Assembly: GCF_013315695.1 (NCBI RefSeq) | Contig: NZ_CP054353.1 | Origin: Escherichia coli | GTDB taxonomy: Bacteria > Pseudomonadota > Gammaproteobacteria > Enterobacterales > Enterobacteriaceae | Length of the DNA stretch: 64,000 nucleotides | Direction: 5' to 3' (one strand) | In this document: piece by piece, positions 1 to 64,000 of the stretch | Layout: every line of letters begins with the position of its first letter | How positions within the stretch are numbered: the stretch's first letter is position 1 | Notes under the pieces: generated by a model | What the model was told of the DNA's origin: nothing | Database searches by the model: none | The model's input: the letters and a program-made list of their open reading frames with translations, nothing else | Made by a program: the position numbers and the translations under genes

Positions 1-2205
1 GCGCAAAAGCGCGGCCTGAAAGTCGGCAAGCAGCTGACTTTCGCCACCATGACATTTGCAGGCGACACACCGCAGCTGGCGAACGTCAAAGCGGTGGATG
101 ATATCTACCCGATGTATGGCGATCTGCAAACCAATCCCCCAGGCCTGAAACCGCAGGCGGGCAGCGTATTGCTGGCCCCACGCCTGATGGCACTGCTTAA
201 CCTGAAAACGGGCGACACCATTGACGTGGGCGATGCCACCTTGCGGATTGCCGGAGAAGTGATTCAGGAACCGGATTCCGGTTTTAACCCCTTCCAGATG
301 GCTCCGCGTCTGATGATGAATCTGGCGGATGTCGATAAAACCGGAGCCGTGCAGCCGGGGAGTCGGGTCACCTGGCGTTATAAATTCGGCGGCAACGAGA
401 ACCAGCTCGACGGCTATGAGAAATGGTTGTTACCCCAGCTTAAACCCGAACAACGCTGGTACGGTCTGGAACAGGACGAAGGCGCGCTGGGGCGATCGAT
501 AGAACGTTCGCAACAGTTCCTGCTGCTTTCGGCGCTTCTGACCTTGCTGCTGGCGGTGGCGGCGGTCGCGGTGGCGATGAATCATTACTGTCGCAGTCGC
601 TACGATCTGATGGCGATCCTCAAAACGCTGGGAGCAGGGCGAGCGCAATTGCGTAAGTTAATCGTCGGTCAGTGGTTGATGGTGCTGGTACTTTCAGCCG
701 TTACCGGCGGGGCTATAGGTCTGTTGTTCGAAAACGTGTTGATGATGCTGCTCAAACCCGTGCTACCTGCCGCTTTACCTCCTGCCAGCCTCTGGCCGTG
801 GCTGTGGGCGCTCGGCACCATGACAGTCATCTCGCTGCTGGTGGGGCTGCGACCATACCGCCTGTTGTTGGCAACGCAGCCTTTACGCGTGTTACGTAAT
901 GATGTGGTTGCAAACGTCTGGCCGCTGAAGTTTTATCTGCCGATTGTCAGTGTGGTGGTTGTGTTACTGCTCGCCGGACTGATGGGCGGCAGTATGCTGC
1001 TCTGGGCGGTGCTGGCGGGCGCGGTAGTACTGGCTTTGCTGTGCGGTGTCCTGGGCTGGATGCTGCTGAATGTACTTCGCCGCATGACGCTGAAATCGCT
1101 GCCTCTGCGCCTGGCGGTTAGCCGCCTGTTACGTCAGCCGTGGTCAACGTTAAGCCAGCTTTCGGCATTTTCGCTCTCCTTTATGCTGCTGGCACTGCTG
1201 CTGGTGTTGCATGGCGATCTGCTCGACCGCTGGCAGCAGCAGCTACCGCCAGAAAGCCCGAACTACTTTTTAATTAACATCGCCACAGAACAGGTAGCAC
1301 CGCTAAAAGCGTTCCTCGCGGAACATCAGATAGTCCCGGAATCGTTTTATCCGGTGGTGCGGGCGAGACTGACGGCGATTAACGGCAAGCCGACAGAAGG
1401 CAATGAAGATGAGGCGCTCAATCGCGAACTCAATCTTACCTGGCAAAATACGCGGCCCGATCATAATCCGATTGTCGCCGGTAACTGGCCGCCAAAAGCC
1501 GATGAAGTGTCGATGGAAGAGGGGCTGGCGAAACGCTTAAACGTTGCCCTCGGTGATACCGTGACTTTTATGGGCGATACCCAGGAGTTCCGCGCTAAAG
1601 TGACCAGCCTGCGCAAAGTGGACTGGGAAAGTCTGCGGCCTAATTTCTATTTTATTTTCCCTGAAGGGGCATTAGACGGGCAACCGCAGAGCTGGCTTAC
1701 CAGTTTCCGCTGGGAGAATGGCAACGGCATGTTGACGCAACTCAACCGCCAGTTCCCTACCATTAGCCTGTTAGACATTGGCGCGATTTTAAAACAGGTC
1801 GGTCAGGTGCTGGAGCAGGTAAGTCGGGCGCTGGAAGTGATGGTAGTGCTGGTCACTGCCTGCGGTATGTTGCTGTTGCTGGCACAGGTGCAGGTGGGAA
1901 TGCGTCAGCGTCATCAGGAGCTGGTGGTGTGGCGCACACTCGGTGCGGGCAAAAAACTGCTGCGCACGACATTGTGGTGTGAGTTCGCCATGCTCGGGTT
2001 TGTTTCTGGCCTGGTGGCCGCAATTGGTGCGGAAACGGCACTGGCAGTGTTGCAGGCGAAAGTGTTTGATTTCCCGTGGGAGCCAGACTGGCGATTGTGG
2101 ATTGTGCTGCCGTGCAGCGGTGCACTGCTGCTGTCGCTTTGCGGCGGCTGGCTGGGTGCGCGACTGGTTAAGGGTAAGGCGCTGTTCAGGCAGTTTGTGG
2201 GGTGA
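1..2205 (+). CDS. ybbP: FtsX-like ABC transporter permease, N-terminus outside window
   Basis: Reading frame is open from base 1 (listed ORF 49..2205); multiple hydrophobic TM segments; gene-order context upstream of selU. Confidence 0.75.
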   Translation, partial: AQKRGLKVGKQLTFATMTFAGDTPQLANVKAVDDIYPMYGDLQTNPPGLKPQAGSVLLAPRLMALLNLKTGDTIDVGDATLRIAGEVIQEPDSGFNPFQMAPRLMMNLADVDKTGAVQPGSRVTWRYKFGGNENQLDGYEKWLLPQLKPEQRWYGLEQDEGALGRSIERSQQFLLLSALLTLLLAVAAVAVAMNHYCRSRYDLMAILKTLGAGRAQLRKLIVGQWLMVLVLSAVTGGAIGLLFENVLMMLLKPVLPAALPPASLWPWLWALGTMTVISLLVGLRPYRLLLATQPLRVLRNDVVANVWPLKFYLPIVSVVVVLLLAGLMGGSMLLWAVLAGAVVLALLCGVLGWMLLNVLRRMTLKSLPLRLAVSRLLRQPWSTLSQLSAFSLSFMLLALLLVLHGDLLDRWQQQLPPESPNYFLINIATEQVAPLKAFLAEHQIVPESFYPVVRARLTAINGKPTEGNEDEALNRELNLTWQNTRPDHNPIVAGNWPPKADEVSMEEGLAKRLNVALGDTVTFMGDTQEFRAKVTSLRKVDWESLRPNFYFIFPEGALDGQPQSWLTSFRWENGNGMLTQLNRQFPTISLLDIGAILKQVGQVLEQVSRALEVMVVLVTACGMLLLLAQVQVGMRQRHQELVVWRTLGAGKKLLRTTLWCEFAMLGFVSGLVAAIGAETALAVLQAKVFDFPWEPDWRLWIVLPCSGALLLSLCGGWLGARLVKGKALFRQFVG

Positions 2206-2212
2206 TGACAGT

Positions 2213-2440
2213 CGTTAGATTGCCTGATGCGCTACGCTTATCAGGCCTACGAGGATCGTGCAATATATTGATTTTGCAAGATTGTGTAGGCCGGATAAGG
2301 CGTTTACGCCGCATCTGGCAGTTGTGCGCCGATGCCAGATGCGACGCAGGCGCGTCTTATCATGCCTACGAAACAGCACTCACCTGTAGGCTGGATAAGG
2401 CGTTCACGCCGCATCCGGCATGAACAGCGTGCACAGAATC
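2213..2440. repeat. REP/BIME-like palindromic repeat cluster
   Basis: Repeated GCCGGATAAGGCGTT(T/C)ACGCCGCATC(C/T)GGCA and GATGCG..CTTATCAGGCCTAC motifs in the intergenic region. Confidence 0.7.
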
Positions 2441-2445
2441 CCCCA

Positions 2446-3555
<1,110 letters not shown>

Positions 3556-3608
3556 TCAAATCAGCTTGCGCGCTATTTTACGCGCCAACGCGCAAGGAAA
3601 CTTGATTT

Positions 3609-4535
3609 TTAACTGCGTGGGTTGCCGAAAATTTCTAAAAATCCGCTGATTTCCGGCCTGCGTTGGGTAAACAAGGTCACAATATCTTCTACCGCTTTGC
3701 CGCTGCCAAATTTGCGCCATGCCAGACTCAATGGCGAAGGAGGGCGCATCGTTGGGATTACCCGGCTGACCAGTTGTTGATTATCGATCATTGACTGGCA
3801 AAGTGATTTTGGCAAAAAACCAATGCCAACGCCCGCCAGATGGGCGGCGATTTTCGTTTCCATATCAGGAACAATAATCTCTTTTTGCCCTGGCAATCGC
3901 CAGGCGACGCGTTTGGTTAAGGTGCGGGCGCTGTCTTCAATATTGACCGCCGGAAAGCGCCGCAACTGCGCTTCTGTTAGCGGCTCTTCAACGTTCGCCA
4001 GCGGATGATCCGCCGCCATGACAAAGCGCCATTGCACCGATCCTAAGGGATCAAGACTAAAGGTATTTGCCAGCGCCTCGGTTCCCGTGACGCCGATAGC
4101 CAGTGAAAAACCTTCGTATAATAGCGAATCCCAGACGCCCATATAGATTTGTCGGGAGATGTGAAACTGGGTAAAGGGGTAACGTTCATTCAGCCACGCC
4201 AGCAGTTGGGCGACGGCCTGGGGGTTATAGAGCAGGTTGTTGATGACAATATTTACCTGGCGTTCCACGCCATCATTCACCTGTTGCAGCTCGCTGGGCA
4301 TACTTTCCAGCCAGCTCAGCCAGTCTCTGGCCTGGGAAAGTAGATGCTCGCCAGCCGCTGTCAACGTCACGCTGCGAGTCGTGCGGAAAAAGAGCGCTAC
4401 TCCGGTATTCTCTTCCAGAAGTTTAATGCGATAACTGATCGTCGCCGTGGTTTTACATAATCGTTCTGCCGCTTTTGAAAAACTTCCTGTTTCAGCAACC
4501 GCAATGAAAGTCCGCAAGGTTTCTGGATCGAACAT
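3609..4535 (-). CDS. allS: LysR-family transcriptional activator of allantoin genes
   Basis: 308 aa; N-terminal LysR HTH; divergent from allA. Confidence 0.8.
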
Positions 4536-4642
4536 CTTCAGGTATCCCCTTTTAAATCCGCAAGTTGCGTGATTTTCTTATCCTCTGATTTATCAGTATT
4601 TTTACATGATAACCCTGTTCAATTTGTGGACTAAATCTAGTT

Positions 4643-4659
4643 TTGGAAAAATATTCCAA
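4643..4659. promoter_or_regulatory. 17-bp palindrome TTGGAAAAATATTCCAA, candidate AllR operator in the allS-allA intergenic region
   Basis: Perfect inverted repeat TTGGAA..TTCCAA; the same motif recurs upstream of gcl. Confidence 0.5.
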
Positions 4660-4764
4660 CTTTTGTATTGATGTTGTTCTCTTAAGGTTTTAGATTGCCT
4701 GTTATTGAAACCAAGCTGACCGGTCGGCGGTGGTTGAACGGAATTATGTTACAAGGACAAAAAG

Positions 4765-5247
4765 ATGAAACTTCAGGTATTACCGTTAAGTCAGGAAGCC
4801 TTTAGTGCTTATGGCGACGTAATCGAAACGCAGCAACGGGATTTTTTCCATATTAACAATGGCCTGGTGGAGCGTTACCACGATTTGGCGCTGGTTGAGA
4901 TTCTTGAGCAAGACCGTACGCTTATCAGCATTAACCGCGCGCAACCGGCGAATCTGCCGCTGACCATTCACGAACTCGAACGTCATCCGCTGGGCACTCA
5001 GGCCTTTATCCCGATGAAAGGTGAAGTGTTTGTGGTGGTCGTGGCGTTAGGTGACGACAAACCAGACTTGTCAACTCTGCGGGCGTTTATTACCAACGGC
5101 GAACAGGGGGTGAATTACCATCGTAACGTCTGGCATCATCCACTTTTCGCCTGGCAGCGCGTCACCGATTTCTTGACCATCGATCGCGGCGGCAGTGACA
5201 ACTGTGATGTTGAAAGTATTCCTGAACAGGAACTCTGTTTTGCGTGA
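4765..5247 (+). CDS. allA: ureidoglycolate lyase
   Basis: 160 aa ORF; context. Confidence 0.8.
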
Positions 5248-5324
5248 CGCCTGCAACCGACTTGCATAAGATAAACGAATTGTTCATTGTTTATGCTCAT
5301 TTGTAGGTCGGAGTTAACGTAGGT

Positions 5325-6140
5325 ATGACGGAAGTTAGACGGCGCGGCAGGCCAGGACAGGCGGAGCCTGTGGCACAGAAGGGCGCACAGGCGTTAGAGC
5401 GGGGAATTGCGATTCTGCAATATCTGGAAAAAAGTGGGGGAAGTTCGTCGGTTAGCGATATTTCTCTCAATCTGGATTTGCCGCTCTCCACGACCTTTCG
5501 CTTGCTGAAGGTTTTACAGGCAGCGGATTTTGTCTATCAGGACAGTCAGTTAGGCTGGTGGCATATAGGATTAGGTGTCTTTAACGTCGGTGCGGCGTAC
5601 ATCCATAACCGCGATGTCCTCTCCGTCGCCGGGCCGTTTATGCGCCGCCTGATGTTACTTTCCGGCGAAACGGTCAATGTCGCGATCCGTAACGGCAATG
5701 AAGCGGTATTAATTGGTCAGTTAGAGTGTAAATCGATGGTCAGGATGTGTGCGCCGCTGGGCAGTCGTCTGCCGCTGCATGCTTCCGGTGCGGGCAAGGC
5801 GCTGCTTTATCCGCTGGCGGAAGAGGAGTTGATGAGCATCATTCTGCAAACCGGTTTGCAGCAGTTTACGCCAACGACGCTTGTGGATATGCCCACCTTG
5901 CTGAAGGACCTGGAACAAGCGCGTGAACTGGGCTATACCGTAGATAAAGAAGAGCATGTTGTCGGCCTGAATTGCATAGCTTCAGCAATTTACGATGATG
6001 TAGGTAGTGTTGTTGCCGCTATCTCCATCTCCGGGCCTTCATCAAGACTGACAGAAGATCGTTTTGTCAGTCAGGGTGAGCTGGTCAGAGACACCGCCCG
6101 CGATATCAGCACGGCGTTGGGACTGAAAGCACATCCATAG
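5325..6140 (+). CDS. allR: IclR-family repressor of allantoin/glyoxylate genes
   Basis: 271 aa; IclR-type HTH plus effector domain; context. Confidence 0.8.
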
Positions 6141-6192
6141 TGTCTGTCGTATCCCGCTCTGCGGAGCGGGTTTTTTTGACAAAATTTGAAAG

Positions 6193-6209
6193 TTGGAAAA
6201 TTTTTCCAA
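6193..6209. promoter_or_regulatory. 17-bp palindrome TTGGAAAATTTTTCCAA, candidate AllR operator upstream of gcl
   Basis: Inverted repeat about 20 bp upstream of the gcl RBS. Confidence 0.5.
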
Positions 6210-6229
6210 TTAATAGAGGTAGGAATAAA

Positions 6230-8011
6230 ATGGCAAAAATGAGAGCCGTTGACGCGGCAATGTATGTGCTGGAGAAAGAAGGTATCATCACCGCCTTCGG
6301 CGTTCCGGGAGCTGCAATCAATCCGTTCTACTCAGCGATGCGTAAGCACGGCGGTATTCGTCACATTCTGGCGCGTCATGTGGAAGGTGCTTCGCACATG
6401 GCGGAAGGTTATACCCGCGCAACGGCAGGGAATATCGGCGTATGTCTGGGGACTTCCGGTCCTGCGGGCACGGACATGATCACCGCGCTCTATTCTGCTT
6501 CTGCTGATTCCATTCCTATTCTGTGTATTACCGGCCAGGCTCCGCGCGCCCGTCTGCATAAAGAAGATTTCCAGGCCGTTGATATTGAAGCAATTGCTAA
6601 ACCGGTCAGCAAAATGGCGGTTACAGTTCGTGAAGCGGCGCTGGTGCCTCGTGTGCTGCAACAGGCGTTTCACCTGATGCGTTCTGGTCGCCCGGGTCCG
6701 GTACTGGTGGATTTACCGTTCGACGTTCAGGTTGCGGAAATCGAGTTTGATCCTGACATGTACGAACCGCTGCCGGTCTACAAACCTGCTGCCAGCCGTA
6801 TGCAGATCGAAAAAGCTGTAGAAATGTTAATTCAGGCCGAACGTCCGGTGATTGTTGCCGGGGGCGGGGTAATCAATGCTGACGCTGCTGCACTGTTACA
6901 ACAGTTTGCTGAACTGACCAGCGTTCCGGTGATCCCAACGCTGATGGGCTGGGGCTGTATCCCGGACGATCATGAACTGATGGCCGGGATGGTGGGTCTG
7001 CAAACCGCGCATCGTTACGGTAACGCAACGTTGCTGGCGTCCGACATGGTGTTTGGTATCGGTAACCGTTTTGCTAACCGTCATACCGGTTCGGTAGAGA
7101 AATACACCGAAGGGCGCAAAATCGTTCATATCGATATTGAGCCGACGCAAATTGGCCGCGTGCTGTGTCCGGATCTCGGCATTGTCTCTGATGCTAAAGC
7201 GGCGCTGACGCTGCTGGTTGAAGTGGCGCAGGAGATGCAAAAAGCGGGTCGTCTGCCGTGTCGTAAAGAATGGGTCGCCGACTGCCAGCAGCGCAAACGT
7301 ACTTTGCTGCGCAAAACCCACTTCGACAATGTGCCGGTGAAACCGCAGCGCGTGTATGAAGAGATGAACAAAGCCTTTGGTCGCGATGTTTGTTATGTCA
7401 CCACCATTGGCCTGTCACAAATCGCTGCGGCACAAATGCTGCATGTCTTTAAAGACCGCCACTGGATCAACTGTGGGCAGGCAGGCCCGCTGGGCTGGAC
7501 CATTCCGGCGGCGCTGGGGGTTTGTGCCGCTGATCCAGAGCGCAAAGTGGTGGCGATTTCCGGTGACTTCGACTTCCAGTTCCTGATTGAAGAATTGGCC
7601 GTTGGCGCACAGTTCAACATTCCGTACATCCATGTACTGGTCAATAACGCCTATCTGGGGCTGATTCGCCAGTCGCAGCGCGCGTTTGATATGGATTACT
7701 GCGTACAGCTCGCGTTCGAAAATATTAACTCCAGTGAAGTGAACGGTTACGGCGTCGACCACGTAAAAGTAGCGGAAGGTTTAGGTTGTAAAGCAATTCG
7801 CGTTTTCAAACCGGAAGATATTGCACCAGCCTTTGAACAGGCGAAAGTCTTAATGGCGCAATATCGGGTACCGGTAGTCGTGGAAGTTATTCTCGAGCGT
7901 GTGACCAATATTTCGATGGGCAGTGAACTGGATAACGTCATGGAATTTGAAGATATCGCCGATAACGCAGCGGACGCACCGACTGAAACCTGTTTCATGC
8001 ACTATGAATAA
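6230..8011 (+). CDS. gcl: glyoxylate carboligase (ThDP enzyme)
   Basis: 593 aa from [19 protein letters not shown]; ThDP-binding family features; start chosen at internal ATG after RBS AGGAATAAAA. Confidence 0.9.
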
Positions 8012-8023
8012 GGGAGATAAATA

Positions 8024-8800
8024 ATGTTACGTTTCTCTGCTAATTTATCGATGTTATTTGGTGAATATGATTTTCTCGCCCGTTTTGAGAAAGCTGCGCA
8101 GTGTGGTTTTCGCGGCGTTGAATTTATGTTCCCTTATGACTACGACATTGAAGAATTAAAACAGGTGCTGGCGAGTAATAAACTCGAACATACGCTGCAC
8201 AATTTACCGGCAGGTGACTGGGCGGCGGGCGAGCGGGGTATTGCCTGTATTCCTGGCCGTGAAGAAGAGTTTCGGGATGGCGTAGCAGCAGCGATTCGTT
8301 ATGCTCGTGCGCTGGGTAATAAAAAAATTAACTGTCTGGTCGGTAAAATGCCAGCTGGTTTCAGCAGTGAACAGATTCACGCAACGCTTGTAGAAAACCT
8401 GCGTTATGCCGCGAATATGCTGATGAAAGAAGATATTTTATTACTGATTGAACCTATCAACCATTTTGATATTCCTGGTTTCCATCTCACCGGAACCCGG
8501 CAGGCACTGAAACTGATTGACGATGTTGGTTGCTGCAATTTGAAAATTCAGTATGACATTTATCACATGCAGCGGATGGAAGGTGAATTAACTAATACCA
8601 TGACTCAGTGGGCCGATAAAATTGGTCACCTGCAAATCGCTGATAATCCGCATCGCGGCGAACCGGGAACCGGAGAAATTAATTACGAATATCTCTTTAC
8701 GGTAATTGAAAATTCTGACTACAACGGTTGGGTTGGCTGTGAATATAAACCCCAAACCACCACGGAAGCTGGTTTAGGCTGGATGGATCCGTACCGTTAA
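8024..8800 (+). CDS. hyi: hydroxypyruvate isomerase
   Basis: 258 aa; TIM-barrel xylose-isomerase-like; context. Confidence 0.85.
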   Translation: MLRFSANLSMLFGEYDFLARFEKAAQCGFRGVEFMFPYDYDIEELKQVLASNKLEHTLHNLPAGDWAAGERGIACIPGREEEFRDGVAAAIRYARALGNKKINCLVGKMPAGFSSEQIHATLVENLRYAANMLMKEDILLLIEPINHFDIPGFHLTGTRQALKLIDDVGCCNLKIQYDIYHMQRMEGELTNTMTQWADKIGHLQIADNPHRGEPGTGEINYEYLFTVIENSDYNGWVGCEYKPQTTTEAGLGWMDPYR

Positions 8801-8899
8801 AACGTAACGCTATTCAGACAATGCTTTTTTAGGCCGCTAAGTTGGCAGGGGATCGTGTTGTCTGAATTCAGGAAAAGCGAAATTTAAAAGAGGTTAATT

Positions 8900-9778
8900 A
8901 TGAAACTGGGATTTATTGGCTTAGGCATTATGGGTACACCGATGGCCATTAATCTGGCACGTGCTGGTCATCAACTGCATGTCACAACCATTGGTCCGGT
9001 TGCTGATGAATTACTGTCACTGGGTGCCGTCAGTGTTGAAACGGCGCGCCAGGTAACGGAAGCATCGGACATCATTTTTATTATGGTGCCGGATACGCCA
9101 CAGGTTGAAGACGTTCTGTTTGGTGAAAATGGTTGTACCAAAGCCTCGCTGAAGGGCAAAACCATTGTTGATATGAGCTCCATTTCCCCGATCGAAACTA
9201 AACGTTTCGCTCGTCAGGTGAATGAACTGGGCGGCGATTATCTCGATGCGCCCGTCTCCGGCGGTGAAATCGGCGCGCGTGAAGGGACGTTGTCGATTAT
9301 GGTTGGCGGTGACGAAGCGGTATTTGAACGTGTTAAACCGCTGTTTGAACTGCTCGGTAAAAATATCACCCTCGTGGGCGGTAACGGCGACGGTCAAACC
9401 TGCAAAGTGGCAAATCAGATTATCGTGGCGCTCAATATTGAAGCGGTTTCTGAAGCCCTGCTATTTGCTTCAAAAGCCGGAGCGGATCCGGTACGTGTGC
9501 GCCAGGCGCTGATGGGCGGCTTTGCTTCCTCACGTATTCTGGAAGTTCACGGTGAGCGCATGATTAAACGCACCTTTAATCCAGGTTTTAAAATTGCGCT
9601 GCACCAGAAAGATCTCAACCTGGCACTGCAAAGTGCGAAAGCACTGGCGCTGAATCTGCCAAACACCGCGACCTGCCAGGAATTGTTTAATACCTGTGCG
9701 GCAAACGGTGGTAGCCAGTTGGATCACTCTGCGTTAGTGCAGGCGCTGGAATTAATGGCTAACCATAAACTGGCCTGA
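8900..9778 (+). CDS. glxR: tartronate semialdehyde reductase
   Basis: 292 aa; N-terminal GxGxxG Rossmann motif (GFIGLGIMG). Confidence 0.85.
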   Translation: MKLGFIGLGIMGTPMAINLARAGHQLHVTTIGPVADELLSLGAVSVETARQVTEASDIIFIMVPDTPQVEDVLFGENGCTKASLKGKTIVDMSSISPIETKRFARQVNELGGDYLDAPVSGGEIGAREGTLSIMVGGDEAVFERVKPLFELLGKNITLVGGNGDGQTCKVANQIIVALNIEAVSEALLFASKAGADPVRVRQALMGGFASSRILEVHGERMIKRTFNPGFKIALHQKDLNLALQSAKALALNLPNTATCQELFNTCAANGGSQLDHSALVQALELMANHKLA

Positions 9779-9947
9779 TACCCGCAATAAAAATGGCCGA
9801 TATCAGAAAATGAATCGGCCAGCAATATTAAAAAAAGAAAGCAGCCAAAGATGTTGCTTCAGTATTAAAAATAATATTTTTATTTTATTTGTTCCTCATA
9901 GCTAGATTAAAAAGACGTTATTCGATACGTGAAATTAAGAGGGATTT

Positions 9948-11402
9948 ATGGAACATCAGAGAAAACTATTCCAGCAACGCGGCTATAGCGAAGATCTATT
10001 GCCGAAAACGCAAAGCCAGCGGACCTGGAAAACATTTAACTATTTTACCTTATGGATGGGTTCGGTTCATAACGTTCCCAATTATGTGATGGTCGGCGGC
10101 TTTTTTATTCTCGGCTTGTCTACCTTTAGTATTATGCTGGCAATTATCCTCAGCGCCTTTTTCATTGCCGCGGTAATGGTATTAAACGGTGCTGCGGGCA
10201 GTAAATACGGTGTGCCTTTTGCCATGATCCTGCGTGCTTCTTACGGCGTACGTGGTGCACTGTTTCCCGGATTATTAAGAGGCGGGATTGCTGCCATTAT
10301 GTGGTTTGGCCTGCAATGTTACGCTGGATCGCTGGCCTGCTTGATCCTGATTGGCAAAATCTGGCCGGGATTTTTAACTCTCGGTGGTGATTTTACCCTG
10401 TTAGGGCTTTCTCTACCGGGTTTAATCACTTTCTTACTCTTCTGGCTGGTGAACGTCGGAATCGGTTTCGGTGGTGGCAAAGTTTTAAATAAATTCACCG
10501 CCATTCTTAACCCGTGCATCTATGTTGTCTTCGGCGGTATGGCGATTTGGGCGATTTCGCTGGTCGGGATCGGTCCAATCTTTGACTACATTCCGGGCGG
10601 TATTCAGAAAGCAGAAAACGGTGGCTTCCTGTTCCTGGTGGTGATTAACGCGGTAGTTGCGGTCTGGGCGGCACCGGCGGTGAGCGCATCCGACTTTACG
10701 CAAAACGCCCACTCGTTTCGTGAGCAGGCGCTGGGGCAAACGCTGGGTTTAGTTGTGGCCTATATTCTGTTTGCGGTCGCCGGGGTATGTATTATTGCCG
10801 GAGCCAGTATTCACTACGGCGCGGACACCTGGAACGTGCTGGATATTGTTCAGCGTTGGGACAGCCTGTTTGCCTCGTTCTTTGCGGTACTGGTTATTCT
10901 GATGACGACTATCTCCACTAACGCCACCGGTAATATTATTCCGGCTGGTTATCAGATAGCCGCTATTGCACCGACGAAACTGACCTATAAAAACGGCGTA
11001 CTGATTGCCAGTATTATCAGCTTGCTGATCTGCCCGTGGAAATTAATGGAAAATCAGGACAGCATTTATCTGTTCCTCGATATTATCGGCGGAATGCTGG
11101 GTCCGGTAATTGGTGTCATGATGGCGCATTATTTTGTGGTGATGCGCGGACAAATTAATCTTGATGAACTGTATACCGCAGCAGGGGATTTCAAATATTA
11201 CGATAACGGCTTTAACCTTACCGCGTTCTCAGTAACTTTGGTCGCCGTTATTTTATCTCTCGGTGGTAAATTTATTCCGTTCATGGAGCCTTTATCACGC
11301 GTTTCATGGTTTGTCGGCGTTATTGTCGCCTTTGCGGCCTACGCCTTATTAAAGAAACGTACTGCAGCAGAAAAAACAGGAGAACAAAAAGTCACAGGTT
11401 AA
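9948..11402 (+). CDS. ybbW: NCS1-family allantoin permease
   Basis: 484 aa polytopic membrane protein; context. Confidence 0.8.
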   Translation: MEHQRKLFQQRGYSEDLLPKTQSQRTWKTFNYFTLWMGSVHNVPNYVMVGGFFILGLSTFSIMLAIILSAFFIAAVMVLNGAAGSKYGVPFAMILRASYGVRGALFPGLLRGGIAAIMWFGLQCYAGSLACLILIGKIWPGFLTLGGDFTLLGLSLPGLITFLLFWLVNVGIGFGGGKVLNKFTAILNPCIYVVFGGMAIWAISLVGIGPIFDYIPGGIQKAENGGFLFLVVINAVVAVWAAPAVSASDFTQNAHSFREQALGQTLGLVVAYILFAVAGVCIIAGASIHYGADTWNVLDIVQRWDSLFASFFAVLVILMTTISTNATGNIIPAGYQIAAIAPTKLTYKNGVLIASIISLLICPWKLMENQDSIYLFLDIIGGMLGPVIGVMMAHYFVVMRGQINLDELYTAAGDFKYYDNGFNLTAFSVTLVAVILSLGGKFIPFMEPLSRVSWFVGVIVAFAAYALLKKRTAAEKTGEQKVTG

Positions 11403-11462
11403 TTAATCCCGATATTGAACATTGAGTTAAAAAACCAATTTGTATTTTACAAGGAGTTTGTT

Positions 11463-12824
11463 ATGTCTTTTGATTTAATTATTAAAAACGGCACCGTTAT
11501 TTTAGAAAACGAAGCTCGCGTAGTGGATGTCGCCGTTAAAGGCGGAAAAATTGCTGCTATCGGTCAGGATCTGGGCGATGCAAAAGAAGTTATGGATGCG
11601 TCTGGTCTGGTGGTTTCGCCAGGCATGGTTGATGCGCACACCCATATTTCTGAACCGGGTCGCAGCCACTGGGAAGGTTATGAAACCGGTACTCGCGCAG
11701 CAGCAAAAGGTGGTATCACCACCATGATCGAAATGCCGCTCAACCAGCTGCCTGCAACGGTTGACCGCGCATCGATTGAACTGAAGTTTGATGCCGCTAA
11801 AGGCAAGCTGACTATCGATGCGGCGCAACTCGGTGGCCTGGTGTCTTACAACATCGACCGTCTGCATGAGCTGGATGAAGTGGGCGTTGTCGGCTTCAAA
11901 TGCTTCGTTGCGACCTGTGGCGATCGCGGTATCGACAACGACTTCCGTGACGTCAATGACTGGCAGTTCTTCAAAGGTGCGCAGAAGCTGGGCGAACTGG
12001 GACAGCCGGTGTTGGTGCACTGCGAAAACGCGCTGATCTGTGACGAACTTGGCGAAGAAGCGAAACGTGAAGGTCGCGTAACCGCACATGACTATGTGGC
12101 TTCGCGTCCGGTATTTACCGAAGTGGAAGCGATTCGCCGCGTGCTGTACCTGGCGAAAGTTGCTGGTTGCCGTCTGCACGTTTGTCATATCAGCAGCCCG
12201 GAAGGTGTTGAGGAAGTGACTCGTGCACGTCAGGAAGGTCAGGACGTTACCTGTGAATCCTGCCCGCATTACTTTGTGCTGGATACCGACCAGTTTGAAG
12301 AAATCGGTACACTGGCGAAGTGTTCACCGCCGATCCGCGATCTGGAAAACCAGAAAGGCATGTGGGAAAAACTGTTTAACGGTGAAATCGACTGCCTGGT
12401 TTCCGACCACTCTCCATGCCCGCCGGAAATGAAAGCCGGTAACATTATGAAAGCATGGGGCGGTATCGCCGGTCTGCAAAGCTGCATGGACGTGATGTTC
12501 GATGAAGCGGTACAGAAACGCGGTATGTCTCTGCCGATGTTCGGCAAATTAATGGCGACTAACGCAGCAGATATTTTCGGTCTGCAGCAAAAAGGCCGTA
12601 TCGCCCCAGGAAAAGATGCCGACTTCGTCTTCATTCAGCCGAATAGCAGCTATGTTCTTACCAATGACGATCTGGAATATCGCCACAAAGTCAGCCCGTA
12701 TGTTGGCCGTACCATTGGCGCGCGTGTCACGAAAACTATCTTACGTGGTGATGTGATTTACGACATTGAACAGGGCTTCCCTGTTGCGCCGAAAGGTCAA
12801 TTTATCCTTAAACATCAGCAGTAA
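11463..12824 (+). CDS. allB: allantoinase (cyclic amidohydrolase)
   Basis: 453 aa from [10 protein letters not shown]; metal-binding DAHTH motif. Confidence 0.85.
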
Positions 12825-12873
12825 TCTGGCCCTGCAATGCCCGTCCTTGTGGCGGGCATTCTCCGGTTAAGGT

Positions 12874-14181
12874 GTGTTTATGTTCAATTTTGCAGTCAGC
12901 CGCGAAAGCCTGTTATCAGGATTTCAGTGGTTTTTCTTTATTTTTTGCAACACTGTTGTGGTTCCTCCTACGCTACTTTCTGCTTTTCAGTTGCCGCAAA
13001 GTAGCCTGCTTACGCTCACGCAATATGCTTTTCTTGCTACCGCACTGGCCTGCTTCGCTCAGGCGTTCTGCGGTCATCGCCGCGCTATTATGGAAGGGCC
13101 GGGTGGCCTGTGGTGGGGAACCATCCTGACTATCACCCTTGGCGAAGCATCGCGCGGGACACCGATCAACGATATCGCTACCAGTCTGGCGGTGGGGATT
13201 GCGCTCTCCGGCGTGCTGACGATGTTGATTGGTTTTAGCGGATTAGGCCATCGTCTGGCACGGTTATTTACGCCGTCGGTGATGGTCTTGTTTATGTTGA
13301 TGCTGGGTGCGCAACTGACCACTATCTTTTTCAAAGGTATGCTCGGGCTGCCGTTTGGCATAGCCGACCCGAATTTTAAAATTCAGTTACCGCCGTTCGC
13401 GCTCTCGGTGGCGGTGATGTGCCTGGTACTGGCGATGATTATCTTCCTGCCGCAACGTTTTGCCCGTTATGGCCTGCTGGTCGGTACGATAACCGGCTGG
13501 TTGTTGTGGTACTTTTGCTTTCCTTCTTCGCATTCGCTCTCCGGTGAGTTGCACTGGCAGTGGTTCCCGCTCGGCAGTGGCGGTGCTTTGTCGCCGGGGA
13601 TTATTCTGACGGCGGTGATTACAGGTCTGGTAAATATCAGCAATACCTACGGTGCGATTCGTGGCACGGATGTTTTTTATCCGCAACAGGGCGCGGGGAA
13701 TACGCGTTATCGTCGCAGCTTTGTGGCGACCGGATTTATGACGCTGATAACCGTGCCGCTGGCGGTAATTCCATTTTCACCGTTTGTTTCATCCATTGGT
13801 TTATTAACCCAGACTGGCGATTACACGCGACGATCGTTTATTTATGGCAGCGTTATTTGCCTGCTGGTGGCACTGGTTCCGGCACTCACACGACTGTTTT
13901 GCAGTATCCCTTTACCGGTGAGTAGCGCGGTCATGCTGGTTTCTTATCTGCCTTTACTCTTTTCCGCGCTGGTGTTTAGCCAGCAAATCACGTTTACCGC
14001 TCGCAATATTTATCGACTCGCATTGCCGTTATTTGTCGGCATATTTTTAATGGCATTACCGCCTGTGTATCTGCAAGACCTTCCATTAACGCTTCGTCCT
14101 CTGCTCAGTAACGGCTTACTGGTCGGAATTTTACTGGCTGTTCTTATGGATAATCTTATTCCGTGGGAACGCATCGAATAA
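12874..14181 (+). CDS. ybbY: putative purine/uracil-family permease
   Basis: 435 aa membrane protein; context. Confidence 0.7.
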   Translation: MFMFNFAVSRESLLSGFQWFFFIFCNTVVVPPTLLSAFQLPQSSLLTLTQYAFLATALACFAQAFCGHRRAIMEGPGGLWWGTILTITLGEASRGTPINDIATSLAVGIALSGVLTMLIGFSGLGHRLARLFTPSVMVLFMLMLGAQLTTIFFKGMLGLPFGIADPNFKIQLPPFALSVAVMCLVLAMIIFLPQRFARYGLLVGTITGWLLWYFCFPSSHSLSGELHWQWFPLGSGGALSPGIILTAVITGLVNISNTYGAIRGTDVFYPQQGAGNTRYRRSFVATGFMTLITVPLAVIPFSPFVSSIGLLTQTGDYTRRSFIYGSVICLLVALVPALTRLFCSIPLPVSSAVMLVSYLPLLFSALVFSQQITFTARNIYRLALPLFVGIFLMALPPVYLQDLPLTLRPLLSNGLLVGILLAVLMDNLIPWERIE

Positions 14182-14202
14182 TTTGTTGAAAAAGGATTGA
14201 TA

Positions 14203-15345
14203 ATGAAAATTGTCATTGCGCCAGACTCGTTTAAAGAGAGCTTAAGTGCAGAAAAATGTTGTCAGGCAATTAAAGCCGGGTTTTCGACCCTCTTTCCCGA
14301 TGCGCACTATATCTGTTTGCCGATAGCGGATGGCGGCGAAGGAACGGTGGATGCGATGGTCGCCGCGACGGGCGGCAACATCGTGACGCTTGAAGTCTGC
14401 GGGCCGATGGGCGAAACAGTGAATGCTTTTTATGGCCTTACCGGCGACGGGAAAACGGCGGTGATTGAGATGGCTGCGGCAAGCGGCCTGATGCTGGTCG
14501 CGCCTGAAAAGCGTAATCCGTTGCTGGCCTCCAGTTTTGGTACGGGGGAGTTAATTCGCCATGCGCTGGATAACGGCATTCGCCATATTATTCTCGGCAT
14601 TGGCGGCAGTGCGACGGTCGACGGCGGTATGGGCATGGCGCAGGCGCTCGGTGTGCGTTTCCTTGATGCCGACGGTCAGGTGCTGGCGGCTAACGGCGGC
14701 AATTTAGCGCGCGTGGCAAGCATTGAGATGAATGAATGCGATCCGCGTCTGGCGAACTGTCATATTGAAGTCGCATGTGACGTTGATAACCCGCTGGTAG
14801 GGGCACGCGGCGCGGCGGCGGTGTTTGGCCCGCAAAAAGGGGCAACGCCGGAGATGGTCGAAGAACTGGAACAGGGGCTGCAAAATTACGCCCGTGTTTT
14901 ACAACAGCTAACTGAAATCAACGTCTGCCAGATGGCGGGCGGTGGCGCGGCGGGCGGTATGGGCATTGCGGCGGAGGTATTCCTCAATGCGGATATTAAA
15001 CCGGGTATTGAGATTGTGTTGAATGCGGTCAATCTTGCGCAGGCGGTGCAGGGTGCAGCACTGGTGATCACCGGGGAAGGGCGCATCGATTCGCAAACGG
15101 CAGGTGGTAAAGCGCCGCTGGGCGTGGCGTCGGTGGCGAAGCAGTTTAATGTCCCGGTGATTGGGATTGCTGGCGTATTGGGTGATGGCGTGGAAGTGGT
15201 GCACCAGTACGGCATTGACGCGGTGTTCAGCATTTTGCCACGTCTGGCACCTTTAGCCGAAGTGCTCGCCAGCGGTGAAACCAATCTCTTCAACAGCGCA
15301 CGAAATATTGCCTGCGCCGGTGATGCTGCCAACTTACTGATTTAG
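14203..15345 (+). CDS. glxK: glycerate kinase; last codons and stop lie inside the IS1 left inverted repeat
   Basis: About 380 aa; ORF continues across the IS1 boundary at 15319 (…[10 protein letters not shown]). Confidence 0.75.
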
Positions 15346-15373
15346 TGTATGATGGTGTTTTTGAGGTGCTCCA

Positions 15374-15649
15374 GTGGCTTCTGTTTCTATCAGCTGTCCC
15401 TCCTGTTCAGCTACTGACGGGGTGGTGCGTAACGGCAAAAGCACCGCCGGACATCAGCGCTATCTCTGCTCTCACTGCCGTAAAACATGGCAACTGCAGT
15501 TCACTTACACCGCTTCTCAACCCGGTACGCACCAGAAAATCATTGATATGGCCATGAATGGCGTTGGATGCCGGGCAACAGCCCGCATTATGGGCGTTGG
15601 CCTCAACACGATTTTACGTCACTTAAAAAACTCAGGCCGCAGTCGGTAA
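15374..15649 (+). CDS. insA: IS1 InsA
   Basis: 91 aa zinc-finger/HTH protein, identical in both copies. Confidence 0.9.
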
Positions 15650-16071
15650 CCTCGCGCATACAGCCGGGCAGTGACGTCATCGTCTGCGCGGAAATGGACG
15701 AACAGTGGGGCTATGTCGGGGCTAAATCGCGCCAGCGCTGGCTGTTTTACGCGTATGACAGGCTCCGGAAGACGGTTGTTGCGCACGTATTCGGTGAACG
15801 CACTATGGCGACGCTGGGGCGTCTTATGAGCCTGCTGTCACCCTTTGACGTGGTGATATGGATGACGGATGGCTGGCCGCTGTATGAATCCCGCCTGAAG
15901 GGAAAGCTGCACGTAATCAGCAAGCGATATACGCAGCGAATTGAGCGGCATAACCTGAATCTGAGGCAGCACCTGGCACGGCTGGGACGGAAGTCGCTGT
16001 CGTTCTCAAAATCGGTGGAGCTGCATGACAAAGTCATCGGGCATTATCTGAACATAAAACACTATCAATAA
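15568..16071 (+). CDS. insB: IS1 InsB (transposase C-part, made as InsAB' by -1 frameshift)
   Basis: 167 aa ORF overlapping insA in the -1 frame. Confidence 0.85.
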
Positions 16072-16086
16072 GTTGGAGTCATTACC

Positions 16087-17618
16087 TAGATACCACAGGT
16101 TTCTGGCATGACGATTTTAATAACGCCACGCCGAACGATATTTGCGTGGCAATTCGTAGCGAAGCGGCGGATGCGGGGATCGCGCAGGCGGTTATGCAGC
16201 AGCTTGAAGAGGCGCTAAAACAACTGGCGCAGGGTTCAGGCAGCAGCCAGGCGTTGACGCAGGTGCGTCGCTGGGACAGTGCCTGTCAGAAATTACCCGA
16301 TGCCAGTCTGGCGCTGATTTCAGTGGCTGGTGAGTATGCGGCGGAGCTGGCGAACCAGGCGCTGGATCGCAACCTCAACGTGATGATGTTCTCCGATAAC
16401 GTCACGCTGGAAGATGAAATCCAACTTAAAACCCGCGCGCGGGAAAAAGGCTTGCTGGTGATGGGGCCGGACTGCGGTACATCGATGATTGCCGCCACGC
16501 CGCTGGCTTTTGCTAACGTGATGCCGGAAGGCAACATTGGCGTCATTGGCGCTTCCGGTACCGGGATTCAGGAGCTGTGCTCACAGATTGCGCTGGCAGG
16601 GGAGGGAATTACTCATGCGATTGGCCTTGGCGGGCGCGACCTCAGCCGTGAAGTGGGCGGCATCAGTGCGCTGACGGCGCTGGAAATGCTCAGTGCAGAC
16701 GAGAAAAGCGAAGTGCTGGCATTTGTTTCAAAACCACCTGCCGAAGCTGTGCGTCTGAAAATTGTTAATGCCATGAAAGCAACTGGCAAACCGACGGTGG
16801 CGCTGTTTTTAGGTTATACCCCGGCGGTGGCCCGCGACGAGAATGTCTGGTTTGCCTCCTCGCTGGATGAGGCCGCACGCCTGGCTTGTCTGCTTTCACG
16901 CGTCACTGCGCGACGTAACGCGATAGCGCCTGTCAGCAGCGGATTTATTTGCGGTTTGTATACCGGCGGTACGCTGGCTGCTGAAGCTGCGGGATTACTT
17001 GCCGGACACCTTGGCGTGGAAGCCGACGATACCCATCAACATGGCATGATGCTCGACGCCGACGGACATCAGATCCTCGACCTGGGCGATGATTTTTACA
17101 CCGTCGGGCGTCCCCATCCGATGATCGACCCGACCTTACGCAACCTGTTAATTGCCGATCTCGGCGCTAAACCGCAAGTGCGAGTGTTGCTGCTTGATGT
17201 GGTGATTGGCTTCGGTGCGACCGCCGATCCTGCCGCCTCGCTGGTGAGCGCCTGGCAAAAAGCCTGTGCCGCGCGTTCAGACAATCAACCACTGTATGCC
17301 ATTGCCACGGTGACAGGCACTGAACGTGACCCGCAATGCCGCTCGCAGCAAATCGCCACGCTGGAAGATGCGGGGATCGCGGTAGTGAGTTCGCTACCGG
17401 AAGCCACCTTGCTGGCTGCGGCGTTAATTCATCCGCTCTCGCCTGCCACACAGCAACACACACCGTCATTACTGGAAAACGTCGCCGTGATTAACATCGG
17501 ATTACGCAGCTTTGCGCTGGAGCTACAAAGCGCCAGCAAACCGGTTGTGCATTACCAATGGTCGCCAGTCGCCGGTGGCAATAAAAAACTGGCTCGTTTA
17601 TTAGAACGTTTGCAATAA
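16087..17618 (+). pseudogene. fdrA: fdrA-like acyl-CoA synthetase-family gene, 5' end removed by IS1
   Basis: Frame is open right up to the IS1 end with no start codon and no promoter; the listed ORF starts at an internal GTG (16146). Confidence 0.7.
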
Positions 17619-17627
17619 GGGGTTCCC

Positions 17628-18887
17628 ATGTTTACATCAGTGGCGCAAGCCAATGCTGCGGTTATCGAACAAATTCGTCGCGCTCGTCCACACTGGCTGG
17701 ATGTGCAACCGGCTTCTTCACTTATCAGCGAACTAAACAAGGGCAAAACACTGCTTCACGCCGGGCCGCCAATGCGCTGGCAGGAGATGACCGGACCCAT
17801 GAAAGGGGCGTGCGTGGGCGCATGTCTGTTCGAAGGCTGGGCGAAAGATGAAGCGCAGGCGCTGGCAATACTGGAGCAGGGGGAAGTGAACTTCATTCCT
17901 TGTCACCATGTGAATGCCGTCGGGCCAATGGGCGGCATTACTTCTGCCAGTATGCCGATGCTGGTGGTTGAGAACGTGACCGACGGCAACCGGGCGTACT
18001 GCAACCTCAACGAAGGTATCGGCAAAGTGATGCGTTTTGGCGCTTACGGCGAAGATGTCCTGACTCGCCATCGCTGGATGCGCGATGTGTTAATGCCAGT
18101 ATTAAGCGCGGCGCTGGGGCGCATGGAGCGCGGTATCGATCTCACCGCGATGATGGCACAGGGCATTACCATGGGCGATGAGTTCCATCAGCGCAACATT
18201 GCATCCTCAGCACTGTTGATGCGCGCGCTGGCCCCACAAATTGCTCGCCTCAATCACGATAAACAGCACATCGCGGAAGTGATGGATTTCCTCAGCGTGA
18301 CCGATCAGTTCTTCCTCAACCTCGCGATGGCTTACTGCAAGGCGGCGATGGATGCAGGCGCGATGATCCGCGCAGGCAGCATCGTCACGGCTATGACCCG
18401 CAACGGCAATATGTTCGGGATTCGGGTAAGCGGGCTGGGTGAACGCTGGTTTACTGCGCCTGTAAACACTCCGCAAGGTCTGTTTTTCACCGGCTTCTCG
18501 CAGGAGCAGGCGAACCCGGATATGGGCGATAGCGCGATTACCGAAACCTTTGGTATCGGTGGTGCGGCAATGATCGCAGCCCCTGGCGTAACACGCTTTG
18601 TCGGTGCGGGTGGCATGGAAGCGGCCAGAGCGGTATCTGAAGAGATGGCGGAAATCTTCCTTGAACGCAATATGCAGTTGCAGATCCCCGGCTGGGATTT
18701 CCAGGGCGCGTGCCTGGGGCTGGACATTCGTCGCGTGGTAGAAACCGGCATTACGCCACTCATCAATACCGGTATCGCCCATAAAGAGGCGGGGATCGGG
18801 CAGATTGGCGCAGGCACCGTGCGGGCACCGCTGGCGTGCTTTGAACAGGCGCTGGAAGCACTGGCTGCAAGCATGGGTATTGCTTGA
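17628..18887 (+). CDS. ylbE: DUF1116-family protein
   Basis: 419 aa; context after fdrA. Confidence 0.7.
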
Positions 18888-18897
18888 GGAACACGCA

Positions 18898-19713
18898 ATG
18901 ACAATCATCCATCCTCTGCTTGCCAGCCGTAGCGCACCGAATTATCGCCAGTCCTGGCGGTTAGCGGGCGTGTGGCGGCGGGCGATTAACCTGATGACGG
19001 AAAGCGGCGAACTGTTAACGCTGCATCGTCAGGGGAGTGGTTTCGGCCCCGGAGGATGGGTGCTTCGCCGCGCGCAATTCGATGCGTTATGCGGTGGATT
19101 ATGCGGCAATGAACGACCACAGGTTGTGGCTCAAGGCATTCGCCTCGGACGTTTCACGGTTAAACAGCCACAGCGTTATTGTTTGCTGCGTATTACGCCG
19201 CCTGCGCATCCTCAACCGCTTGCAGCTGCATGGATGCAACGCGCGGAGGAAACCGGGCTTTTCGGGCCACTGGCGATGGCGGCAAGCGATCCGCTGCCTG
19301 CTGAGTTACGCCAGTTTCGTCACTGTTTTCAGGCCGCGCTCAATGGCGTTAAGACCGACTGGCGGCACTGGCTGGGTAAAGGCCCAGGATTAACGCCAAG
19401 TCATGATGACACGCTGAGCGGAATGCTGCTGGCGGCCTGGTATTATGGCGCTTTAGATGCGCGCTCCGGTCGCCCGTTTTTTGCCTGTTCCGACAATCTT
19501 CAACTCGTTACCACAGCGGTGAGCGTCAGTTATTTACGTTATGCCGCGCAAGGATATTTCGCCTCGCCACTCCTGCACTTTGTTCATGCTCTGAGTTGCC
19601 CGAAACGTACCGCTGTTGCGATTGATTCGCTGCTGGTGCTGGGGCATACGTCAGGGGCAGATACGCTGCTGGGGTTCTGGCTTGGCCAACAATTATTACA
19701 AGGAAAACCATGA
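18898..19713 (+). CDS. ylbF: putative oxamate carbamoyltransferase subunit-like protein
   Basis: About 271 aa from [10 protein letters not shown]; context. Confidence 0.65.
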
Positions 19714-20603
19714 AAACACTGGTTGTGGCTCTTGGGGGCAACGCCTTACTCCAGCGCGGCGAAGCGCTGACGGCAGAAAATCAATATCGCAATATTGCCA
19801 GTGCTGTACCCGCGTTGACGCGCCTGGCCCGTTCTTATCGGCTGGCGATTGTTCACGGCAACGGGCCACAGGTGGGGCTGTTGGCGTTACAGAATCTGGC
19901 GTGGAAAGAGGTCGAACCGTATCCGCTGGATGTACTGGTGGCGGAAAGTCAGGGGATGATTGGCTATATGCTGGCGCAGAGCTTGAGCGCACAGCCGCAG
20001 ATGCCGCCTGTGACGACGGTGCTGACGCGCATTGAAGTTTCGCCTGATGATCCGGCGTTTTTGCAGCCAGAGAAATTTATCGGTCCGGTTTATCAGCCAG
20101 AAGAACAAGAGGCACTGGAAGCGGCTTACGGCTGGCAGATGAAACGTGATGGTAAATACTTGCGCCGGGTGGTGGCATCTCCGCAACCGCGTAAAATTCT
20201 CGACAGCGAAGCCATTGAGTTGTTGCTCAAAGAGGGGCATGTGGTGATTTGCAGTGGCGGCGGCGGTGTGCCTGTGACGAAAGACGGGGCAGGGAGTGAA
20301 GCAGTGATTGATAAAGATCTCGCCGCTGCGTTGCTCGCCGAGCAGATTAATGCCGATGGACTGGTGATCCTCACCGATGCTGATGCGGTATATGAAAACT
20401 GGGGAACGCCGCAGCAACGTGCCATTCGCCGTGCCACACCGGATGAGTTAGCGCCATTTGCCAAAGCCGATGGTTCGATGGGGCCGAAGGTAACGGCGGT
20501 GAGTGGCTATGTCAGAAGCCGTGGTAAACCCGCGTGGATTGGGGCGTTATCGCGGATTGAAGAGACGCTGGCGGGCGAAGCGGGGACTTGTATTTCGCTG
20601 TAG
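19710..20603 (+). CDS. ybcF: carbamate kinase-like protein
   Basis: 297 aa; amino-acid kinase fold motifs (ALGGNAL…). Confidence 0.8.
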
Positions 20604-20609
20604 TGATGG

Positions 20610-20825
20610 GCACCAGGCAATTGGCACATCTAGCCTGATGCGATGCTGGCGCGTCTTATCAGGTCTACAGGCGGTGTCGGAACGGTAGGCCGGATAAGGC
20701 GTTCACGCCGCATCCGGCAATCGGCACACCATGCCTGATGCGATGCTGGCGCATCTTATCAGGCCTACAGTCGGTGTTGGAACGGTAGGCCTGATAAGGC
20801 GTTCACGCCGCATGCGGCAAGAAAA
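20610..20825. repeat. two tandem REP/BIME units of about 100 bp
   Basis: Near-identical units, each with GCCTGATGCGATGCTGGCGC and GGATAAGGCGTTCACGCCGCATCCGGCA. Confidence 0.75.
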
Positions 20826-20835
20826 TGAGCATCAA

Positions 20836-21903
20836 TTAACTGAACTTGCTCTGCGCCCACATCACGCCGCTGGCATACTCTGGCGGCAGCAGCGGGATTA
20901 AGGCTTCCAGCGTCGCGGTCAGACGCGATGTGTCGCTGTCGGTCAAATTCAGATGCCCCACTTTACGCCCCGGACGGACTTCTTTGTCGTACCAGTGCAG
21001 ATGCACCAGCGGCAGTTTCAGCCAGTCATAATTCACATCGCTACCAATCAGGTTGATCATCACCGACGGACTATTCACTACTGGTTGCGGTAACGGCAGA
21101 TCGGTAATCGCCCGCAGATGCAGCTCAAACTGGCTGATGCTGGCACCGTTTTGTGTCCAGTGACCGCTGTTATGCACACGCGGAGCCAGTTCGTTGATCA
21201 GCAGACCTTGCGGGGTGACAAAACACTCCATCGCCATCACGCCCACATAGCCCAGCTCCTGCATAATCGCCGACAGCATCTCTTCGGCCTGCGCCTGCTG
21301 CTGCGCGTTGGCCTGCGGGAAAGCGACGCTGGTGCGCAAAATACCGTCCTGATGCAGGTTATGCGTCAGCGGATAAAACACGGTGCTACCATCAAAGCCG
21401 CGCGCGCCAACCAGCGACACTTCACCAGAGAAGTTTATGCCCTGCTCGACAATACATTCGCCGTAGCATTCAGCCGGTAACTGTTCGGTTTCATCGGCGC
21501 GTAAACGCCATTGACCGCGTCCGTCATAGCCACCAGTGCGACGCTTAACAATCGCCAGCTCACCTAAACGATCAAACACCGCCGGCCACTCGCTGCGATC
21601 GGCAAGTAACTGCCACGGTGCGGTCGGCAGGTGAAGCTTGTCGAAAAGCTGCTTCTGAGTCAGACGGTCAGCAATAATCGGGAACACATCGCGGTTCACA
21701 AAGGCCGGATGGCGCGCCAGCTCGCGGGTTAATGCGGTTTCCGGCCAGCGTTCGATCTCAGCGGTAATCACACTTTGTTGAAAAGGCACCGCCGCCGGTT
21801 CAGCGTCCAGCCCGACTGGCCAGACAGCAATGCCTAACGGTTCGCCTGCCTGACGCAGCATACGGCCTAACTGCCCGTTACCGAGGACGCAAACCTGTTT
21901 CAT
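20836..21903 (-). CDS. purK: N5-carboxyaminoimidazole ribonucleotide synthase
   Basis: 355 aa ATP-grasp protein; overlaps purE. Confidence 0.9.
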
Positions 21904-22409
21904 GCCGCACCTCGCGGGTCCGGGTTTTCCAGCACTTCGTCAGTCTGTGCTTTGCGCCAGTCATTCAGACGCTGGTGTAGCTCTTTATCATGAGTTGCAA
22001 GAATTTGTGCTGCCAGTAACGCCGCGTTTGCCGCGCCAGCTTTACCAATCGCCAGCGTACCCACCGGAATGCCGCGTGGCATTTGTACGATAGAGTAGAG
22101 GCTATCGACACCGCTCAGTGCGGCGCTCTGTACTGGCACGCCCAGCACTGGCACCAGCGTTTTGGCGGCAATCATGCCAGGCAGGTGCGCTGCGCCGCCT
22201 GCGCCCGCAATAATTACCTGATAACCGTTCTCTTCGGCGCTTTCGGCGAAGCTGAACAGTTTATCGGGGGTGCGGTGAGCAGAAACCACTTCAACGTGGT
22301 GCGGGACATTCAGGATTTCGAAGATTTCGGCGGCGAACTGCATGGTAGCCCAGTCGCTTTTGGACCCCATCACGATGGCGACACGCGCCGGATTATTGCG
22401 GGAAGACAT
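21900..22409 (-). CDS. purE: N5-CAIR mutase
   Basis: 169 aa from [19 protein letters not shown]. Confidence 0.9.
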
Positions 22410-22526
22410 GCGTCTTAAAACTCCTGTGGTGCACAACTCTCGGCTTTAGAGGGCACAGAGAATAGCACGGAAAGAGAGCAAGGAAAACGGTTGCGTGGCT
22501 GTGAAATCAGCAAAGTTGCGGGTTTT

Positions 22527-23249
22527 TTAAAAAGGAAAATGAATCAGCTCAACGTCATCCGCCGTGACTTTTACCATTGAACCTTCCGTATGCCAGGCAC
22601 CCAGCACGACGCGAAAAGCAGGTTGCTGATTGGCGATAAGTTCATGTACCGCCGGGCGATGGGTATGTCCGTGGATCAGCCATTGCACCTGATGTTTTTC
22701 CATCGCACTGACCACCGCGTTTTGGTTAACGTCCATGATCGCCAGCGATTTACTGCTGTTGGCTTCTTTGCTGTTCGCTCGCATTCGCGCGGCAATGCGT
22801 TTGCGCACAAACAACGGCAGGGCGAGGAATAGCGTTTGCAGCCAGGGTTTGTGGACTTTGGCGCGAAAAGCCTGATAACCGGCGTCATCGGTGCACAGCG
22901 TGTCGCCATGCATAATCAATACCCGGCGACCATACAGTTCGAGCACCTTTTCTTCCGGCAATAACGTCATGCCGCTTTCACGGGCAAAGCGTTTGCCGAG
23001 CAGAAAATCACGGTTGCCATGAATGAAATAACAGGGAACGCCGGAATCGGACACCGCTTTGATCGCTGCCGCCATCTGGCGATGGAGTGGGTTGGGATCG
23101 TCGTCGCCAATCCACGCTTCAAACAGATCGCCAAGAATATACAGCGCGTCGGCATTGCGGGCTTCCCCCGCTAAAAAACGCAGAAAACCGGCGGTGATCG
23201 CCGGTTCTTCCACGCAGAGATGAAGATCTGCAATAAAGAGTGTCGCCAC
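22527..23249 (-). CDS. lpxH: UDP-2,3-diacylglucosamine hydrolase
   Basis: 240 aa calcineurin-like phosphoesterase ([11 protein letters not shown]…, GNRD motif). Confidence 0.85.
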
Positions 23250-23251
23250 GA

Positions 23252-23746
23252 TTACTCGCTAACGGTCACGCTTTCAATGATAACGTCTTCTTTTGGCACG
23301 TCCTGGTGCATACCGCTACGACCGGTTGCAACACCTTTGATTTTGTCTACCACGTCCATGCCTTCAACCACTTCAGCAAACACGCAGTAACCCCAACCTT
23401 GCAGGCTTTCGCCAGAGAAGTTCAGGAAGTCGTTATCAACTACGTTGATGAAGAACTGTGCAGTTGCAGAGTGCGGTGCCTGAGTACGGGCCATTGCCAG
23501 CGTACCACGGGTATTTTTCAGACCGTTATTGGCTTCGTTTTTGATCGGGTCTTTGGTGGTTTTTTGCTTCATGCCCGGTTCAAAACCGCCGCCCTGAATC
23601 ATAAAGCCGTTGATTACACGGTGGAAAATGGTGTTGTTGTAAAAACCTTCGCGGCAGTAGTCCAGGAAGTTTTTAACTGTTTCAGGTGCTTTATCGTCAA
23701 AAGTTTTGATGACAATATCGCCGTGATTGGTGTGGAAAGTAACCAT
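23252..23746 (-). CDS. ppiB: peptidyl-prolyl cis-trans isomerase B
   Basis: 164 aa cyclophilin ([16 protein letters not shown]…). Confidence 0.9.
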
Positions 23747-23919
23747 TTTTGCATCCTGTTCCGTTTGATTGGTGCTTCAACCCGGTTCGGGTCATATATA
23801 GGGTGGTGTTATAGCATAACCGCACGATCGGATCATCACGCAATGTATGCTGATTCGCGCGGGAAATATGGGTATTATACGCAACTCAATTACCCACACA
23901 TGTCTAAACGGAATCTTCG

Positions 23920-25305
23920 ATGCTAAAAATCTTCAATACTCTGACACGCCAAAAAGAGGAATTTAAGCCTATTCACGCCGGGGAAGTCGGCATGTACGTG
24001 TGTGGAATCACCGTTTACGATCTCTGTCATATCGGTCACGGGCGTACCTTTGTTGCCTTTGACGTGGTCGCGCGCTATCTGCGTTTCCTCGGCTATAAGC
24101 TGAAGTATGTGCGCAACATTACCGATATCGACGACAAAATCATCAAACGCGCCAATGAAAATGGCGAAAGCTTTGTAGCGCTGGTGGATCGCATGATCGC
24201 CGAAATGCACAAAGATTTTGATGCTTTGAACATTCTGCGCCCGGATATGGAGCCGCGCGCGACGCACCATATCGCAGAAATTATTGAACTCACTGAACAA
24301 CTGATCGCCAAAGGTCACGCGTATGTGGCGGACAACGGCGACGTGATGTTTGACGTCCCGACCGATCCAACATATGGCGTGCTGTCGCGTCAGGATCTCG
24401 ACCAGCTGCAGGCAGGCGCGCGCGTTGACGTGGTCGACGACAAACGCAACCCGATGGACTTCGTTCTGTGGAAGATGTCGAAAGAGGGCGAACCGAGCTG
24501 GCCGTCTCCGTGGGGCGCGGGCCGTCCTGGCTGGCACATTGAATGTTCGGCAATGAACTGCAAGCAGCTGGGTAACCACTTTGATATCCACGGCGGCGGT
24601 TCTGACCTGATGTTCCCGCACCACGAAAACGAAATCGCGCAGTCCACCTGTGCCCATGATGGTCAGTATGTGAACTACTGGATGCACTCCGGAATGGTGA
24701 TGGTTGACCGCGAGAAGATGTCCAAATCGCTGGGTAACTTCTTTACCGTGCGCGATGTGCTGAAATACTACGATGCCGAAACCGTGCGTTATTTCCTGAT
24801 GTCGGGGCACTATCGCAGCCAGTTGAACTACAGCGAAGAGAACCTGAAGCAGGCGCGTGCGGCGCTGGAGCGTCTTTACACTGCGCTGCGCGGCACAGAT
24901 AAAACCGTTGCGCCTGCGGGTGGCGAAGCGTTTGAAGCGCGCTTTATTGAAGCGATGGACGACGATTTCAACACCCCGGAAGCCTATTCCGTGCTGTTTG
25001 ATATGGCCCGTGAAGTGAACCGTCTGAAAGCAGAAGATATGGCAGCGGCGAATGCAATGGCGTCTCATCTGCGTAAACTTTCCGCCGTATTGGGCCTGCT
25101 GGAGCAAGAACCGGAAGCGTTCCTGCAAAGCGGCGCGCAGGCAGACGACAGCGAAGTGGCTGAGATTGAAGCGTTAATTCAACAGCGTCTGGATGCCCGT
25201 AAAGCGAAAGACTGGGCGGCGGCAGATGCGGCACGTGACCGTCTTAACGAGATGGGGATCGTGCTGGAAGATGGCCCGCAAGGGACCACCTGGCGTCGTA
25301 AGTAA
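23920..25305 (+). CDS. cysS: cysteinyl-tRNA synthetase
   Basis: 461 aa class I aaRS with HIGH (HIGH at CHIGHGRT) and KMSKS motifs. Confidence 0.92.
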
Positions 25306-25316
25306 TTGCGCTATTG

Positions 25317-25340
25317 CCGGATGCGAGTTTTCGCATCCGG
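25317..25340. terminator. GC-rich hairpin between convergent cysS and ybcI
   Basis: CCGGATGCGA-GTTTT-CGCATCCGG perfect stem. Confidence 0.45.
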
Positions 25341-25862
25341 TTATCGTCTGCGCCACCACAACATTCCCATCAGTAGCATCCCCGGCAACCACACCCAGAT
25401 CAATTCAGAAATAATCACCTTGTGCCCGTACGGCGTGGTGTAACGAGACAATGCAAACGGCGCGACTTTGATCACCTGCCAGGGAGCGAAAAAGCGTTCA
25501 TCTGACCACGGCCACAGCCAGCCAACCCCTTTACCGCCAGTGGTTACCGAATCCAGCAAGCTGTGCGATAGCAACGAGACGGTTAAAAACAGCCAGCAGC
25601 GAATCAGCCCAGCCCTGAACCATCGACGTCCAATCAGCACACATAACAGCGGGACAACAAACGCAAACACCAGCGAATGGGTAAACCCGCGATGACCAAA
25701 AACATTGCCGTAAGCAACGCCAAATTTAAACGACAATACGTCGGCATCAGGCAGCATCGCCAGGACGATTCCGGCAAATAACAGGCGCGGAGGGATGACT
25801 TTTGAACCCAACCCTAAACCAATGCAAAGGGGAACGGCGGCGTGCGTAATAACGGTTGGCAT
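25341..25862 (-). CDS. ybcI: inner-membrane metal-dependent hydrolase-like protein
   Basis: 173 aa hydrophobic protein; context. Confidence 0.7.
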   Translation of the reverse strand: MPTVITHAAVPLCIGLGLGSKVIPPRLLFAGIVLAMLPDADVLSFKFGVAYGNVFGHRGFTHSLVFAFVVPLLCVLIGRRWFRAGLIRCWLFLTVSLLSHSLLDSVTTGGKGVGWLWPWSDERFFAPWQVIKVAPFALSRYTTPYGHKVIISELIWVWLPGMLLMGMLWWRRR

Positions 25863-25969
25863 GATGGTCGCTTCGGCAAAATGTCGATGCTATCAGCATG
25901 GATGAACGGGGCGTAGAGGGCAACAGTCTGAAAAGAGAACCGGCCTGTTGTTACAGGCCGGGAAAGGGA

Positions 25970-26182
25970 TCAGGCAACAACCTGTACGCTGTGACCTGCA
26001 AAACTCACTGTCTGACCGGCGACGATTTTGCAGCGTTTGCGCGTTTCAACCGCACCGTCGACTTTCACCTGGCCTTCTGCTATCGCGATTTTCGCCTGCG
26101 CGCCGCTTTCGCTCCAGCCTTCCAGTTTCAGCAAGTCGCACAGCTCAACGTGCGGATGTTTACCTAAAGAAAATGTCGCCAT
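25970..26182 (-). CDS. ybcJ: S4-domain RNA-binding protein
   Basis: 70 aa from MATFSLGKHPHVELCDLL; abuts folD. Confidence 0.7.
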   Translation of the reverse strand: MATFSLGKHPHVELCDLLKLEGWSESGAQAKIAIAEGQVKVDGAVETRKRCKIVAGQTVSFAGHSVQVVA

Positions 26183-26183
26183 G

Positions 26184-27050
26184 TTACTCACCCTGTGGAT
26201 CATGATATTCAACGCACGCCTGTAGCGTGTTTTCAATCAGCGTGGCAACCGTCATCGGGCCAACGCCGCCCGGAACAGGCGTAATGTATGAGGCGCGTTT
26301 AGCCGCGTCTTCAAACACGACGTCGCCCACAACTTTGCCATTTTCCAGACGGTTGATGCCGACATCAATCACAATTGCGCCTTCTTTGATCCAGTCACCA
26401 GGAATAAAGCCCGGCTTGCCGACGGCAACGATCAGTAGATCGGCATTTTCTACGTGGTGACGCAGATTTTTAGTGAAACGGTGAGTCACGGTGGTGGTGC
26501 AACCTGCCAGTAGCAGTTCCATGCTCATTGGGCGACCGACGATATTCGATGCGCCAATCACCACGGCGTTAAGGCCGAAGGTATCAATGTTGTAACGCTC
26601 AAGCAGCGTGACAATACCGCGCGGGGTGCAGGGACGCAGACGCGGCGCGCGCTGGCACAGGCGACCGACGTTATAAGGATGGAAACCGTCTACGTCTTTG
26701 TCCGGGTGTATACGTTCCAGCACTTTGACGTTATCAATACCCGCCGGTAACGGCAGTTGAACCAGAATGCCATCAATGGTGTTGTCGGCATTCAGCGTAT
26801 CGATAAGCTCCAGCAGCTCCGCTTCGCTGGTGGTTTCCGGGAGGTCATAAGAGCGGGAGACGAACCCGACTTCTTCACAAGCCTTGCGTTTGCTTGCGAC
26901 ATAAATTTGCGATGCAGGGTTACTACCCACCAGCACAACGGCCAGTCCTGGTGCCCGCAGTCCGGCTGCAATACGCGCCTGAACTTTTTGAGCAACTTCA
27001 GAGCGCACCTGCTGCGCAATCGTTTTACCGTCAATAATCTTTGCTGCCAT
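26184..27050 (-). CDS. folD: methylenetetrahydrofolate dehydrogenase/cyclohydrolase
   Basis: 288 aa ([19 protein letters not shown]…). Confidence 0.9.
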
Positions 27051-27521
27051 CAGAGAGAGGATTCCATCTGTTACGTAGGTCGAAGGGGATGCGCCTATTT
27101 TGTCAGAAGCGGGGCGCGCTGTCAGGTTTCGTTTCAGATTTATCGCGTGAAGCGACCTCTTGCGAAGGTGAGGCGCACCGTCGCTGAGATTGAAAGCTTC
27201 ATTTTTCGTCCATGATGGCGTTGTAAATCTGGAACTGATTTATTTCCTTGTCTAAGGATTAAGATAATTTAAGAAATACCTGACAATATAAAAAGAATTT
27301 TCAGCCTGGTAATTTACCGCTTCAGGTCTATATTTGTGTTGAATATATTTTGCGCGGAAATATTCATCTAACGGGGCTCTCTATTTTTTAGAATAGAGTG
27401 CATATTTTCAATTAAGACATTCTTAGAGGATAAAAAGGAATTTTACTACTATCAGTGTCTTAAATAAAGTAATCGGTTATATACGGATGTGGAGTCGATA
27501 AATGAGATTGAAGGAATATAT

Positions 27522-28064
27522 ATGAAATTAAGATTTATTTCGTCTGCGCTGGCCGCCGCACTATTCGCCGCTACGGGTAGTTATGCTGCCGTTGTAGATG
27601 GCGGTACAATTCACTTTGAAGGCGAACTGGTGAATGCTGCCTGTTCAGTGAATACTGACTCGGCAGACCAGGTTGTCACACTCGGTCAATATCGTACCGA
27701 TATTTTCAATGCTGTTGGTAATACCTCTGCATTAATTCCATTCACTATACAGTTGAACGACTGCGATCCTGTCGTTGCCGCTAATGCTGCCGTTGCATTT
27801 TCTGGTCAGGCGGATGCAATCAATGATAATTTATTGGCCATTGCATCCAGTACTAATACAACAACAGCAACGGGTGTCGGTATTGAAATACTTGATAATA
27901 CATCCGCAATTCTCAAACCTGATGGGAATAGCTTCTCAACCAACCAGAACTTGATCCCCGGGACCAACGTTCTTCATTTTTCTGCACGTTATAAAGGCAC
28001 CGGTACAAGTGCATCAGCAGGGCAAGCAAATGCTGACGCGACTTTTATTATGAGATACGAATAA
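27522..28064 (+). CDS. sfmA: type 1-like fimbrial major subunit
   Basis: About 180 aa with signal peptide; chaperone-usher operon context. Confidence 0.8.
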
Positions 28065-28282
28065 TCAAAACCACGTTGTTTTGAATTATATATCACGTCT
28101 TATAACAAAGTAATGTACCGGTTGTCTGAAGCGGTATGGTGGCAATGTAAATCGAAATCACGTTCACTTTGTATCATGCCGCTTTATTAAATGAAAAGGG
28201 AATAATGTGTGTAAGAAACCAAAGCAATCATTTCTTTATACTCCTTATTTTTGCCGTCAGGAATACACAAGGCGTATTAACT

Positions 28283-28975
28283 ATGATGACTAAAATAAAG
28301 TTATTGATGCTCATTATATTTTATTTAATCATTTCGACCAGCGCCCATGCTGCCGGAGGGATCGCATTAGGTGCCACGCGTATTATTTATCCCGCTGATG
28401 CTAAACAGACTGCGGTATGGATTAGAAATAGTCATACCAATGAGCGCTTTCTGGTCAATTCGTGGATTGAAAACAGCAGCGGTGTAAAAGAAAAGTCATT
28501 CATCATTACACCGCCACTGTTTGTTAGTGAACCCAAAAGCGAAAATACTTTGCGTATTATTTACACCGGTCCACCGCTGGCGGCAGATCGTGAGTCTCTG
28601 TTCTGGATGAATGTTAAGACGATCCCTTCGGTAGATAAAAATGCATTGAACGGCAGGAATGTTTTGCAACTGGCGATTTTATCGCGCATGAAATTATTTC
28701 TCCGTCCAATTCAATTACAAGAATTACCCGCAGAAGCGCCGGACACACTCAAGTTTTCGCGATCCGGTAACTATATCAATGTTCATAATCCATCACCTTT
28801 TTATGTCACCCTGGTTAACTTGCAAGTGGGCAGCCAAAAACTGGGGAATGCTATGGCTGCACCCAGAGTTAATTCACAAATTCCCTTACCCTCAGGAGTG
28901 CAGGGAAAGCTGAAATTTCAGACCGTTAATGATTATGGTTCAGTAACCCCGGTCAGAGAAGTGAACTTAAACTAA
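28283..28975 (+). CDS. sfmC: periplasmic fimbrial chaperone
   Basis: 230 aa from [10 protein letters not shown]; PapD-like. Confidence 0.8.
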
Positions 28976-29005
28976 CCGAATCATCTGACAATATCAGAGC
29001 TAATT

Positions 29006-31615
29006 ATGAAAATACCCACTACTACGGATATTCCGCAGAGGTATACCTGGTGTCTGGCCGGAATTTGTTATTCATCTCTTGCCATTTTACCCTCCTTTTT
29101 AAGCTATGCGGAAAGTTATTTCAACCCGGCATTTTTATTAGAGAATGGCACATCCGTTGCTGATTTATCGCGCTTTGAGAGAGGTAATCATCAACCTGCG
29201 GGTGTGTATCGGGTGGATCTCTGGCGTAATGATGAGTTCATTGGTTCACAGGATATCGTATTTGAATCGACGACAGTAAATACAGGTGATAAATCAGGTG
29301 GGTTAATGCCTTGTTTTAACCAGGCACTCCTTGAACGAATTGGCCTTAATAGCAGTGCATTCCCCGAGTTAGCCCAGCAGCAAAATAATAAATGCATCAA
29401 TTTACTGAAAGCTGTACCTGATGCCACAATTAACTTTGATTTTGCAGCGATGCGCCTGAACATCACTATTCCTCAGATAGCGTTGTTGAGTAGCGCTCAC
29501 GGTTATATTCCGCCTGAAGAGTGGGATGAAGGTATTCCTGCTTTACTCCTGAATTATAATTTCACCGGTAACAGAGGTAATGGTAACGATAGCTATTTTT
29601 TTAGTGAACTCAGCGGGATTAATATTGGCCCGTGGCGTTTACGCAACAATGGTTCCTGGAACTATTTTCGCGGAAATGGATATCATTCAGAACAGTGGAA
29701 TAATATTGGCACCTGGGTACAGCGCGCCATTATTCCGCTGAAAAGTGAACTGGTAATGGGAGACGGTAATACAGGGAGTGATATTTTCGATGGCGTTGGA
29801 TTTCGAGGTGTACGGCTTTATTCTTCCGATAATATGTATCCTGATAGCCAGCAGGGGTTTGCTCCAACGGTACGTGGGATTGCCCGTACGGCGGCCCAGC
29901 TAACGATTCGGCAAAATGGTTTTATTATCTATCAAAGCTATGTTTCCCCCGGCGCTTTTGAAATTACAGATTTGCACCCGACATCTTCAAATGGCGATCT
30001 GGACGTCACCATCGACGAGCGCGATGGTAATCAGCAGAATTACACGATTCCGTATTCAACAGTGCCAATTTTACAACGCGAAGGGCGTTTCAAATTTGAC
30101 CTGACGGCGGGCGATTTTCGTAGCGGTAATAGTCAGCAATCGTCGCCTTTCTTTTTTCAGGGCACGGCACTCGGCGGTTTACCACAGGAATTTACTGCCT
30201 ACGGCGGGACGCAATTATCTGCCAATTACACCGCCTTTTTGTTAGGGCTGGGGCGCAACCTCGGGAACTGGGGCGCAGTGTCGCTGGATGTAACGCATGC
30301 GCGCAGTCAGTTAGCCGACGACAGTCGTCATGAGGGGGATTCCATTCGCTTCCTCTATGCGAAATCAATGAACACTTTCGGCACCAATTTTCAGTTAATG
30401 GGTTACCGCTATTCGACACAAGGTTTTTATACCCTTGATGATGTTGCGTATCGTCGAATGGAGGGGTACGAATATGATTACGATTATGACGGTGAGCATC
30501 GCGATGAACCGATAATCGTGAATTACCACAATTTACGCTTTAGTCGTAAAGACCGTTTGCAGTTAAATATTTCACAATCACTTAATGACTTTGGCTCGCT
30601 TTATATTTCTGGTACCCATCAAAAATACTGGAATACTTCGGATTCAGATACCTGGTATCAGGTGGGGTATACCAGCAGCTGGGTTGGCATCAGTTATTCA
30701 CTCTCATTTTCGTGGAATGAATCTGTAGGGATCCCCGATAACGAACGTATTGTCGGACTTAATGTTTCAGTGCCTTTCAATGTTCTGACCAAACGTCGCT
30801 ACACCCGGGAAAATGCGCTCGACCGCGCTTATGCCTCCTTTAACGCCAACCGTAACAGCAACGGGCAAAATAGCTGGCTGGCAGGCGTTGGTGGGACCTT
30901 ACTGGAAGGCCACAACCTGAGTTATCACGTAAGCCAGGGCGATACCTCGAATAATGGGTATACGGGCAGCGCCACGGCAAACTGGCAGGCCGCTTACGGT
31001 ACGCTGGGGGTCGGGTATAACTACGACCGCGATCAACATGACGTTAACTGGCAGCTGTCTGGCGGTGTGGTCGGGCATGAAAATGGTATAACGCTGAGCC
31101 AGCCTTTAGGGGATACCAATGTTTTGATTAAAGCGCCAGGCGCAGGCGGTGTACGCATTGAAAATCAAACTGGAATTTTAACCGATTGGCGCGGCTATGC
31201 GGTGATGCCGTATGCCACGGTTTATCGGTATAACCGTATCGCGCTTGATACCAATACGATGGGGAATTCCATCGATGTTGAAAAAAATATTAGCAGCGTT
31301 GTGCCGACGCAAGGCGCGTTGGTTCGTGCCAATTTTGATACCCGCATAGGCGTGCGGGCGCTCATTACCGTTACCCAGGGCGGAAAACCGGTGCCGTTTG
31401 GATCACTGGTACGGGAAAACAGTACCGGAATAACCAGTATGGTGGGTGATGACGGGCAAGTTTATTTAAGCGGTGCGCCATTGTCTGGTGAATTACTGGT
31501 TCAGTGGGGAGACGGCGCGAACTCACGCTGCATTGCGCACTATGTATTGCCGAAGCAAAGCTTACAGCAAGCCGTCACTGTTATTTCGGCAGTTTGCACA
31601 CATCCTGGCTCATAA
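29006..31615 (+). CDS. sfmD: fimbrial outer-membrane usher
   Basis: 869 aa. Confidence 0.88.
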
Positions 31616-31627
31616 AGGAAATTATCA

Positions 31628-32635
31628 ATGAAGATAATCTGCAGATTATTATTGGCGATGGCATGTTTGTGGTTAACAAACATATCCTGGGCTACTGTTT
31701 GTGCAAATAGTACTGGCGTAGCAGAAGATGAACACTATGATCTCTCAAATGTCTTTAATAGCACCAATAACCAGCCAGGGCAGATTGTTGTTTTACCGGA
31801 AAAATCCGGCTGGGTAGGTGTATCAGCAATTTGTCCACCCGGCACGCTGGTGAATTATACATACCGTAGTTATGTCACCAACTTTATTGTTCAGGAAACT
31901 ATCGATAATTATAAATATATGCAATTAAATGATTATCTATTAGGTGCGATGAGTCTGGTTGATAGCGTGATGGATATTCAATTCCCTCCGCAAAATTATA
32001 TTCGTATGGGAACAGATCCTAACGTTTCGCAAAACCTTCCGTTCGGGGTGATGGATTCTCGTTTGATATTTCGTTTAAAGGTTATTCGTCCCTTTATTAA
32101 CATGGTGGAGATCCCCAGACAGGTGATGTTTACCGTGTATGTGACATCAACGCCTAACGATCCGTTGGTTACACCTGTTTATACCATTAGTTTTGGTGGC
32201 CGGGTTGAAGTACCGCAAAACTGCGAATTAAATGCCGGGCAAATTGTTGAATTTGATTTTGGTGATATCGGCGCATCGTTATTTAGTGCGGCAGGGCCGG
32301 GGAATCGACCAGCTGGTGTCATGCCGCAAACCAAGAGCATTGCGATCAAATGTACGAATGTTGCTGCGCAGGCTTATTTAACAATGCGTCTGGAAGCCAG
32401 TGCCGTTTCTGGTCAGGCGATGGTGTCGGACAATCAGGATTTAGGTTTTATTGTGGCCGATCAGAACGATACGCCGATCACGCCTAACGATCTCAATAGC
32501 GTTATTCCTTTCCGTCTGGATGCAGCTGCGGCAGCCAATGTCACACTTCGCGCCTGGCCTATCAGTATTACCGGTCAAAAACCGACCGAAGGGCCGTTTA
32601 GCGCGCTGGGGTATTTACGCGTCGATTATCAATGA
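31628..32635 (+). CDS. sfmH: fimbrial adhesin-like subunit
   Basis: 335 aa with signal peptide. Confidence 0.75.
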   Translation: MKIICRLLLAMACLWLTNISWATVCANSTGVAEDEHYDLSNVFNSTNNQPGQIVVLPEKSGWVGVSAICPPGTLVNYTYRSYVTNFIVQETIDNYKYMQLNDYLLGAMSLVDSVMDIQFPPQNYIRMGTDPNVSQNLPFGVMDSRLIFRLKVIRPFINMVEIPRQVMFTVYVTSTPNDPLVTPVYTISFGGRVEVPQNCELNAGQIVEFDFGDIGASLFSAAGPGNRPAGVMPQTKSIAIKCTNVAAQAYLTMRLEASAVSGQAMVSDNQDLGFIVADQNDTPITPNDLNSVIPFRLDAAAAANVTLRAWPISITGQKPTEGPFSALGYLRVDYQ

Positions 32636-32645
32636 GGTACGGAGA

Positions 32646-33161
32646 ATGAGAAGAGTACTCTTTAGCTGTTTCTGCGGGCTACTGTGGAGTTCCAGTGGAT
32701 GGGCAGTTGACCCTTTAGGAACGATTAATATCAATTTGCACGGTAACGTTGTTGATTTCTCCTGTACCGTAAACACAGCGGATAAGGATAAGACGGTAGA
32801 TTTAGGCAGATGGCCTACGACACAATTACTGAGCGCTGGCGATACCACGGCACTCGTCCCTTTTAGCCTGCGGCTGGAGGGATGTCCTCCGGGTTCAGTT
32901 GCGATTTTATTTACGGGAACGCCGGCATCTGATGCCAACCTGCTGGCTCTGGATGATCCCGCAATGGCACAAACCGTCGCCATCGAATTACGTAATAGCG
33001 ATCGCTCCCGGCTCGCACTGGGGGAGGCGAGCTCGACTGAGGAAGTTGATGCAAATGGCAATGTCACACTAAACTTTTTTGCCAATTATCGAGCGTTAGC
33101 CAGCGGTGTTCAGCCTGGTGTGGCGAAAGCGGATGCGATATTTATGATCAATTATAATTAA
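32646..33161 (+). CDS. sfmF: fimbrial minor subunit
   Basis: About 171 aa from MRRVLFSCFCGLLWSSSGWA. Confidence 0.75.
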   Translation: MRRVLFSCFCGLLWSSSGWAVDPLGTININLHGNVVDFSCTVNTADKDKTVDLGRWPTTQLLSAGDTTALVPFSLRLEGCPPGSVAILFTGTPASDANLLALDDPAMAQTVAIELRNSDRSRLALGEASSTEEVDANGNVTLNFFANYRALASGVQPGVAKADAIFMINYN

Positions 33162-33163
33162 TA

Positions 33164-33796
33164 TTATATTAATTCATATAATTTGGCGTAGTCGATAAGC
33201 TCTACAATTGAATGCAAACCTAGCTTGCCATAAATATTAGATTTATGTGCACTAACTGTTTTATTGCTAAGTAATAACTTATCGGCAATTTCTTTATTAG
33301 ATAATCCGCTAACCAGATAACGTAATATGGTTACTTCACGATTAGATAGCACCGTGACCGTTGAACTATTCGTACTGCATTTATTGCTTTTTATATAGTT
33401 GAGCGTTTCGCTGGGAAAAAAAGTGTATCCGGAGAGGATCATCTGAACGGCATGAAAAATATCATTCTGATCATTGCATTTACTGACAAAACCGTTAGCA
33501 CCAGCTTGTACCGCTCTGCCAGCATAAAAGCATTCTGATTTCGATGATAAAAATAATACTTTCACTGTACTCTGGATTTGTTTGATCCTTTTCAGGAAGG
33601 TAAAACCGTCTGTTCCGGGCAAGTCTATATCCATAATGATTAAATCAACAGGACGGGTTCGGAGATAATCGATGGTTATGCGATAATCATCCGTTTTCAG
33701 GACAATTTGCAATTCATTGTTTTTTTGCAACAGAACTTCAATAGACATTCTGATGATAGGATGAGTATCCATAATGATCACCGACGTTGGTTTCAT
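33164..33796 (-). CDS. fimZ: LuxR-family response regulator of fimbrial expression
   Basis: About 210 aa; receiver domain plus C-terminal LuxR HTH. Confidence 0.8.
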   Translation of the reverse strand: MKPTSVIIMDTHPIIRMSIEVLLQKNNELQIVLKTDDYRITIDYLRTRPVDLIIMDIDLPGTDGFTFLKRIKQIQSTVKVLFLSSKSECFYAGRAVQAGANGFVSKCNDQNDIFHAVQMILSGYTFFPSETLNYIKSNKCSTNSSTVTVLSNREVTILRYLVSGLSNKEIADKLLLSNKTVSAHKSNIYGKLGLHSIVELIDYAKLYELI

Positions 33797-34037
33797 AGTT
33801 ACCAGTCTCATTGGATCGGACAATTTTCCGTTAGGGCGGGAAATTGTACTTGATACATGAAAATACGGGTTTTCTTGATTCAGACGCGCAGCGGTGTGCG
33901 TTTGTTTGCCGCTATAACGAAATAAATCAGAAAATCAGACGCGGTCGTTCACTTGTTCAGCAACCAGATCAAAAGCCATTGACTCAGCAAGGGTTGACCG
34001 TATAATTCACGCGATTACACCGCATTGCGGTATCAAC

Positions 34038-34114
34038 GCGCCCTTAGCTCAGTTGGATAGAGCAACGACCTTCTAAGTCGTGGGCCGCAGGTTCGAATCC
34101 TGCAGGGCGCGCCA
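34038..34114 (+). tRNA. argU: tRNA-Arg (anticodon TCT in CTTCTAAG loop)
   Basis: GCGCCCTTAGCTCAGTTGGATAGAGC…GGTTCGAATCC…GCGCGCCA cloverleaf elements; integrase immediately downstream. Confidence 0.9.
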
Positions 34115-34129
34115 TTACAATTCAATCAG

Positions 34130-35293
34130 TTACGCCTTCTTTATATCCTCCATAATTCCACAGTGGGACATATTTGGGACATTATCACCAAAAATGTCGT
34201 CTATTTTCCTTGCATGCTCTGTCAAATGATTAGGCGCAAGGTGAGCATACCTACGAACCATTTCTATGGACTCCCATCCGCCCATTTCCTGAAGCACAGA
34301 TAATGGGACGCCTGACTGGATCAGCCAGCTTGCCCAGGTGTGTCTGAGGTCATGGAAACGGAAATCTTCAATTCCTGCACGACGACAAGCTGATAGCCAT
34401 GATGTCTTGCTGTCGATGCGCATCTTCCTGACCGCAGGCGTTGATGTTCCATCTGCTCGCTTAGTCGCCTTGGTATGTACAAACACCCATTTGTGATGCT
34501 TGCCTATTTGATCACGCAACACTTTACAGGCGGTATCGTTCAGCGCCACACCAATGGCGCGGTTTGATTTGCTCTCTTCTGGATTCACCCAGGCAACTCG
34601 TCGCTGCATGTCGATTTGTTGCCATTCCAGATTTATGATGTTCGACTTTCTCAGACCAGTTGCCAGCGCAAACTTGACGACAGATTTCAGTGGTTCGGGG
34701 CACTCATCAATAAGGCGTTTTGCTTCCTCCTTTTCCAGCCATCTGACTCGCTTGTTTCTGACCGCTGGTATCTTGATGACAGGCGCTTTTTCCAGCCACT
34801 TCCAGTCGCGTTCTGCAGCACGGAGAATGGCCTTTATCATGGCAAGATGCTTTGCCTTTGTCTGAGTTGATACTGGCTTTGGTTCATAAACAGGCGGTTC
34901 TTTACCTTTCCTGATGGCGGCCTGAACTTTCTGTTTCCATATTTCTTTCGTCTTTCTGTTATGCATTCTGCTTACAGCAGAGTAAATCTTTGCCTCCGAG
35001 ATATCTTTAAGCCTTATACCCTCAAAATGTTCAAGCCAGAACTCAATCCGGCTTTTATCTGAATCGAGAGATTTTTTATCAGCTTTTTCCTCAAGCCATC
35101 TTAGGCAGGCCTCTTCAAAAGTGACATCAGGTAAATCCCCTAGCTTTTCTACTCGCCAGAGTTCTGCTTTTCGCTTGTCGTGCAACTCCTGAGCTTGCCG
35201 CTTGTCCTTTGTGCCAAGAGATTCCTTAATTCGTTTCCCGCCCGGGAGCGAATACGAGGCATACCATATTTCATTTCTGCGGAAGAGTGACAT
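34130..35293 (-). CDS. intD: prophage tyrosine integrase (DLP12-type, argU-specific)
   Basis: 387 aa; C-terminal R..HxxR..Y catalytic region ([10 protein letters not shown]… ; …RRYAHL). Confidence 0.88.
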
Positions 35294-35523
35294 TTTCTTT
35301 CCTCTGTTATGCCATCACCCGCGCTCACCTGGACAGTATGCAGCGGAGACTGAAGCGCCGCAATGCAAGCTTGCCGTGTTGTGAGGTAAGGAGATTTTGG
35401 CTTGGTTGGATCTTTACGTGTTGCCTGTAGGCGGCCTGTTCGTATCCAGTTGGTGGCGGTTGGTCTGGATATCTTAAGAAACTGACAGGCCTCATCGAGT
35501 GTGAGGCTGTATGGCTCCATTAT
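35149..35523 (-). CDS. AlpA/Xis-like excisionase/DNA-binding protein (overlaps int 5' end; start uncertain)
   Basis: [34 protein letters not shown] typical of AlpA-family excisionases. Confidence 0.55.
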
Positions 35524-35825
35524 TTCACCTCTTGCTGTGTCATTGTTGAAAAATGGATACCAGCTCGTTGCTGCCAGACGATCCAACCGAGAGTCATATC
35601 CCATGCCATGTATTCGTTATCGCCGTTTTTTACTCTCCGACGATCTACTAAGTCACCGAAACGCTTTTCCATGAATAATTCATAGGCTTCGCGTTCATCT
35701 GGCTCTACTTCCAGAGATACGAGTGCGATTTCATAAGCACGGCGCTCAATATCGTCTCGAACCTCTAGGCTGCTGATTCGTTCTTTGATTTCTTTAATCA
35801 GTTCTTTATTGGTAAATGTGGTCAT
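35520..35825 (-). CDS. hypothetical prophage early-left protein (101 aa)
   Basis: Translationally coupled (overlapping start/stop) in the int-xis operon. Confidence 0.45.
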   Translation of the reverse strand: MTTFTNKELIKEIKERISSLEVRDDIERRAYEIALVSLEVEPDEREAYELFMEKRFGDLVDRRRVKNGDNEYMAWDMTLGWIVWQQRAGIHFSTMTQQEVK

Positions 35826-36187
35826 TATGCTCCAGCCTCCGGTGCTTTTGGCATTACTGCCCAGTGAGTGATATTGACGTTTTCAAGGTCCCCGACCTGA
35901 AATGTCCACTGCCATTCTCCGGTTTCTTTTTGTCCCCAGGTGTACCAGAGAGAACGCCAGCCAATCAGCCAGCCTTCTCCATTAGCATCAAATAACAGAA
36001 CACTTTCATTTGCTGGTGGCAGTTCAGCTGACACTGGTATTATTTTGTTTTCCAGTGCCGCACATTTAGCTTCAAGCGCGTCGAATTTACGTAACAGGTA
36101 CTCAGCATTTGTTTCATTCACTTTCAGATCTCGCGGTACACATTTCCCGCGAAGAAACCCTTCCATTTCGAAAACATTCATGCGCAT
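35825..36187 (-). CDS. DUF551-like prophage protein (120 aa)
   Basis: Trp-rich C-terminus ending …THWAVMPKAPE; coupled to neighbours. Confidence 0.45.
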   Translation of the reverse strand: MRMNVFEMEGFLRGKCVPRDLKVNETNAEYLLRKFDALEAKCAALENKIIPVSAELPPANESVLLFDANGEGWLIGWRSLWYTWGQKETGEWQWTFQVGDLENVNITHWAVMPKAPEAGA

Positions 36188-36741
36188 TTGCGTAACTCCG
36201 ATAAATCGTTAAAACGTTCCATAAACATCCCGTAGGCATGACCCGGTGCCAGTGGAATCACGTTGAACATCTCTGTTGCCGGGATGCCTTCCAGTACAGG
36301 CCAGAAAGAGCCATCATCAAGCCCGAGATCGCGGCGTTCGGTTGCCAGCATGATGAGATCGGCATATTTCACGGGTGTACTCATAACTGGGGGTAACCCG
36401 TATTTCTCACGGATTACGGCGTCTATTTTTTCTTCCATCCGTTTATAGTCAGGAAGAAGGCGTTTCAGTGGTGCGGGAATGTCCTGGCAATACGCTTCTG
36501 TTGCATCATGCATTAACGCTTCAAAAGCAAATTCCTGCGGCACCAGCTGGCTGCAAAGAACCGCATGTTGGGCGACGCTGTAGAAGTGCGAAAGATGACC
36601 GGCAAAGCGACAGATATTTGAAAGGGAAACCGCGATATCGTTAATATCGATGTCGTCTTTATTTATCTTGTCATAATAAAAATGCTTCCCGGAAAAAGTT
36701 TTAATAAATGACATTTTGTTCTCCACGTATATGCACTGCAC
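36178..36741 (-). CDS. HD-domain phosphohydrolase (YfbR-like 5'-nucleotidase family)
   Basis: H…HD metal-binding signature (…SVAQHAVL… ; …ALMHDATEAY…). Confidence 0.6.
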   Translation of the reverse strand: MQCIYVENKMSFIKTFSGKHFYYDKINKDDIDINDIAVSLSNICRFAGHLSHFYSVAQHAVLCSQLVPQEFAFEALMHDATEAYCQDIPAPLKRLLPDYKRMEEKIDAVIREKYGLPPVMSTPVKYADLIMLATERRDLGLDDGSFWPVLEGIPATEMFNVIPLAPGHAYGMFMERFNDLSELRKCA

Positions 36742-36839
36742 CGCGCTGAATTCTGGTAAAAGGAAGCCCTCACCATCCGGTGATTATTGAGTTAATTACG
36801 TTTCCATAAATGCCCCCGCAGGGGCATTTGCAGTAATGA

Positions 36840-37041
36840 AATCAGGCGGTGAAAGTACCAATAAAGGTTTCTACTTTGCTGTCTTTGAATTTCTCAACAA
36901 GCAGATCACGAAATTCGTTAGCCATTTCTTCCTGCACCGCTTCCAGCTGAATAATGCGCAGAACCAGTACAGGACGATCGCCAGTGATAATGCTGAGGCG
37001 TAATTTAAACGGACGTTCTTTCAGACCTTCAAACGGAACGC
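36840..37041 (-). pseudogene. 3' fragment of a prophage early gene, truncated by IS1
   Basis: Minus-strand frame open from the IS1 boundary to a stop at 36840 (…[39 protein letters not shown]); no start codon. Confidence 0.45.
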
Positions 37042-37096
37042 GGTGATGCTGCCAACTTACTGATTTAGTGTATGATGGTGTTTTTGAGGTGCTCCA

Positions 37097-37372
37097 GTGG
37101 CTTCTGTTTCTATCAGCTGTCCCTCCTGTTCAGCTACTGACGGGGTGGTGCGTAACGGCAAAAGCACCGCCGGACATCAGCGCTATCTCTGCTCTCACTG
37201 CCGTAAAACATGGCAACTGCAGTTCACTTACACCGCTTCTCAACCCGGTACGCACCAGAAAATCATTGATATGGCCATGAATGGCGTTGGATGCCGGGCA
37301 ACAGCCCGCATTATGGGCGTTGGCCTCAACACGATTTTACGTCACTTAAAAAACTCAGGCCGCAGTCGGTAA
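37097..37372 (+). CDS. insA: IS1 InsA
   Basis: Identical to 15374..15649. Confidence 0.9.
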
Positions 37373-37794
37373 CCTCGCGCATACAGCCGGGCAGTGACGT
37401 CATCGTCTGCGCGGAAATGGACGAACAGTGGGGCTATGTCGGGGCTAAATCGCGCCAGCGCTGGCTGTTTTACGCGTATGACAGGCTCCGGAAGACGGTT
37501 GTTGCGCACGTATTCGGTGAACGCACTATGGCGACGCTGGGGCGTCTTATGAGCCTGCTGTCACCCTTTGACGTGGTGATATGGATGACGGATGGCTGGC
37601 CGCTGTATGAATCCCGCCTGAAGGGAAAGCTGCACGTAATCAGCAAGCGATATACGCAGCGAATTGAGCGGCATAACCTGAATCTGAGGCAGCACCTGGC
37701 ACGGCTGGGACGGAAGTCGCTGTCGTTCTCAAAATCGGTGGAGCTGCATGACAAAGTCATCGGGCATTATCTGAACATAAAACACTATCAATAA
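37291..37794 (+). CDS. insB: IS1 InsB
   Basis: Identical to 15568..16071. Confidence 0.85.
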
Positions 37795-37850
37795 GTTGGA
37801 GTCATTACCTTCTAATTGATATGCAATTGTTTACTAAAAGTTATTAAAAA

Positions 37851-37868
37851 TGGGGCGTGGAAACGCCC
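37851..37868 (-). terminator. hairpin GGGGCGTGGAAACGCCCC with flanking A/T runs, likely the porin terminator
   Basis: Perfect 7-bp GC stem; on the minus strand it is followed by a T-run. Confidence 0.4.
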
Positions 37869-38007
37869 CCAAAATAAAGGGTAATATATAACAGAAGGTT
37901 TATATAGTAAGAAGCAAGGTAGTGCTTCTAAAGGAAGTGGCTTGAGGGCTCCACTTATATGTTGCGGAGGCAAAGCCTCCCGCAACATATCTTTTTCGTA
38001 AGTCAGA

Positions 38008-39090
38008 TTAGAACTGATAAACCAGACCTACAGCGACGATGTCGTCGGTATCAATACCAGCTGTTTTGGTAAACTTACTATCGTCAATTAAGTTGATTTT
38101 GTAATCAACAAAAGTGGACATGTTTTTATTAAAGTAGTAAGTAGCACCGACATCGACATACTTGACTAAGTCTCGGTCACCATGAACACCAAGGTCTTTA
38201 CCTTTTGACTGAAGGTAAGCAACAGATGGACGCAGACCGAAGTCAAACTGATATTGTGCTACTGCTTCAAAGTTTTGTGCTTTGTTTGCAATATGGTTAT
38301 TACCAAAAACGGTCATATTCTGAGTTTCAGAATATGTGGTAGCCAGATAGATATTGTTCGCATCATATTTCAGGCCTGCAGCCCATACTTCCGCATTTTT
38401 GCCGGAGGCATTGAATTTGCTCTTACCATAGGCGACCTGACCGTCAGTGCGATCTGATTTAGCATAGGTTGCACCCACGCCGAATCCTTCATACTCATAA
38501 GTAGTGGAGAAACCGAAACCATCACCATTGGCTTCAGTTACGTCAGTGCGGTCATTTTTACCCTGATACTGAGCAGCAAAGTTCAGGCCATCGACCAGAC
38601 CAAAGAAGTCGTTGTTACGATAAGTTGCAACACCAGTAGTGCGACCAGTCATGAACACATCTGTTTGGGTCCAGGTATCACCACCGAATTCTGGCAGGAC
38701 GTCAGTCCACGCACCGATGTCGTATGCTACACCGTAGTTACGGCCGTAATCGATTGAGCCGTAATCACCAAATTTCAGGCCTGCAAATGCAAGACGGGTT
38801 TTGTCTTTGGAAGAACCTTGAGATTCAGCACGGTTGCCTTTGAATTCATATTCCCACTGACCGAAACCAGTCAGTTGATCGTTGATTTGGGTTTCACCTT
38901 TGAAGCCAAGACGGGCATAAGTAGTATCACCATCATCTGCATCATTAGAGGAGAAGTAGTGCTTGGCATTAACTTTCCCGTATAGATCCAGCTTGTTACT
39001 GTCTTTATTATAAATTTCAGCTGCCTGAGCAGACATCGCCATCAGTACTGATGCAGCTACAGCAGAAATTGCCACTGTTAATTTTTTCAT
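38008..39090 (-). CDS. nmpC: prophage-encoded OmpC/OmpF-family porin, apparently intact
   Basis: 360 aa from [23 protein letters not shown] signal peptide; C-terminal …VAVGLVYQF beta-barrel signature. Confidence 0.85.
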
Positions 39091-39516
39091 TGTACGCCCT
39101 TTTTTTGAACTATTATTAAAAAATGATGTCACTGCGCGATAAATATTCATCTAATCAATGCGATTATTTCAAGATGTAAGTTTTAGTTTCTCATTTAATT
39201 TGTGAAGTAGATCTCTATTTTTATCTAAACCTTTTCTATCTAATCCTATTCATGGCTCTTGTTTGAACGAAAATAAATCTATTAGCTAATTTATATTAAT
39301 GGCACTTATTTATAAGCGATCTATAATTCTTTAGCTTAATTTAAACAAGCTAAAAATAACATCGGAAATTATTCATTGGTTATTTGTTGAAGTTTTCTTA
39401 TGTATTTGTGGTGGTGTTTTGAACACTCGGTGGCATTCTCACAAATATCATTTAGTAGTTTACGTACGTAAAAAATTGGTTATGCTGTTAAGAGTGGTTA
39501 CTTCGTCACACAGCTT

Positions 39517-39549
39517 AAACCCGCCGTCGAGCGGGTTTTTCCATTTTTT
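39517..39549 (+). terminator. rho-independent terminator upstream of the holin (tR'-like)
   Basis: AAACCCGC-CGTCGA-GCGGGTTTTTCCATTTTTT; stem-loop plus U tract. Confidence 0.5.
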
Positions 39550-39678
39550 GAGTCTCGATATTAGCTGATAACCCAATACCTGAGTTATTCACTGACTCCG
39601 AATCTGTTACGTTTCTGCCTTTATTGCGATACGTAGTATCCCCTTAATTTACACCCGCTTTGTCTGCGAGGTGGGGTT

Positions 39679-39894
39679 ATGAAATCCATGGATAAGTTAA
39701 CAACGGGTGTCGCCTATGGCACCTCAGCAGGTAGTGCCGGATACTGGTTTTTACAGCTGCTAGATAAAGTCACGCCCTCACAGTGGGCGGCAATTGGAGT
39801 GCTGGGTAGCCTGGTATTTGGCCTGCTGACGTACCTGACAAACCTTTATTTCAAGATTAAAGAAGATAAGCGCAAGGCTGCGAGAGGTGGATAA
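39679..39894 (+). CDS. essD: class II holin (phage-21 S21-like pinholin)
   Basis: 71 aa, two TM segments ([26 protein letters not shown]…), charged C-terminus. Confidence 0.85.
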
Positions 39895-40391
39895 TGCCTC
39901 CATCATTACGAAAAGCTGTTGCTGCTGCTATTGGTGGCGGGGCTATTGCTATAGCATCTGTGTTAATCACTGGCCCAAGTGGTAACGATGGTCTGGAAGG
40001 TGTGAGACATAATCCTTACAAAGACATAGTTGGTGTATGGACTGTATGTTACGGGCATACAGGAAAAGACATCATTCCCGGTAAAACGTATACCGAAGCA
40101 GAGTGCAAAGCCCTCCTGAATAAAGACCTTGCCACTGTCGCCAGACAAATTAACCCGTACATCAAAGTCGATATACCGGAAACAACGCGCGGCGCTCTTT
40201 ACTCGTTCGTCTACAACGTGGGTGCTGGCAATTTCAGAACATCGACGCTTCTTCGCAAAATCAACCAGGGCGATATCAAAGGCGCATGTGACCAGCTACG
40301 TCGCTGGACATACGCTGGCGGTAAGCAATGGAAAGGGCTGATGACTCGCCGTGAGATTGAGCGTGAAGTCTGTTTGTGGGGGCAGCAATGA
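39894..40391 (+). CDS. rrrD: SAR endolysin (T4 lysozyme-type muramidase with N-terminal signal-anchor-release domain)
   Basis: 165 aa; Gly/Ala-rich SAR segment [20 protein letters not shown] followed by lysozyme fold. Confidence 0.85.
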
Positions 40392-40825
40392 GCAGGTTAA
40401 CCGCGATTATCTCCGCTCTGGTTATCTGCATCATCGTCTGTCTGTCATGGGCTGTTAATCATTACCGTGATAACGCCATTACCTATAAAGAACAGCGCGA
40501 TAAAGCCACGTACATCATCGCTGACATGCAGAAGCGTCAACGTGACGTAGCAGAACTCGATGCCAGATATACAAAGGAGCTTGCTGATGCTAACGCGACT
40601 ATCGAAAGTCTCCGTGCTGATGTTTCTGCTGGGCGTAAGCGCCTGCAAGTCGCCGCCACCTGTGCAAAGTCAACGACCGGAGCCAGCGGCATGGGCGATG
40701 GAGAAAGCCCAGGACTTACAGCAGATGCTGAACTCAATTATTACCGTCTCCGAAGTGGAATCGACAAGATAACCGCGCAGGTTAACTACCTGCAGGAATA
40801 CATCAGGACGCAATGCCTGAAATAA
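40376..40825 (+). CDS. rzpD: Rz-like i-spanin
   Basis: 149 aa; N-terminal TM then coiled coil; overlaps endolysin end. Confidence 0.8.
40560..40772 (+). CDS. rzoD: Rz1-like o-spanin lipoprotein embedded in the +1 frame of Rz
   Basis: Lipobox LLGVSAC followed by Pro-rich segment; fully nested in rzpD; true start probably an internal Met. Confidence 0.7.
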
Positions 40826-40886
40826 TTTTTTTGCAAATCACAAAGTCAATTTAATGAGCCTCGCGATGCGGGGCTTTTTGCAATAA

Positions 40887-40911
40887 ATGCGTACCGCAAC
40901 GCATGTTTTTT
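40887..40911 (+). terminator. weak terminator-like hairpin after the spanin genes
   Basis: ATGCGT-ACCGCA-ACGCAT followed by GTTTTTT. Confidence 0.3.
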
Positions 40912-41026
40912 ACACCGAACCTGCCCCTTTGGAATGGGCCTTTGAGGATACCAGTTAGTGCTGGCGAGCCTCGGTGGGCTGGTTTCCTGTGCGGCAAAGG
41001 TTCATTTCAAAGAGTAGGTACACGCT

Positions 41027-41524
41027 ATGAAATCATTAACCCTCTTCAATCAACCAATTCGTATCGGTGAAGATGGCATGATCTGCCTCACTGATATGTG
41101 GAAAGCCAGTGGTAAAAGTGAATCTGAATCGCCTTACCACTACCTGCGAAACAAGCAGACCAAAGAGTTCTTAGCCGAGCTGGAGAAAAACCACGAATCT
41201 GTGGTTTTTACTGAGCGCGGTGTACACGGTGGAACATATGGCGGGAAGTTTGTTGCTTACGATTATGCGGCTTGGTTAAACCCCGGGTTCAAGTACGCGG
41301 CCTATAAAGTCCTCGATGACTACTTCACCGGAGAACTTCAGCATCGCAACAGCTTAAGTGCGCAGCTCAACATGAAATGTCATGAGTTTGACCAGAAGAA
41401 AGACATGGCGAGCTTCTGCGGACAAGGGCTGGCAGCATGGCGCTATACGAAGCCAGTGTTGGTCGCTGAGATTAACTCCCTGGCTAACCAGCTGCAGATT
41501 ACGATCCCCGGGCTTCCGGGATGA
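41027..41524 (+). CDS. KilA-N domain protein (165 aa)
   Basis: N-terminal KilA-N/APSES-like signature (…ICLTDMWKASGK… ; …YDYAAWLNPGFKYA…). Confidence 0.55.
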   Translation: MKSLTLFNQPIRIGEDGMICLTDMWKASGKSESESPYHYLRNKQTKEFLAELEKNHESVVFTERGVHGGTYGGKFVAYDYAAWLNPGFKYAAYKVLDDYFTGELQHRNSLSAQLNMKCHEFDQKKDMASFCGQGLAAWRYTKPVLVAEINSLANQLQITIPGLPG

Positions 41525-41778
41525 GTGATCGTGTTATTGAATGCGCCTCCAGAGCGGGGCGCGACTTCTCAGAGTTCATGAAAGGCGAGAAGGGCATGAT
41601 GGAAGCATTGGCCTCGGTGGATGAGTTTGGCGAGCAGCTGCGCCTCAACGGCTGTGTCAATCATCACTTTGTTAGCTACATGATGCGGAACTCGATCATG
41701 CAGGCATTCATGGACATGGCAAAAGCCGAGAGGAAAGAAGAGCGCCGGCGTAAGCGAGCGGAAGCAAAAGCGAAGTAG
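41521..41778 (+). CDS. hypothetical protein (85 aa), translationally coupled to the KilA-N gene
   Basis: ATGA start/stop overlap; Lys/Arg/Glu-rich C-terminal tail. Confidence 0.4.
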   Translation: MSDRVIECASRAGRDFSEFMKGEKGMMEALASVDEFGEQLRLNGCVNHHFVSYMMRNSIMQAFMDMAKAERKEERRRKRAEAKAK

Positions 41779-42263
41779 CCATTACAAAGCCTATCTACGG
41801 GTGGGCTTGATAATGGCTTATACCCTACACGGGATAACTTAACTGATATCCCTTTTAAAGGATAAAGGTATTCAAGCCTGACACATCATGCGCTGTATCG
41901 TCGCCGTGTTCCCGTATTAACAGAGACCGTAGCCCGACGGGGAACTCCTTCTGCGCGAGTGTGCGGGAATAATCAAAAACGATGCACACCGGGGTTACCG
42001 GGTACACATATTTCATCATGCCAGCGAGTCCGGTTCTGGCACGGAAGAAACCGGACGTTATGATTTAGTGCGGAAATATTTGTGTAGTGTTCTGAATGTT
42101 CTCAGTAAAGAGTAATGAATTATCAAAGGTATAGTAATACCTTTTGTTTTCGTGGATATTTGTAATCCATCTGAAAACCCCTGCTGTAGCAAGATTTTTC
42201 CTGTATTCGTAAAATGATAACTCTCCTGATTTGAATCCTTTTAAGGTGGCTTCTATAAGGCAT

Positions 42264-42476
42264 TTATTTTTTTGAAAATCTTACATTTACAACCTTACCC
42301 TGTCCTTTTATTAAAACCGTATTATCGTTTTCAAGAACAAGATGAATATTCTCTGTGGCTAAATAGTAAATGTAATGTGAGACATTGTGACGTTTTAGTT
42401 CAGAATAAAACCAGTGATAGTTTAAATTATTTCGCACTTTATCGAATATTTGTTTAAAAATGGCAACCTGAGCCAT
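42264..42476 (-). CDS. hypothetical small protein (about 70 aa) in an AT-rich island
   Basis: Likely start at the second Met (MAQVAIF…) preceded by GGAAGG; GC content well below surroundings. Confidence 0.4.
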
Positions 42477-42533
42477 TGTAGTACCTTCCATGTGATATGA
42501 GGGGGCGTAGTCTGCACGATTATCTAGATTGCT

Positions 42534-42767
42534 TCAATCTGGTCTAACCTGTTTTCTGAGCAATTCAGTAATGTCACTCTTTTCTTTGTTTGCTTCAGGC
42601 GAAACTCTTTTTTCTGAGCACAGTCTCCGGCGGCAGGCTTCAATGACCCAGGCTGAGAAATTCCCGGACCCTTTTTGAACAAGAGCGATGTTAATTTGTT
42701 CAATCATTTGGTTAGGAAAGCGGATGTTGCGGGTTGTTGTTCTGCGGGTTCTGTTCTTCGTTGACAT
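42534..42767 (-). CDS. ribbon-helix-helix-like small DNA-binding protein (77 aa)
   Basis: Basic N-tail then beta-strand/helix pattern …RNIRFPNQMIEQINIALVQKGSGNFSAWVIEACRRRL…. Confidence 0.45.
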   Translation of the reverse strand: MSTKNRTRRTTTRNIRFPNQMIEQINIALVQKGSGNFSAWVIEACRRRLCSEKRVSPEANKEKSDITELLRKQVRPD

Positions 42768-42966
42768 GAGGTTGCCCTGTATTCAGTGTCGCTGATTTGT
42801 ATTGTCTGAAGTTGTTTTTACGTTAAGTTGATGCAGATCAATTAATACGATACCTGCGTCATAATTGATTATTTGACGTGGTTTGATGGCGTAGATGCAC
42901 GTTGTGACATGTAGATGATAATTATTATCATTTTTCGGGTCCTTTCCGGCGATCCGACAGGTTACG

Positions 42967-42978
42967 GGGCGGCGACCT
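42967..42978. other. cosN cohesive-end site of the lambda-like packaging module
   Basis: …CGACAGGTTACG|GGGCGGCGACCT|CGCGGGTTTTCGCTATTTATGAAAATTTTCCGG… matches the remembered lambda end sequences; Nu1 starts 178 bp downstream. Confidence 0.8.
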
Positions 42979-43155
42979 CGCGGGTTTTCGCTATTTATGA
43001 AAATTTTCCGGTTTAAGGCGTTTCCGTTCTTCTTCGTCGTAACTTAATGTTTTTATTTAAAATACCCCCTGAAAAGAAAGGAAACGACAGGTGCTGAAAG
43101 CGAGCTTTTTGGCCTCTGTCGTTTCCTTTCTCTGTTTTTGTCCGTGGAATGAGCA

Positions 43156-43675
43156 ATGGAAGTCAACAAAAAGCAGCTGGCTGACATTTTCGGTGCGAGT
43201 ATCCGTACCATTCAGAACTGGCAGGAACAGGGAATGCCCGTTCTGCGAGGCGGTGGCAAGGGTAATGAGGTGCTTTATGACTCTGCCGCCGTCATAAAAT
43301 GGTATGCCGAAAGGGATGCTGAAATTGAGAACGAAAAGCTGCGCCGGGAGGTTGAAGAACTGCGGCAGGCCAGCGAGGCAGATCTCCAGCCAGGGACTAT
43401 TGAGTACGAACGCCACCGACTTACGCGTGCGCAGGCCGACGCACAGGAACTGAAGAATGCCAGAGACTCCGCTGAAGTGGTGGAAACCGCATTCTGTACT
43501 TTCGTGTTGTCGCGGATCGCAGGTGAAATTGCCAGTATTCTCGACGGGATCCCCCTGTCGGTGCAGCGGCGTTTTCCGGAACTGGAAAACCGACATGTTG
43601 ATTTCCTGAAACGGGATATCATCAAAGCCATGAACAAAGCAGCCGCGCTGGATGAACTGATACCGGGGTTGCTGA

Positions 43676-43701
<26 letters not shown>
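43156..43701 (+). CDS. nu1: terminase small subunit
   Basis: 181 aa, near-identical to remembered lambda Nu1 (MEVNKKQLADIFGASIRTIQNWQEQGMPVLRGGGKGNEVLYD…). Confidence 0.95.
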
Positions 43702-47382
<3,681 letters not shown>

Positions 47383-47402
<20 letters not shown>

Positions 47403-48702
47403 TCTCCCGCATATTACCAGTATGGCCTTTAATGAGCCGCTGATGCTTGAACCCGCCTATGCGCGGGTTTTCTTTTGTGCGCTTGCAGGCCAGCTTGGGA
47501 TCAGCCGCCTGACGGATGCGGTATCCGGCGACAGCCTGACTGCCGGAGAGGCACCCGCGGCGCTGGCGTTATCCGTTGATGATGACGGACCACGGCAGGC
47601 CCGCAGTTATCAGGTCATGAACGGCATCGCCGTGCTGCCGGTGTCCGGCACGCTGGTCAGCCGGACGCGGGCGCTGCAGCCGTATTCGGGGATGACCGGT
47701 TACAACGGCATTATCGCCCGTCTGCAACAGGCTGCCAGCGACCCGATGGTGGACGGCATTCTGCTCGATATGGATACGCCAGGCGGGATGGTGGCAGGGG
47801 CATTTGACTGCGCTGACATCATCGCCCGTGTGCGTGACATAAAGCCGGTATGGGCGCTGGCCAATGACATGAACTGCAGCGCAGGTCAGCTGCTTGCCAG
47901 TGCCGCCTCCCGGCGTCTGGTCACGCAGACCGCCCGGACAGGCTCCATCGGCGTCATGATGGCTCACAGTAATTACGGTGCTGCGCTGGAGAAACAGGGC
48001 GTGGAAATCACGCTGATTTACAGCGGCAGCCATAAGGTGGATGGCAACCCCTACAGCCATCTTCCGGATGACGTCCGGGAGACACTGCAGTCCCGGATGG
48101 ATGCAACCCGCCGGATGTTTGCGCAGAAGGTGTCGGCATATACCGGCCTGTCCGTGCAGGCTGTGCTGGATACCGAGGCTGCAGTGTACAGCGGTCAGGA
48201 GGCCATTGATGCCGGACTGGCTGATGAACTTGTTAACAGCACCGATGCGATCACCGTCATGCGTGATGCACTGGATGCACGTAAATCCCGTCTCTCAGGA
48301 GGGCGAATGACCAAAGAGACTCAATCAACAACTGTTTCAGCCACCGCTTCGCAGGCTGACGTTACTGACGTGGTGCAAGCGACGGAGGGCGAAAACGCCA
48401 GCGCGGCGCAGCCGGACGTGAACACGCAGATCACCGCAGCGGTTGCGGCAGAAAACAGCCGCATTATGGGGATCCTCAACTGTGAGGAGGCTCACGGACG
48501 CGAAGAACAGGCGCGCGTGCTGGCAGAAACCCCCGGAATGACCGTGGAAACGGCCCGCCGCATTCTGGCCGCAGCACCACAGAGTGCACAGGCGCGCAGT
48601 GACACTGCGCTGGATCGTCTGATGCAGGGTGCACCGGCACCACTGGCTGCAGGTAACCCGGCATCTGATGCCGTTAACGATTTGCTGAACACACCAGTGT
48701 AA
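47383..48702 (+). CDS. C: prohead protease/scaffold C (GTG start), with nested in-frame Nu3 scaffold in the 3' part
   Basis: 439 aa from (V)TAELRNLPHI; ClpP-like protease motifs; RBS GAGGAGGAG upstream. Confidence 0.9.
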
Positions 48703-48711
48703 GGGATGTTT

Positions 48712-49044
48712 ATGACGAGCAAAGAAACCTTTACCCATTACCAGCCGCTGGGCAACAGTGACCCGGCTCATACCGCAACCGCGCCCGGCGGATTGAGTGC
48801 GAAAGCGCCTGCAATGACTCCGCTGATGCTTGACACCGCCACCCGTAAGCTGGTTGCGTGGGATGGCACCACCGACGGTGCTGCCGTTGGCATTCTGGCT
48901 GTTGCAGCTGACCAGACCAGCACCACGCTGACGTTCTACAAGTCCGGCACGTTCCGTTATGAGGATGTGCTCTGGCCGGAGGCTGCCAGCGACGAGACGA
49001 AAAAACGGACCGCGTTTGCCGGAACGGCAATCAGCATCGTTTAA
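48712..49044 (+). CDS. D: head decoration protein D
   Basis: 110 aa ([27 protein letters not shown]…). Confidence 0.95.
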
Positions 49045-49099
49045 CTTTACCCTTCATCACTAAAGGCCGCCTGTGCGGCTTTTTTTACGGGATTTTTTT

Positions 49100-50125
49100 A
49101 TGTCGATGTACACAACCGCCCAGCTGCTGGCGGCAAATGAGCAGAAATTTAAGTTTGATCCGCTGTTTCTGCGTCTCTTTTTCCGTGAGAGCTATCCCTT
49201 CACCACGGAGAAAGTCTATCTCTCACAAATTCCGGGACTGGTAAACATGGCGCTGTACGTTTCGCCGATTGTTTCCGGTGAGGTTATCCGCTCCCGTGGC
49301 GGCTCCACCTCTGAATTTACACCGGGATATGTCAAGCCGAAGCATGAGGTGAATCCGCAGATGACCCTGCGTCGCCTGCCGGATGAAGATCCGCAGAATC
49401 TGGCGGACCCGGCTTACCGCCGCCGTCGCATCATCATGCAGAACATGCGTGACGAAGAGCTGGCCATTGCTCAGGTCGAAGAGATGCAGGCCGTTTCTGC
49501 CGTGCTTAAGGGCAAATACACCATGACCGGTGAAGCCTTCGATCCGGTTGAGGTGGATATGGGCCGCAGTGCGGCGAATAACATCACGCAGTCCGGCGGC
49601 ACGGAGTGGAGCAAGCGTGACAAGTCCACGTATGACCCGACCGACGATATCGAAGCCTACGCGCTGAACGCCAGCGGTGTGGTGAATATCATCGTGTTTG
49701 ATCCGAAAGGCTGGGCGCTGTTCCGTTCCTTCAAAGCCGTCAGGGAGAAGCTGGATACCCGTCGTGGCTCTCATTCCGAGCTGGAGACAGCGGTAAAAGA
49801 CCTGGGTAAAGCGGTGTCCTATAAGGGTATGTATGGCGATGTTGCCATCGTCGTGTATTCCGGACAGTACGTGGAAAACGGCGTCAAAAAGAACTTCCTG
49901 CCGGACAACACGATGGTGCTGGGGAACACTCAGGCACGCGGTCTGCGCACCTATGGTTGTATTCAGGATGCGGACGCACAGCGCGAAGGCATTAACGCCT
50001 CTGCCCGTTACCCGAAAAACTGGGTGACCACCGGCGATCCGGCACGTGAGTTCACCATGATTCAGTCAGCACCGCTGATGCTGCTGGCTGACCCTGATGA
50101 GTTCGTGTCCGTACAACTGGCGTAA
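49100..50125 (+). CDS. E: major capsid protein E
   Basis: 341 aa from MSMYTTAQLLAANEQKFKF. Confidence 0.95.
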   Translation: MSMYTTAQLLAANEQKFKFDPLFLRLFFRESYPFTTEKVYLSQIPGLVNMALYVSPIVSGEVIRSRGGSTSEFTPGYVKPKHEVNPQMTLRRLPDEDPQNLADPAYRRRRIIMQNMRDEELAIAQVEEMQAVSAVLKGKYTMTGEAFDPVEVDMGRSAANNITQSGGTEWSKRDKSTYDPTDDIEAYALNASGVVNIIVFDPKGWALFRSFKAVREKLDTRRGSHSELETAVKDLGKAVSYKGMYGDVAIVVYSGQYVENGVKKNFLPDNTMVLGNTQARGLRTYGCIQDADAQREGINASARYPKNWVTTGDPAREFTMIQSAPLMLLADPDEFVSVQLA

Positions 50126-50166
50126 TCATGGCCCTTCGGGGCCATTGTCTCTCTGTGGAGAAGTCC

Positions 50167-50562
50167 ATGACGAAAGATGAACTGATTGCCCGTCTCCGCT
50201 CGCTGGGTGAACAACTGAACCGTGATGTCAGCCTGACGGGGACGAAAGAAGAACTGGCGCTCCGTGTGGCAGAGCTGGAAGAAGAGCTTGATGACACGGG
50301 CGACACTGCCGGTCAGGATACCCCTCTCAGCCCGGAAAATGTGCTGACCGGACATGAAAATGAGGTTGTATCAGCGCAGCCGGATACCGTGACTGATACG
50401 GCTGATCTGGTCACGGTTGTGGCACTGGTGACGCTGCATACTGATGCACTTCACGCCACGCGGGATGAGGCTGTGGCATTTGTGCTGCCGGGAACGGCGT
50501 TCCGTGTCTCTGCCGGTGTGGCAGCTGAAATGACAGAGCGCGGCCTGGCCAGAATGCAATAA
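50167..50562 (+). CDS. FI: DNA-packaging protein FI
   Basis: About 131 aa from MTKDELIARLRSLGEQL. Confidence 0.9.
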   Translation: MTKDELIARLRSLGEQLNRDVSLTGTKEELALRVAELEEELDDTGDTAGQDTPLSPENVLTGHENEVVSAQPDTVTDTADLVTVVALVTLHTDALHATRDEAVAFVLPGTAFRVSAGVAAEMTERGLARMQ

Positions 50563-50573
50563 CGGGAGGCGCT

Positions 50574-50927
50574 GTGGCTGATTTCGATAACCTGTTCGAT
50601 GCTGCCATTGCCTGCGCCGATGAAACGATACGCGGGTACATGGGAACGTCAGCCACCATGACATCCGGTGAGCAGTCCGGTGCTGTGATACGTGGTGTTT
50701 TTGATGACCCTGAAAATATCAGCTATGCCGGACAGGGCGTGCGCGTTGAAGGCTCCAGCCCGTCCCTGTTTGTCCGGACTGATGATGTGCGGCAACTGCG
50801 GCGTGGAGACACGCTGACCATCGGTGAGGAAAACTTCTGGATAGATCGTGTTTCGCCGGATGATGGCGGAAGCTGTCATCTCTGGCTTGGGCGGGGCGTA
50901 CCGCCTGCCGTTAACCGTCGCCGCTGA
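50574..50927 (+). CDS. FII: head-tail connector FII (GTG start)
   Basis: 117 aa (M)ADFDNLFDAAIA…. Confidence 0.9.
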   Translation: MADFDNLFDAAIACADETIRGYMGTSATMTSGEQSGAVIRGVFDDPENISYAGQGVRVEGSSPSLFVRTDDVRQLRRGDTLTIGEENFWIDRVSPDDGGSCHLWLGRGVPPAVNRRR

Positions 50928-50938
50928 AAGGGGGATGT

Positions 50939-51517
50939 ATGGCCATAAAAGGTCTTGAGCAGGCCGTTGAAAACCTCAGCCGTATCAGCAAAACGGCGGT
51001 TCCCGGTGCCGCCGCAATGGCCATTAACCGCGTTGCGTCATCCGCGATATCGCAGTCGGCGTCACAGGTTGCCCGTGAGACAAAGGTACGCCGGAAACTG
51101 GTAAAGGAAAGGGCCAGGCTGAAAAGGGCCACGGTCAAAAATCCGCAGGCCAGAATCAAAGTTAACCGGGGGGATTTGCCCGTAATCAAGCTGGGTAATG
51201 CGCGGGTTGTCCTGTCCCGCCGCAGGCGTCGTAAAAAGGGGCAGCGTTCATCCCTGAAAGGTGGCGGCAGCGTGCTTGTGGTGGGTAACCGTCGTATTCC
51301 CGGCGCGTTTATTCAGCAACTGAAAAATGGCCGGTGGCATGTTATGCAGCGTGTGGCCGGGAAAAACCGTTACCCCATTGATGTGGTGAAAATCCCGATG
51401 GCGGTGCCGCTGACCACGGCGTTTAAACAGAATATTGAACGGATACGGCGTGAACGTCTTCCGAAAGAGCTGGGCTATGCGCTGCAGCATCAACTGAGAA
51501 TGGTAATAAAGCGATGA
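50939..51517 (+). CDS. Z: tail completion protein Z
   Basis: 192 aa. Confidence 0.9.
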   Translation: MAIKGLEQAVENLSRISKTAVPGAAAMAINRVASSAISQSASQVARETKVRRKLVKERARLKRATVKNPQARIKVNRGDLPVIKLGNARVVLSRRRRRKKGQRSSLKGGGSVLVVGNRRIPGAFIQQLKNGRWHVMQRVAGKNRYPIDVVKIPMAVPLTTAFKQNIERIRRERLPKELGYALQHQLRMVIKR

Positions 51518-51909
51518 AACATACTGAACTCCGTGCAGCCGTACTGGATGCACTGGAGAAGCATGACACCGGGGCGACGCTTTTTGATGGTCGCCCCGCT
51601 GTTTTTGATGAGGAAGATTTTCCGGCAATTGCCGTTTATCTCACCGGCGCTGAATACACGGGCGAAGAGCTGGACAGCGATACCTGGCAGGCGGAGCTGC
51701 ATATTGAAGTTTTCCTGCCTGCTCAGGTGCCGGATTCAGAGCTGGATTCGTGGATGGAGTCCCGGATTTATCCGGTGATGAGCGATATCCCGGCACTGTC
51801 AGATTTGATCACCAGTATGGTGGCCAGTGGCTATGACTACCGGCGCGACGATGATGCGGGCCTGTGGAGTTCAGCCGATCTGACTTATGTCATTACCTAT
51901 GAAATGTGA
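51514..51909 (+). CDS. U: tail terminator protein U
   Basis: 131 aa. Confidence 0.9.
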
Positions 51910-51916
51910 GGACGCT

Positions 51917-52657
51917 ATGCCTGTACCAAATCCTGTAATGCCGGTGAAAGGTGCCGGGACCACCCTGTGGGTTTATAAGGGGAGCGGTGACCCTTATGCG
52001 AACCCGCTTTCAGACGTTGACTGGTCGCGTCTGGCAAAAGTTAAAGACCTGACGCCCGGCGAACTGACCGCTGAGTCCTATGACGACAGTTATCTCGATG
52101 ATGAGGATGCGGACTGGACTGCGACCGGGCAGGGGCAGAAATCAGCCGGAGATACCAGCTTCACGCTGGCGTGGATGCCCGGAGAGCAGGGGCAGCAGGC
52201 GCTGCTGGCGTGGTTTAATGAAGGTGATACCCGTGCCTATAAAATCCGCTTCCTGAACGGCACGGTCGATGTGTTCCGTGGCTGGGTCAGCAGCATCGGT
52301 AAGGCGGTGACGGCAAAGGAAGTGATCACCCGTACGGTGAAGGTCACCAATGTGGGTCGTCCGTCAATGGCAGAAGAACACAGTACGGTGACGGCGGCAA
52401 CCGGTATGACCGTGACGCCAGCCAGCGCTTCCGTAGTGAAAGGGAAGAGCACCACGCTGACCGTGGCCTTCCAGCCGGAAGGCGCAACCGACAAGAGCTT
52501 CCGTGCGGTGTCAGCGGATAAAACAAAAGCTACCGTGTCGGTCAGTGGTATGACCATCACCGTGAATGGCGTTGCTGCAGGTAAGGTCAACATTCCGGTC
52601 GTATCCGGTAATGGTGAGTTTGCTGCGGTTGCAGAAATTACCGTCACCGCCAGTTAA
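51917..52657 (+). CDS. V: major tail tube protein V
   Basis: 246 aa from [22 protein letters not shown]; C-terminal Ig-like region. Confidence 0.95.
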
Positions 52658-52672
52658 TCCGGAGAGTCAGCG

Positions 52673-53095
52673 ATGTTCCTGAAAACCGAATCATTTGAAC
52701 ATAACGGTGTGACCGTCACGCTTTCTGAACTGTCAGCCCTGCAGCGCATTGAGCATCTCGCCCTGATGAAACGGCAGGCAGAACAGGCGGAGTCAGACAG
52801 CAACCGGAAGTTTACTGTGGAAGACGCCATCAGAACCGGCGCGTTTCTGGTGGCGATGTCCCTGTGGCATAACCATCCGCAGAAGACGCAGATGCCGTCC
52901 ATGAATGAAGCCGTTAAACAGATTGAGCAGGAAGTGCTTACCACCTGGCCCACGGAGGCAATTTCTCATGCTGAAAACGTGGTGTACCGGCTGTCTGGTA
53001 TGTATGAGTTTGTGGTGAATAATGCCCCTGAACAGACAGAGGACGCCGGGCCCGCAGAGCCTGTTTCTGCGGGAAAGTGTTCGACGGTGAGCTGA
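52673..53095 (+). CDS. G: tail assembly chaperone G
   Basis: 140 aa; ends just after slippery heptamer GGGAAAG (53071..53077). Confidence 0.9.
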   Translation: MFLKTESFEHNGVTVTLSELSALQRIEHLALMKRQAEQAESDSNRKFTVEDAIRTGAFLVAMSLWHNHPQKTQMPSMNEAVKQIEQEVLTTWPTEAISHAENVVYRLSGMYEFVVNNAPEQTEDAGPAEPVSAGKCSTVS

Positions 53096-53511
53096 GTTTT
53101 GCCCTGAAACTGGCGCGTGAGATGGGGCGACCCGACTGGCGTGCCATGCTTGCCGGGATGTCATCCACGGAGTATGCCGACTGGCACCGCTTTTACAGTA
53201 CCCATTATTTTCATGATGTTCTGCTGGATATGCACTTTTCCGGGCTGACGTACACCGTGCTCAGCCTGTTTTTCAGCGATCCGGATATGCATCCGCTGGA
53301 TTTCAGTCTGCTGAACCGGCGCGAGGCTGACGAAGAGCCTGAAGATGATGTGCTGATGCAGAAAGCGGCAGGGCTTGCCGGAGGTGTCCGCTTTGGCCCG
53401 GACGGGAATGAAGTTATCCCCGCTTCCCCGGATGTGGCGGACATGACGGAGGATGACGTAATGCTGATGACAGTATCAGAAGGGATCGCAGGAGGAGTCC
53501 GGTATGGCTGA
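53077..53511 (+). CDS. T: T segment of the G-T tail assembly chaperone, expressed by programmed -1 frameshift from G
   Basis: ORF in the -1 frame begins at the slippery site and runs to the start of H. Confidence 0.85.
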   Translation: MFDGELSFALKLAREMGRPDWRAMLAGMSSTEYADWHRFYSTHYFHDVLLDMHFSGLTYTVLSLFFSDPDMHPLDFSLLNRREADEEPEDDVLMQKAAGLAGGVRFGPDGNEVIPASPDVADMTEDDVMLMTVSEGIAGGVRYG

Positions 53512-56065
53512 ACCGGTAGGCGATCTGGTCGTTGATTTGAGTCTGGATGCGGCCAGATTTGACGAGCAGATGGCCAGAGTCAGGCGTCATTTTTCCGGTA
53601 CGGAAAGTGATGCGAAAAAAACAGCGGCAGTCGTTGAACAGTCGCTGAGCCGACAGGCGCTGGCTGCACAGAAAGCGGGGATTTCCGTCGGGCAGTATAA
53701 AGCCGCCATGCGTATGCTGCCTGCACAGTTCACCGACGTGGCCACGCAGCTTGCCGGCGGGCAAAGTCCGTGGCTGATCCTGCTGCAACAGGGGGGGCAG
53801 GTGAAGGACTCCTTCGGCGGGATGATCCCCATGTTCAGGGGGCTTGCCGGTGCGATCACCCTGCCGATGGTGGGGGCCACCTCGCTGGCGGTGGCGACCG
53901 GTGCGCTGGCGTATGCCTGGTATCAGGGCAACTCAACCCTGTCCGATTTCAACAAAACGCTGGTCCTTTCCGGCAATCAGGCGGGACTGACGGCAGATCG
54001 TATGCTGGTCCTGTCCAGAGCCGGGCAGGCGGCAGGGCTGACGTTTAACCAGACCAGCGAGTCACTCAGCGCACTGGTTAAGGCGGGGGTAAGCGGTGAG
54101 GCTCAGATTGCGTCCATCAGCCAGAGTGTGGCGCGTTTCTCCTCTGCATCCGGCGTGGAGGTGGACAAGGTCGCTGAAGCCTTCGGGAAGCTGACCACAG
54201 ACCCGACGTCGGGGCTGACGGCGATGGCACGCCAGTTCCATAACGTGACGGCGGAGCAGATTGCGTATGTTGCTCAGTTGCAGCGTTCCGGCGATGAAGC
54301 CGGGGCATTGCAGGCGGCGAACGAGGCCGCAACGAAAGGGTTTGATGACCAGACCCGCCGCCTGAAAGAGAACATGGGCACGCTGGAGACCTGGGCAGAC
54401 AGGACAGCGCGGGCATTCAAATCCATGTGGGATGCGGTGCTGGATATTGGTCGTCCTGATACCGCGCAGGAGATGCTGATTAAGGCAGAGGCTGCGTTTA
54501 AGAAAGCAGACGACATCTGGAATCTGCGCAAGGATGATTATTTTGTTAACGATGAAGCGCGGGCGCGTTACTGGGATGATCGTGAAAAGGCCCGTCTTGC
54601 GCTTGAAGCCGCCCGAAAGAAGGCTGAGCAGCAGACTCAACAGGACAAAAATGCGCAGCAGCAGAGCGATACCGAAGCGTCACGGCTGAAATATACCGAA
54701 GAGGCGCAGAAGGCTTACGAACGGCTGCAGACGCCGCTGGAGAAATATACCGCCCGTCAGGAAGAACTGAACAAGGCACTGAAAGACGGGAAAATCCTGC
54801 AGGCGGATTACAACACGCTGATGGCGGCGGCGAAAAAGGATTATGAAGCGACGCTGAAAAAGCCGAAACAGTCCGGCGTGAAGGTGTCTGCGGGCGATCG
54901 TCAGGAAGACAGTGCTCATGCTGCCCTGCTGACGCTTCAGGCAGAACTCCGGACGCTGGAGAAGCATGCCGGAGCAAATGAGAAAATCAGCCAGCAGCGC
55001 CGGGATTTGTGGAAGGCGGAGAGTCAGTTCGCGGTACTGGAGGAGGCGGCGCAACGTCGCCAGCTGTCTGCACAGGAGAAATCCCTGCTGGCGCATAAAG
55101 ATGAGACGCTGGAGTACAAACGCCAGCTGGCTGCACTTGGCGACAAGGTTACGTATCAGGAGCGCCTGAACGCGCTGGCGCAGCAGGCGGATAAATTCGC
55201 ACAGCAGCAACGGGCAAAACGGGCCGCCATTGATGCGAAAAGCCGGGGGCTGACTGACCGGCAGGCAGAACGGGAAGCCACGGAACAGCGCCTGAAGGAA
55301 CAGTATGGCGATAATCCGCTGGCGCTGAATAACGTCATGTCAGAGCAGAAAAAGACCTGGGCGGCTGAAGACCAGCTTCGCGGGAACTGGATGGCAGGCC
55401 TGAAGTCCGGCTGGAGTGAGTGGGAAGAGAGCGCCACGGACAGTATGTCGCAGGTAAAAAGTGCAGCCACGCAGACCTTTGATGGTATTGCACAGAATAT
55501 GGCGGCGATGCTGACCGGCAGTGAGCAGAACTGGCGCAGCTTCACCCGTTCCGTGCTGTCCATGATGACAGAAATTCTGCTTAAGCAGGCAATGGTGGGG
55601 ATTGTCGGGAGTATCGGCAGCGCCATTGGCGGGGCTGTTGGTGGCGGCGCATCCGCGTCAGGCGGTACAGCCATTCAGGCCGCTGCGGCGAAATTCCATT
55701 TTGCAACCGGAGGATTTACGGGAACCGGCGGCAAATATGAGCCAGCGGGGATTGTTCACCGTGGTGAGTTTGTCTTCACGAAGGAGGCAACCAGCCGGAT
55801 TGGCGTGGGGAATCTTTACCGGCTGATGCGCGGCTATGCCACCGGCGGTTATGTCGGTACACCGGGCAGCATGGCAGACAGCCGGTCGCAGGCGTCCGGG
55901 ACGTTTGAGCAGAATAACCATGTGGTGATTAACAACGACGGCACGAACGGGCAGATAGGTCCGGCTGCTCTGAAGGCGGTGTATGACATGGCCCGCAAGG
56001 GTGCCCGTGATGAAATTCAGACACAGATGCGTGATGGTGGCCTGTTCTCCGGAGGTGGACGATGA
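53504..56065 (+). CDS. H: tail tape measure protein H
   Basis: 853 aa, coiled-coil rich, Gly-rich C-terminal region. Confidence 0.95.
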   Translation: MAEPVGDLVVDLSLDAARFDEQMARVRRHFSGTESDAKKTAAVVEQSLSRQALAAQKAGISVGQYKAAMRMLPAQFTDVATQLAGGQSPWLILLQQGGQVKDSFGGMIPMFRGLAGAITLPMVGATSLAVATGALAYAWYQGNSTLSDFNKTLVLSGNQAGLTADRMLVLSRAGQAAGLTFNQTSESLSALVKAGVSGEAQIASISQSVARFSSASGVEVDKVAEAFGKLTTDPTSGLTAMARQFHNVTAEQIAYVAQLQRSGDEAGALQAANEAATKGFDDQTRRLKENMGTLETWADRTARAFKSMWDAVLDIGRPDTAQEMLIKAEAAFKKADDIWNLRKDDYFVNDEARARYWDDREKARLALEAARKKAEQQTQQDKNAQQQSDTEASRLKYTEEAQKAYERLQTPLEKYTARQEELNKALKDGKILQADYNTLMAAAKKDYEATLKKPKQSGVKVSAGDRQEDSAHAALLTLQAELRTLEKHAGANEKISQQRRDLWKAESQFAVLEEAAQRRQLSAQEKSLLAHKDETLEYKRQLAALGDKVTYQERLNALAQQADKFAQQQRAKRAAIDAKSRGLTDRQAEREATEQRLKEQYGDNPLALNNVMSEQKKTWAAEDQLRGNWMAGLKSGWSEWEESATDSMSQVKSAATQTFDGIAQNMAAMLTGSEQNWRSFTRSVLSMMTEILLKQAMVGIVGSIGSAIGGAVGGGASASGGTAIQAAAAKFHFATGGFTGTGGKYEPAGIVHRGEFVFTKEATSRIGVGNLYRLMRGYATGGYVGTPGSMADSRSQASGTFEQNNHVVINNDGTNGQIGPAALKAVYDMARKGARDEIQTQMRDGGLFSGGGR

Positions 56066-56391
56066 AGACCTTCCGCTGGAAAGTGAAACCAGGTATGGAT
56101 GTGGCTTCGGTCCCTTCTGTAAGAAAGGTGCGCTTTGGTGATGGCTATTCTCAGCGAGCGCCTGCCGGGCTGAATGCCAACCTGAAAACGTACAGCGTGA
56201 CGCTTTCTGTCCCCCGTGAGGAGGCCACGGTACTGGAGTCGTTTCTGGAAGAGCACGGGGGCTGGAAATCCTTTCTGTGGACGCCGCCTTATGAGTGGCG
56301 GCAGATAAAGGTGACCTGCGCAAAATGGTCGTCGCGGGTCAGTATGCTGCGTGTTGAGTTCAGCGCAGAGTTTGAACAGGTGGTGAACTGA
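56062..56391 (+). CDS. M: tail tip protein M
   Basis: 109 aa. Confidence 0.9.
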   Translation: MKTFRWKVKPGMDVASVPSVRKVRFGDGYSQRAPAGLNANLKTYSVTLSVPREEATVLESFLEEHGGWKSFLWTPPYEWRQIKVTCAKWSSRVSMLRVEFSAEFEQVVN

Positions 56392-57089
56392 TGCAGGATA
56401 TCCGGCAGGAAACACTGAATGAATGCACCCGTGCGGAGCAGTCGGCCAGCGTGGTGCTCTGGGAAATCGACCTGACAGAGGTCGGTGGAGAACGTTATTT
56501 TTTCTGTAATGAGCAGAACGAAAAAGGTGAGCCGGTCACCTGGCAGGGGCGACAGTATCAGCCGTATCCCATTCAGGGGAGCGGTTTTGAACTGAATGGC
56601 AAAGGCACCAGTACGCGCCCCACGCTGACGGTTTCTAACCTGTACGGTATGGTCACCGGGATGGCGGAAGATATGCAGAGTCTGGTCGGCGGAACGGTGG
56701 TCCGGCGTAAGGTTTACGCCCGTTTTCTGGATGCGGTGAACTTCGTCAACGGAAACAGTTACGCCGATCCGGAGCAGGAGGTGATCAGCCGCTGGCGCAT
56801 TGAGCAGTGCAGCGAACTGAGCGCGGTGAGTGCCTCCTTTGTACTGTCCACGCCGACGGAAACGGATGGCGCTGTTTTTCCGGGACGTATCATGCTGGCC
56901 AACACCTGCACCTGGACCTATCGCGGTGACGAGTGCGGTTATAGCGGTCCGGCTGTCGCGGATGAATATGACCAGCCAACGTCCGATATCACGAAGGATA
57001 AATGCAGCAAATGCCTGAGCGGTTGTAAGTTCCGCAATAACGTCGGCAACTTTGGCGGCTTCCTTTCCATTAACAAACTTTCGCAGTAA
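56391..57089 (+). CDS. L: tail tip protein L
   Basis: 232 aa; C-terminal Cys cluster. Confidence 0.9.
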   Translation: MQDIRQETLNECTRAEQSASVVLWEIDLTEVGGERYFFCNEQNEKGEPVTWQGRQYQPYPIQGSGFELNGKGTSTRPTLTVSNLYGMVTGMAEDMQSLVGGTVVRRKVYARFLDAVNFVNGNSYADPEQEVISRWRIEQCSELSAVSASFVLSTPTETDGAVFPGRIMLANTCTWTYRGDECGYSGPAVADEYDQPTSDITKDKCSKCLSGCKFRNNVGNFGGFLSINKLSQ

Positions 57090-57094
57090 ATCCC

Positions 57095-57838
57095 ATGACA
57101 CAGACAGAATCAGCGATTCTGGCGCACGCCCGGCGATGTGCGCCAGCGGAGTCGTGCGGCTTCGTGGTAAGCACGCCGGAGGGGGAAAGATATTTCCCCT
57201 GCGTGAATATCTCCGGTGAGCCGGAGGCGTATTTCCGTATGTCGCCGGAAGACTGGCTGCAGGCAGAAATGCAGGGTGAGATTGTGGCGCTGGTCCACAG
57301 CCACCCCGGTGGCCTGCCCTGGCTGAGTGAGGCCGACCGGCGGCTGCAGGTGCAGAGTGATTTGCCGTGGTGGCTGGTCTGCCGGGGGACGATTCATAAG
57401 TTCCGCTGTGTGCCGCATCTCACCGGGCGGCGCTTTGAGCACGGTGTGACGGACTGTTACACACTGTTCCGGGATGCTTATCATCTGGCGGGGATTGAGA
57501 TGCCGGACTTTCATCGTGAGGATGACTGGTGGCGTAACGGCCAGAATCTCTATCTGGATAATCTGGAGGCGACGGGGCTGTATCAGGTGCCGTTGTCAGC
57601 GGCACAGCCGGGCGATGTGCTGCTGTGCTGTTTTGGTTCATCGGTGCCGAATCACGCCGCAATTTACTGCGGCGACGGCGAGCTGCTGCACCATATTCCT
57701 GAACAACTGAGCAAACGAGAGAGGTACACCGACAAATGGCAGCGACGCACACACTCCCTCTGGCGTCACCGGGCATGGCGCGCATCTGCCTTTACGGGGA
57801 TTTACAACGATTTGGTCGCCGCATCGACCTTCGTGTGA
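57095..57838 (+). CDS. K: tail tip assembly protein K (MPN/JAB plus NlpC/P60-like); 3' end as in ORF track, overlaps I
   Basis: HSHPGG JAMM-like motif; Cys/His NlpC/P60-like residues. Confidence 0.8.
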   Translation: MTQTESAILAHARRCAPAESCGFVVSTPEGERYFPCVNISGEPEAYFRMSPEDWLQAEMQGEIVALVHSHPGGLPWLSEADRRLQVQSDLPWWLVCRGTIHKFRCVPHLTGRRFEHGVTDCYTLFRDAYHLAGIEMPDFHREDDWWRNGQNLYLDNLEATGLYQVPLSAAQPGDVLLCCFGSSVPNHAAIYCGDGELLHHIPEQLSKRERYTDKWQRRTHSLWRHRAWRASAFTGIYNDLVAASTFV

Positions 57839-58407
57839 AAACGGGGGCTGAAGCCATCCGGGCACTGGCCACACAGCTCCCGGCGTTTCGTCAGAAACTG
57901 AGCGACGGCTGGTATCAGGTACGGATTGCCGGGCGGGACGTCAGCACGTCCGGGTTAACGGCGCAGTTACATGAGACTCTGCCTGATGGCGCTGTGATTC
58001 ATATTGTTCCCAGAGTCGCCGGGGCCAAGTCAGGTGGCGTATTCCAGATTGTCCTGGGGGCTGCCGCCATTGCCGGATCATTCTTTACCGCCGGAGCCAC
58101 CCTTGCAGCATGGGGGGCAGCCATTGGGGCCGGTGGTATGACCGGCATCCTGTTTTCTCTCGGTGCCAGTATGGTGCTCGGTGGTGTGGCGCAGATGCTG
58201 GCACCGAAAGCCAGAACTCCCCGTACACAGACAACGGATAACGGTAAGCAGAACACCTATTTCTCCTCACTGGATAACATGGTTGCCCAGGGCAATGTTC
58301 TGCCTGTTCTGTACGGGGAAATGCGCGTGGGGTCACGCGTGGTTTCTCAGGAGATCAGCACGGCAGACGAAGGGGACGGTGGTCAGGTTGTGGTGATTGG
58401 TCGCTGA
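57736..58407 (+). CDS. I: tail tip assembly protein I
   Basis: 223 aa (MAATHTLPLASPGMARICLYG…). Confidence 0.9.
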   Translation: MAATHTLPLASPGMARICLYGDLQRFGRRIDLRVKTGAEAIRALATQLPAFRQKLSDGWYQVRIAGRDVSTSGLTAQLHETLPDGAVIHIVPRVAGAKSGGVFQIVLGAAAIAGSFFTAGATLAAWGAAIGAGGMTGILFSLGASMVLGGVAQMLAPKARTPRTQTTDNGKQNTYFSSLDNMVAQGNVLPVLYGEMRVGSRVVSQEISTADEGDGGQVVVIGR

Positions 58408-58467
58408 TGCAAAATGTTTTATGTGAAACCGCCTGCGGGCGGTTTTGTCATTTATGGAGCGTGAGGA

Positions 58468-61400
58468 ATGGGTAAAGGAAGCAGTAAGGGGCATACCCCG
58501 CGCGAAGCGAAGGACAACCTGAAGTCCACGCAGTTGCTGAGTGTGATCGATGCCATCAGCGAAGGGCCGGTTGAAGGTCCGGTGGATGGATTAAAAAGCG
58601 TGCTGCTGAACAGTACGCCGGTGCTGGACACTGAGGGGAATACCAACATCTCCGGTGTCACGGTGGTGTTCCGTGCCGGTGAGCAGGAGCAGACACCGCC
58701 GGAGGGGTTTGAATCCTCCGGCTCCGAGACGGTGCTGGGTACGGAAGTGAAATATGACACGCCGATCACCCGCACCATTACGTCTGCAAACATCGACCGT
58801 CTGCGCTTTACCTTCGGTGTACAGGCACTGGTGGAAACCACCTCAAAGGGTGACAGGAATCCGTCGGAAGTCCGTCTGCTGGTTCAGATACAACGTAACG
58901 GTGGCTGGGTGACGGAAAAAGACATCACCATTAAGGGCAAAACCACCTCGCAGTATCTGGCCTCGGTGGTGGTGGGTAACCTGCCGCCGCGCCCGTTTAA
59001 TATCCGGATGCGCAGGATGACGCCGGACAGCACCACAGACCAGCTGCAGAACAAAACGCTCTGGTCGTCATACACCGAAATCATCGATGTGAAACAGTGC
59101 TACCCGAACACGGCACTGGTCGGCGTGCAGGTGGACTCGGAGCAGTTCGGCAGCCAGCAGGTGAGCCGTAATTATCATCTTCGCGGGCGCATTCTGCAGG
59201 TGCCGTCGAACTATAACCCGCAGACGCGGCAATACAGCGGTATCTGGGACGGAACGTTTAAGCCGGCATACAGCAACAACCCGGCCTGGTGTCTGTGGGA
59301 TATGCTGACCCACCCGCGCTACGGCATGGGGAAACGTCTTGGTGCGGCGGATGTGGATAAATGGGCGCTGTATGTCATCGGCCAGTACTGCGACCAGTCA
59401 GTGCCGGACGGTTTTGGCGGCACGGAGCCGCGCATCACCTGTAATGCCTGGCTGACCACGCAGCGTAAGGCGTGGGATGTGCTCAGTGATTTCTGCTCGG
59501 CGATGCGCTGTATGCCGGTATGGAACGGGCAGACGCTGACGTTCGTGCAGGACCGACCATCAGATAAGGTGTGGACCTATAACCGCAGTAATGTGGTGAT
59601 GCCGGATGATGGCGCGCCGTTCCGCTACAGCTTCAGCGCCCTGAAGGACCGCCATAATGCCGTTGAGGTGAACTGGATTGACCCGAACAACGGCTGGGAG
59701 ACGGCGACAGAGCTTGTTGAAGATACGCAGGCCATTGTCCGTTACGGTCGTAATGTCACGAAGATGGATGCCTTTGGCTGTACCAGCCGGGGGCAGGCAC
59801 ACCGCGCCGGGCTGTGGCTGATTAAAACTGAACTGCTGGAGACGCAGACCGTGGATTTCAGCGTGGGTGCTGAAGGGCTTCGCCATGTACCGGGCGATGT
59901 CATTGAAATCTGCGATGATGACTATGCCGGTATCAGCACCGGTGGTCGCGTGCTGGCGGTGAACAGCCAGACCCGGACGCTGACGCTCGACCGTGAAATC
60001 ACGCTGCCATCCTCCGGTACCACGCTGATAAGCCTGGTTGACGGAAGTGGTAATCCGGTCAGCGTGGAGGTTCAGTCCGTCACCGACGGACTTAAGGTGA
60101 AAGTGAACCGGGTTCCTGACGGCGTTGCAGAATACAGTGTGTGGGGGCTGAAGTTGCCGACGTTGCGTCAGCGCCTGTTCCGCTGTGTGAGTATCCGTGA
60201 GAACGATGACGGCACGTATGCCATCACTGCCGTGCAGCATGTACCGGAAAAAGAAGCCATCGTGGATAACGGGGCGCACTTTGACGGCGACCAGAGCGGC
60301 ACGGTGAATGGTGTCACGCCGCCAGCGGTGCAGCACCTGACCGCCGAAGTCACCGCAGACAGCGGGGAATATCAGGTGCTGGCGCGCTGGGACACGCCGA
60401 AGGTGGTGAAGGGCGTGAGCTTCCTGCTCCGTCTGACCGTAACAGCGGATGACGGCAGTGAGCGGCTGGTCAGCACGGCCCGGACGACGGAAACCACATA
60501 CCGCTTCACGCAACTGGCGCTGGGGAACTACAGACTGACAGTCCGGGCGGTAAATGCGTGGGGGCAGCAGGGCGATCCGGCGTCGGTATCGTTCCGGATT
60601 GCCGCACCGGCAGCACCGTCGAGGATTGAGCTGACGCCGGGCTATTTTCAGATAACCGCCACGCCGCATCTTGCCGTTTATGACCCGACGGTACAGTTTG
60701 AGTTCTGGTTCTCGGAAAAGCGGATTACCGATATCAGGCAGGTTGAAACCACAGCCCGCTATCTTGGTACGGCGCTGTACTGGATAGCCGCCAGTATCAA
60801 TATCAAACCGGGCCATGATTATTACTTTTATATCCGCAGTGTGAACACCGTTGGCAAATCGGCATTCGTGGAGGCTGTCGGTCAGGCGAGCGATGATGCG
60901 GAAGGTTACCTGGATTTTTTCAAAGGCCAGATAACCGAATCCCATCTCGGCAAGGAGCTGCTGGAAAAAGTCGAGCTGACGGAGGATAACGCCAGCAGAC
61001 TGGAGGAGTTTTCGAAAGAGTGGCAGGACGCTAACGATAAGTGGAATGCCATGTGGGGCGTCAAAATTGAGCAGACCAAAGACGGCAAACATTATGTCGC
61101 GGGTATTGGCCTCAGCATGGAGGACACGGAAGAAGGCAAGCTGAGCCAGTTTCTGGTTGCCGCTAACCGTATCGCGTTTATTGACCCGGCAAACGGGAAT
61201 GAAACGCCGATGTTTGTGGCGCAGGGCAATCAGATATTTATGAACGACGTGTTCCTGAAGCGCCTGACGGCCCCGACCATTACCAGTGGTGGAAATCCAC
61301 CGGCATTTTCCCTGACATCAGACGGAAAGCTGACCGCTAAAAATGCGGATATCAGTGGCAGAGTGAATGCGAACGCCGGGACGCTCAACAATGTCACGGT

Positions 61401-61881
61401 AAATGAAAACTGTACGATTAAGGGCATGCTGGAGGCGACTCAGGTCAGAGGTGACTTCGTTAAAGCTGTATCCAAATCATTCCCGAAACAGGCTGGTACG
61501 TGGGGTAACACGGAAACACCAAACGGGACGGTTACAGTCACCATCAGCGATGATCATAACTTTGACCGTCAAATCATTATTCCGCCCATTATCTTTAACG
61601 GAATAGCGTATAGCGATCCGGGAAGTGGTAATAACCCGGGAGGTACAAGATACACGGGTTATGGTTTTGAAGTTCGCAAAAACGGTGTATTAATCGCATC
61701 CAGAGAAACTAAAGGGGCCATTCCCGGTAGCTACAGTGCGGTTATTGATATGCCGAGTGGCAGGGGAAGCGTCACTCTGGAGTTTAAGGTTTTCCATAAA
61801 GGCAATCAGTGGGCAGGTAATATCACCGACTGTACGGTGATTGTGACCAAAAAAGCCGCTTCCGGCATCAGTATTCGTTGA
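58468..61881 (+). CDS. J: central tail fibre/host specificity protein J
   Basis: 1137 aa; lambda J-like over most of its length, divergent C-terminal receptor-binding part. Confidence 0.93.
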
Positions 61882-61950
61882 AATTGTTATAACCCATATA
61901 AGGGCACCAGAAATGGTGCCTTTTTTATTGCAGAAAAGCGAGAGGTAATT

Positions 61951-62550
61951 ATGCGTAAACTTTATGCCGCCATTTTGTCCGCAGCCATTTGTCTGGCCGT
62001 ATCCGGTGCGCCTGCATGGGCATCTGAACATCAGTCCACGCTGAGCGCGGGGTATCTTCATGCCCGGACCAACGTTCCCGGCAGTGATGATCTGAACGGG
62101 ATTAACGTGAAATACCGTTATGAGTTTACGGATACGCTGGGGCTGGTGACGTCATTCAGCTATGCAGGAGACAAGAATCGCCAGCTGACCCGTTACAGCG
62201 ATACCAGCTGGCATGAAGATTCCGTGCGTAACCGCTGGTTCAGCGTGATGGCGGGGCCGTCTGTGCGCGTGAATGAATGGTTCAGCGCGTATGCGATGGC
62301 GGGTATGGCTTACAGCCGTGTTTCGACTTTTTCCGGGGATTACCTTCGCGTAACTGACAACAAGGGGAAAACGCACGATGTGCTGACCGGAAGTGATGAC
62401 GGTCGCCACAGCAACACGTCTCTGGCGTGGGGGGCTGGCGTGCAGTTTAACCCGACCGAATCCGTGGCCATTGATATTGCTTATGAAGGTTCTGGCAGTG
62501 GTGACTGGCGCACTGACGGTTTCATCGTGGGTGTCGGTTATAAATTCTGA
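61951..62550 (+). CDS. lom: Ail/Lom/OmpX-family outer-membrane protein (moron)
   Basis: 199 aa, signal peptide, C-terminal …YEGSGSGDWRTDGFIVGVGYKF. Confidence 0.85.
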   Translation: MRKLYAAILSAAICLAVSGAPAWASEHQSTLSAGYLHARTNVPGSDDLNGINVKYRYEFTDTLGLVTSFSYAGDKNRQLTRYSDTSWHEDSVRNRWFSVMAGPSVRVNEWFSAYAMAGMAYSRVSTFSGDYLRVTDNKGKTHDVLTGSDDGRHSNTSLAWGAGVQFNPTESVAIDIAYEGSGSGDWRTDGFIVGVGYKF

Positions 62551-62614
62551 TTAGCCAGGTAACACAGTGTTATGACAGCCCGCCGGTTCAGGTGGGCTTT
62601 TTTGTGGGGGGAAT

Positions 62615-64000
62615 ATGGCAGTAAAGATTTCAGGTGTACTGAAAGACGGCACAGGAAAACCGGTACAGAACTGCTCAATCCAGCTGAAAGCAAAACGTAA
62701 CAGCACCACGGTGGTAGTGAACACGCTGGCCTCAGAAAATCCGGATGAAGCCGGGCGTTACAGTATGGATGTTGAGTATGGCCAGTACAGCGTTATCCTG
62801 CTGGTTGAAGGTTTTTCGCCTTCACATGCCGGGACCATCACCGTGTATGAAGATTCTAAGCCGGGGACGCTGAATGATTTTCTCGGTGCCATGACGGAAG
62901 ATGATGTCATGCCGGAGGCATTGCGTCGTTTTGAGGAAATGGTGGAAGAAGCGGCACGCAACGCTGAAGCCGCCTCTCAGAGCGCAGCGGCGGCAAAGAA
63001 ATCCGAAACTGCAGCGGCATCATCGAAGAACGCGGCGAAAACCTCAGAAACGAATGCAGCTAATAGTGCACAGGCGGCAGCGACCTCAAAGACTGCATCG
63101 GCAAACTCCGCGACAGCAGCCAAAAAATCAGAAACCAACGCGAAAAATAGCGAGACAGCCGCAAAGACGAGCGAAACCAACGCAAAGTCCAGCCAGACGG
63201 CAGCGAAAACCAGCGAAACGAATGCCAAAGCCAGTGAAACTGCGGCAAAAAACAGCCAGGTTGCAGCAGCCCAAAGCGAGAGCGCGGCAGCCGGTTCTGC
63301 GACTTCAGCAGCTGGATCAGCAACTGCTGCGGCTAACAGCCAGAAAGCTGCGAAGACGAGTGAAACTAACGCAAAGTCCAGCCAGACGGCAGCGAAGACC
63401 AGCGAAACGAATGCCAAAGCCAGCGAAACTGCGGCGAAAAACAGTCAGGATGCAGCAGCCCAAAGCGAGAGTGCTGCAGCTGGTTCTGCAAGCGCGGCGG
63501 CTGCTTCTGCCACTGCATCAGCCAACAGTCAAAAAGCAGCAAAAACCAGTGAAACCAATGCAAAGACAAGCGAGACTGCAGCGGCGAACTCGGCGAAAGC
63601 ATCGGCAGCAAGCCAGACAGCAGCTAAAGCAAGTGAAGACGCAGCCAGAGAGTATGCAAGTCAGGCAGCAGAGCCGTATAAATATGTCTTACAGCCACTG
63701 CCTGATGTGTGGATACCGTTTAACGATTCACTGGATATGATTACGGGCTTTTCGCCGTCATATAAAAAAATTGTTATTGGTGATGATGAAATAACGATGC
63801 CTGGCGACAAGGTTGTTAAGTTTAAACGCGCATCAACTGCCACATATATCAATAAATCAGGCGTATTTAGTGTTGCTAAAATTGATGAGCCACGATTTGA
63901 AAAAGAAGGTTTATTGATTGAAGGACAGCGCACTAACTATTTTGTTAAATCCAATACTCCCGCTGAATGGACGAGTACCAGCAATATCGATAAAACTAAT
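62615..64000 (+). CDS. stf: side tail fibre protein, 5' portion (continues beyond window)
   Basis: Open frame from MAVKISGVLKDGTGKPVQNCSIQLKAKRN with no stop before the window end; repetitive (S/T)ETNAK(A/S/T) shaft repeats. Confidence 0.85.
   Translation, partial: MAVKISGVLKDGTGKPVQNCSIQLKAKRNSTTVVVNTLASENPDEAGRYSMDVEYGQYSVILLVEGFSPSHAGTITVYEDSKPGTLNDFLGAMTEDDVMPEALRRFEEMVEEAARNAEAASQSAAAAKKSETAAASSKNAAKTSETNAANSAQAAATSKTASANSATAAKKSETNAKNSETAAKTSETNAKSSQTAAKTSETNAKASETAAKNSQVAAAQSESAAAGSATSAAGSATAAANSQKAAKTSETNAKSSQTAAKTSETNAKASETAAKNSQDAAAQSESAAAGSASAAAASATASANSQKAAKTSETNAKTSETAAANSAKASAASQTAAKASEDAAREYASQAAEPYKYVLQPLPDVWIPFNDSLDMITGFSPSYKKIVIGDDEITMPGDKVVKFKRASTATYINKSGVFSVAKIDEPRFEKEGLLIEGQRTNYFVKSNTPAEWTSTSNIDKTN

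Follow-up and report, generated by a model that had tools for sequence, protein, structure and literature searches.

The closest described systems are the AllR operators of Escherichia coli K-12 (Rintoul et al. 2002 J Mol Biol 324:599). There, AllR binds the control regions of the divergent allS-allA pair and of the gcl operon, glyoxylate acts as inducer and allantoin as corepressor of the system, and allS is among the repressed genes (PMC12535856). A second account gives the same two AllR targets and reports that binding is decreased by glyoxylate (PMC11323563), and the gcl promoter is likewise described as repressed by AllR (PMC13300388, PMC11323563). Measurements of AllR binding in vivo and in vitro by ChIP-seq, Library-ChIP and BLI portray a highly specific factor with few strong sites (PMC12059191). 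Two published sequences provide a direct standard for comparison, namely AAATCTAGTTTTGGAAAAATATTCCAACTTTTGTATT, quoted as the AllR recognition site with citation of Rintoul et al. 2002 (PMC13300388), and the AllR motif KTTGGAAWAWTWTTCCAAC (PMC8222616, Table 1).

We analyzed a 64-kb stretch of E. coli DNA (the window, taken at its full length), in which an initial annotation had reported near-identical perfect palindromes in the allS-allA and allR-gcl spacers and proposed them as operators of the AllR repressor encoded between them. The coordinates and sequences of both elements proved right. Site A, the allS-allA operator, occupies positions 4643-4659 (TTGGAAAAATATTCCAA), and site G, the gcl operator, occupies positions 6193-6209 (TTGGAAAATTTTTCCAA). 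With 15 of 17 bases in common the two are indeed near-identical, but the description as perfect palindromes holds for site G and not for site A. Site G is a perfect 8-N-8 palindrome with complementarity at 8/8 arm pairs, whereas site A is complementary at 7/8, with A opposite A two bases either side of the centre. This non-complementary position coincides with the degenerate position (W) of the published consensus.

The surrounding genes were named from protein family models. The LysR-type activator gene allS, the divergent target of operator A, lies on the minus strand at 3609-4535 (NCBIfam NF007501, 644 bits). On the plus strand follow allA, encoding ureidoglycolate lyase and also a target of operator A (4765-5247; NCBIfam NF002948, 365 bits), the IclR-family repressor gene allR (5325-6140; NCBIfam NF007548 AllR equivalog, 619 bits against a cutoff of 406) and the glyoxylate carboligase gene gcl (6230-8011; TIGR01504, 1279 bits, and RefSeq annotation), which is the first gene of the operon served by operator G. 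All four names are also supported by the RefSeq annotation of identical genomes. Further downstream, hyi (8024-8800) and glxR (8900-9778), both on the plus strand, were assigned from open reading frames and NCBIfam equivalog models. The region from 3500 to 8100 is 100% identical to several complete E. coli chromosomes carrying the same annotation, and the stretch was found in 5,399 of 5,426 complete E. coli genomes. Gene models and RefSeq annotation agree on the spacer positions first assigned to the two elements. Site A sits inside the 229-bp allS-allA spacer, where its centre is separated by 116 bp from the ATG of allS and by 114 bp from that of allA, and site G sits inside the 89-bp allR-gcl spacer, ending 20 nt ahead of the gcl ATG.

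Comparison with K-12 revealed the same elements, the same flanking genes and the same AllR protein. The AllR encoded in the window is 100% identical to K-12 AllR, comprises HTH_IclR and IclR_C domains (Pfam) and matches the solved structure PDB 1TF1 over its effector domain (E = 2e-110). The 37-bp stretch at 4634-4670 is identical, letter for letter, to the published recognition site AAATCTAGTTTTGGAAAAATATTCCAACTTTTGTATT. With one flanking base on each side included, site A agrees with the consensus KTTGGAAWAWTWTTCCAAC at 19/19 positions and site G at 18/19. The allS-allA spacer is 100% identical to that of K-12 MG1655 over its whole 229 bp, and the allR-gcl spacer differs from its K-12 counterpart by three substitutions, none of them in the arms; one of the three, at the symmetry-free centre of site G between identical arms, gives T in this strain where K-12 has A. 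In contrast to K-12, this strain lacks allE-allC-allD downstream, owing to an IS1-adjacent deletion described below.

Consensus, location, identity with K-12, a cognate AllR and conservation alongside allR in orthologous loci all mark these sites as AllR operators, and we regard it as almost certain that both inverted repeats are operators of the AllR encoded between them. Indeed, they are the characterized AllR operators and as such established knowledge. The operator interpretation in the initial annotation is thus upheld by the published recognition site and consensus match, the identity of AllR and the cross-species footprint, and binding experiments of the kind it had proposed have, according to secondary citations, already been done in K-12. 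For this strain, our analysis covers the sites, their uniqueness, their identity with K-12, the identity of AllR and selection on the arms, while binding and effector responses are drawn from the K-12 literature. Physical binding of AllR and its weakening by glyoxylate are reported for K-12 (PMC11323563, PMC12535856, PMC12059191).

The distinctiveness of the pair was evaluated by pattern searches, shuffling and a weight matrix. Searching the window for TTGGAAWWNWWTTCCAA with at most one mismatch returned two matches versus 0.02 expected, and at least two matches were obtained in 0 of 100 shuffled windows. The pattern given in the initial annotation, even at up to three mismatches, had sites A and G as its sole matches in the 64 kb. 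Similarly, a weight matrix built solely from 40 foreign (non-Escherichia) sites scored the two sites at 31.9 and 30.4 bits, with 31.9 the possible maximum. The next best position in the 64 kb reached 6.1 bits, and the top score in 30 shuffles was 14.9. Elsewhere in the 64 kb, allD/fdrA and allW included, neither pattern nor matrix scans found further AllR sites, in accord with the report that allF has no AllR site (PMC12535856). Palindromy is another matter. Perfect 8-N-8 palindromes occur 5 times in the window, and allowing one mismatch raises the number to 38, so that symmetry per se is not unusual here; the significance lies in two palindromes with one common sequence flanking allR. One of the other palindromes, the perfect A/T-only 8-N-8 element TAAAAATAATATTTTTA at 9866-9882, is not AllR-like and lies in the glxR-allW intergenic region, beside the allantoin transporter gene.

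The abundance of palindromes in the window is what might suggest that sites A and G are chance A/T-rich palindromes devoid of function. Against this stand the occurrence of two copies of one sequence where 0.02 are expected, the intergenic position of both copies on either side of allR, and arms that are nearly invariant in 20 loci from nine other genera while their flanks diverge. Taken together with the published AllR binding, these observations leave the chance explanation with next to no probability.

These loci were gathered by scanning for AllR proteins in one genome per species, which gave 20 informative non-Escherichia loci in nine other genera (from Klebsiella, Raoultella, Citrobacter, Superficieibacter, Buttiauxella, Izhakiella, Atlantibacter, Providencia and other Enterobacteriaceae) with AllR identities of 66-91%. 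The gene order allS / allA-allR-gcl-hyi is kept in 20/20 loci, and each of the 20 has exactly one site per spacer; extra sites with up to three mismatches were absent from 4 kb on either side. In site-anchored alignments the arms carry 1.91 (site A) and 1.84 (site G) bits per position, compared with 0.76 and 0.82 bits per position for the respective flanks, and the central base is A or T across genera. Relative to the sites in the window, the orthologous Enterobacterales sites show single substitutions 1, 2, 5, 6 or 8 bases from the centre. The distance from the centre of site A to the allA ATG is 110-117 bp in 19/21 loci, whereas that to allS is variable (86 to 215 bp). Site G ends 18-21 nt ahead of the gcl ATG in 16/21 loci, and in Providencia this distance is 12 nt. 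About 40% and 60% of E. coli genomes carry polymorphisms in the 37-bp and 54-bp regions, respectively, that surround the two sites, and among the variants sampled every change in both regions falls outside the 16 arm positions. The operator arms are under strong purifying selection across the nine other genera. One assembly encountered in this survey, L009 (CACSKA010000001.1), is labelled 'Chryseobacterium sp. 18061' but has a typical enterobacterial allS-allA-allR-gcl locus nearly identical to that of L021, 'Citrobacter sp. 18056', from the same project; it is probably mislabelled or contaminated.

Recognition by the paralogue IclR is the only rival with any substance. IclR also senses glyoxylate and is the closest characterized E. 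coli paralogue of AllR (NCBIfam 248 bits; PDB 1TD5), and its box is very similar, so that sites A and G might mainly be IclR operators. Compared with the published IclR box TGGAAATNATTTCCA (PMC8222616), site A agrees at 11/14 positions and site G at 12/14. The IclR boxes of the aceBAK and iclR promoters resemble the present sites in protein family, in the TGGAA...TTCCA core, in the odd-spaced inverted repeat and in the glyoxylate effector (PMC8222616, PMC11323563). They differ in the innermost arm bases and in the regulon, which is the glyoxylate shunt rather than allantoin/glyoxylate assimilation. The innermost positions read AAAA-N-TTTT here versus AAAT-N-ATTT in the IclR box, and neither site A nor site G matches an IclR consensus that includes the innermost T/A. 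Across genera, 74 of 80 half-sites retain this A/T adjacent to the centre, as expected for a specificity determinant. Furthermore, the sites consistently accompany allR, one on each side of the gene, and are ascribed to AllR in the literature, and deletion of allR in K-12 is reported to derepress gcl and allA (PMC12535856). On this evidence, assignment of the sites mainly to IclR is extremely unlikely.

Both sites can also be folded as hairpins, which raised the question of whether they act as nucleic-acid structures (an RNA hairpin, a terminator or attenuator, or a DNA cruciform) rather than as protein sites. Site G gave -7.1 kcal/mol with a z-score of -2.9. A stem of this energy is weak, as is that of site A (-4.4 kcal/mol, z-score -1.5). 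Neither has a G+C-rich stem followed by a T-run, and the terminator scan called neither. Across genera it is the sequence of the arms that is kept, and compensatory changes are absent, which is a signature of protein recognition, and operator A stands between divergent genes and probably upstream of at least the allA promoter. The hairpin/terminator reading was therefore rejected on the basis of weak stems, the missing terminator call and the lack of covariation, and we consider nucleic-acid structure so improbable an explanation as to be negligible.

The real terminator of this region is the intrinsic terminator of allR on the plus strand at 6153-6177, with a stem at 6153-6170 and a T-run, as called by the terminator scan. 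Its fold is stable (-14.8 kcal/mol, z-score -4.1), stem and T-run are kept across genera, and it ends 15 nt before site G. The T-run continues into TTGACA (6153-6181 for the whole stretch), the best candidate for a gcl -35 element, so that terminator, -35, operator and Shine-Dalgarno sequence are all accommodated within 89 bp, in an arrangement kept across genera. The same terminator forms the 3′ end of the K-12-annotated sRNA AllZ (b4831; K-12 533629-533863), which corresponds to 5943-6177 of the window, derives from the 3′ part of allR and thus finishes 15 nt upstream of the gcl operator. AllZ is supported by published RIL-seq and northern data (PMC8175672).

Assignment of AllR to both sites leads to a mechanism that, for this strain, remains a prediction. 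Each helix-turn-helix of an AllR dimer would read one TTGGAA(W)A half-site. Operator G lies between the TTGACA -35-like hexamer (putative -35 on the plus strand at 6176-6181, 11 bp upstream of the operator) and the gcl Shine-Dalgarno sequence GAGG (6216-6219), and would thus cover the core gcl promoter. In the other genera, TTGnnn or TAGACA occupies the equivalent position, 10-11 bp ahead of the gcl palindrome. Given the short distance between operator and ATG and the position of TTGACA, we infer that the operator contains or directly borders the gcl -10 element and transcription start; a 17-bp spacer would place the -10 element inside operator G. AllR bound there would be expected to occlude the core promoter in the classical manner and so block the gcl operon (gcl-hyi-glxR-allW-allB-ybbY-glxK). 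The pathway product glyoxylate would lower the affinity of AllR for DNA and lead to derepression, and allantoin, following literature reports, would strengthen repression.

The arrangement at operator A is predicted to differ. This operator stands midway between the divergent genes allS and allA and would govern both. A candidate allA promoter on the plus strand at 4668-4696 (-35 TTGATG at 4668-4673, 17-bp spacer, -10 TAGATT at 4691-4696) begins 8 bp downstream of the operator, and the blocks TTGAT/TTGC and TAGATT/TAAATT/TGAATT recur in the anchored cross-species alignment. Operator A would then border the allA -35 on its upstream side instead of covering the core promoter, which makes simple steric occlusion less secure at this site; the 37-bp recognition region, extending to 4670, overlaps the candidate -35. 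All hexamers were assigned by hand with conservation as support. The promoter scan made no call in the allS-allA spacer, and its single call, at 6203-6231, is implausible, as it overlaps the gcl ATG. For allS we found no convincing promoter placement, as several -10/-35 combinations were badly spaced. On the allS side of operator A, blocks conserved in nearly all genera (ATTTTTnCAT at 4598-4607, TGTGG at 4625-4629 and AATCT at 4634-4638) may belong to the allS promoter or be bound by another regulator. Expression of allS is also responsive to nitrogen limitation and anaerobiosis (PMC12535856).

The imperfection of site A has a fixed orientation, since the allA-proximal half of the allS-allA operator reads TATTCCAA in 18/21 loci. 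The gcl operators are perfect in 10/21 loci, and the remainder vary at several positions. The fixed imperfection of site A may tune affinity or overlap a promoter element.

Walker and colleagues (Walker et al. 2006) reportedly found AllR to be a tetramer that glyoxylate shifts towards dimers. Besides repressing locally, one AllR tetramer might bridge both operators, whose centres are 1,550 bp apart, looping out allA-allR and coupling repression. IclR-family proteins are known to bind DNA as dimers or tetramers (PMC8222616). With one strong palindrome per spacer and no second scoring site nearby, one dimer of the tetramer could stay free, and the arrangement of two operators around allR is kept in all loci. 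Conservation of the operator spacing is nonetheless uninformative, because that spacing is set by two coding genes, and a second dimer could be taken up locally by a weak A/T-rich pseudo-site (TTTGACAAAATTTGAAA) 17-18 bp upstream of operator G. At gclP, Rintoul et al. (2002) reportedly saw protection of two neighboring sites. In our weight matrix the pseudo-site scored -2.9 bits and its counterparts in other genera -17 to -0.2 bits, which offers no sequence support for a second specific AllR site at gclP. Bridging in addition to local repression is, in our estimation, very unlikely. We also consider unlikely the broader proposal that the operators cooperate via a 1.55-kb tetramer loop and that, separately, the imperfection of site A was selected for a different threshold or directionality at allS/allA versus gcl.

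The regulon of the present strain has been shortened by IS1. Two IS1 copies of 768 bp, identical to each other, are present in the window (15319-16086 and 37042-37809). The first replaces 3,715 bp present in strain CE10 (junctions 15318/15319 and 16086/16087). Relative to CE10, allE, allC and allD are missing entirely, together with the allD-fdrA control region, and the loss extends over ~30 nt at the end of glxK and ~136 nt at the start of fdrA. In strain MSB1_4I the same IS1 occurs with the same left junction and a GCCTGCGCC target duplication, with allE and allC intact, whereas the first IS1 of the window is flanked by no target duplication. From these two observations we infer an IS1-adjacent deletion derived from such an insertion. 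The right junction was not found as one contiguous match among the complete genomes listed. As a consequence of the deletion the enzymes from allantoate to ureidoglycolate are absent, and the strain keeps allS, allR and both AllR operators without the target operon of AllS. The second IS1 has no evident target-site duplication and adjoins a tRNA-Arg gene and an integrase remnant at the edge of a lambdoid (DLP12-like) prophage region; colinearity with CE10 ends beyond about 34.4 kb of the window.

Overall, the two operators are the control points for induction of purine-nitrogen salvage and glyoxylate assimilation by glyoxylate (and allantoin) in E. coli. A biosensor module made of the gcl promoter and its AllR operator is already in use (PMC13300388). 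To this established picture, the present analysis contributes a precise annotation of this strain, a cross-genus map of the constrained operator positions and the description of an IS1-shortened regulon.

Follow-up and report, generated by a model that had tools for sequence, protein, structure and literature searches.

The classical IS1-promoted adjacent deletions are those at gal/chlD, reportedly described by Reif and Saedler in 1975, in which, as at the two loci considered here, an intact IS1 stays behind with its original DNA on one side and DNA from a few kb further along on the other, and the target duplication is lost with no microhomology. Direct pairs of IS1 also surround segments of about 10-23 kb in Tn9, the r-determinant of R100/NR1 and the argF segment of K-12, and exchange between the two IS1 copies can excise such units or amplify them in tandem. 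A further point of comparison is the K-12 prophage DLP12, a lambdoid element at argU from which IS activity removed essential control functions while porin and lysis genes were kept; most of its late genes have been lost, and IS3 and IS5 insertions are present. Both IS-adjacent deletions and IS-IS recombination are recognised causes of missing target duplications, and in the Lenski long-term lines copies of IS150 that lack a duplication have been explained by deletion beside a pre-existing copy (PMC11708052). For IS1 itself, replicative deletions are attributed to Turlan and Chandler (1995, EMBO J 14:5410), as cited in passages of PMC1550401 and PMC12428005.

The window analysed here, a stretch of 64,000 nucleotides from the Escherichia coli contig NZ_CP054353.1, contains two IS1 copies, at 15319-16086 (copy 1, + strand) and 37042-37809 (copy 2, + strand). 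The original prediction held that these are identical 768-bp elements in the same orientation, that neither has a 9-bp target duplication and that their flanks do not match crosswise, and all of this is borne out. Indeed, the copies agree at 768/768 positions, in direct orientation and with a start-to-start spacing of 21,723 bp, and the identity between them reaches just 1 base past each end. Copy 1 lies between GCCTGCGCC and TAGATACCA and copy 2 between ACGGAACGC and TTCTAATTG, exactly the flanks that had been noted; read further out, copy 1 is followed by TAGATACCACAGG, and copy 2 is preceded by CAAACGGAACGC and followed by TTCTAATTGATATGC. Direct repeats of 8-9 bp beside either copy were sought within 25 bp and not found, no k-mer of 7 or more bases is common to both ends of one copy over that distance, and the crosswise comparison of the flanks of copies 1 and 2 gave no common k-mer of 5 or more bases. 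Imperfect or offset target duplications were likewise rejected, there being no common 7-9-mers within 25 bp of the ends; the sole 5-6-mer common to the flanks, ACCTTC, overlaps the IS1 terminus itself.

The elements are bona fide IS1 of the IS1A type. They match K-12 IS1A at 767/768 positions, their terminal inverted repeats (GGTGATGCTGCCAACTTACTGAT and GGTAATGACTCCAACTTATTGAT) match at 18/23 positions, and each carries insA, insB' and an A6C frameshift site at IS1 position 307, at which a reconstructed -1 frameshift yields an InsAB' of 232 aa scoring 245 bits against NCBIfam NF033558 (cut-off 100). Both the length of InsAB' and the A6C site agree with the published description of IS1, and IS1A is one of two IS1 copies that transpose in K-12, its transposition being mainly replicative (PMC12428005). 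One nucleotide from IS1A and with InsAB' intact, the window copies are of the consensus, active type. The 9-bp duplication expected of the IS1 family, absent in the window, is found at the same two sites in close relatives.

Those relatives are two complete clinical E. coli genomes, isolate AF3 and strain MSB1_4I, to which the window is 99.98% identical, and the comparison with related genomes that had been proposed as a check defines what was lost at each site. An origin in Shigella or E. coli B, which the IS1 load and the region near ompT had suggested, was rejected in view of this match. In AF3, the glxK site is empty and without IS1, while the argU prophage holds a simple IS1 insertion with the 9-bp duplication ACGGAACGC, its junctions being AACGGAACGC on the left and ACGGAACGCATTT on the right, and the remaining part of the interrupted DUF2303 gene follows the IS1 after the duplicated ACGGAACGC. 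In MSB1_4I, a simple insertion with the duplication GCCTGCGCC lies at the 3' end of glxK (junctions TTGCCTGCGCC and GCCTGCGCCATTAAA), with allE-allC-allD-fdrA intact beside it; its prophage already carries the deletion next to copy 2 (deletion 2), and the deletion next to copy 1 (deletion 1) is absent. The window has both. Its left flanks are identical to the progenitor left flanks at both loci (the AF3 prophage site and the MSB1_4I glxK site), and its right flanks are found in the progenitors on the same strand, 3,724 bp (deletion 1) and 9,340 bp (deletion 2) past the IS1 end. The claim that each copy sits at a deletion or rearrangement junction thus resolves into deletions in both cases, and the further claim of two separate deletions holds because MSB1_4I carries deletion 2 only, its glxK IS1 still being a simple insertion. 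Since each locus has a progenitor that shares its left junction and still shows the 9-bp duplication, insertion preceded deletion, and since the three backbones are 99.98% identical, the deletions are recent events inside one clone. A reading of the locus as divergent, suggested by a coverage-times-identity ranking with a best value of 97.7%, was rejected; that value reflects pieces joined together in unrelated strains with IS1 nearby.

Deletion 1 spans 3,715 bp and removed the tail of glxK, allE, allC, allD, the allD-fdrA control region and the first 136 nt of fdrA. What is left of glxK (14203-15318, +) keeps codons 1-372 of 381 by the ORF list and by tblastn against K-12 GlxK (residues 1-372); the K-12 alignment stops at 543003, 30 nt ahead of the glxK stop, and the reading frame continues 27 nt into IS1. 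The alignment resumes at 546816, within K-12 fdrA, which starts at 546680, so that fdrA' (16087-17618, +; residues 46-555 by tblastn) lacks 45 codons and with them its start codon, as well as its promoter. Among complete E. coli genomes, allE-allC-allD are kept in at least 97%; by inference, the deletion has cost this strain the ureidoglycine/oxalurate branch of allantoin breakdown.

Deletion 2, of 9,331 bp, fell within the prophage at argU, a tRNA-Arg(UCU) gene at 34038-34114 (+; ARAGORN and Rfam tRNA) that forms the attachment site. Beyond it lie the integrase (34130-35293, -; 99% identical to K-12 IntD by ORF and tblastn), the early-left genes homologous to yfdT/yfdS/yfdR (35520-36741, -; called from ORFs and the RefSeq annotation of identical MSB1_4I and AF3 DNA) and a C-terminal remnant of the yfdQ-like DUF2303 gene that was the original IS1 target (36841-37041, -; annotated as partial DUF2303 in MSB1_4I and AF3). 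The deletion took the immunity genes, including the repressor and cro, the replication and nin genes, and the Q antiterminator gene quuD except for its last 10 nt, which include the stop codon and are its only remnant (37810-37819, +); the distal end point corresponds to L006 position 19151, where quuD is annotated at 18777-19160. Retained from 37810 to 64000, and extending beyond the window end, is the late region of a lambdoid prophage, aligned to the annotated AF3 and MSB1_4I prophages, with a porin gene (38008-39090, -), lysis genes, terminase, portal, head, tail, lom and tail fibre. Compared with DLP12, which it resembles in type, in its argU site and 99%-identical integrase, and in having kept porin and lysis genes while losing control functions, this prophage has suffered its damage through a single IS1-anchored deletion of 9.3 kb, and its whole late morphogenetic region survives. 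After deletion 2 it is predicted to be non-inducible and locked in place, with its late genes transcriptionally orphaned.

We think that the best account, to which we give a probability of about 0.68, is that of two independent two-step IS1 events, insertion followed by a transposase-made adjacent deletion, in an IS1-rich E. coli clone. The first step is directly observed: IS1 inserted normally at two sites, in the prophage DUF2303 gene and 30 nt before the glxK stop codon, each time with its 9-bp duplication. In the second, the resident IS1, staying intact and in place, lost the DNA adjoining its IRR; this outcome can be read directly, and the most likely mechanism is intramolecular replicative transposition of IS1. 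In such an event InsAB' would join the IS1 ends to a target within the same molecule, a few kb distant (an adjacent, or replicative, deletion), giving a product in which one chromosomal IS1 is joined precisely to the new target, while a non-replicating circle holding the DNA in between, together with the replicated IS1 and the other copy of the duplication, would be released and then lost. The features of an adjacent deletion are present at both loci, where the IS is intact to the last base of its termini, one flank is that of the progenitor, the other comes from further along the same strand and the duplication has gone, and both deletions extend rightward from an intact IRR end. Slippage at microhomology was considered and rejected, the distal end points having zero bases in common with either the IS1 end or the flank next to it. 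There is no difference in kind from the classical IS1 deletions; what distinguishes the present case is that these are natural isolates in which both progenitor states are preserved, and that the role of the transposase is a probable one. It differs from the IS150 case in that IS150 belongs to the IS3 family, moves by copy-out-paste-in and was caught in real-time events (PMC11708052), whereas the IS1 events are reconstructed from three related genomes.

The transposase step has to be inferred because RecA recombination between two direct IS1 copies gives the same sequence outcome. On that account, a second IS1 in the same orientation entered at the distal site, at nt 136 of fdrA or at the 3' end of quuD, and a RecA-dependent crossover excised the interval. 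This predicts the observed sequence exactly, IS-IS recombination is an established route to missing duplications (PMC11708052), and with at least 40 IS1 matches per chromosome in MSB1_4I and AF3, against a median of about 10, new IS1 insertions should be frequent in this lineage. In addition, IS1 ends lie 30-590 bp from the fdrA end point in other strains, and IS1 also occurs near quuD, which makes both good IS1 target regions. However, the account needs two events per locus rather than one, four altogether, and none of 5,426 complete E. coli genomes has a second IS1, with its own duplication, at either distal end point; AF3 and MSB1_4I have none there either, and MSB1_4I, whose fdrA is free of IS1, stands just one step before deletion 1. 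As these are the only two close relatives, a short-lived intermediate with two IS1 copies may easily have escaped notice. On balance we regard recombination as the less probable alternative, if one with real substance. A second IS1 of this kind would have had the left junctions AAAGCGTTATTAGATACCA-IS1 and GCTAATAATTCTAATTG-IS1, with an expected duplication of TAGATACCA at fdrA nt 136 and of TTCTAATTG at the end of quuD.

Much less probable is an assembly artefact, in which the assembler merged two neighbouring IS1 copies or jumped through the repeat, and so lost 3.7 kb that do lie between glxK and fdrA. The right junction of copy 1, from IS1 into fdrA' (J1R), does occur in the window only, with 0 other genomes among the 5,426, and neither the truncated FdrA (490 aa) nor the GlxK-IS1 fusion (380 aa) gave a record when looked up by exact sequence. 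Against this, a collapse would require a second IS1 precisely in fdrA, which is seen in no genome, J1R is base-precise at the IS1 terminus, and 3/4 of the window's IS1 junctions are reproduced in independent complete assemblies; deletion 2, an event of the same type, is confirmed by MSB1_4I, the only one of the 5,426 genomes with the right junction of copy 2 (J2R). Scarcely credible, finally, are the remaining explanations: that IS1 entered a break in a single step, with DNA lost and no duplication ever made, that the region was inverted or translocated, or that a Tn9-like composite transposon inserted here. Missing duplications taken alone are compatible with these, and one-step events have been proposed for other ISs (PMC11708052), but at both loci the progenitors share the window's left junction and carry a 9-bp duplication, and all flanks lie in the order and orientation found in K-12 and AF3. 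As for a composite, the mismatch between the outer flanks GCCTGCGCC and TTCTAATTG shows that the unit did not arrive as a block.

The 20,955 bp between the copies (16087-37041) are indeed ordinary chromosome in its native order, as judged from the K-12 and MSB1_4I alignments. This segment is colinear with K-12 546816-566073 at 97.6%, which leaves no room for inversion or translocation, and shows zero differences from MSB1_4I. It runs from fdrA' through ylbE, ylbF, ybcF, purK, purE, lpxH, ppiB, cysS, ybcI, ybcJ, folD, sfmACDHF, fimZ, argU and intD to four prophage early-left genes, and the K-12 homologues tested, ylbE to intD, are without exception full length and free of stops, so that purEK, lpxH, cysS, folD, the sfm operon and argU are enclosed, as had been anticipated, and intact. 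Two flanking IS1 are therefore present as in a composite transposon, but a block insertion with a common 9-bp duplication and a foreign passenger are lacking, the passenger and both outer flanks being colinear with K-12 and AF3. Unlike Tn9, the r-determinant and the argF segment, this is native chromosome in its native place, with no common duplication on its outer flanks, and its excision would take lpxH, cysS and folD. The direct IS1 pair is a by-product of two unrelated insertions and no transposed composite element.

The genes lpxH, cysS and folD are essential in K-12, and their loss is expected to be lethal here too. The expectation that the arrangement should be stable thus stands with respect to deletion; it does not extend to duplication or amplification, since unequal IS1-IS1 exchange could duplicate or amplify the 21.7-kb unit. 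No amplification or movement of the unit is seen in the two relatives, MSB1_4I and AF3. A tandem duplication would create a junction in which IS1 is preceded by CAAACGGAACGC and followed by TAGATACCACAGG.

It is tempting to look further, and to imagine a clone in an early, Shigella-like IS1 expansion, in which a rightward ratchet of insertion and then deletion strips dispensable functions; the three isolates, with about 1 SNP per 5-10 kb between them, would show its successive steps at two loci within 22 kb. On this view IS1 would hit glxK-fdrA repeatedly in E. coli at large, and the 21.7-kb unit (argU, folD, purEK, cysS, lpxH) could serve as a reversible amplification cassette worked by unequal IS1-IS1 exchange. 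We offer this broader picture as speculation that is probably wrong, at least as a whole. The IS1-driven gene loss is real but textbook, and adds nothing to known IS1 biology. Its value is that natural isolates show cleanly how an IS copy loses its target duplication, and that the survival of both 'before' states in sister genomes makes insertion and deletion separable in time. For the source strain, the two deletions explain the missing allE-allC-allD and the permanent disabling of the argU prophage, and they draw attention to a 21.7-kb IS1-bracketed unit for which duplication is possible and deletion should be lethal.

The window is Escherichia coli chromosome and runs colinear with K-12 MG1655, with window 2439-15318 (selU to glxK) corresponding to K-12 530125-543003, and window 16087-35388 (fdrA' to the integrase end of the argU prophage) to K-12 546816-566073; beyond the second IS1 lie DLP12-like porin, lysis and packaging genes. 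As originally predicted, the two IS1 copies, at 15319-16086 on the glxK side and 37042-37809 on the argU prophage side, are direct repeats of 768 bp, both on the + strand, and a repeat scan and direct comparison found them identical at 768/768 positions, with identity ending one base beyond each terminus. They differ from K-12 IS1A at position 444 only, their terminal inverted repeats match at 18/23 positions, and they carry insA and insB' frames with an A6C slippery site, where a -1 shift would give a 232-aa InsAB' (reconstructed) that scores 245 bits against NCBIfam NF033558 (cut-off 100 bits). The same anatomy is set out in PMC12428005, and on these features we identify the element as IS1 of the IS1A type.

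The glxK-side copy is flanked by GCCTGCGCC and TAGATACCA and the prophage-side copy by ACGGAACGC and TTCTAATTG. Over the 25 bp next to each copy, its left and right flanks have no 7-9-mer in common, and the crosswise comparison yielded no common stretch of 5 bases or more, so that the claim of missing 9-bp duplications and of flanks that do not match crosswise is exact. The K-12 reference IS1A (locus L010, 19796-20563) likewise lacks matching 9-bp flanks when 12 bases per side are compared.

Two complete RefSeq genomes, MSB1_4I (NZ_LR898874.1; rectal swab, Australia) and AF3 (NZ_OZ547117.1; blood culture, UK), are nearly the same clone as the window, their backbones showing 3 differences in 15.5 kb left of the first copy and 0-2 in the 21 kb between the copies. 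This clone is unusually rich in IS1, since each relative has at least 40 matches in its chromosome against an E. coli genome median of about 10. Elsewhere in the backbone, the window lacks the 7.3-kb rhsD element that K-12 carries between ybbP and selU (522838-530124); window 2213-2438 holds only REP/BIME-type repeats there (Rfam naRNA4 2289-2366, ES036 2243-2285). Between ybcF and purK (20610-20820) stand two tandem 100-nt BIME/naRNA4-type units, 90% alike, with a third copy, 69% similar, at 2311-2410.

At the glxK site, AF3 has no IS1, and glxK, allE, allC, allD and fdrA are all intact. MSB1_4I carries IS1 at the window's exact left junction with the 9-bp duplication GCCTGCGCC on both sides, and it still has intact allE, allC, allD and fdrA; the window's right flank, TAGATACCA, is located 3,724 bp past the end of its IS1. 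The deletion thus defined removed 3,715 bp of the IS-free chromosome of AF3 (3,812 bp in K-12): the last 30 nt of glxK, whose frame now enters IS1 and terminates in ...GDAANLLI, then allE, allC, allD, the allD-fdrA intergenic region and the first 136 nt of fdrA. With no allE, allC or allD, and with fdrA deprived of its start and promoter, this strain should lack the ureidoglycine-to-oxalurate/oxamate branch of allantoin use. Such loss is uncommon: of 5,426 complete genomes, 5,282 keep the segment with a coverage of at least 80%.

Unrelated E. coli have independently acquired IS1 in the glxK-fdrA interval (loci L003, L004 and L005). In strain 1008S19 it is simply inserted in allC and flanked by the duplication CGATATGCG; in Ec1120 an IS1 that lacks a duplication stands where allE-allD and the start of fdrA are missing; 14EC007 has IS1 inside allD, also without a duplication. 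In 24 genomes the right end of IS1 (IRR) lies 30-590 bp upstream of the point where fdrA joins IS1 in the window, spread over roughly a dozen different positions, and the surroundings of the divergent allD/fdrA promoters may be a hot region for IS1.

At the prophage site it is AF3 that preserves the earlier state, a simple insertion in a DUF2303 (yfdQ-like) gene with the duplication ACGGAACGC and the same left junction as the window. The right flank shared by the window and MSB1_4I, TTCTAATTG, is located 9,340 bp past the end of the AF3 IS1, a distance made up of 9,331 bp of prophage and the second copy of the 9-mer. By the AF3 annotation, this deletion took the rest of the DUF2303 gene, yfdP, two small genes, a LexA-family repressor (ymfK-like), a cro-like HTH gene, ymfL, DUF4222, an HTH (replication-region) gene, perC, a Dam-type methylase, a second LexA-family gene, rusA, kilA-N, DUF968 and quuD minus its last 10 nt. 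It left the integrase, three early-left genes and all of the late region, with its porin, lysis, terminase, head, tail, lom and tail-fibre genes. Since repressor, early promoters, replication genes and Q were lost together, this DLP12-like lambdoid prophage would be neither inducible nor able to express its late operon from pR', and is probably now a fixed, defective element.

The porin gene (nmpC/ompC-like, 38008-39090, - strand) is intact about 200 bp from the IRR end, whereas its K-12 DLP12 counterpart is interrupted by IS5. Differences bunch in the terminase, portal and head genes at 45000-52300 (66 against MSB1_4I, 87 against AF3, compared with about 1 per 5-10 kb in the chromosomal backbone), a pattern suggestive of recombination in patches with other lambdoid prophages. 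The tail-fibre gene at 63107-63583 contains 189-nt tandem repeats (42-nt sub-period) with units 83% identical. The AF3 prophage IS1 (locus L006) is one base off the same-site copy in the window and MSB1_4I, at IS1 position 401 (equivalent to window 37442), owing to a private mutation or else to conversion between IS1 copies.

Each IS1 thus first inserted in the ordinary way, and the DNA adjoining its IRR end was deleted afterwards, with the element itself left intact; the proposal that both copies sit at deletion junctions is borne out by progenitors with the same left junctions and 9-bp duplications. The two deletions, as had been proposed, are separate events, because MSB1_4I carries the prophage deletion without the other. 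The three genomes are consistent with prophage insertion (AF3), then prophage deletion and glxK insertion (MSB1_4I), then the glxK-side deletion (window). When 5,426 complete E. coli genomes were searched for each junction, taken as 100 nt of IS1 joined to 100 nt of flanking DNA, the DUF2303-IS1 junction matched exactly in AF3 and MSB1_4I, the glxK-IS1 and IS1-quuD-end junctions in MSB1_4I only, and the IS1-fdrA' junction in no genome; the glxK-side deletion is therefore private to the window's strain. Only at this last junction is an assembly artefact conceivable, and we regard it as very improbable.

How were these deletions made? Their end points are exact to the base at the IS1 terminus and the distal end points have no bases in common with the proximal sequences, which counters slippage or microhomology-mediated joining, while colinearity and the unmatched outer flanks rule out inversion, translocation or insertion of a composite-transposon block. 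A one-step insertion with deletion is ruled out by the progenitor genomes. Two routes yield exactly the observed product. Intramolecular replicative transposition, the classical adjacent deletion of IS1, probably made both deletions (a probability of about 0.68): the IS1 ends would attack a target elsewhere on the same molecule, one copy would remain joined to the target, and the interval would depart on a circle carrying the other. Turlan and Chandler reportedly described such replicative deletions by IS1 in 1995 (cited in PMC1550401). For this route a single event at each locus is enough, and it involves no unseen intermediate; chromosomal IS1 transposition is mainly replicative (PMC12428005), and adjacent deletion is a recognised cause of missing duplications (PMC11708052). 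Insertion of a second same-orientation IS1 at the distal site, followed by homologous recombination, would end identically, but it requires two events per locus and an intermediate with no trace in the collection, a second IS1 at either distal end point being absent from all 5,426 genomes; we think it the less likely of the two routes.

Between the copies, ylbE, ylbF, ybcF, purK, purE, lpxH, ppiB, cysS, ybcI, ybcJ, folD, sfmACDHF, fimZ and intD are full length without stops relative to their K-12 homologues, and argU is present. As lpxH, cysS and folD are essential in K-12, an IS1-IS1 crossover deleting the interval should be lethal. To that extent the predicted stability stands, but it is only part of the picture: between sister chromosomes the same crossover would produce a tandem duplication that is viable, a behaviour known from other segments bracketed by IS1 (Tn9, the r-determinant and argF). 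No duplication of the interval is seen in the window, MSB1_4I or AF3.

The finding is real, its original interpretation is correct, and it is ordinary: these are standard IS1-anchored deletions, with nothing beyond known biology. Where PMC11708052 proposes one-step IS-plus-rearrangement events, this locus went through insertion and then deletion, and the survival of both progenitor states in sister genomes makes it a tidy natural illustration of that sequence.

Follow-up and report, generated by a model that had tools for sequence, protein, structure and literature searches.

Background

How did glxK and fdrA (allF), between which Escherichia coli K-12 carries the allantoin genes allE, allC and allD, come to be joined by a single copy of IS1, and what does this arrangement mean for the strain that carries it? 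The question is raised by a 64-kb stretch of E. coli DNA (from NZ_CP054353.1), here called the window, whose first-pass annotation described an IS1 junction and the loss of allantoin genes at this place. Both observations were confirmed.

The ALL cluster, extending from allS to allK (b0504-b0521), comprises three single genes and three operons, gcl, allD and allF (PMC12535856). The divergent allD/allF control region contains AllS and ArcA sites; those of the allF promoter, and the promoter itself, are located between -203 and -83 relative to the allF ATG (PMC12535856). The locus was compared with K-12, with closely related genomes and with a set of 5,426 complete RefSeq E. coli genomes.

Results

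Alignment with a K-12 reference segment paired positions 126-13004 of the latter with window positions 2439-15318, and positions 16817-26001 with window positions 16087-25309, leaving 3,812 bp of K-12 DNA (reference segment 13005-16816) absent from the window. The absent DNA comprises the tail of glxK, allE, allC, allD, the allD/allF control region and nt 1-136 of fdrA. It was found nowhere else in the 64-kb window, where the K-12 proteins AllE, AllC and AllD had no tblastn match either, so that the earlier claim that these three genes are missing with respect to the usual order holds. The concern that the natural gene order might simply lack them at this site is countered by the presence of the segment between glxK and fdrA in 5,282 of the 5,426 complete genomes; one of these is strain MSB1_4I, in which this IS1 is already in place.

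All the other proteins of the cluster were recovered at full length in tblastn searches with K-12 proteins, twelve genes in total. Nine of these occupy positions 3609-14181 (allS on the minus strand; allA, allR, gcl, hyi, glxR, allW, allB and ybbY on the plus strand), with 98-100% identity, full coverage and an order collinear with both K-12 and MSB1_4I. On the far side of IS1, ylbE (allG, 17628-18887), ylbF (allH, 18898-19713) and ybcF (allK, 19710-20603) are intact on the plus strand, with full-length matches of 98.7-98.9% to K-12. The window does not hold a complete K-12-type ALL cluster: it lacks allE, allC, allD and the control region, and has a truncated fdrA and a changed GlxK C-terminus. 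Moreover, the deleted DNA includes the promoter of allF along with its AllS and ArcA sites, and ylbE-ylbF-ybcF is severed from this promoter.

The element at the junction (15319-16086, plus strand) was recognised from its termini, open reading frames and frameshift motif as an intact 768-bp IS1 of the IS1A type. Its IRL (15319-15341) and IRR (16064-16086) match the canonical IS1 ends exactly; these ends, the imperfect 23-bp terminal inverted repeats GGTGATGCTGCCAACTTACTGAT and GGTAATGACTCCAACTTATTGAT, have 0 matches expected in shuffled sequence. Both insA (15374-15649) and the insB' frame (ending at 16071) are intact, as is the A6C -1 frameshift motif TTAAAAAAC at 15625-15631. The Pfam domains Zn_ribbon_InsA, HTH_Tnp_IS1 and DDE_Tnp_IS1 are recorded for an element identical to this one, and RefSeq labels it an IS1A-family transposase with programmed frameshift. 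Being intact, the element is potentially active. Neither the IS1 at the same site in MSB1_4I nor a second copy in the window at 37042-37809 differs from it (100% identity). The gcl operon is co-oriented with it and reads straight into it. The flanks of the element, GCCTGCGCC on the left and TAGATACCA on the right, do not form the 8- or 9-bp target-site duplication of a simple IS1 insertion. In MSB1_4I and in GCA_000460675.1, GCCTGCGCC stands on both sides; the missing duplication is thus due to the later deletion and is no argument against the identity of the element.

On the left side, glxK (14203-15345, plus strand) was delimited by translation against K-12 and MSB1_4I. It starts with the ATG at 14203 and keeps 372 native codons up to 15318, after which eight codons from the IRL, encoding GDAANLLI, and a TAG at 15343-15345 bring it to an end, in agreement with the earlier reading that the left repeat of IS1 supplies the end of the gene. 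The eight residues take the place of the nine C-terminal residues of K-12 GlxK, IKIGQGIKN. Since the Pfam domain Gly_kinase spans residues 3-370, it is retained. The same chimeric reading frame is annotated as glxK by RefSeq in MSB1_4I. The window protein additionally has a private A258E substitution (14975), and an exact-protein look-up returned no record of this variant. The left copy of the 9-bp duplication, GCCTGCGCC, lies at 15310-15318, the right copy being gone from the window. A left-junction query, combining 30 nt of IS1 with 80 nt of flanking DNA, was matched only by MSB1_4I among the 5,426 complete genomes.

On the right side, alignments to K-12 and MSB1_4I place the novel joint between the IRR end and nt 137 of K-12 fdrA at 16086-16087. 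What follows (16087-17618, plus strand) is a 5'-truncated fdrA' (allF') that corresponds to K-12 nt 137-1668 and residues 46-555, and has no start codon, ribosome-binding site or promoter of its own. Its frame is open backwards into IS1 as far as a TGA at 16026-16028, and after this stop no ATG, GTG or TTG occurs in frame until the GTG at 16146 (K-12 codon 66); no Shine-Dalgarno-like sequence was seen upstream of this GTG or of the ATG at 16194. A promoter scan of the plus strand found no sigma-70-like sites from the IS1 insA promoter (15326-15353) to 16500. Frame reading and promoter scan thus agree with the earlier description of an fdrA frame open up to the IS1 end that lacks both start codon and promoter. 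A hybrid outward promoter at the joint, with the IRR TTGGAG separated by a 16-18 nt spacer from a CAGGTT-like sequence, was also considered and rejected, the plus-strand scan being negative. The FdrA domains CoA_binding (193-287) and Ligase_CoA (336-491) both lie downstream of the break, and a GTG-started FdrA' has no exact protein on record. The truncated fdrA' is presumably a pseudogene.

The first-pass annotation had spoken of a fusion of glxK to fdrA. IS1 does join the end of glxK to nt 137 of fdrA; this is not a gene fusion, because the glxK, insB' and fdrA' frames differ and stops intervene, and in-frame GlxK-InsA, InsB'-FdrA' and GlxK-FdrA' products were rejected on the same grounds.

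The closest available state before the deletion is found in MSB1_4I (NZ_LR898874.1), which is collinear with the whole 64-kb window at 99.84-100% identity. At the glxK position occupied in the window it has an identical IS1, flanked by a perfect 9-bp duplication, and its GlxK ends in the chimeric residues seen in the window; unlike the window, it has intact allE-allC-allD-fdrA. Positions 1-9087 of the MSB1_4I segment correspond to window 7000-16086, and positions 12812-17087 to window 16087-20362 at 100%, so that the window lacks exactly 3,724 bp of MSB1_4I (9088-12811), counted from the first base after the IRR. The two share a clone background, with 2 differences in 9 kb. Each lineage has a substitution of its own, allB G83D in MSB1_4I and glxK A258E in the window, and the two are therefore sisters. 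A third genome, GCA_000460675.1, shows the same simple insertion of IS1 in glxK, with the same left junction and GlxK C-terminus and with the duplication kept. It differs from the window in having kept the allE-allC-allD-fdrA region, in which allC is interrupted by a 1,221-bp IS30-type insertion.

A query spanning both junctions reached at least 80% coverage in none of the 5,426 complete genomes, and the idea that the window represents a well-known laboratory or B-type strain with this deletion was rejected for that reason. The right junction, queried with the same lengths of IS1 and flank, likewise occurred in 0 of 5,426; its closest match, in STEC2018-553, is offset by 9 bp and is a separate simple IS1 insertion. 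The novel joint had 0 matches in an exact scan of JGI metagenome contigs. In the literature, nothing relevant was found on a deletion of the allC, allD, glxK region by IS1, nor on MSB1_4I.

Comparable deletions have arisen elsewhere. In Ec1120 (NZ_CP126598.1; also OY754416 and OY754389), the gene-level outcome is that of the window: where allE-allC-allD and the 5' end of fdrA would be expected, there is a single IS1 oriented as in the window, no duplication is present, and ylbE-ylbF-ybcF is intact. There, however, the left end lies 29 nt past an intact glxK stop (K-12 reference segment 13063) and the right end at fdrA nt 80 instead of 137, in a different strain background, which marks an independent event. 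W21 and Ec-RL2-1X (glxR'-IS1-fdrA') and MRE162 (allD/fdrA intergenic-IS1-fdrA') also share the IS1 orientation of the window and the lack of a duplication, with right endpoints at fdrA nt 50, 94 and 107. Their extent is different, since the deletions in W21 and Ec-RL2-1X cover about 9.3 kb and also remove allW-allB-ybbY-glxK, whereas that in MRE162 covers only 393 bp. These independent, duplication-less deletions end at fdrA nt 50, 80, 94 and 107, several of them 43-87 nt from the window junction and within the AT-rich 5' portion of fdrA that also holds this junction; no stretch of the glxK-to-ybcF region is richer in AT than the one in which the endpoints fall. A break within the first 272 nt of fdrA, with the rest of the gene kept, was observed in about 60 of the 5,426 genomes. 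As a side observation, comparison by eye of the fdrA target with the IS1 ends revealed only a CAATAA/TACC resemblance.

Discussion

The locus is probably the product of two successive IS1 events within one E. coli clone, the second being an IS1-promoted adjacent deletion. For the first event, the genome comparison demonstrates, at the level of sequence, an insertion of IS1 into the last glxK codons in an ancestor common to MSB1_4I. The insertion duplicated the 9 bp GCCTGCGCC and replaced the nine last GlxK residues with eight encoded by IS1. In the second event, the same IS1 would have driven a deletion from its IRR to a new target at nt 137 in the AT-rich 5' part of fdrA/allF. This would have kept the element and the left junction untouched and removed the intervening 3,724 bp, with the right copy of the duplication, the glxK tail, allE, allC, allD, the allD/allF control region and fdrA nt 1-136. 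The outcome of this step can be read directly from the alignments, and we infer that its route was most likely intramolecular transposition ("adjacent deletion").

Several features agree with this route. The left junction and the IS1 are unchanged (100% to MSB1_4I), the deletion starts at the terminus of the element, and the element is kept with no target duplication. The IS1 is potentially active, the co-oriented gcl operon reads into it, and read-through from upstream increases IS1 transposition (PMC12428005). Intramolecular target-primed transposition, typical for IS1/Tn9, entails the loss of the direct repeat (PMC9330008), and in IS-associated deletions of the LTEE the insertion came first and the adjacent deletion later (PMC11708052). 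The classical gal/Tn9 deletions share with the window an intact IS1, one unchanged junction and a start at the IS1 terminus, as well as the lack of a target duplication and a new endpoint in AT-rich DNA (PMC9330008). Compared with them, the window would offer a new locus and new breakpoints, with no difference in kind.

A loss of 3,724 bp counted from the right end of IS1 is the signature of an adjacent deletion, or of recombination between two IS1 copies giving the same product. The latter, a rather unlikely course of events in our assessment, would have begun with the arrival of another, directly oriented IS1 at nt 137 of fdrA (target TAGATACCA), after which RecA-dependent recombination between the two identical copies excised allE-allC-allD together with one IS1. 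The product would be identical, with the left junction of the first copy, the right junction of the second and no matching duplication; duplications are known to go missing when IS copies recombine (PMC11708052), and the 5' part of fdrA does take simple insertions, as the IS1 of STEC2018-553, whose duplication AAGCGTTAT directly adjoins the window junction, illustrates. Yet this course needs two events instead of one, neither a two-IS1 intermediate nor even the right junction occurs in any of the 5,426 complete genomes, and the single-IS1, duplication-less deletions of four other strains in the same patch fit direct transposition more simply. These arguments are not decisive: at the sequence level the end product would look the same by either route, and no chimeric IS1 could betray recombination, because all the IS1 copies seen are identical.

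An assembly artefact, in which real IS1 copies at both glxK and fdrA were collapsed and the 3.7-kb segment between them was dropped, is highly improbable. IS1 is indeed a multi-copy repeat of 768 bp that confuses or breaks short-read assemblies, and many draft contigs with this glxK allele, whose chimeric GlxK is found in 361 collection blocks, end inside it (L008 and 18 similar places), but here the junctions match the IS1 termini to the base, the flanking DNA otherwise agrees with the sister genome at 100%, and equivalent deletions occur in independent finished genomes. Furthermore, a collapse would leave an orphan 3.7-kb contig and still need an unobserved IS1 at fdrA nt 137. Relocation of a still working allE-allC-allD, as an IS1-flanked unit or by inversion or translocation, is hardly credible either: the visible DNA is 64 kb of the source genome, and LR-71-1 does carry an IS1 inversion, instead of a deletion, of allD-allC-allE', but the window holds no trace of the three genes, matches the sister genome collinearly over 15 kb on one side and 48 kb on the other with no second breakpoint, and a moved copy would still lack part of the control region and the 5' end of fdrA.

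Under the adjacent-deletion reading, allantoin would still be imported by AllW and opened to allantoate by AllB. The pathway would stop there, because AllC, AllE and AllD are gone, and under anaerobic conditions allantoin is therefore predicted to be lost to the strain as a nitrogen source; AllC and AllE are the enzymes that release the first two NH3 (PMC12535856). AllS would be left without either of the two promoters that it reportedly activates, and transcription of ylbE-ylbF-ybcF would depend entirely on read-through, either from the gcl operon or from the insA promoter of IS1. The glyoxylate branch, gcl-hyi-glxR-glxK, probably remains in working order. Oxamate formation requires each of allF, allG and allH, and in K-12 plasmid-borne allGH without allF gave back 16% of oxamate production (PMC11326118); for this reason the loss of AllF alone may not fully abolish the activity.

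It is improbable, in our view, that the loss is more than a neutral accident and belongs to a recurrent inactivation, driven by IS1 and favoured by selection, of the anaerobic branch for allantoin (oxamate) in gut E. coli. Three hints point in that direction, namely the second independent lesion in the same clone (allC::IS30), at least five independent IS1 events at fdrA nt 50-137 in other lineages, and the roughly 60 genomes broken within the first 272 nt of fdrA. Under this reading, growth on glyoxylate or allantoin would raise transposase expression, because the gcl operon reads into the IS1 embedded in glxK, and adjacent deletion would be inducible. The AT-rich 5' part of fdrA would then be a preferred landing zone, and after the deletion read-through from gcl/IS1 would control ylbE-ylbF-ybcF (carbamate kinase).

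Conclusions

The gene loss is real, strain-specific and routine, the last because IS1 deletions into the 5' part of fdrA arose independently in other E. coli. Adjacent deletion by IS1 is a well-known mechanism, and the locus brings neither a new mechanism nor a new biological question; its practical value lies mainly in annotation and strain typing, for which glxK is best described as an IS1-terminated variant and fdrA as a pseudogene. The window and MSB1_4I form a clean natural before/after example of an IS1 adjacent deletion. In the strain itself, AllS, AllA, AllB, AllW and the products of ylbE-ylbF-ybcF would be stranded without a complete pathway and, together with the parallel deletions in unrelated strains, the case identifies the AT-rich junction of allD and fdrA as a place where the E. 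coli ALL cluster is fragile.

An IS1-bounded deletion between glxK and fdrA

Alignment to the K-12 locus (L003) at ~97% identity covers window 2439-15318 (L003 126-13004) and window 16087-25309 (L003 16817-26001), and the 3,812 bp in between (L003 13005-16816) have no counterpart in the window. K-12 AllE, AllC and AllD gave no tblastn match within the 64-kb window, in which AllS, AllA, AllR, Gcl, Hyi, GlxR, AllW, AllB, YbbY, YlbE, YlbF and YbcF were all recovered at full length. The loss of allE, allC and allD between glxK and fdrA, proposed in the first-pass annotation, was thus confirmed. The missing segment, counted as present when 80% or more was found in one place, occurs in 5,282 of the 5,426 complete E. 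coli genomes, and its absence is therefore derived, not the natural alternative gene order which that annotation had considered.

The gap is occupied by a complete IS1 of 768 bp (15319-16086, plus strand), whose 23-bp ends are both exact canonical IS1 inverted repeats (0 expected by chance) and whose insA, insB' frame and A6C frameshift site are intact. As first annotated, glxK (ATG at 14203, 372 native codons through 15318) is ended by the IS1 left repeat: translation against K-12 shows that the repeat replaces the K-12 tail IKIGQGIKN with GDAANLLI, the last codons of the frame, and supplies its TAG stop at 15343-15345. The chimeric GlxK is probably still functional, since its Pfam glycerate-kinase domain extends from residue 3 to residue 370 and the exchanged residues belong, in alignment to the solved homologues 3cwc and 1to6, to the poorly conserved extreme C-terminus. 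A promoter-like site with 9 of 12 matches lies across this junction on the minus strand (15304-15332), with a -35 TTGGCA within the IS1 left repeat, a 17-nt spacer and a -10 AATATT in glxK. This candidate would drive antisense transcription into the 3' end of glxK and is similar to fusion promoters that have been described at IS1 ends, but the scan count was not above shuffle expectation.

On the other side, the first base past IS1 (16087) is nt 137 of K-12 fdrA (allF); in the window, the gene lacks residues 1-45 together with its start codon and promoter. The first-pass reading of a frame open to the IS1 end without start codon or promoter also held: the frame is open backwards into IS1 up to a TGA at 16026-16028, its first start-type codon is GTG 16146 (K-12 codon 66), which has no ribosome-binding sequence ahead of it. 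The consensus scan detected the insA promoter in the left repeat, but nothing promoter-like directed out of IS1 towards the truncated fdrA'. A fusion protein was ruled out, as glxK, insB' and fdrA' are in different frames.

Sister genomes and the order of events

The best match to the left junction was E. coli MSB1_4I (NZ_LR898874.1, locus L001), which is collinear with the whole window at 99.84-100% identity, including a second IS1 (37042-37809) and the prophage beyond. MSB1_4I carries the same IS1, base for base, at exactly the same point of glxK, with GCCTGCGCC on either side, the standard 9-bp IS1 target duplication, and downstream of it allE, allC, allD and fdrA are intact. The same simple glxK insertion is found in a third relative, GCA_000460675.1. 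In comparison with MSB1_4I, the window lacks exactly L001 9088-12811 (3,724 bp), which run from the base immediately beyond the IS1 right end into fdrA; the flanks are otherwise 100% identical. The deletion is longer against K-12 because the K-12 glxK-allE spacer has an extra REP-like repeat element of ~98 bp (L003 13087-13187), absent from the window clone including MSB1_4I; copies related to it occur in the window at 2219-2320 and 20610-20720.

Only two differences separate window and MSB1_4I in 9 kb, and with one private substitution per lineage the two are sisters. At 14975 the window has a derived glxK A258E (GAG, against GCG in K-12 and MSB1_4I), a variable but uncharged position in homologues, and at 11710 MSB1_4I has a derived allB G83D where the window retains Gly. 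GCA_000460675.1 bears a 1,221-bp insertion in allC (L006 7702-8922, 2-bp overlap at the ends) encoding a transposase of IS30 type, with HTH_38 and rve domains. Allantoin catabolism was inactivated here a second time within the clone, by an independent event. The second IS1, 100% identical to the first and in the same orientation, sits without target duplication (flanks ACGGAACGC and TTCTAATTG) in the remnant of a lambdoid prophage at tRNA-Arg, with a truncated DUF2303 gene on one side and an ompC-like porin gene on the other; being shared with MSB1_4I, it marks an older IS1-associated rearrangement.

As IS1 is retained, one junction is unchanged, the loss starts at the IS terminus and there is no duplication, the sequence features match a textbook IS-promoted adjacent deletion: IS1 inserted at glxK first, and intramolecular transposition then most likely removed the DNA from its right end into fdrA. 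Such duplication-less, IS-retaining deletions are described as typical for IS1/Tn9 (PMC9330008), and the order, insertion before deletion, likewise agrees with what evolving E. coli populations have shown (PMC11708052). Insertion of another IS1 at fdrA nt 137 followed by recombination between the two copies would yield an identical product, the sequence being the same either way, but this route is considered the less likely, as the two-IS1 intermediate, or even the right-hand junction alone, occurs in none of the 5,426 complete genomes. An exact scan of JGI metagenome contigs likewise gave no hit to the novel IS1-fdrA joint. Genomic position may have contributed: IS1 is co-oriented with the gcl operon, at its very end and with no terminator before it, and read-through from upstream host genes raises IS1 transposition (PMC12428005).

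Recurrent IS1 junctions at the fdrA 5' end

Independent equivalents were present in other finished genomes. IS1 joins glxK to fdrA nt 80 in Ec1120 and two OY75 records, glxR' to nt 50 in W21 and to nt 94 in Ec-RL2-1X, and the allD/fdrA intergenic region to nt 107 in MRE162, all without target duplication; STEC2018-553 has a simple insertion at nt 128-136 with a 9-bp duplication. The IS1 right end faces fdrA in all of them, an ascertainment effect, as the queries detect this orientation only. At least six distinct junctions (nt 50, 80, 94, 107, 128 and 137) thus fall within the first 137 nt of fdrA in unrelated E. coli (loci L002, L010, L011, L012 and L013, and the window); outside the window, four of the five are deletions lacking a target duplication, and the nt 137 joint is a fifth such deletion. 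STEC2018-553 (L002) also has a second, inverted IS1 47 nt upstream of fdrA, beside a large deletion reaching ybbP, and in LR-71-1 (L014) two IS1 copies flank an inverted allD-allC-allE' segment.

The allD/fdrA intergenic region and the first ~200 nt of fdrA form the most AT-rich stretch from glxK to ybcF (26-48% GC, against 55.6% for whole fdrA), consistent with the known preference of IS1 for AT-rich DNA. In the same direction, fewer genomes retain 80% or more of fdrA nt 1-136 (5,342/5,426) and nt 137-272 (5,361/5,426) than of nt 273-408 (5,402/5,426), so that ~60 of the 5,426 break within the first 272 nt yet retain the remainder. The patch may be a zone in which IS1 lands preferentially, on counts that are uncorrected for clonal relatedness.

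Predicted consequences for allantoin catabolism

AllW and AllB are predicted to still import allantoin and open it to allantoate. With AllC (allantoate amidohydrolase), AllE and AllD gone, neither the glycerate nor the oxamate branch should receive substrate, and allantoin should no longer serve as a nitrogen source for anaerobic growth. The intact ylbE-ylbF-ybcF (allG-allH-allK) could be transcribed only through gcl-operon read-through or from the weak IS1 promoter and, IS1 being classically polar, their expression is expected to be low. Both promoters that AllS reportedly activates went with the deleted DNA, which holds the divergent allD promoter and the allF control region (-203 to -83 relative to the ATG), bound by AllS and ArcA (PMC12535856). 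Oxamate formation needs each of allF, allG and allH, plasmid allGH alone giving 16% of wild type (PMC11326118). The strain-specific, IS1-mediated deletion, predicted to disable allantoin catabolism, is genuine but routine, a new allele produced by a very familiar type of event.

Follow-up and report, generated by a model that had tools for sequence, protein, structure and literature searches.

The three minus-strand genes that precede xis and int in this Escherichia coli prophage are yfdR, yfdS and yfdT, most probably the block of a CPS-53/KplE1/SfV-type exo-xis region left behind as a remnant by an IS1 insertion and a subsequent adjacent deletion, and are now probably silent. We assign this reading a probability of about 80%, on the basis of the protein identities, gene junctions, deletion, IS1 orientation and catalytic residues established here. 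The gene block itself is a known prophage module, ordinary and already described. All coordinates refer to the window, that is, the whole stretch of 64,000 nucleotides that was analyzed, in which the following features were located:

34038-34114, plus strand: argU, tRNA-Arg(UCU), the prophage attachment site (DLP12 site, adjoining fimZ), from ARAGORN, the Rfam tRNA model (72 bits) and the annotation of the closest genome
34130-35293, minus strand: int, intD-type tyrosine integrase, 387 aa, from the ORF list
35149-35520, minus strand: xis, P22/SfV-type excisionase, 123 aa, overlapping the yfdT stop by 1 nt and int by 145 nt
35520-35825, minus strand: yfdT, 101 aa, no Pfam domain
35825-36187, minus strand: yfdS, 120 aa, an N-terminal segment of about 49 aa followed by a C-terminal DUF551
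36178-36714, minus strand: yfdR, predicted HD-domain 5'-deoxynucleotidase and DnaA-binding protein, 178 aa
36808-36829, minus strand: spacer hairpin with a 9-bp stem, AAAUGCCCC-UGCG-GGGGCAUUU, in the 127-nt yfdQ-yfdR spacer, from RNA folding
36842-37041, minus strand: yfdQ', startless 3' fragment of yfdQ (DUF2303), the last 65 codons plus stop
37042-37809, plus strand: IS1, 768 bp, IS1A type according to PGAP, delimited by its ORFs, boundaries and flanks
37810-37819, plus strand: quuD remnant, the last 10 nt of the late antiterminator gene, marking the distal limit of the 9,340-bp deletion
37852-37869, minus strand: terminator-like hairpin, GGGGCGT-TTCC-ACGCCCC followed by ATTTTTAATA, following a porin gene and, read along the operon strand, shortly before IS1, from the terminator scan

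Gene order and related prophages

The genes yfdR, yfdS and yfdT form a gap-free chain into xis and int, with overlaps of 10, 1, 1 and 145 nt along the series. The 10-nt overlap of the yfdR stop with the yfdS start reads ATGCGCATGA, the yfdS/yfdT and yfdT/xis junctions are both TAATG, and a GGAG- or GAGG-type ribosome-binding site is located 6-13 nt 5' of each start codon. A preceding sequence-only reading had described three minus-strand ORFs with overlapping stop and start codons, feeding xis-int as an early-left accessory operon, and in this it was accurate; the region is the distal part of such an operon. The start it had chosen for the first ORF, the in-frame GTG at 36741, was replaced by the ATG at 36714, which is almost certainly correct, being preceded by GGAG and yielding a protein of 178 aa, the length of K-12 YfdR. 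Judged by their protein identity of 97-99% to K-12 YfdR, YfdS and YfdT, the ORFs are taken to be real genes and not chance frames; pN/pS was 0.03-0.22 in five of six comparisons with SfV and K-12, with small counts. At least 80% of this 2-kb segment was found in 1,089 of 5,426 complete E. coli genomes (about a fifth).

Xis matches phrog_2907 (excisionase, E=1.1e-45) with residues 1-116 against positions 2-117 of the 117-position profile, scores 27.7 bits on TIGR01764, and is identical to SfV Xis at 93 of 116 positions (80%). The gene is full length, although PGAP/RefSeq annotates a pseudogene fragment of 21-22 codons. For int, which is called intD by PGAP in MSB1_4I and AF3, identity is 99-100% in phages PhiR49_1 and Kati. 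An Rfam search over 33800-39700 returned tRNA as the only RNA family.

The K-12 prophage CPS-53 (KplE1) carries the same yfd genes in the same order and with the same overlaps at their junctions (yfdP-Q-R-S-T, then torI), and both clusters are placed immediately upstream of the prophage excisionase gene. The excisionase is of the P22/SfV type here and TorI in K-12; int follows directly here, whereas intS is at the other end of the K-12 prophage; integration is at argU here and at argW in K-12; and yfdQ is cut to its last 65 codons by IS1 in the window. The same module is present in SfV (orf31-orf28 with xis and int; also in SfII and SfIV), PhiR49_1, PhiR29 and Kati. SfV has orf32-28 ahead of xis and int, and cI and two annotated terminators lie upstream of these genes. 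From int through yfdQ', nucleotide identity is 100% to PhiR49_1 and 99.1% to Kati, both of which are recorded with E. coli hosts and carry the module downstream of cI/cro; identity to SfV is 93%, from yfdQ' through the 5' part of int. As complete phage genomes carry it (SfV, PhiR49_1 and Kati, all three inducible), the module belongs to live temperate phages. These phages retain an uncut yfdQ together with yfdP, the immunity region and Q, all of which are lost in the window.

The same position in the pL operon, from the recombination/immunity genes to xis, is occupied by the lambda exo-xis region (ea22, ea8.5, orf60a and neighbours) and by the Ea22 variants of Stx phages, and small mosaic accessory proteins are encoded in the lambda region and the yfd block alike. 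YfdS shares its DUF551 domain with Ea22 variant V2 (PMC10834534). The lambda region differs in gene content and contains no homologue of YfdR or YfdT.

YfdR, YfdS and YfdT

YfdR aligns with K-12 YfdR without gaps over its full length and is identical at 177 of 178 positions, with V23D as the sole substitution; PGAP names the identical protein, WP_000008165.1, yfdR. Profile and structure-database searches gave matches to phrog_318 ('deoxyribonucleoside 5' monophosphate phosphatase', E=5e-110), the Pfam family YfbR-like (E=5e-5) and the HD protein of PDB 2GZ4 (E=3.7e-14). The HD signature consists of R36-F37, H50, H69-D70, E73, D78 and D119, which correspond to R18-W19, H33, H68-D69, E72, D77 and D137 of YfbR, respectively. 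H69-D70, E73 and D78 were placed by alignment to their YfbR counterparts, and R36-F37, H50 and D119 by motif inspection together with the Atu1052/PDB 2GZ4 alignment, because MAFFT mis-registered this part against YfbR. The first ORF had been read as an HD-domain nucleotidase, with absence of the catalytic His/Asp residues named as what would speak against it; on alignment these residues are intact, in agreement with that assignment.

The prototype of this pattern is E. coli YfbR, a dCMP phosphohydrolase/5'-deoxynucleotidase, with which YfdR shares the HD metal-binding and catalytic residues and, in a local alignment, 33% identity over 40 residues around H-D-A-x-E-x(4)-D-x-P. Although akin to YfbR in fold and active site, YfdR was rejected as its equivalog or orthologue: on NCBIfam NF003009, for which the curated cut-off is 122 bits, it scores 19.9, over residues 41-98 only. 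A role in hydrolyzing signalling nucleotides (cyclic or oligonucleotide second messengers), with a function in phage defence or counter-defence, had also been considered for the HD protein. Some HD-domain enzymes are cyclic-nucleotide phosphodiesterases, and yfdR is located in the accessory region of a phage genome. However, the pocket residues fit the dNMP-specific YfbR pattern (R-W/F, then HD...E....D), the 177/178-identical K-12 YfdR is annotated and described as a 5'-deoxynucleotidase, and a search of PADLOC-DB with YfdR, YfdS, YfdT and the YfdQ fragment gave no match at E<=0.01, which leaves the signalling role without support and extremely improbable.

For enzymatic activity, DnaA binding and gene requirements we rely on the literature. 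K-12 YfdR is a 5'-deoxynucleotidase in annotation and literature (PMC4776307), described as an HD-domain enzyme that binds DnaA (Noguchi and Katayama, 2016, PMC4776307); binding is to DnaA domain I around Phe46, in competition with DiaA and DnaB (PMC4776307). Unlike YfbR, it has a much lower affinity for nucleotides (Zimmerman et al., 2008, cited in PMC4776307) in addition to its DnaA-binding activity (PMC4776307). For the V23D copy in the window, dNMP phosphatase activity and binding of DnaA domain I, both known for the K-12 protein, are predicted.

YfdS is identical to K-12 YfdS at 119 of 120 positions and matches phrog_583 over its full length (E=3.9e-82). Residues 50-117 constitute DUF551 (Pfam PF04448, model positions 3-68 of 68, E=4.9e-4), while the N-terminal residues 1-49 alone match phrog_614 and phrog_14548 and represent a segment common to other phage proteins. 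YfdT is identical to K-12 YfdT at 98 of 101 positions over its full length and matches phrog_660 (E=1e-30); searches of Pfam and of PDB sequences returned no family and no entry for it, and for YfdS the PDB search gave only insignificant matches to designed coiled coils (residues 29-56). Single-sequence AlphaFold2 models, with a mean pLDDT of 42 for YfdS and of 62 for YfdT (below 50 in its C-terminal third), were too poor for fold searches. The earlier DUF551 call for the second ORF stands on the PF04448 match, whereas the statement that the second and third ORFs have no assigned function is outdated, these being yfdS and yfdT, of the yfdR-yfdS-yfdT set for which biochemistry and genetics have been published (PMC4776307, PMC3105296).

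In multicopy, yfdQ and yfdR together with either yfdS or yfdT inhibit initiation at oriC (Noguchi and Katayama, 2016, PMC4776307); each member of this set is needed, and a plasmid lacking yfdQ fails to suppress hda-185 (PMC4776307). The same authors state that the overexpression phenotype may be an artefact, and deletion of yfdQRST had no replication phenotype (PMC4776307). This minimal inhibitor set is incomplete in the window, where only residues 210-274 of YfdQ are encoded. A literature search yielded nothing usable on Rho-dependent control of KplE1 excision, nor a paper on PhiR49_1.

IS1 insertion, adjacent deletion and expression

The yfdQ' fragment is identical to residues 210-274 of YfdQ at 64 of 65 positions, with the junction at nt 626 of yfdQ. 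The adjoining IS1 has the terminal inverted repeats GGTGATGCTGCCAACTTA (IRL) and GGTAATGACTCCAACTTA (IRR), and its insA/insB genes are on the plus strand (37097-37794), divergent from the yfd genes. The window sequence reads ...ACGGAACGC at one flank of the element and TTCTAATTG... at the other, with no 9-bp target-site duplication. The same prophage is present in isolate AF3; there IS1 occupies the identical site and has the 9-bp duplication ACGGAACGC on either side. Window positions 33900-37809 correspond to positions 114-4023 of the AF3 locus (L005), and window positions 37810-41000 align to 13364-16555, with quuD ending at 13373. Compared with AF3 and PhiR49_1, 9,340 bp adjoining IS1 are missing from the window; by the AF3 annotation they run from the 5' part of yfdQ to quuD and include the repressor gene, cro and the genes for replication.

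The missing target duplication in the window and its presence in AF3 fit a secondary IS1 adjacent deletion, and by sequence comparison the 9,340-bp loss is read as such: one IS1 end is fixed, the DNA at the other end is gone and the target duplication is lost, with nothing unusual for IS1-mediated events of this kind. Since the deletion took the immunity, replication and Q functions, the prophage is defective. That the upstream gene was truncated by IS1, and that the native pL-type promoter region was lost, had both been anticipated; the deletion supports the latter, having taken cI/cro through to quuD. Separately, the same window contains a second example of an IS1 adjacent deletion, at 15319-16086; relative to E. 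coli MSB1_4I (47 mismatches in 26 kb), a further 3.7 kb beside this second IS1 are absent.

The order of events would have been an entry of IS1 into yfdQ at nt 626, followed by the adjacent deletion. Codons 1-209 of yfdQ would have gone with it, as would yfdP, the early promoters together with the cI/cro immunity region, the genes for replication and quuD, whereas yfdR, yfdS, yfdT, xis and int were left with intact reading frames.

It had been suggested that transcription passing through IS1, or starting in it, still drives the operon. The yfdQ fragment lies immediately next to IS1, an outward-facing TTGGCA at 37055-37050 in the IRL end is a possible -35 element, and IS1 ends reportedly can form hybrid promoters. 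Against this, the -10 candidates 16-18 nt past TTGGCA are TTTGAA, TTGAAG and TGAAGG, none of which has A2/T6. insA and insB are on the plus strand and are therefore transcribed away from the minus-strand operon, so that the IS1 promoter itself fires away from the yfd genes. The next minus-strand gene upstream, the porin gene, ends in the strong hairpin at 37869-37852, which would stop its transcripts short of IS1; IS1 is classically, and strongly, polar in both orientations; and a further hairpin stands between yfdQ' and yfdR. The latter hairpin (36808-36829) is terminator-like but has no proper U tract and was not called by the terminator scan, and the fold of the yfdQ-yfdR spacer as a whole is not significant (z=-1.8).

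A scan of the minus strand from 34000 to 39700 for sigma-70-like promoters found none, although a consensus scan may miss weak or non-sigma-70 promoters. With lenient settings over 36690-37130, the best match reached 9/12 and lacked A2/T6 of the -10 hexamer; a weak candidate, TTTATG-16-AATAAT, is located at 36810-36783 in the yfdQ-yfdR spacer. As insAB runs the other way, a terminator precedes IS1 and none of the promoter candidates that face the genes is good, we regard IS1-dependent expression as improbable.

Probable function in the intact phage and probable fate of the remnant

The block lies at the distal end of the early operon that a lambdoid prophage, integrated here at argU, transcribes leftward. 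In the intact phage, induction or infection would lead to transcription of yfdP-yfdQ-yfdR-yfdS-yfdT-xis-int from a repressor-controlled pL-type promoter downstream of cI, as a single unit with translational coupling. YfdR would act as a metal-dependent HD phosphohydrolase on 2'-deoxynucleoside 5'-monophosphates, with low affinity, and together with YfdQ and either YfdS or YfdT would damp initiation at oriC. For the phage life cycle we infer that the module checks host replication early, and perhaps also dNMP pools, during phage excision and replication.

In the window, the remnant of yfdR, yfdS, yfdT, xis and int has no evident promoter and no YfdQ partner; most likely its expression is very weak or absent, and the published replication-inhibition phenotype would no longer be possible. 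The intact frames of all five genes point either to a recent deletion or to genes still under selection. A weak internal promoter might keep yfdR, yfdS and yfdT useful as a domesticated host asset, for example in oxidative-stress tolerance or dNMP housekeeping. This would explain the intact frames as well as the recurrent IS1 truncations just upstream, and is consistent with a pN/pS mostly below 0.25, the weak -10-like AATAAT at 36788-36783, the lowered H2O2 survival of a K-12 yfdS deletion (PMC3105296), and three independent IS1 junctions that fall in a 24-nt span of yfdQ, share one orientation and leave yfdR through int in place. Such junctions were found in only 6 of 5,426 genomes, however, and there is therefore no sign of a sweep; their clustering may just reflect target preference; and the signal of purifying selection is explained equally well by selection in active phages, because the identical sequence occurs in PhiR49_1. 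Domestication is thus an unlikely account of the locus. Considerably less probable still is the stronger proposition that the recurrent IS1 truncation of yfdQ is itself selected domestication, with an IS1 end or the yfdQ-yfdR spacer as a new promoter; if it were true, YfdR, YfdS and YfdT, freed of YfdQ and of phage repression, would be expressed for host benefit, in stress tolerance or in the tuning of DnaA.

The locus lacks yfdQ and gives no particular access to what YfdS, YfdT and YfdQ do biochemically, and barring transcript evidence to the contrary IS1-driven expression need not be considered further. Its genes are named and have been studied in K-12, and E. coli prophages and SfV-like phages commonly carry the module, so that the locus matters little beyond correct annotation, where the gain is the naming of the HD gene as yfdR, with its start at 36714, and of xis as a full-length gene.

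Gene order and identities of the yfd chain

The minus strand between 34130 and 37041 is an unbroken series of reading frames, with a GGAG/GAGG-type ribosome-binding site ahead of every start codon.

Features of the chain and the adjoining IS1
37042-37809, IS1, 768 bp
37097-37372, plus strand, insA
37291-37794, plus strand, insB
36842-37041, minus strand, 3' fragment of yfdQ (yfdQ'), 65 codons and stop
36178-36714, minus strand, HD-domain gene (yfdR), 178 aa
35825-36187, minus strand, DUF551 gene (yfdS), 120 aa
35520-35825, minus strand, third ORF (yfdT), 101 aa
35149-35520, minus strand, xis, 123 aa
34130-35293, minus strand, int, 387 aa
34038-34114, tRNA-Arg(UCU) gene argU, beyond int

The three ORFs running into xis-int, as described in the sequence-only reading, are present with their frames and overlapping junctions: a spacer of 127 nt separates yfdQ' from yfdR, the yfdR/yfdS junction (ATGCGCATGA) overlaps by 10 nt, those of yfdS/yfdT and yfdT/xis (both TAATG) by 1 nt each, and xis and int overlap by 145 nt. 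Its coordinates hold overall, except for the 5' end of the HD ORF, placed at an in-frame GTG (36741); this is an unlikely start, and ATG 36714, with GGAG 8-11 nt upstream, fits better, yielding 178 aa, the length of known YfdR.

Identity to the proteins of the K-12 cryptic prophage CPS-53/KplE1 is 177/178 for YfdR, 119/120 for YfdS and 98/101 for YfdT, and 64/65 for the upstream fragment against YfdQ residues 210-274; the same yfd names are used in the RefSeq annotation of the two nearest genomes. DUF551 covers YfdS residues 50-117, and a Pfam search with YfdT returned no family. The 123-aa xis frame is unbroken, matches excisionase family phrog_2907 over the whole profile (E=1e-45) and is 80% identical to Xis of phage SfV, from which its C-terminal ~35 residues diverge exactly at the overlap with a different int.

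In profile searches, YfdR matched phrog_318, 'deoxyribonucleoside 5' monophosphate phosphatase' (E=5e-110), and Pfam YfbR-like/HD_3; it also matched HD protein Atu1052 (PDB 2GZ4, E=3.7e-14). Residues H69-D70, E73 and D78 align with YfbR H68-D69, E72 and D77, and R36-F37, H50 and D119 correspond to YfbR R18-W19, H33 and D137 by motif inspection and the 2GZ4 alignment. The predicted catalytic set is thus complete: the HD motif claimed for the first ORF has all its residues, and the absence that was to speak against it was therefore not observed. YfdR scored 19.9 bits on NF003009 (cut-off 122) and was rejected as a YfbR orthologue. Hydrolysis of signalling nucleotides is considered improbable.

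YfdS and YfdT (35828-36187 and 35523-35825) resemble two-module mosaics. Taken by themselves, the initial ~50 residues of YfdS match N-termini in phrog_614 and phrog_14548, and those of YfdT N-termini in phrog_5117, phrog_3323 and phrog_60; the C-terminal parts match other families, a layout recalling the portable-domain architecture of Ea22 (PMC10834534).

For xis (35149-35520), RefSeq/PGAP gives only a 21-22-codon 'helix-turn-helix, incomplete' pseudogene; the record of phage Kati carries a 56-aa ORF there, equivalent to an other-frame ORF in the window (35325-35495).

Distribution and conservation

At least 80% of the 2-kb segment extending from yfdQ' as far as the start of int was found in 1,089 of the 5,426 complete E. 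coli genomes. From int through yfdQ', phage PhiR49_1 is 100% identical to the window, PhiR29_1 and PhiR29_2 99.6% and Kati 99.1%; SfV, SfII and SfIV share 92-93% identity with it between yfdQ' and the 5' part of int. When SfV and K-12 were compared, five of the six pN/pS values fell at 0.03-0.22, on small counts. The genes yfdR, yfdS and yfdT are genuine and conserved phage genes. No complete genome in the collection is identical to the window; the nearest, MSB1_4I (NZ_LR898874.1, 99.8-100% identity), differs by 47 mismatches in 26 kb and a 3.7-kb difference.

IS1 insertion and adjacent deletion

The gene upstream of the HD ORF is indeed cut by IS1, yfdQ' adjoining the element at yfdQ nt 626. 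In AF3 (NZ_OZ547117.1), an isolate with a near-complete copy of the same argU prophage, IS1 lies at the same point, flanked by a 9-bp duplication (ACGGAACGC), and from fimZ to the far IS1 end the two differ by one mismatch. Past IS1 the window skips 9,340 bp of AF3 and resumes in the last 10 nt of quuD (37810-37819; three codons including the stop). The lost block comprises codons 1-209 of yfdQ, yfdP, the ymfK (cI-type) repressor, a cro-type gene, ymfL, an O-like replication gene, a Dam methylase, rusA and quuD. Since one IS1 end is fixed, contiguous DNA is missing beside the other, and the target duplication is absent at 37042-37809, this is an IS1 adjacent deletion; its IS1-porin junction occurs in only one complete genome of the collection, MSB1_4I. 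Because the block held the repressor, early promoters, replication genes and late antiterminator quuD, the prophage is defective. Lysis, head and tail genes are still present, and with quuD reduced to 10 nt the downstream lysis and structural genes are left without their activator.

Between IS1 and the essD-rrrD-Rz lysis cassette lies an intact OmpC/NmpC-type porin gene (38008-39150; PGAP 'porin OmpC', 360 aa); its K-12 counterpart in DLP12, nmpC, is interrupted by IS5. Downstream of the cassette, a DUF1398 gene (~42066-42477) is annotated as frameshifted in MSB1_4I and intact in AF3.

IS1 adjoins the 3' part of yfdQ (window 36842-37060) in only 6 of the 5,426 complete E. coli genomes (loci L005, L011, L012), at three independent junctions that all fall in a stretch of 24 nt and in identical orientation: nt 626 (window, MSB1_4I, AF3), nt 637 (23AR0998, prophage at the thrW site) and nt 649 (ZJ3920 and two APEC strains). 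Always kept are yfdR, a small adjacent ORF or xis-type gene, and int, as are yfdS-yfdT wherever the prophage has them. The clustering possibly marks a hot spot for IS1, or else an event under selection. MSB1_4I and AF3 each contain at least 40 IS1-matching pieces, so the lineage is IS1-rich. At a second, 100% identical IS1 (15319-16086), likewise without target duplication, another adjacent deletion has removed part of the allantoin pathway: relative to MSB1_4I, 3,724 bp directly beside it are gone (allE, allC, allD and ~136 nt from the start of fdrA).

Expression and known function

In SfV and PhiR49_1 the operon sits downstream of cI with annotated terminators, a lambda-like layout; this region is deleted here, in agreement with the proposed loss of a native pL-type promoter. 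The accompanying proposal, expression by IS1 read-through, was not upheld. As insA and insB are on the plus strand, the element's own promoter faces away from the yfd genes; a strong terminator-like hairpin (37869-37852) stands just before IS1 at the end of the porin gene, the nearest upstream minus-strand gene; and IS1 is classically polar in both orientations. A consensus scan of 34000-39700 yielded no minus-strand promoter, and a lenient scan of 36690-37130 gave at best 9/12 matches, lacking key -10 positions. Behind an outward-facing TTGGCA in the IS1 end there are only poor candidates for a -10 element, and the yfdQ-yfdR spacer holds a weak promoter-like TTTATG-16-AATAAT; expression driven from IS1 is rated unlikely. 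A spacer hairpin (36808-36829; 9-bp stem AAAUGCCCC/GGGGCAUUU, no clear U tract) could be a weak terminator requiring antitermination or a 3'-end stabiliser of yfdQ mRNA. We infer that the yfd block is silent or weakly expressed.

The module has already been described (PMC4776307, PMC3105296, PMC10834534). In multicopy, yfdQRST suppresses hda-185 over-initiation and, in wild-type cells, inhibits initiation at oriC, the minimal set being yfdQ together with yfdR plus yfdS or yfdT; deletion of the cluster has no replication phenotype, and restraint of host replication was proposed as the ancestral phage role, with mention of SfV homologues (Noguchi and Katayama, 2016, PMC4776307). YfdR is a YfbR homologue of the HD type whose affinity for nucleotides is much lower (Zimmerman et al., 2008, as cited in PMC4776307), yfdS deletion reduces H2O2 survival (Wang et al., 2010, PMC3105296), and DUF551 is counted among the portable domains at the C-termini of exo-xis-region proteins (PMC10834534). 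PADLOC defence models gave no matches.

In the intact phage, the yfd block is the last part of the early-left operon and is expressed together with xis and int; YfdR, which has dNMP phosphatase activity and binds domain I of DnaA, would together with YfdQ and YfdS or YfdT hold back host initiation. Here yfdQ has been destroyed and the promoter is gone, and the known phenotype cannot arise. A domesticated low-level function is considered unlikely. The finding is real, ordinary and already known, and the yfd genes of the window are best read as a recent remnant that still looks intact.

Follow-up and report, generated by a model that had tools for sequence, protein, structure and literature searches.

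A probable lc/nmpC–ipeX moron in an IS1-truncated lambdoid prophage at argU of Escherichia coli

The porin gene analyzed here, together with the two hairpins that follow it, most probably represents the lc/nmpC–ipeX moron of a lambdoid prophage of the DLP12/PA-2 type with argU as its integration site, a reading to which we assign a probability of roughly 0.88. The window, that is, the whole stretch of DNA that was analyzed, comprises 64,000 nt of the Escherichia coli contig NZ_CP054353.1 (assembly GCF_013315695.1). Descriptions of the module, as lc in PA-2 and as nmpC in DLP12, go back to the 1980s, and IpeX followed in 2006. It was first sequenced in phage PA-2 (GenBank J02580), so the lc/nmpC module as such is not new. 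The additions made here are the identification of the hairpins as ipeX, the corrected position of the porin gene relative to pR′, and the IS1 truncation of the prophage. The features of the locus are collected in Table 1.

Table 1. Features of the porin locus and adjacent prophage regions (positions refer to the window).
Feature	Position	Strand	Description and evidence
IS1, 768 bp	37042..37809	+	InsA/InsB Pfam matches, junction sequences, comparison with the intact relative locus
quuD remnant (Q antiterminator gene), last 10 nt	37810..37819	+	Alignment with the intact relative and K-12; sole quuD remnant
Distal hairpin/terminator of the porin–IpeX transcript	37843..37869	–	GGGGCGUUUCCACGCCCC then AUUUUUAAU; Rho-independent
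ipeX homologue	37844..38010	–	Porin mRNA 3′ UTR, starting with the first nt of the stop codon
Proximal long hairpin	37957..37990	both	Stem of 15–16 bp with one bulge; 5′ stem-loop of IpeX on the minus strand
Porin CDS	38008..39090	–	360 aa plus stop; NmpC/Lc-type general diffusion porin
Porin signal peptide, 23 aa	39022..39090	–	Cleavage AQA/AE; same as the sig_peptide annotated in PA-2 J02580
Porin leader/promoter region	39091..39458	–	AT-rich, ~25% GC; aligns with PA-2
CRP-like site	39201–39216	–	TGTGAAGTAGATCTCT; equivalent to the proximal CRP site annotated in PA-2
Late promoter module pR′–qut–tR′	39459..39548	+	Homologous to the annotated VT1-Sakai/H-19B late promoter
pR′ –35 box TTTACG	39459–39464	+	Alignment with VT1-Sakai
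pR′ –10 box TATGCT	39481–39486	+	Alignment with VT1-Sakai
tR′ hairpin with T-run	39517–39538	+	Also found by the terminator scan; preceded by a qut-like segment
Lysis cassette essD (holin), rrrD (lysozyme), Rz-like spanin	39679..40825	+	Pfam Phage_holin_2_1, Phage_lysozyme, Phage_lysis; RefSeq annotation of the identical locus

The genes of the region follow each other in the order fimZ, tRNA-Arg (argU), intD, a few early-left genes, IS1 and the porin gene, after which come essD, rrrD, Rz, the terminase, head and tail genes, J, lom and the tail fibre. No target-site duplication accompanies the IS1 element, which directly borders the last 10 nt of quuD, and the entire interval from a truncated DUF2303 gene to quuD is missing from the window. 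Intact relatives have the immunity (repressor, cII), replication, nin and Q genes at this place. As the IS1-associated deletion has removed quuD and the entire early region, the prophage is defective, and it can neither be induced nor antiterminate its late operon. The porin–ipeX module and the complete late region are retained. Between int and IS1, a gene encoding a YfdR-like 5′-deoxynucleotidase (HD-domain) at 36178–36741 on the minus strand survives together with its early-left neighbours, yfdT among them. A second IS1 copy is present at 15319–16086, 21 kb from the copy at the prophage deletion; the two are 100% identical and have the same orientation, and recombination between them could delete the segment comprising the sfm/fim genes, argU and int.

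The porin reading frame opens with the ATG at 39090, contains neither an internal stop codon nor a frameshift, and is preceded by AAGGG approximately 7 nt 5′ of the ATG. Pfam Porin_1 (PF00267) matches residues 29–360 over profile positions 1–337 out of 337 (E = 1.9e-151), and solved OmpC structures align with residues 24–360 (E ~1e-137). The uninterrupted frame and the full-length domain match bear out the first-pass annotation, which had described an intact, full-length porin of 360 aa; the signal peptide and the terminal aromatic residue that it had named are likewise found. Cleavage of the 23-aa peptide leaves a mature protein with the N-terminus AEIYNKD, while the C-terminus reads VGLVYQF, ending in Phe with the beta-signal intact. 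In the alignment with K-12 OmpF, OmpC and PhoE, all eyelet residues (OmpF K16, R42, R82, D113, E117, and R132) are kept, and the motif PEFGG of the L3 constriction loop is present. Given approximately 66% identity to solved OmpC, the protein is expected to form a trimeric 16-stranded barrel. The earlier description of the gene as a prophage-borne porin of the nmpC type also agrees with our data, namely, 92% identity to Lc/NmpC, the canonical gene order, and the location of the prophage at argU.

An in-frame ATG at 39150 would yield a porin of 380 aa, with 20 additional residues (39091–39150, minus strand) before the signal peptide, and some pipelines do call this longer form. We prefer the start at 39090, as it matches both the annotated start and the 23-aa signal peptide of PA-2 lc, and the 380-aa form is probably a start-codon miscall.

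The two hairpins had been taken for the porin gene's own terminators, flanking it. Both exist, close to where they had been placed, but both are 3′ of the gene and within the 167-nt ipeX homologue; only the distal one has the form of a terminator on the porin strand, while the proximal one has its T-tract on the plus strand. The K-12 ipeX gene is given in the supplementary material of PMC8313858 as 574365–574531 on the reverse strand (167 nt). It starts with the first nucleotide of the nmpC stop codon, its 3′ end coincides with the distal terminator, and the alignment of K-12 574531..574365 with 38010..37844 of the window shows 94% identity over 168 columns. The folding energy of the ipeX region as RNA is –53.6 kcal/mol (z = –6.2). 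For the distal hairpin (37852–37869, of the form GGGGCG(N4–6)CGCCCC), the terminator scan and folding yield –13.8 kcal/mol on the minus strand. The proximal hairpin has approximately –22 kcal/mol on either strand (z about –4), and its surroundings differ between the strands: on the plus strand the stem is followed by the T-run CTTTTTCG, within the longer stretch CUUUUUCG, whereas AAGUGGAG, which lacks a U-tract, comes after it on the porin strand. As this U-tract is lacking on the porin strand, we regard the proximal hairpin as a structural element of IpeX on the minus strand; on the plus strand it may serve as a terminator facing the convergent, rightward transcript of Q.

Both stable hairpins sit 3′ of the porin gene, and a textbook terminator is formed on the porin strand by the distal one; nevertheless, the two are unlikely to be simple tandem terminators of this gene with no RNA function of their own. 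Such terminators would not account for the strand asymmetry of the proximal hairpin just described, nor for the fact that the entire 167-nt stretch matches an annotated sRNA; moreover, the ipeX region is 94–100% conserved across alleles, whereas the adjacent coding sequence differs by approximately 21%. The assignment of the region to ipeX also agrees with reviews, according to which IpeX is made from the phage porin promoter within the porin transcript, is then processed, and represses OmpC and OmpF; the action of IpeX is described in one review as not reliant on complementarity alone, and the sources disagree on its dependence on Hfq.

Two ipeX alleles are observed, one in the window, Perceval and MS 21-1, and the other in K-12, PA-2 and 434, whose copies are mutually identical. 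The alleles are eight substitutions and two indels apart, mostly in loops. As the window allele differs from the studied K-12/PA-2 allele, its activity is assumed. The ipeX alleles go together with the alleles of the porin 3′ half. The Rfam scan of positions 36000–41000 at E up to 1 returned no IpeX family, as Rfam has none; a match of sau-19 to the proximal hairpin was dismissed as a chance sub-threshold hit (23 bits versus the gathering score of 80). Annotation of ipeX is also absent from the RefSeq, phage and K-12 records that we compared. Being unannotated and having no Rfam family, ipeX is easily mistaken for plain terminators. One more candidate in this region, ORF1 of the PA-2 record, located on the plus strand over ipeX and the 3′ end of lc, is shorter than 40 aa in the window and was taken to be an old annotation artefact.

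The position of the late promoter changes the relation between the porin gene and the late operon. The gene had been described as antisense to this operon, and it is indeed encoded on the strand opposite to the lysis and structural genes, but it is not antisense to the late transcript: as pR′ is located between the porin and holin genes, the porin gene falls outside of the late transcript and is divergent from it, being convergent with Q. In a distant search with the porin–holin spacer, Stx phages match only over positions 39456–39540, and the VT1-Sakai annotation there comprises a putative late promoter, a Q-utilization site, and the Rho-independent terminator that comes first in the pR′ transcript. 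QuuD, the cognate type of Q, is 81% identical to the Q protein of VT1-Sakai. An alternative placement of pR′ in the spacer between Q and the porin gene, which would make the latter antisense to the late transcript, was excluded, since the homology to the VT1-Sakai pR′/qut/tR′ resumes at 39456, on the holin side. With the late promoter on this far side, the porin gene is insulated from late transcription; the essD–rrrD–Rz lysis cassette forms the beginning of the late operon. The pR′–qut–tR′ module is approximately 130 nt 5′ of the holin gene, and the terminated transcript predicted for it is a very short RNA of about 55 nt. The VT1-Sakai pR′ lies over the end of Q, whereas in the window approximately 1.65 kb, consisting of ipeX, the porin gene and its AT-rich upstream region, are inserted between Q and pR′, in the manner of a textbook moron.

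The porin allele was compared codon by codon with PA-2 lc as the reference, and its two parts differ strongly. Codons 1–150 contain just 9 nucleotide differences (~2%), while codons 151–360 contain 136 (~21%; ~79% identity). Of the codons that differ in this second part, 82 are synonymous and 28 non-synonymous; two indels are found there as well. The prevalence of synonymous over non-synonymous differences in the barrel-coding parts argues for purifying selection on the porin protein. Amino acid changes are found at OmpF-equivalent positions 164–169, 199–205, 241–250, 286–289, and 318–327, which we take to be surface loops L4–L8 in the OmpF topology (Cowan et al., 1992). The allele thus appears to be a mosaic with a conserved barrel and variable exposed loops. 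This combination is common in porins that act as phage receptors and antigens, and the loop variability of the present allele is not new in kind. Tentatively, and with more doubt than confidence, one may consider the loop-variant allele to be a distinct phage-porin surface type with its own ipeX allele, under diversifying or balancing selection by phages or immunity, and the locus to be a domesticated porin switch responsive to 37°C and CRP. If this were true, a porin switch residing in a remnant without Q and repressor would alter both antibiotic and phage susceptibility.

The region of about 370 bp 5′ of the porin gene is at least 88% conserved with PA-2 and K-12. In the PA-2 record, a CRP site is annotated approximately 110–130 nt 5′ of the start codon, and the CRP-like site of the window (Table 1) is its equivalent. 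Scanning of the entire window with the CRP consensus produced 197 matches versus 219 expected, that is, no excess over chance, and hence only the site at the position annotated in PA-2 is worth mentioning. The sigma-70 scan yielded no promoter for the porin gene on the minus strand; a TTGAAA/GAATAT pair near 39172–39143, relative to which the CRP site would be at about –72, was considered as a promoter and is not claimed. According to PMC8313858, which summarises K-12 expression compendia, ipeX RNA is less abundant in crp mutants, and more abundant in an hns mutant and when the carbon source is poor. Two prophage nmpC genes of CFT073 show a strong preference for 37°C, in mRNA as well as in protein. 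By analogy with these alleles, the porin promoter of the window appears to be cAMP-CRP-dependent and favoured at 37°C, and is probably restrained by H-NS.

Another possible level of regulation involves RybB, as nmpC mRNA has been reported among its targets. Positions 39071–39077 on the minus strand (+14 to +20 of the porin coding sequence) are perfectly complementary over 7 nt (CAGUGGC) to the 5′ RybB seed. This complement is only marginally better than shuffled controls (p ~0.045), and is a hint that would fit the reported targeting.

Expression of the gene in lysogens is suggested by data on identical and related alleles. The identical porin gene of Perceval, on record as a lysogen-expressed moron, reaches transcript levels 10-fold above the prophage background in LF82 lysogens, and the CFT073 copies, as noted above, yield protein at 37°C. 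Combined with the purifying selection seen in the comparison with PA-2 lc, and with the exact protein sequence being kept on at least 1000 public contigs, this leaves little room for a silent remnant, that is, a gene intact but unexpressed, passively carried in a decaying prophage with no host function. Several observations do fit such a remnant: the prophage is defective, its early region and Q having been deleted by IS1; the upstream region has 25% GC, a value typical of DNA silenced by H-NS; no minus-strand consensus promoter came out of the sigma-70 scan; and the title of Prilipov et al. (1998), as cited, describes nmpC of E. coli B^E as quiescent. We nevertheless consider silence improbable, and retain the reading of the locus as an lc/nmpC–ipeX moron with a probably expressed porin.

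The affiliation of the porin is further seen from sequence identities and from its distribution. Its identity is 91.9% with PA-2 Lc and, likewise, 91.9% with K-12 NmpC from which IS5 was removed in silico, and only 62.8–67.7% with K-12 OmpC, OmpF, PhoE, and OmpN. It coincides (100%) with PERCE_59 of phage Perceval and with RefSeq WP_000737271.1, the latter being labelled “porin OmpC”. The 1.9-kb module (37800–39700) is covered by at least 80% in 2464 out of 5426 complete E. coli genomes (~45%), and, at the same coverage, in 36 phage records, including PA-2, 434, Perceval, 4A7, ev017, and several ECOR-derived phages. The NCBIfam OmpC model scores the porin at 521 bits with a cut-off of 484, but this model has the rank of a “subfamily” and not of an equivalog, and the PGAP name “ompC” is best understood as a product of a subfamily-level HMM and not of orthology. 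The idea that the gene is the cell's OmpC or an OmpC paralogue and not a phage porin, suggested by this above-cut-off score and by the RefSeq name of the identical protein, is almost certainly wrong in view of the 65.9% identity to K-12 OmpC versus 91.9% to Lc/NmpC, the location between the Q-gene remnant and the holin gene in the argU prophage and not beside micF, the occurrence of the module in the 36 sequenced phages, and the mere subfamily rank of the model.

From the literature on identical or near-identical alleles, the following course of events can be proposed for the lc/nmpC–ipeX moron. In the lysogen, the porin gene's own promoter would drive its transcription without any link to phage development, and the exported porin would act as a general diffusion pore. 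IpeX would arise from the 3′ end of this transcript, and would lower OmpC and OmpF post-transcriptionally. The cell would thereby partly swap its major porins for the phage porin, with the outcome that the permeability and the antigenic surface are altered and the OmpC receptor is lost, which could lead to the exclusion of OmpC-dependent phages, e.g., PA-2 itself. Exclusion of such phages by Lc/IpeX is familiar from the older PA-2 literature. A role of the porin in lysogenic conversion or exclusion, as proposed in the first-pass annotation, is accordingly treated here as possible. As the immunity, replication and Q genes have been lost to the IS1-mediated deletion, the module now survives in a defective prophage, as a gene under host control.

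Strains carrying this locus possess one extra general porin and an sRNA able to depress OmpC and OmpF, and the label “ompC” coming from automated annotation can mislead analyses of porin loss and resistance. As a discovery, the locus carries little weight, as nearly one in two complete E. coli genomes contains the module.

Of the named systems, PA-2 Lc (gene lc in J02580) has the same place between Q and the lysis genes and the same orientation. Its signal peptide and first 98 residues are identical to those of the window porin, its upstream region is conserved with that of the window, including the annotated proximal CRP site, and an ipeX-type sequence is present downstream. The window porin is five residues shorter than PA-2 Lc, and the 29 substitutions and both indels that separate the two proteins are nearly all located in the predicted surface loops L4–L8; the ipeX allele of PA-2 differs from that of the window at eight positions and two indels.

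The DLP12 (qsr′) prophage of K-12 occupies the same attachment site (argU, intD), and its gene order quuD–ipeX–nmpC–pR′–essD–rrrD–rzpD corresponds to the arrangement in the window. However, K-12 nmpC is a pseudogene with IS5 inserted 58 nt before the stop codon, while the window porin gene is intact; on the contrary, DLP12 keeps quuD, which the window prophage has lost through IS1 along with the early region. Unlike DLP12, the window prophage still has the full lambda-like set of head and tail genes. K-12 IpeX likewise extends from the porin stop codon as far as the Rho-independent terminator, and shares the terminator stem and, as predicted, the overall fold, whereas the proximal stem is better paired in the window due to G replacing C in the 3′ arm. 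In phage 434B (OL657227.1, 199–2495), IS5 interrupts the same porin gene behind codon 346, just where it does in K-12 DLP12, and this shared IS5 site suggests that the Q–S–R region of laboratory phage 434 originates from the K-12 cryptic prophage.

Perceval from E. coli LF82 and the ECOR phages PhiR49_1, 4A7, and ev017 show 99.7–99.9% nucleotide identity over the entire module. These are complete inducible phages possessing Q and the immunity region, whereas the window prophage is truncated by IS1. The chromosomal porins OmpC, OmpF, PhoE, and OmpN belong to the same Pfam family, can be aligned with the window porin from end to end, and share with it the eyelet, the L3 motif PEFGG, and the C-terminal YQF; they differ in being controlled by OmpR- or PhoB-dependent promoters, while the window porin gene has its own CRP-linked upstream region and resides in a prophage.

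Follow-up and report, generated by a model that had tools for sequence, protein, structure and literature searches.

Our results identify positions 39459-39549 of the DNA analysed here (a stretch of 64,000 nucleotides, referred to as the window), with a probability that we put at about 85%, as the late-gene control cassette of a DLP12-type prophage that is integrated at argU and has lost its own Q gene through an IS1-associated deletion. The cassette would consist of a weak sigma-70 promoter, a dyad that covers the -35 element and the upstream half of the spacer, and a terminator whose end lies about 50 nt downstream of the transcription start. QuuD, the antiterminator of intact relatives and a member of the Q21 family, is encoded 1.7 kb upstream, on the far side of a porin gene in reverse orientation. 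By analogy to phage 21, we infer that QuuD binds the cassette while RNA polymerase pauses just after the start and then accompanies the enzyme past the hairpin and into the genes for holin, endolysin, spanin and morphogenesis. The deletion of 906 bp has taken codons 1-125 of quuD while leaving the cis-acting cassette and the late operon untouched. Without a matching Q, most transcripts should end as an RNA of about 50 nt. Expression of the late genes would then depend on leakage or on a Q of the same specificity class provided in trans. The element itself is the already-known late control region of DLP12/PA-2-type phages; the part that is specific to this strain is the loss of Q, which amounts to ordinary prophage decay. 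What is currently understood about Q antitermination is unaffected by these results.

The chromosome of E. coli MSB1_4I (NZ_LR898874.1) contains this region with 100% identity. The first 34 kb of the window represent ordinary chromosomal DNA, followed by a prophage at the tRNA-Arg(tct) gene argU (34038-34114), the attachment site of DLP12. The annotated gene order of this prophage begins with intD, yfdT, a gene for a phage protein, yfdR, a 201-bp remnant of a DUF2303 gene and IS1, and continues with the porin gene (minus strand), the essD holin gene, the rrrD endolysin gene and an Rz-like gene (Table 1). In its right part, lambda-like genes for packaging, head and tail form a complete set, which extends past the end of the window. 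The lysis and morphogenesis genes (holin, endolysin, Rz, terminase, portal, capsid and tail) all lie on the plus strand, 3' of the control unit, and none of the structural genes carries a pseudogene flag in the RefSeq annotation; the late operon is annotated as intact. A frameshift is annotated in a DUF1398 gene on the minus strand (~42066-42477), located between the lysis cassette and the terminase genes, which is the sole pseudogene flag in the part of the prophage covered by the window besides the small HTH and DUF2303 remnants to the left of IS1. Within the allantoin gene cluster of the chromosomal part, allE and glxK are separated by a second IS1 copy (~11650-12347), whose transposase has the same protein accession. 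The chromosomal part also contains REP-type repeat RNAs that score above the Rfam gathering threshold (naRNA4 twice and ES036, at 2243-2366 and 20688-20765).

Table 1. Positions of the late control region and its surroundings in the window.
Feature	Position	Strand	Remarks
IS1, 768 bp	37042..37809	+	takes the place of 906 bp, which include quuD in related prophages
quuD remnant	37810..37818	+	last two codons and stop (TCT AAT TGA), by alignment with 434B/DLP12 and KSC9
Q-porin spacer	37819..38007	.	almost identical to the spacer following quuD in 434B/DLP12
Porin gene, nmpC/lc type, annotated as ompC	38008..39090	-	moron in reverse orientation; in this phage lineage, it separates Q from the late promoter
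AT-rich region upstream of the porin gene	39091..39442	.	GC ~25%
Palindrome TTTACGTACGTAAA, candidate Q-binding element	39459..39472	+	perfect, 14 bp; centre at -27.5; its first six bases are the -35-like TTTACG
Predicted -35 hexamer of pR' (TTTACG)	39459..39464	+
Predicted -10 hexamer of pR' (TATGCT)	39481..39486	+
Predicted start and almost invariant 24-nt leader AGAGTGGTTACTTCGTCACACAGC	39493..39516	+	sigma-dependent pause element expected within
Intrinsic terminator tR'	39517..39549	+	stem 39517-39538 (+25..+46), U-rich tail to 39549
Holin leader	39550..39678	+	~73% identical to the corresponding leader of SfII-type phages
Lysis cassette	39679..40826	+	first genes of the apparently intact late operon, by annotation
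essD, S21-type dual-start holin	39679..39894	+
rrrD, endolysin	39894..40391	+
Rz-like gene	40389..40826	+

An earlier note on this DNA had described an AT-rich interval of 530 bp (39150-39678) between the porin and holin genes. The composition of this interval is as claimed, with a GC content of 0.245-0.30 over 39100-39499 (calculated for 200-nt windows) compared to 0.38-0.545 elsewhere in 37800-40999, and its border on the holin side is correct. On the porin side, the border needs to be shifted, because the coding sequence starts at 39090, as supported by its signal peptide and the RefSeq CDS, and not at the upstream ATG at 39150. The true intergenic gap therefore comprises positions 39091-39678 (588 bp). 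The terminator that the note had placed upstream of the holin was also recovered, as a hairpin and U tract on the plus strand that end 130 bp before the holin ATG (39679). Its stem contains 8 bp, including 5 G-C pairs, and is closed by a 6-nt loop and followed by TTCCATTTTTT up to position 39549. A scan of the holin leader revealed no further terminator-like or promoter-like site. An Rfam scan of the gap returned nothing at the gathering score, and relaxing it to an E-value threshold yielded only terminator-driven noise (Trp leader at 20 bits, Hrs10 at 21 bits and isrK at 11.8 bits, the last against a gathering score of 50).

The decisive evidence on the nature of this region came from a sensitive search with the holin-proximal 250 nt as a query. 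About 280 records of Stx phages match positions 39456-39540 with 78-89% identity, exactly at the end of their Q genes, and in the annotations of VT2-Sakai and SC370 the matching sequence is labelled 'putative late promoter', 'putative Q-utilization' and 'possible rho-independent terminator'. The similarity to the late promoter, putative qut site and first hairpin of VT2-Sakai amounts to 78% identity over 85 nt, with the sequence TTTACG-16 bp-TATGCT aligning base for base with the annotated late promoter. Both sequences share the -35 hexamer TTTACG and the 16-bp spacing, whereas the -10 hexamer reads TATGCT in the window and TATCAT in VT2-Sakai, followed by GTTAAGAGTGGTTAC and GATAAGAGTGGTTAC, respectively. 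The hairpin arms are AAACCCGC...GCGGGTTT in the window and AACCCGC...GCGGGTT in VT2-Sakai. With 8 of 12 consensus matches, the hexamers of the window are weak, and they were not called by a consensus scan. For phage Sakai, Sy et al. have mapped the start of the pR' transcript by dRNA-seq and the 3' end of the terminated RNA by Term-seq, with a distance of 258 nt between them (PMC7547250). Counting back from the second annotated terminator, the Sakai start corresponds to an A residue 7 nt after the annotated -10 element. Transcription in the window is predicted to start at the equivalent base, near A39493 (±2), in which case the terminated RNA should have a length of about 49-53 nt. A search for a pause element in the DLP12-type leader yielded no clear TAnnnT motif, only the imperfect -10-like hexamers AAGAGT and TACTTC; the Sakai leader has TACATT at +7..+12. 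The 1986 record of phage PA-2 (J02580) annotates the equivalent of 39493-39513, and thus the invariant leader from +1 to +21, as one of two 'CRP binding sites' (1730-1750). This block is equally conserved in phages that lack a porin gene and is, therefore, more likely to be part of the late unit or the Q-loading region than to serve the porin gene as a CRP site.

We also considered other positions for the promoter. A pR' in the ~190-bp gap between Q and the porin gene, as found in lambda and 933W, can be rejected. The window retains this gap (37819-38007), but apart from hairpins nothing resembling a promoter was detected in it, and the sequence homologous to the Stx pR' is located beyond the porin gene, on its holin side. 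It is improbable, although better placed than the remaining alternatives, that the lysis genes are instead driven from elsewhere in the porin-holin gap, for instance by a sigma-E-type promoter near 39108-39139, with the sequence at 39459-39486 being inactive and the hairpin at 39517 serving as an insulator or attenuator in a long leader. The literature on the K-12 lysis cassette reports control by both sigma-E and Q. The construct described in PMC7918800, which cites Rueggeberg 2015, spans '-121 to +650' of the regulatory region, and its forward primer maps to 39018-39037, which would put the K-12 '+1' near 39139, about 355 nt upstream of the start we predict at A39493; the reverse primer has no match in the window strain or in 434B. 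This position is preceded by a GAACT..TCACT motif, and the consensus scan detected a promoter-like site at 39299-39327. However, Stx, SfII and mEp390-type phages lack the entire segment 39091-39455 and have kept only the unit from about -40 onward, and the mapped start of the homologous unit lies 7 nt after its -10 element. Moreover, an upstream promoter would be compatible with a late control unit at 39459-39549, because upstream transcripts would still face the terminator at 39517.

The assignment of the unit to late control is further supported by its association with a specific group of Q proteins. The cognate Q is of the QuuD/Q933W type and belongs to the Q21 family (PF06530), so that the Q proteins of lambda and phage 82 are members of the wrong families, and the Q protein of phage 21 itself is only a distant relative of QuuD with a different binding element. 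QuuD matches PF06530 end to end (E = 4e-53), shares 78% identity with Q933W and 42% with the Q-like protein of SfII, and it matches the Q21 structures 6jnx and 6p18 (E = 8e-7); an NCBIfam scan of QuuD returned no family. Membership in the Q82 family could be dismissed on the basis of these structural matches and the published assignment of PF06530 to Q21, PF03589 to lambda Q and PF06323 to Q82 (PMC9388147). In the DLP12 qsr' segment carried by 434B, a Q gene of 127 codons precedes a spacer of 190 bp, at the far end of which the porin gene begins with its 3' end. The same arrangement, comprising Q, the 190-bp spacer, the reverse-oriented porin gene, the unit and the holin gene, is found in all 74 of the 80 QuuD-encoding IMG/VR loci that extend far enough. 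Across these loci, the unit is 98-100% identical to that of the window, which itself is 100% identical to units in QuuD-carrying loci, whereas the porin gene shows only 85-99% identity. A search with the invariant leader as a pattern revealed 120 further loci with 81 distinct units. In total, 104 of 128 unit-bearing sequences contain a PF06530 Q gene upstream on the same strand, at a distance of either -1 to 76 bp or 0.5 to 3 kb (full range -1 to 3027 bp), with the larger gaps being filled by reverse-oriented genes; most of the sequences without Q include less than 2.3 kb of upstream DNA. The window clearly stands apart, as it contains 39 kb of upstream sequence and no Q gene, and its unit is thus an orphan. 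Since the porin gene normally separates Q from the promoter in this lineage, the unit never adjoined Q. Collectively, the homology to the Stx pR' region, the identical units in QuuD loci and the upstream PF06530 Q genes support the pR'/qut/tR' interpretation, which had originally been based on geometry.

The lack of a Q gene in the window, already pointed out in the earlier note, was confirmed by tblastn searches with seven PF06530 Q proteins, which found nothing, and by the RefSeq annotation, which lists no antiterminator in the window. The proposal that IS1 occupies the place of Q proved to be exact, because the nine bases that follow the element represent the end of quuD. IS1 starts with GGTGATGCTGCCAACTTACTGAT and ends with AATAAGTTGGAGTCATTACC, possesses terminal inverted repeats and an insA/insB frameshift transposase gene and is annotated as a member of the IS1A family. 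Its flanking 9-mers (acggaacgc and ttctaattg) differ, so that a target-site duplication is absent. The comparison with the corresponding locus of strain KSC9 shows that window positions 34000-37041 are equivalent to positions 2001-5042 of that locus (99.8% identity), after which the window resumes at position 5949; 906 bp including quuD codons 1-125 have thus been removed. The unduplicated flanks and the replacement of 906 bp together indicate an IS1-associated deletion rather than a simple insertion. The IS1 junction is common to only two complete genomes, MSB1_4I and NZ_OZ547117.1, and the same argU prophage, already reduced but with an intact quuD gene, is present in 21 complete genomes, including KSC9. 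Its gene order (intD ... yfdR, DUF2303 fragment, DUF968 fragment, quuD, porin, essD) identifies the window prophage as the KSC9-type reduced form minus a further 906 bp. In this widespread form, seen in KSC9 (4843-5957) and 20 other complete genomes, the DUF2303 fragment is joined to the DUF968 fragment directly 5' of the intact quuD gene; the genes for immunity and replication that belong between the early genes and Q are gone, and Q, the porin gene and the lysis genes are kept. The retained spacer between Q and the porin gene forms three successive hairpins, among them a G+C-rich one (GGGGCG..CGCCCC) flanked by A and T runs on both sides and a long one (ATATGTTGCGGAGGC..GCCTCCCGCAACATAT), behind which the plus strand reads CTTTTT. 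These hairpins probably terminate the porin transcript and the Q transcript.

The loss of Q had led the earlier note to conclude that the late operon is terminated constitutively unless Q is supplied in trans. An early stop in the absence of Q is indeed to be expected, but the word 'constitutively' is probably too strong, given that the homologous hairpin of Sakai, despite its longer U run, is passed often enough to produce an abundant 258-nt RNA. Because the Stx hairpin is read through and the window has no second terminator, silencing may be leaky and the hairpin of the window perhaps only a partial terminator. The Sakai read-through and the K-12 reports, together with a recurrent variant of the DLP12-type terminator, make a low level of Q-independent lysis-gene expression plausible. 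This variant carries GCTGG in place of GCGGG in the 3' arm, at the equivalent of position 39533 (loci L010, L048, L068, L080, L081, L083, L084 and L096), which disrupts a pair at the centre of the G-C stem and is expected to make termination weaker.

In Stx phages, the short terminated RNA from pR' functions as an Hfq-binding sRNA (PMC7547250), and it is conceivable that the unit of the window has been kept because its ~50-nt transcript is a regulatory sRNA comparable to StxS or Gifsy-1 IsrK, with late control being secondary. The fact that the unit has not decayed despite the loss of Q, being 100% identical to units in Q-bearing loci, would fit this notion. We nevertheless regard it as very unlikely, since the functional 74-nt StxS sequence is located in the 3' part of the 258-nt RNA, which is missing from the window, where the similarity to VT2-Sakai ends just after the first hairpin. 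In addition, no Rfam match rises above noise, with isrK remaining at 11.8 bits, and the restriction of the IS1 junction to two complete genomes indicates that the loss of Q may be too recent for visible decay.

Comparative data on the hairpin are in line with a terminator as part of a late control unit. A perfect stem followed by a T run is present in 71 of the 82 distinct homologous units, compared to 10.8% of shuffled sequences, and it starts at +24..+36 in 68 of them. The stems themselves can be unrelated in sequence, as in AAAACCTCGC/GCGGGGTTTT, AAACCCTGTCA/TGACGGGGTTT and AAATCCCGCCT/AGGTGGGATTT. Thus, pairing and position are kept while the stem sequence changes, as predicted for a terminator. 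RNAalifold did not recover the terminator from an alignment of 65 sequences, since inserted sequence shifts some of the units out of register; its only output, an invariant stem of 5 bp at +3..+18, is uninformative. In the window, the hairpin has a minimum free energy of -12 kcal/mol, a value that is reached by 5 of 200 shuffled sequences. The z-score for the 60-nt predicted transcript is only -1.4, and single terminator-like sites are not rare, with seven of them in 3 kb compared to 3.0 expected; yet the conservation of position and pairing in 71 of 82 homologues and of the unit as a whole (98-100%, next to a porin gene with 85-99%) effectively refutes the idea that the hairpin is a functionless G+C-rich inverted repeat that arose by chance in an AT-rich spacer. 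In several other clades (e.g. loci L097, L104 and L117), the first hairpin is followed, at +55 to +170, by a conserved module of about 110 nt (…GCAGTACAGTAAACACGCTGGTGG…CTTGCTGGCTTTTT) that ends in a second terminator and may represent another short late-promoter RNA analogous to StxS. This module is absent from the window.

The 14-bp palindrome overlapping the -35 element occurs at a single site in the window. Every clade of the unit has a palindrome with its centre at -27.5/-28, and its sequence tracks the clade of the linked Q protein (alignment columns 7-20 and loci L087-L210). The palindrome of the window is paired with QuuD in 28 of 28 cases, while units linked to Q933W carry TTTACGATCGTAAA, those of the SfII/EH1992 type GCGTACGC and those of the mEp390 type GCGGTCCGC; P27-like Q goes together with TGTTATAACA or GGAATTCC, and APSE-like Q with TTCGTTACGAA. 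The 24-nt leader, by contrast, is nearly invariant across all clades. The combination of a clade-variable palindrome with an invariant leader is the pattern expected of a specificity site, and the dyad at -27.5 is therefore probably the Q-binding element, with the caveat that Q and the unit are physically linked, so that linkage alone could give rise to the same association. Extending this idea, it is tempting to speculate that palindromes of 8-14 bp constitute the QBE of the QuuD/Q933W branch and that their classes define which Q switches which late operon, an idea to which we would give roughly even odds. If true, members of this branch would bind DNA symmetrically, unlike phage 21, whose QBE is made up of two direct repeats, and the sequence of the palindrome would predict the trans-activation of an orphan or Stx late operon by a resident or incoming phage. 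This clade-specific palindrome is the only mildly new aspect of the control unit.

Among the known systems, the closest relative is DLP12 (qsr') of K-12, which is also carried by 434B and related to PA-2 with its lc porin. It shows the same order quuD - nmpC - essD/rrrD/rzpD and has likewise an S21-type holin with a dual start. The copy in 434B has a unit that is 100% identical to that of the window over 95 nt and an almost identical spacer between Q and the porin gene. The late operon of DLP12 is truncated in K-12, whereas it is complete in the window. The porin gene of the window is also intact, while nmpC carries IS5 in both K-12 and 434B; conversely, the window has lost quuD to IS1. The DLP12 Q protein has been reported to control the K-12 lysis cassette, as cited in PMC7918800. 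The Stx phages (933W, VT2-Sakai/Sp5 and Sp15) possess a homologous promoter, leader and first hairpin, a Q protein with 78% identity and the same -35/-10 spacing and position of the palindrome. However, their promoter overlaps the 3' end of Q, whereas that of the window does not adjoin Q, the centre of their palindrome is AT instead of TA, and their terminated RNA of 258 nt extends to a second terminator and contains StxS, neither of which the window has.

Phage 21 belongs to the same PF06530 family and displays a similar layout, with a site in the promoter, an early pause element and a terminator ending near +50, followed by S21-type lysis genes. Its curated record lists the QBE at -27..-12, the pause element at +2..+8 and the terminator at +3..+50, which indicates that a terminator with its end at ~50 nt is normal for the Q21 family. 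Its Q protein of 162 amino acids is only distantly similar to QuuD, its QBE contains two direct repeats instead of the palindrome at -34..-21, tRNA genes take the place of the long leader before S, and the control regions share no DNA similarity. The terminated RNA of lambda has a length of 194 nt. The pR'-qut-tR' unit of lambda, which gives rise to this 6S RNA, follows the same logic of a constitutive promoter, early termination and Q-dependent read-through to S, R, Rz and the morphogenesis genes, but lambda Q belongs to an unrelated family, PF03589 (PMC9388147).

To look for another source of Q in the chromosome of MSB1_4I, we compared the match places of a unique 556-nt tag with and without the quuD sequence appended. 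The tag alone matched two places in both sensitive and megablast mode, whereas the tag plus quuD matched three places in sensitive mode and two in megablast mode. The difference (3 versus 2 in the sensitive mode and 2 versus 2 with megablast) points to one further quuD-related gene with less than about 85% DNA identity to quuD. Given the association of palindromes with Q clades, the product of this gene may not recognise the orphan unit, and the operon may thus stay silent until a phage with a QuuD-class Q arrives. NZ_OZ547117.1, the second genome with the IS1 junction, appears to carry an additional close copy of quuD.

For annotation, it is useful to note that the late promoter of DLP12/PA-2-type prophages sits between the porin and holin genes and not beside Q. 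Our findings also illustrate that a prophage can retain a complete and undecayed late operon together with its cis-acting switch after the trans-acting factor has been lost. Such an orphan operon forms a reservoir of lysis and virion genes, which a related phage with a Q of the same specificity class could switch on or rescue by recombination. If confirmed, the link between palindromes and Q clades would provide a sequence rule for cross-activation between lambdoid prophages, including Stx phages. A second, independent disruption of the Q gene by an insertion sequence is found in another DLP12-type prophage (locus L100, positions 1-309, IMG/VR contig 2617270973_000006), in which the end of an element that we take to be IS2 abuts quuD at about codon 107, such that only the last 60 nt of the gene remain, followed in the normal order by the spacer, the porin gene, the unit and the holin gene.
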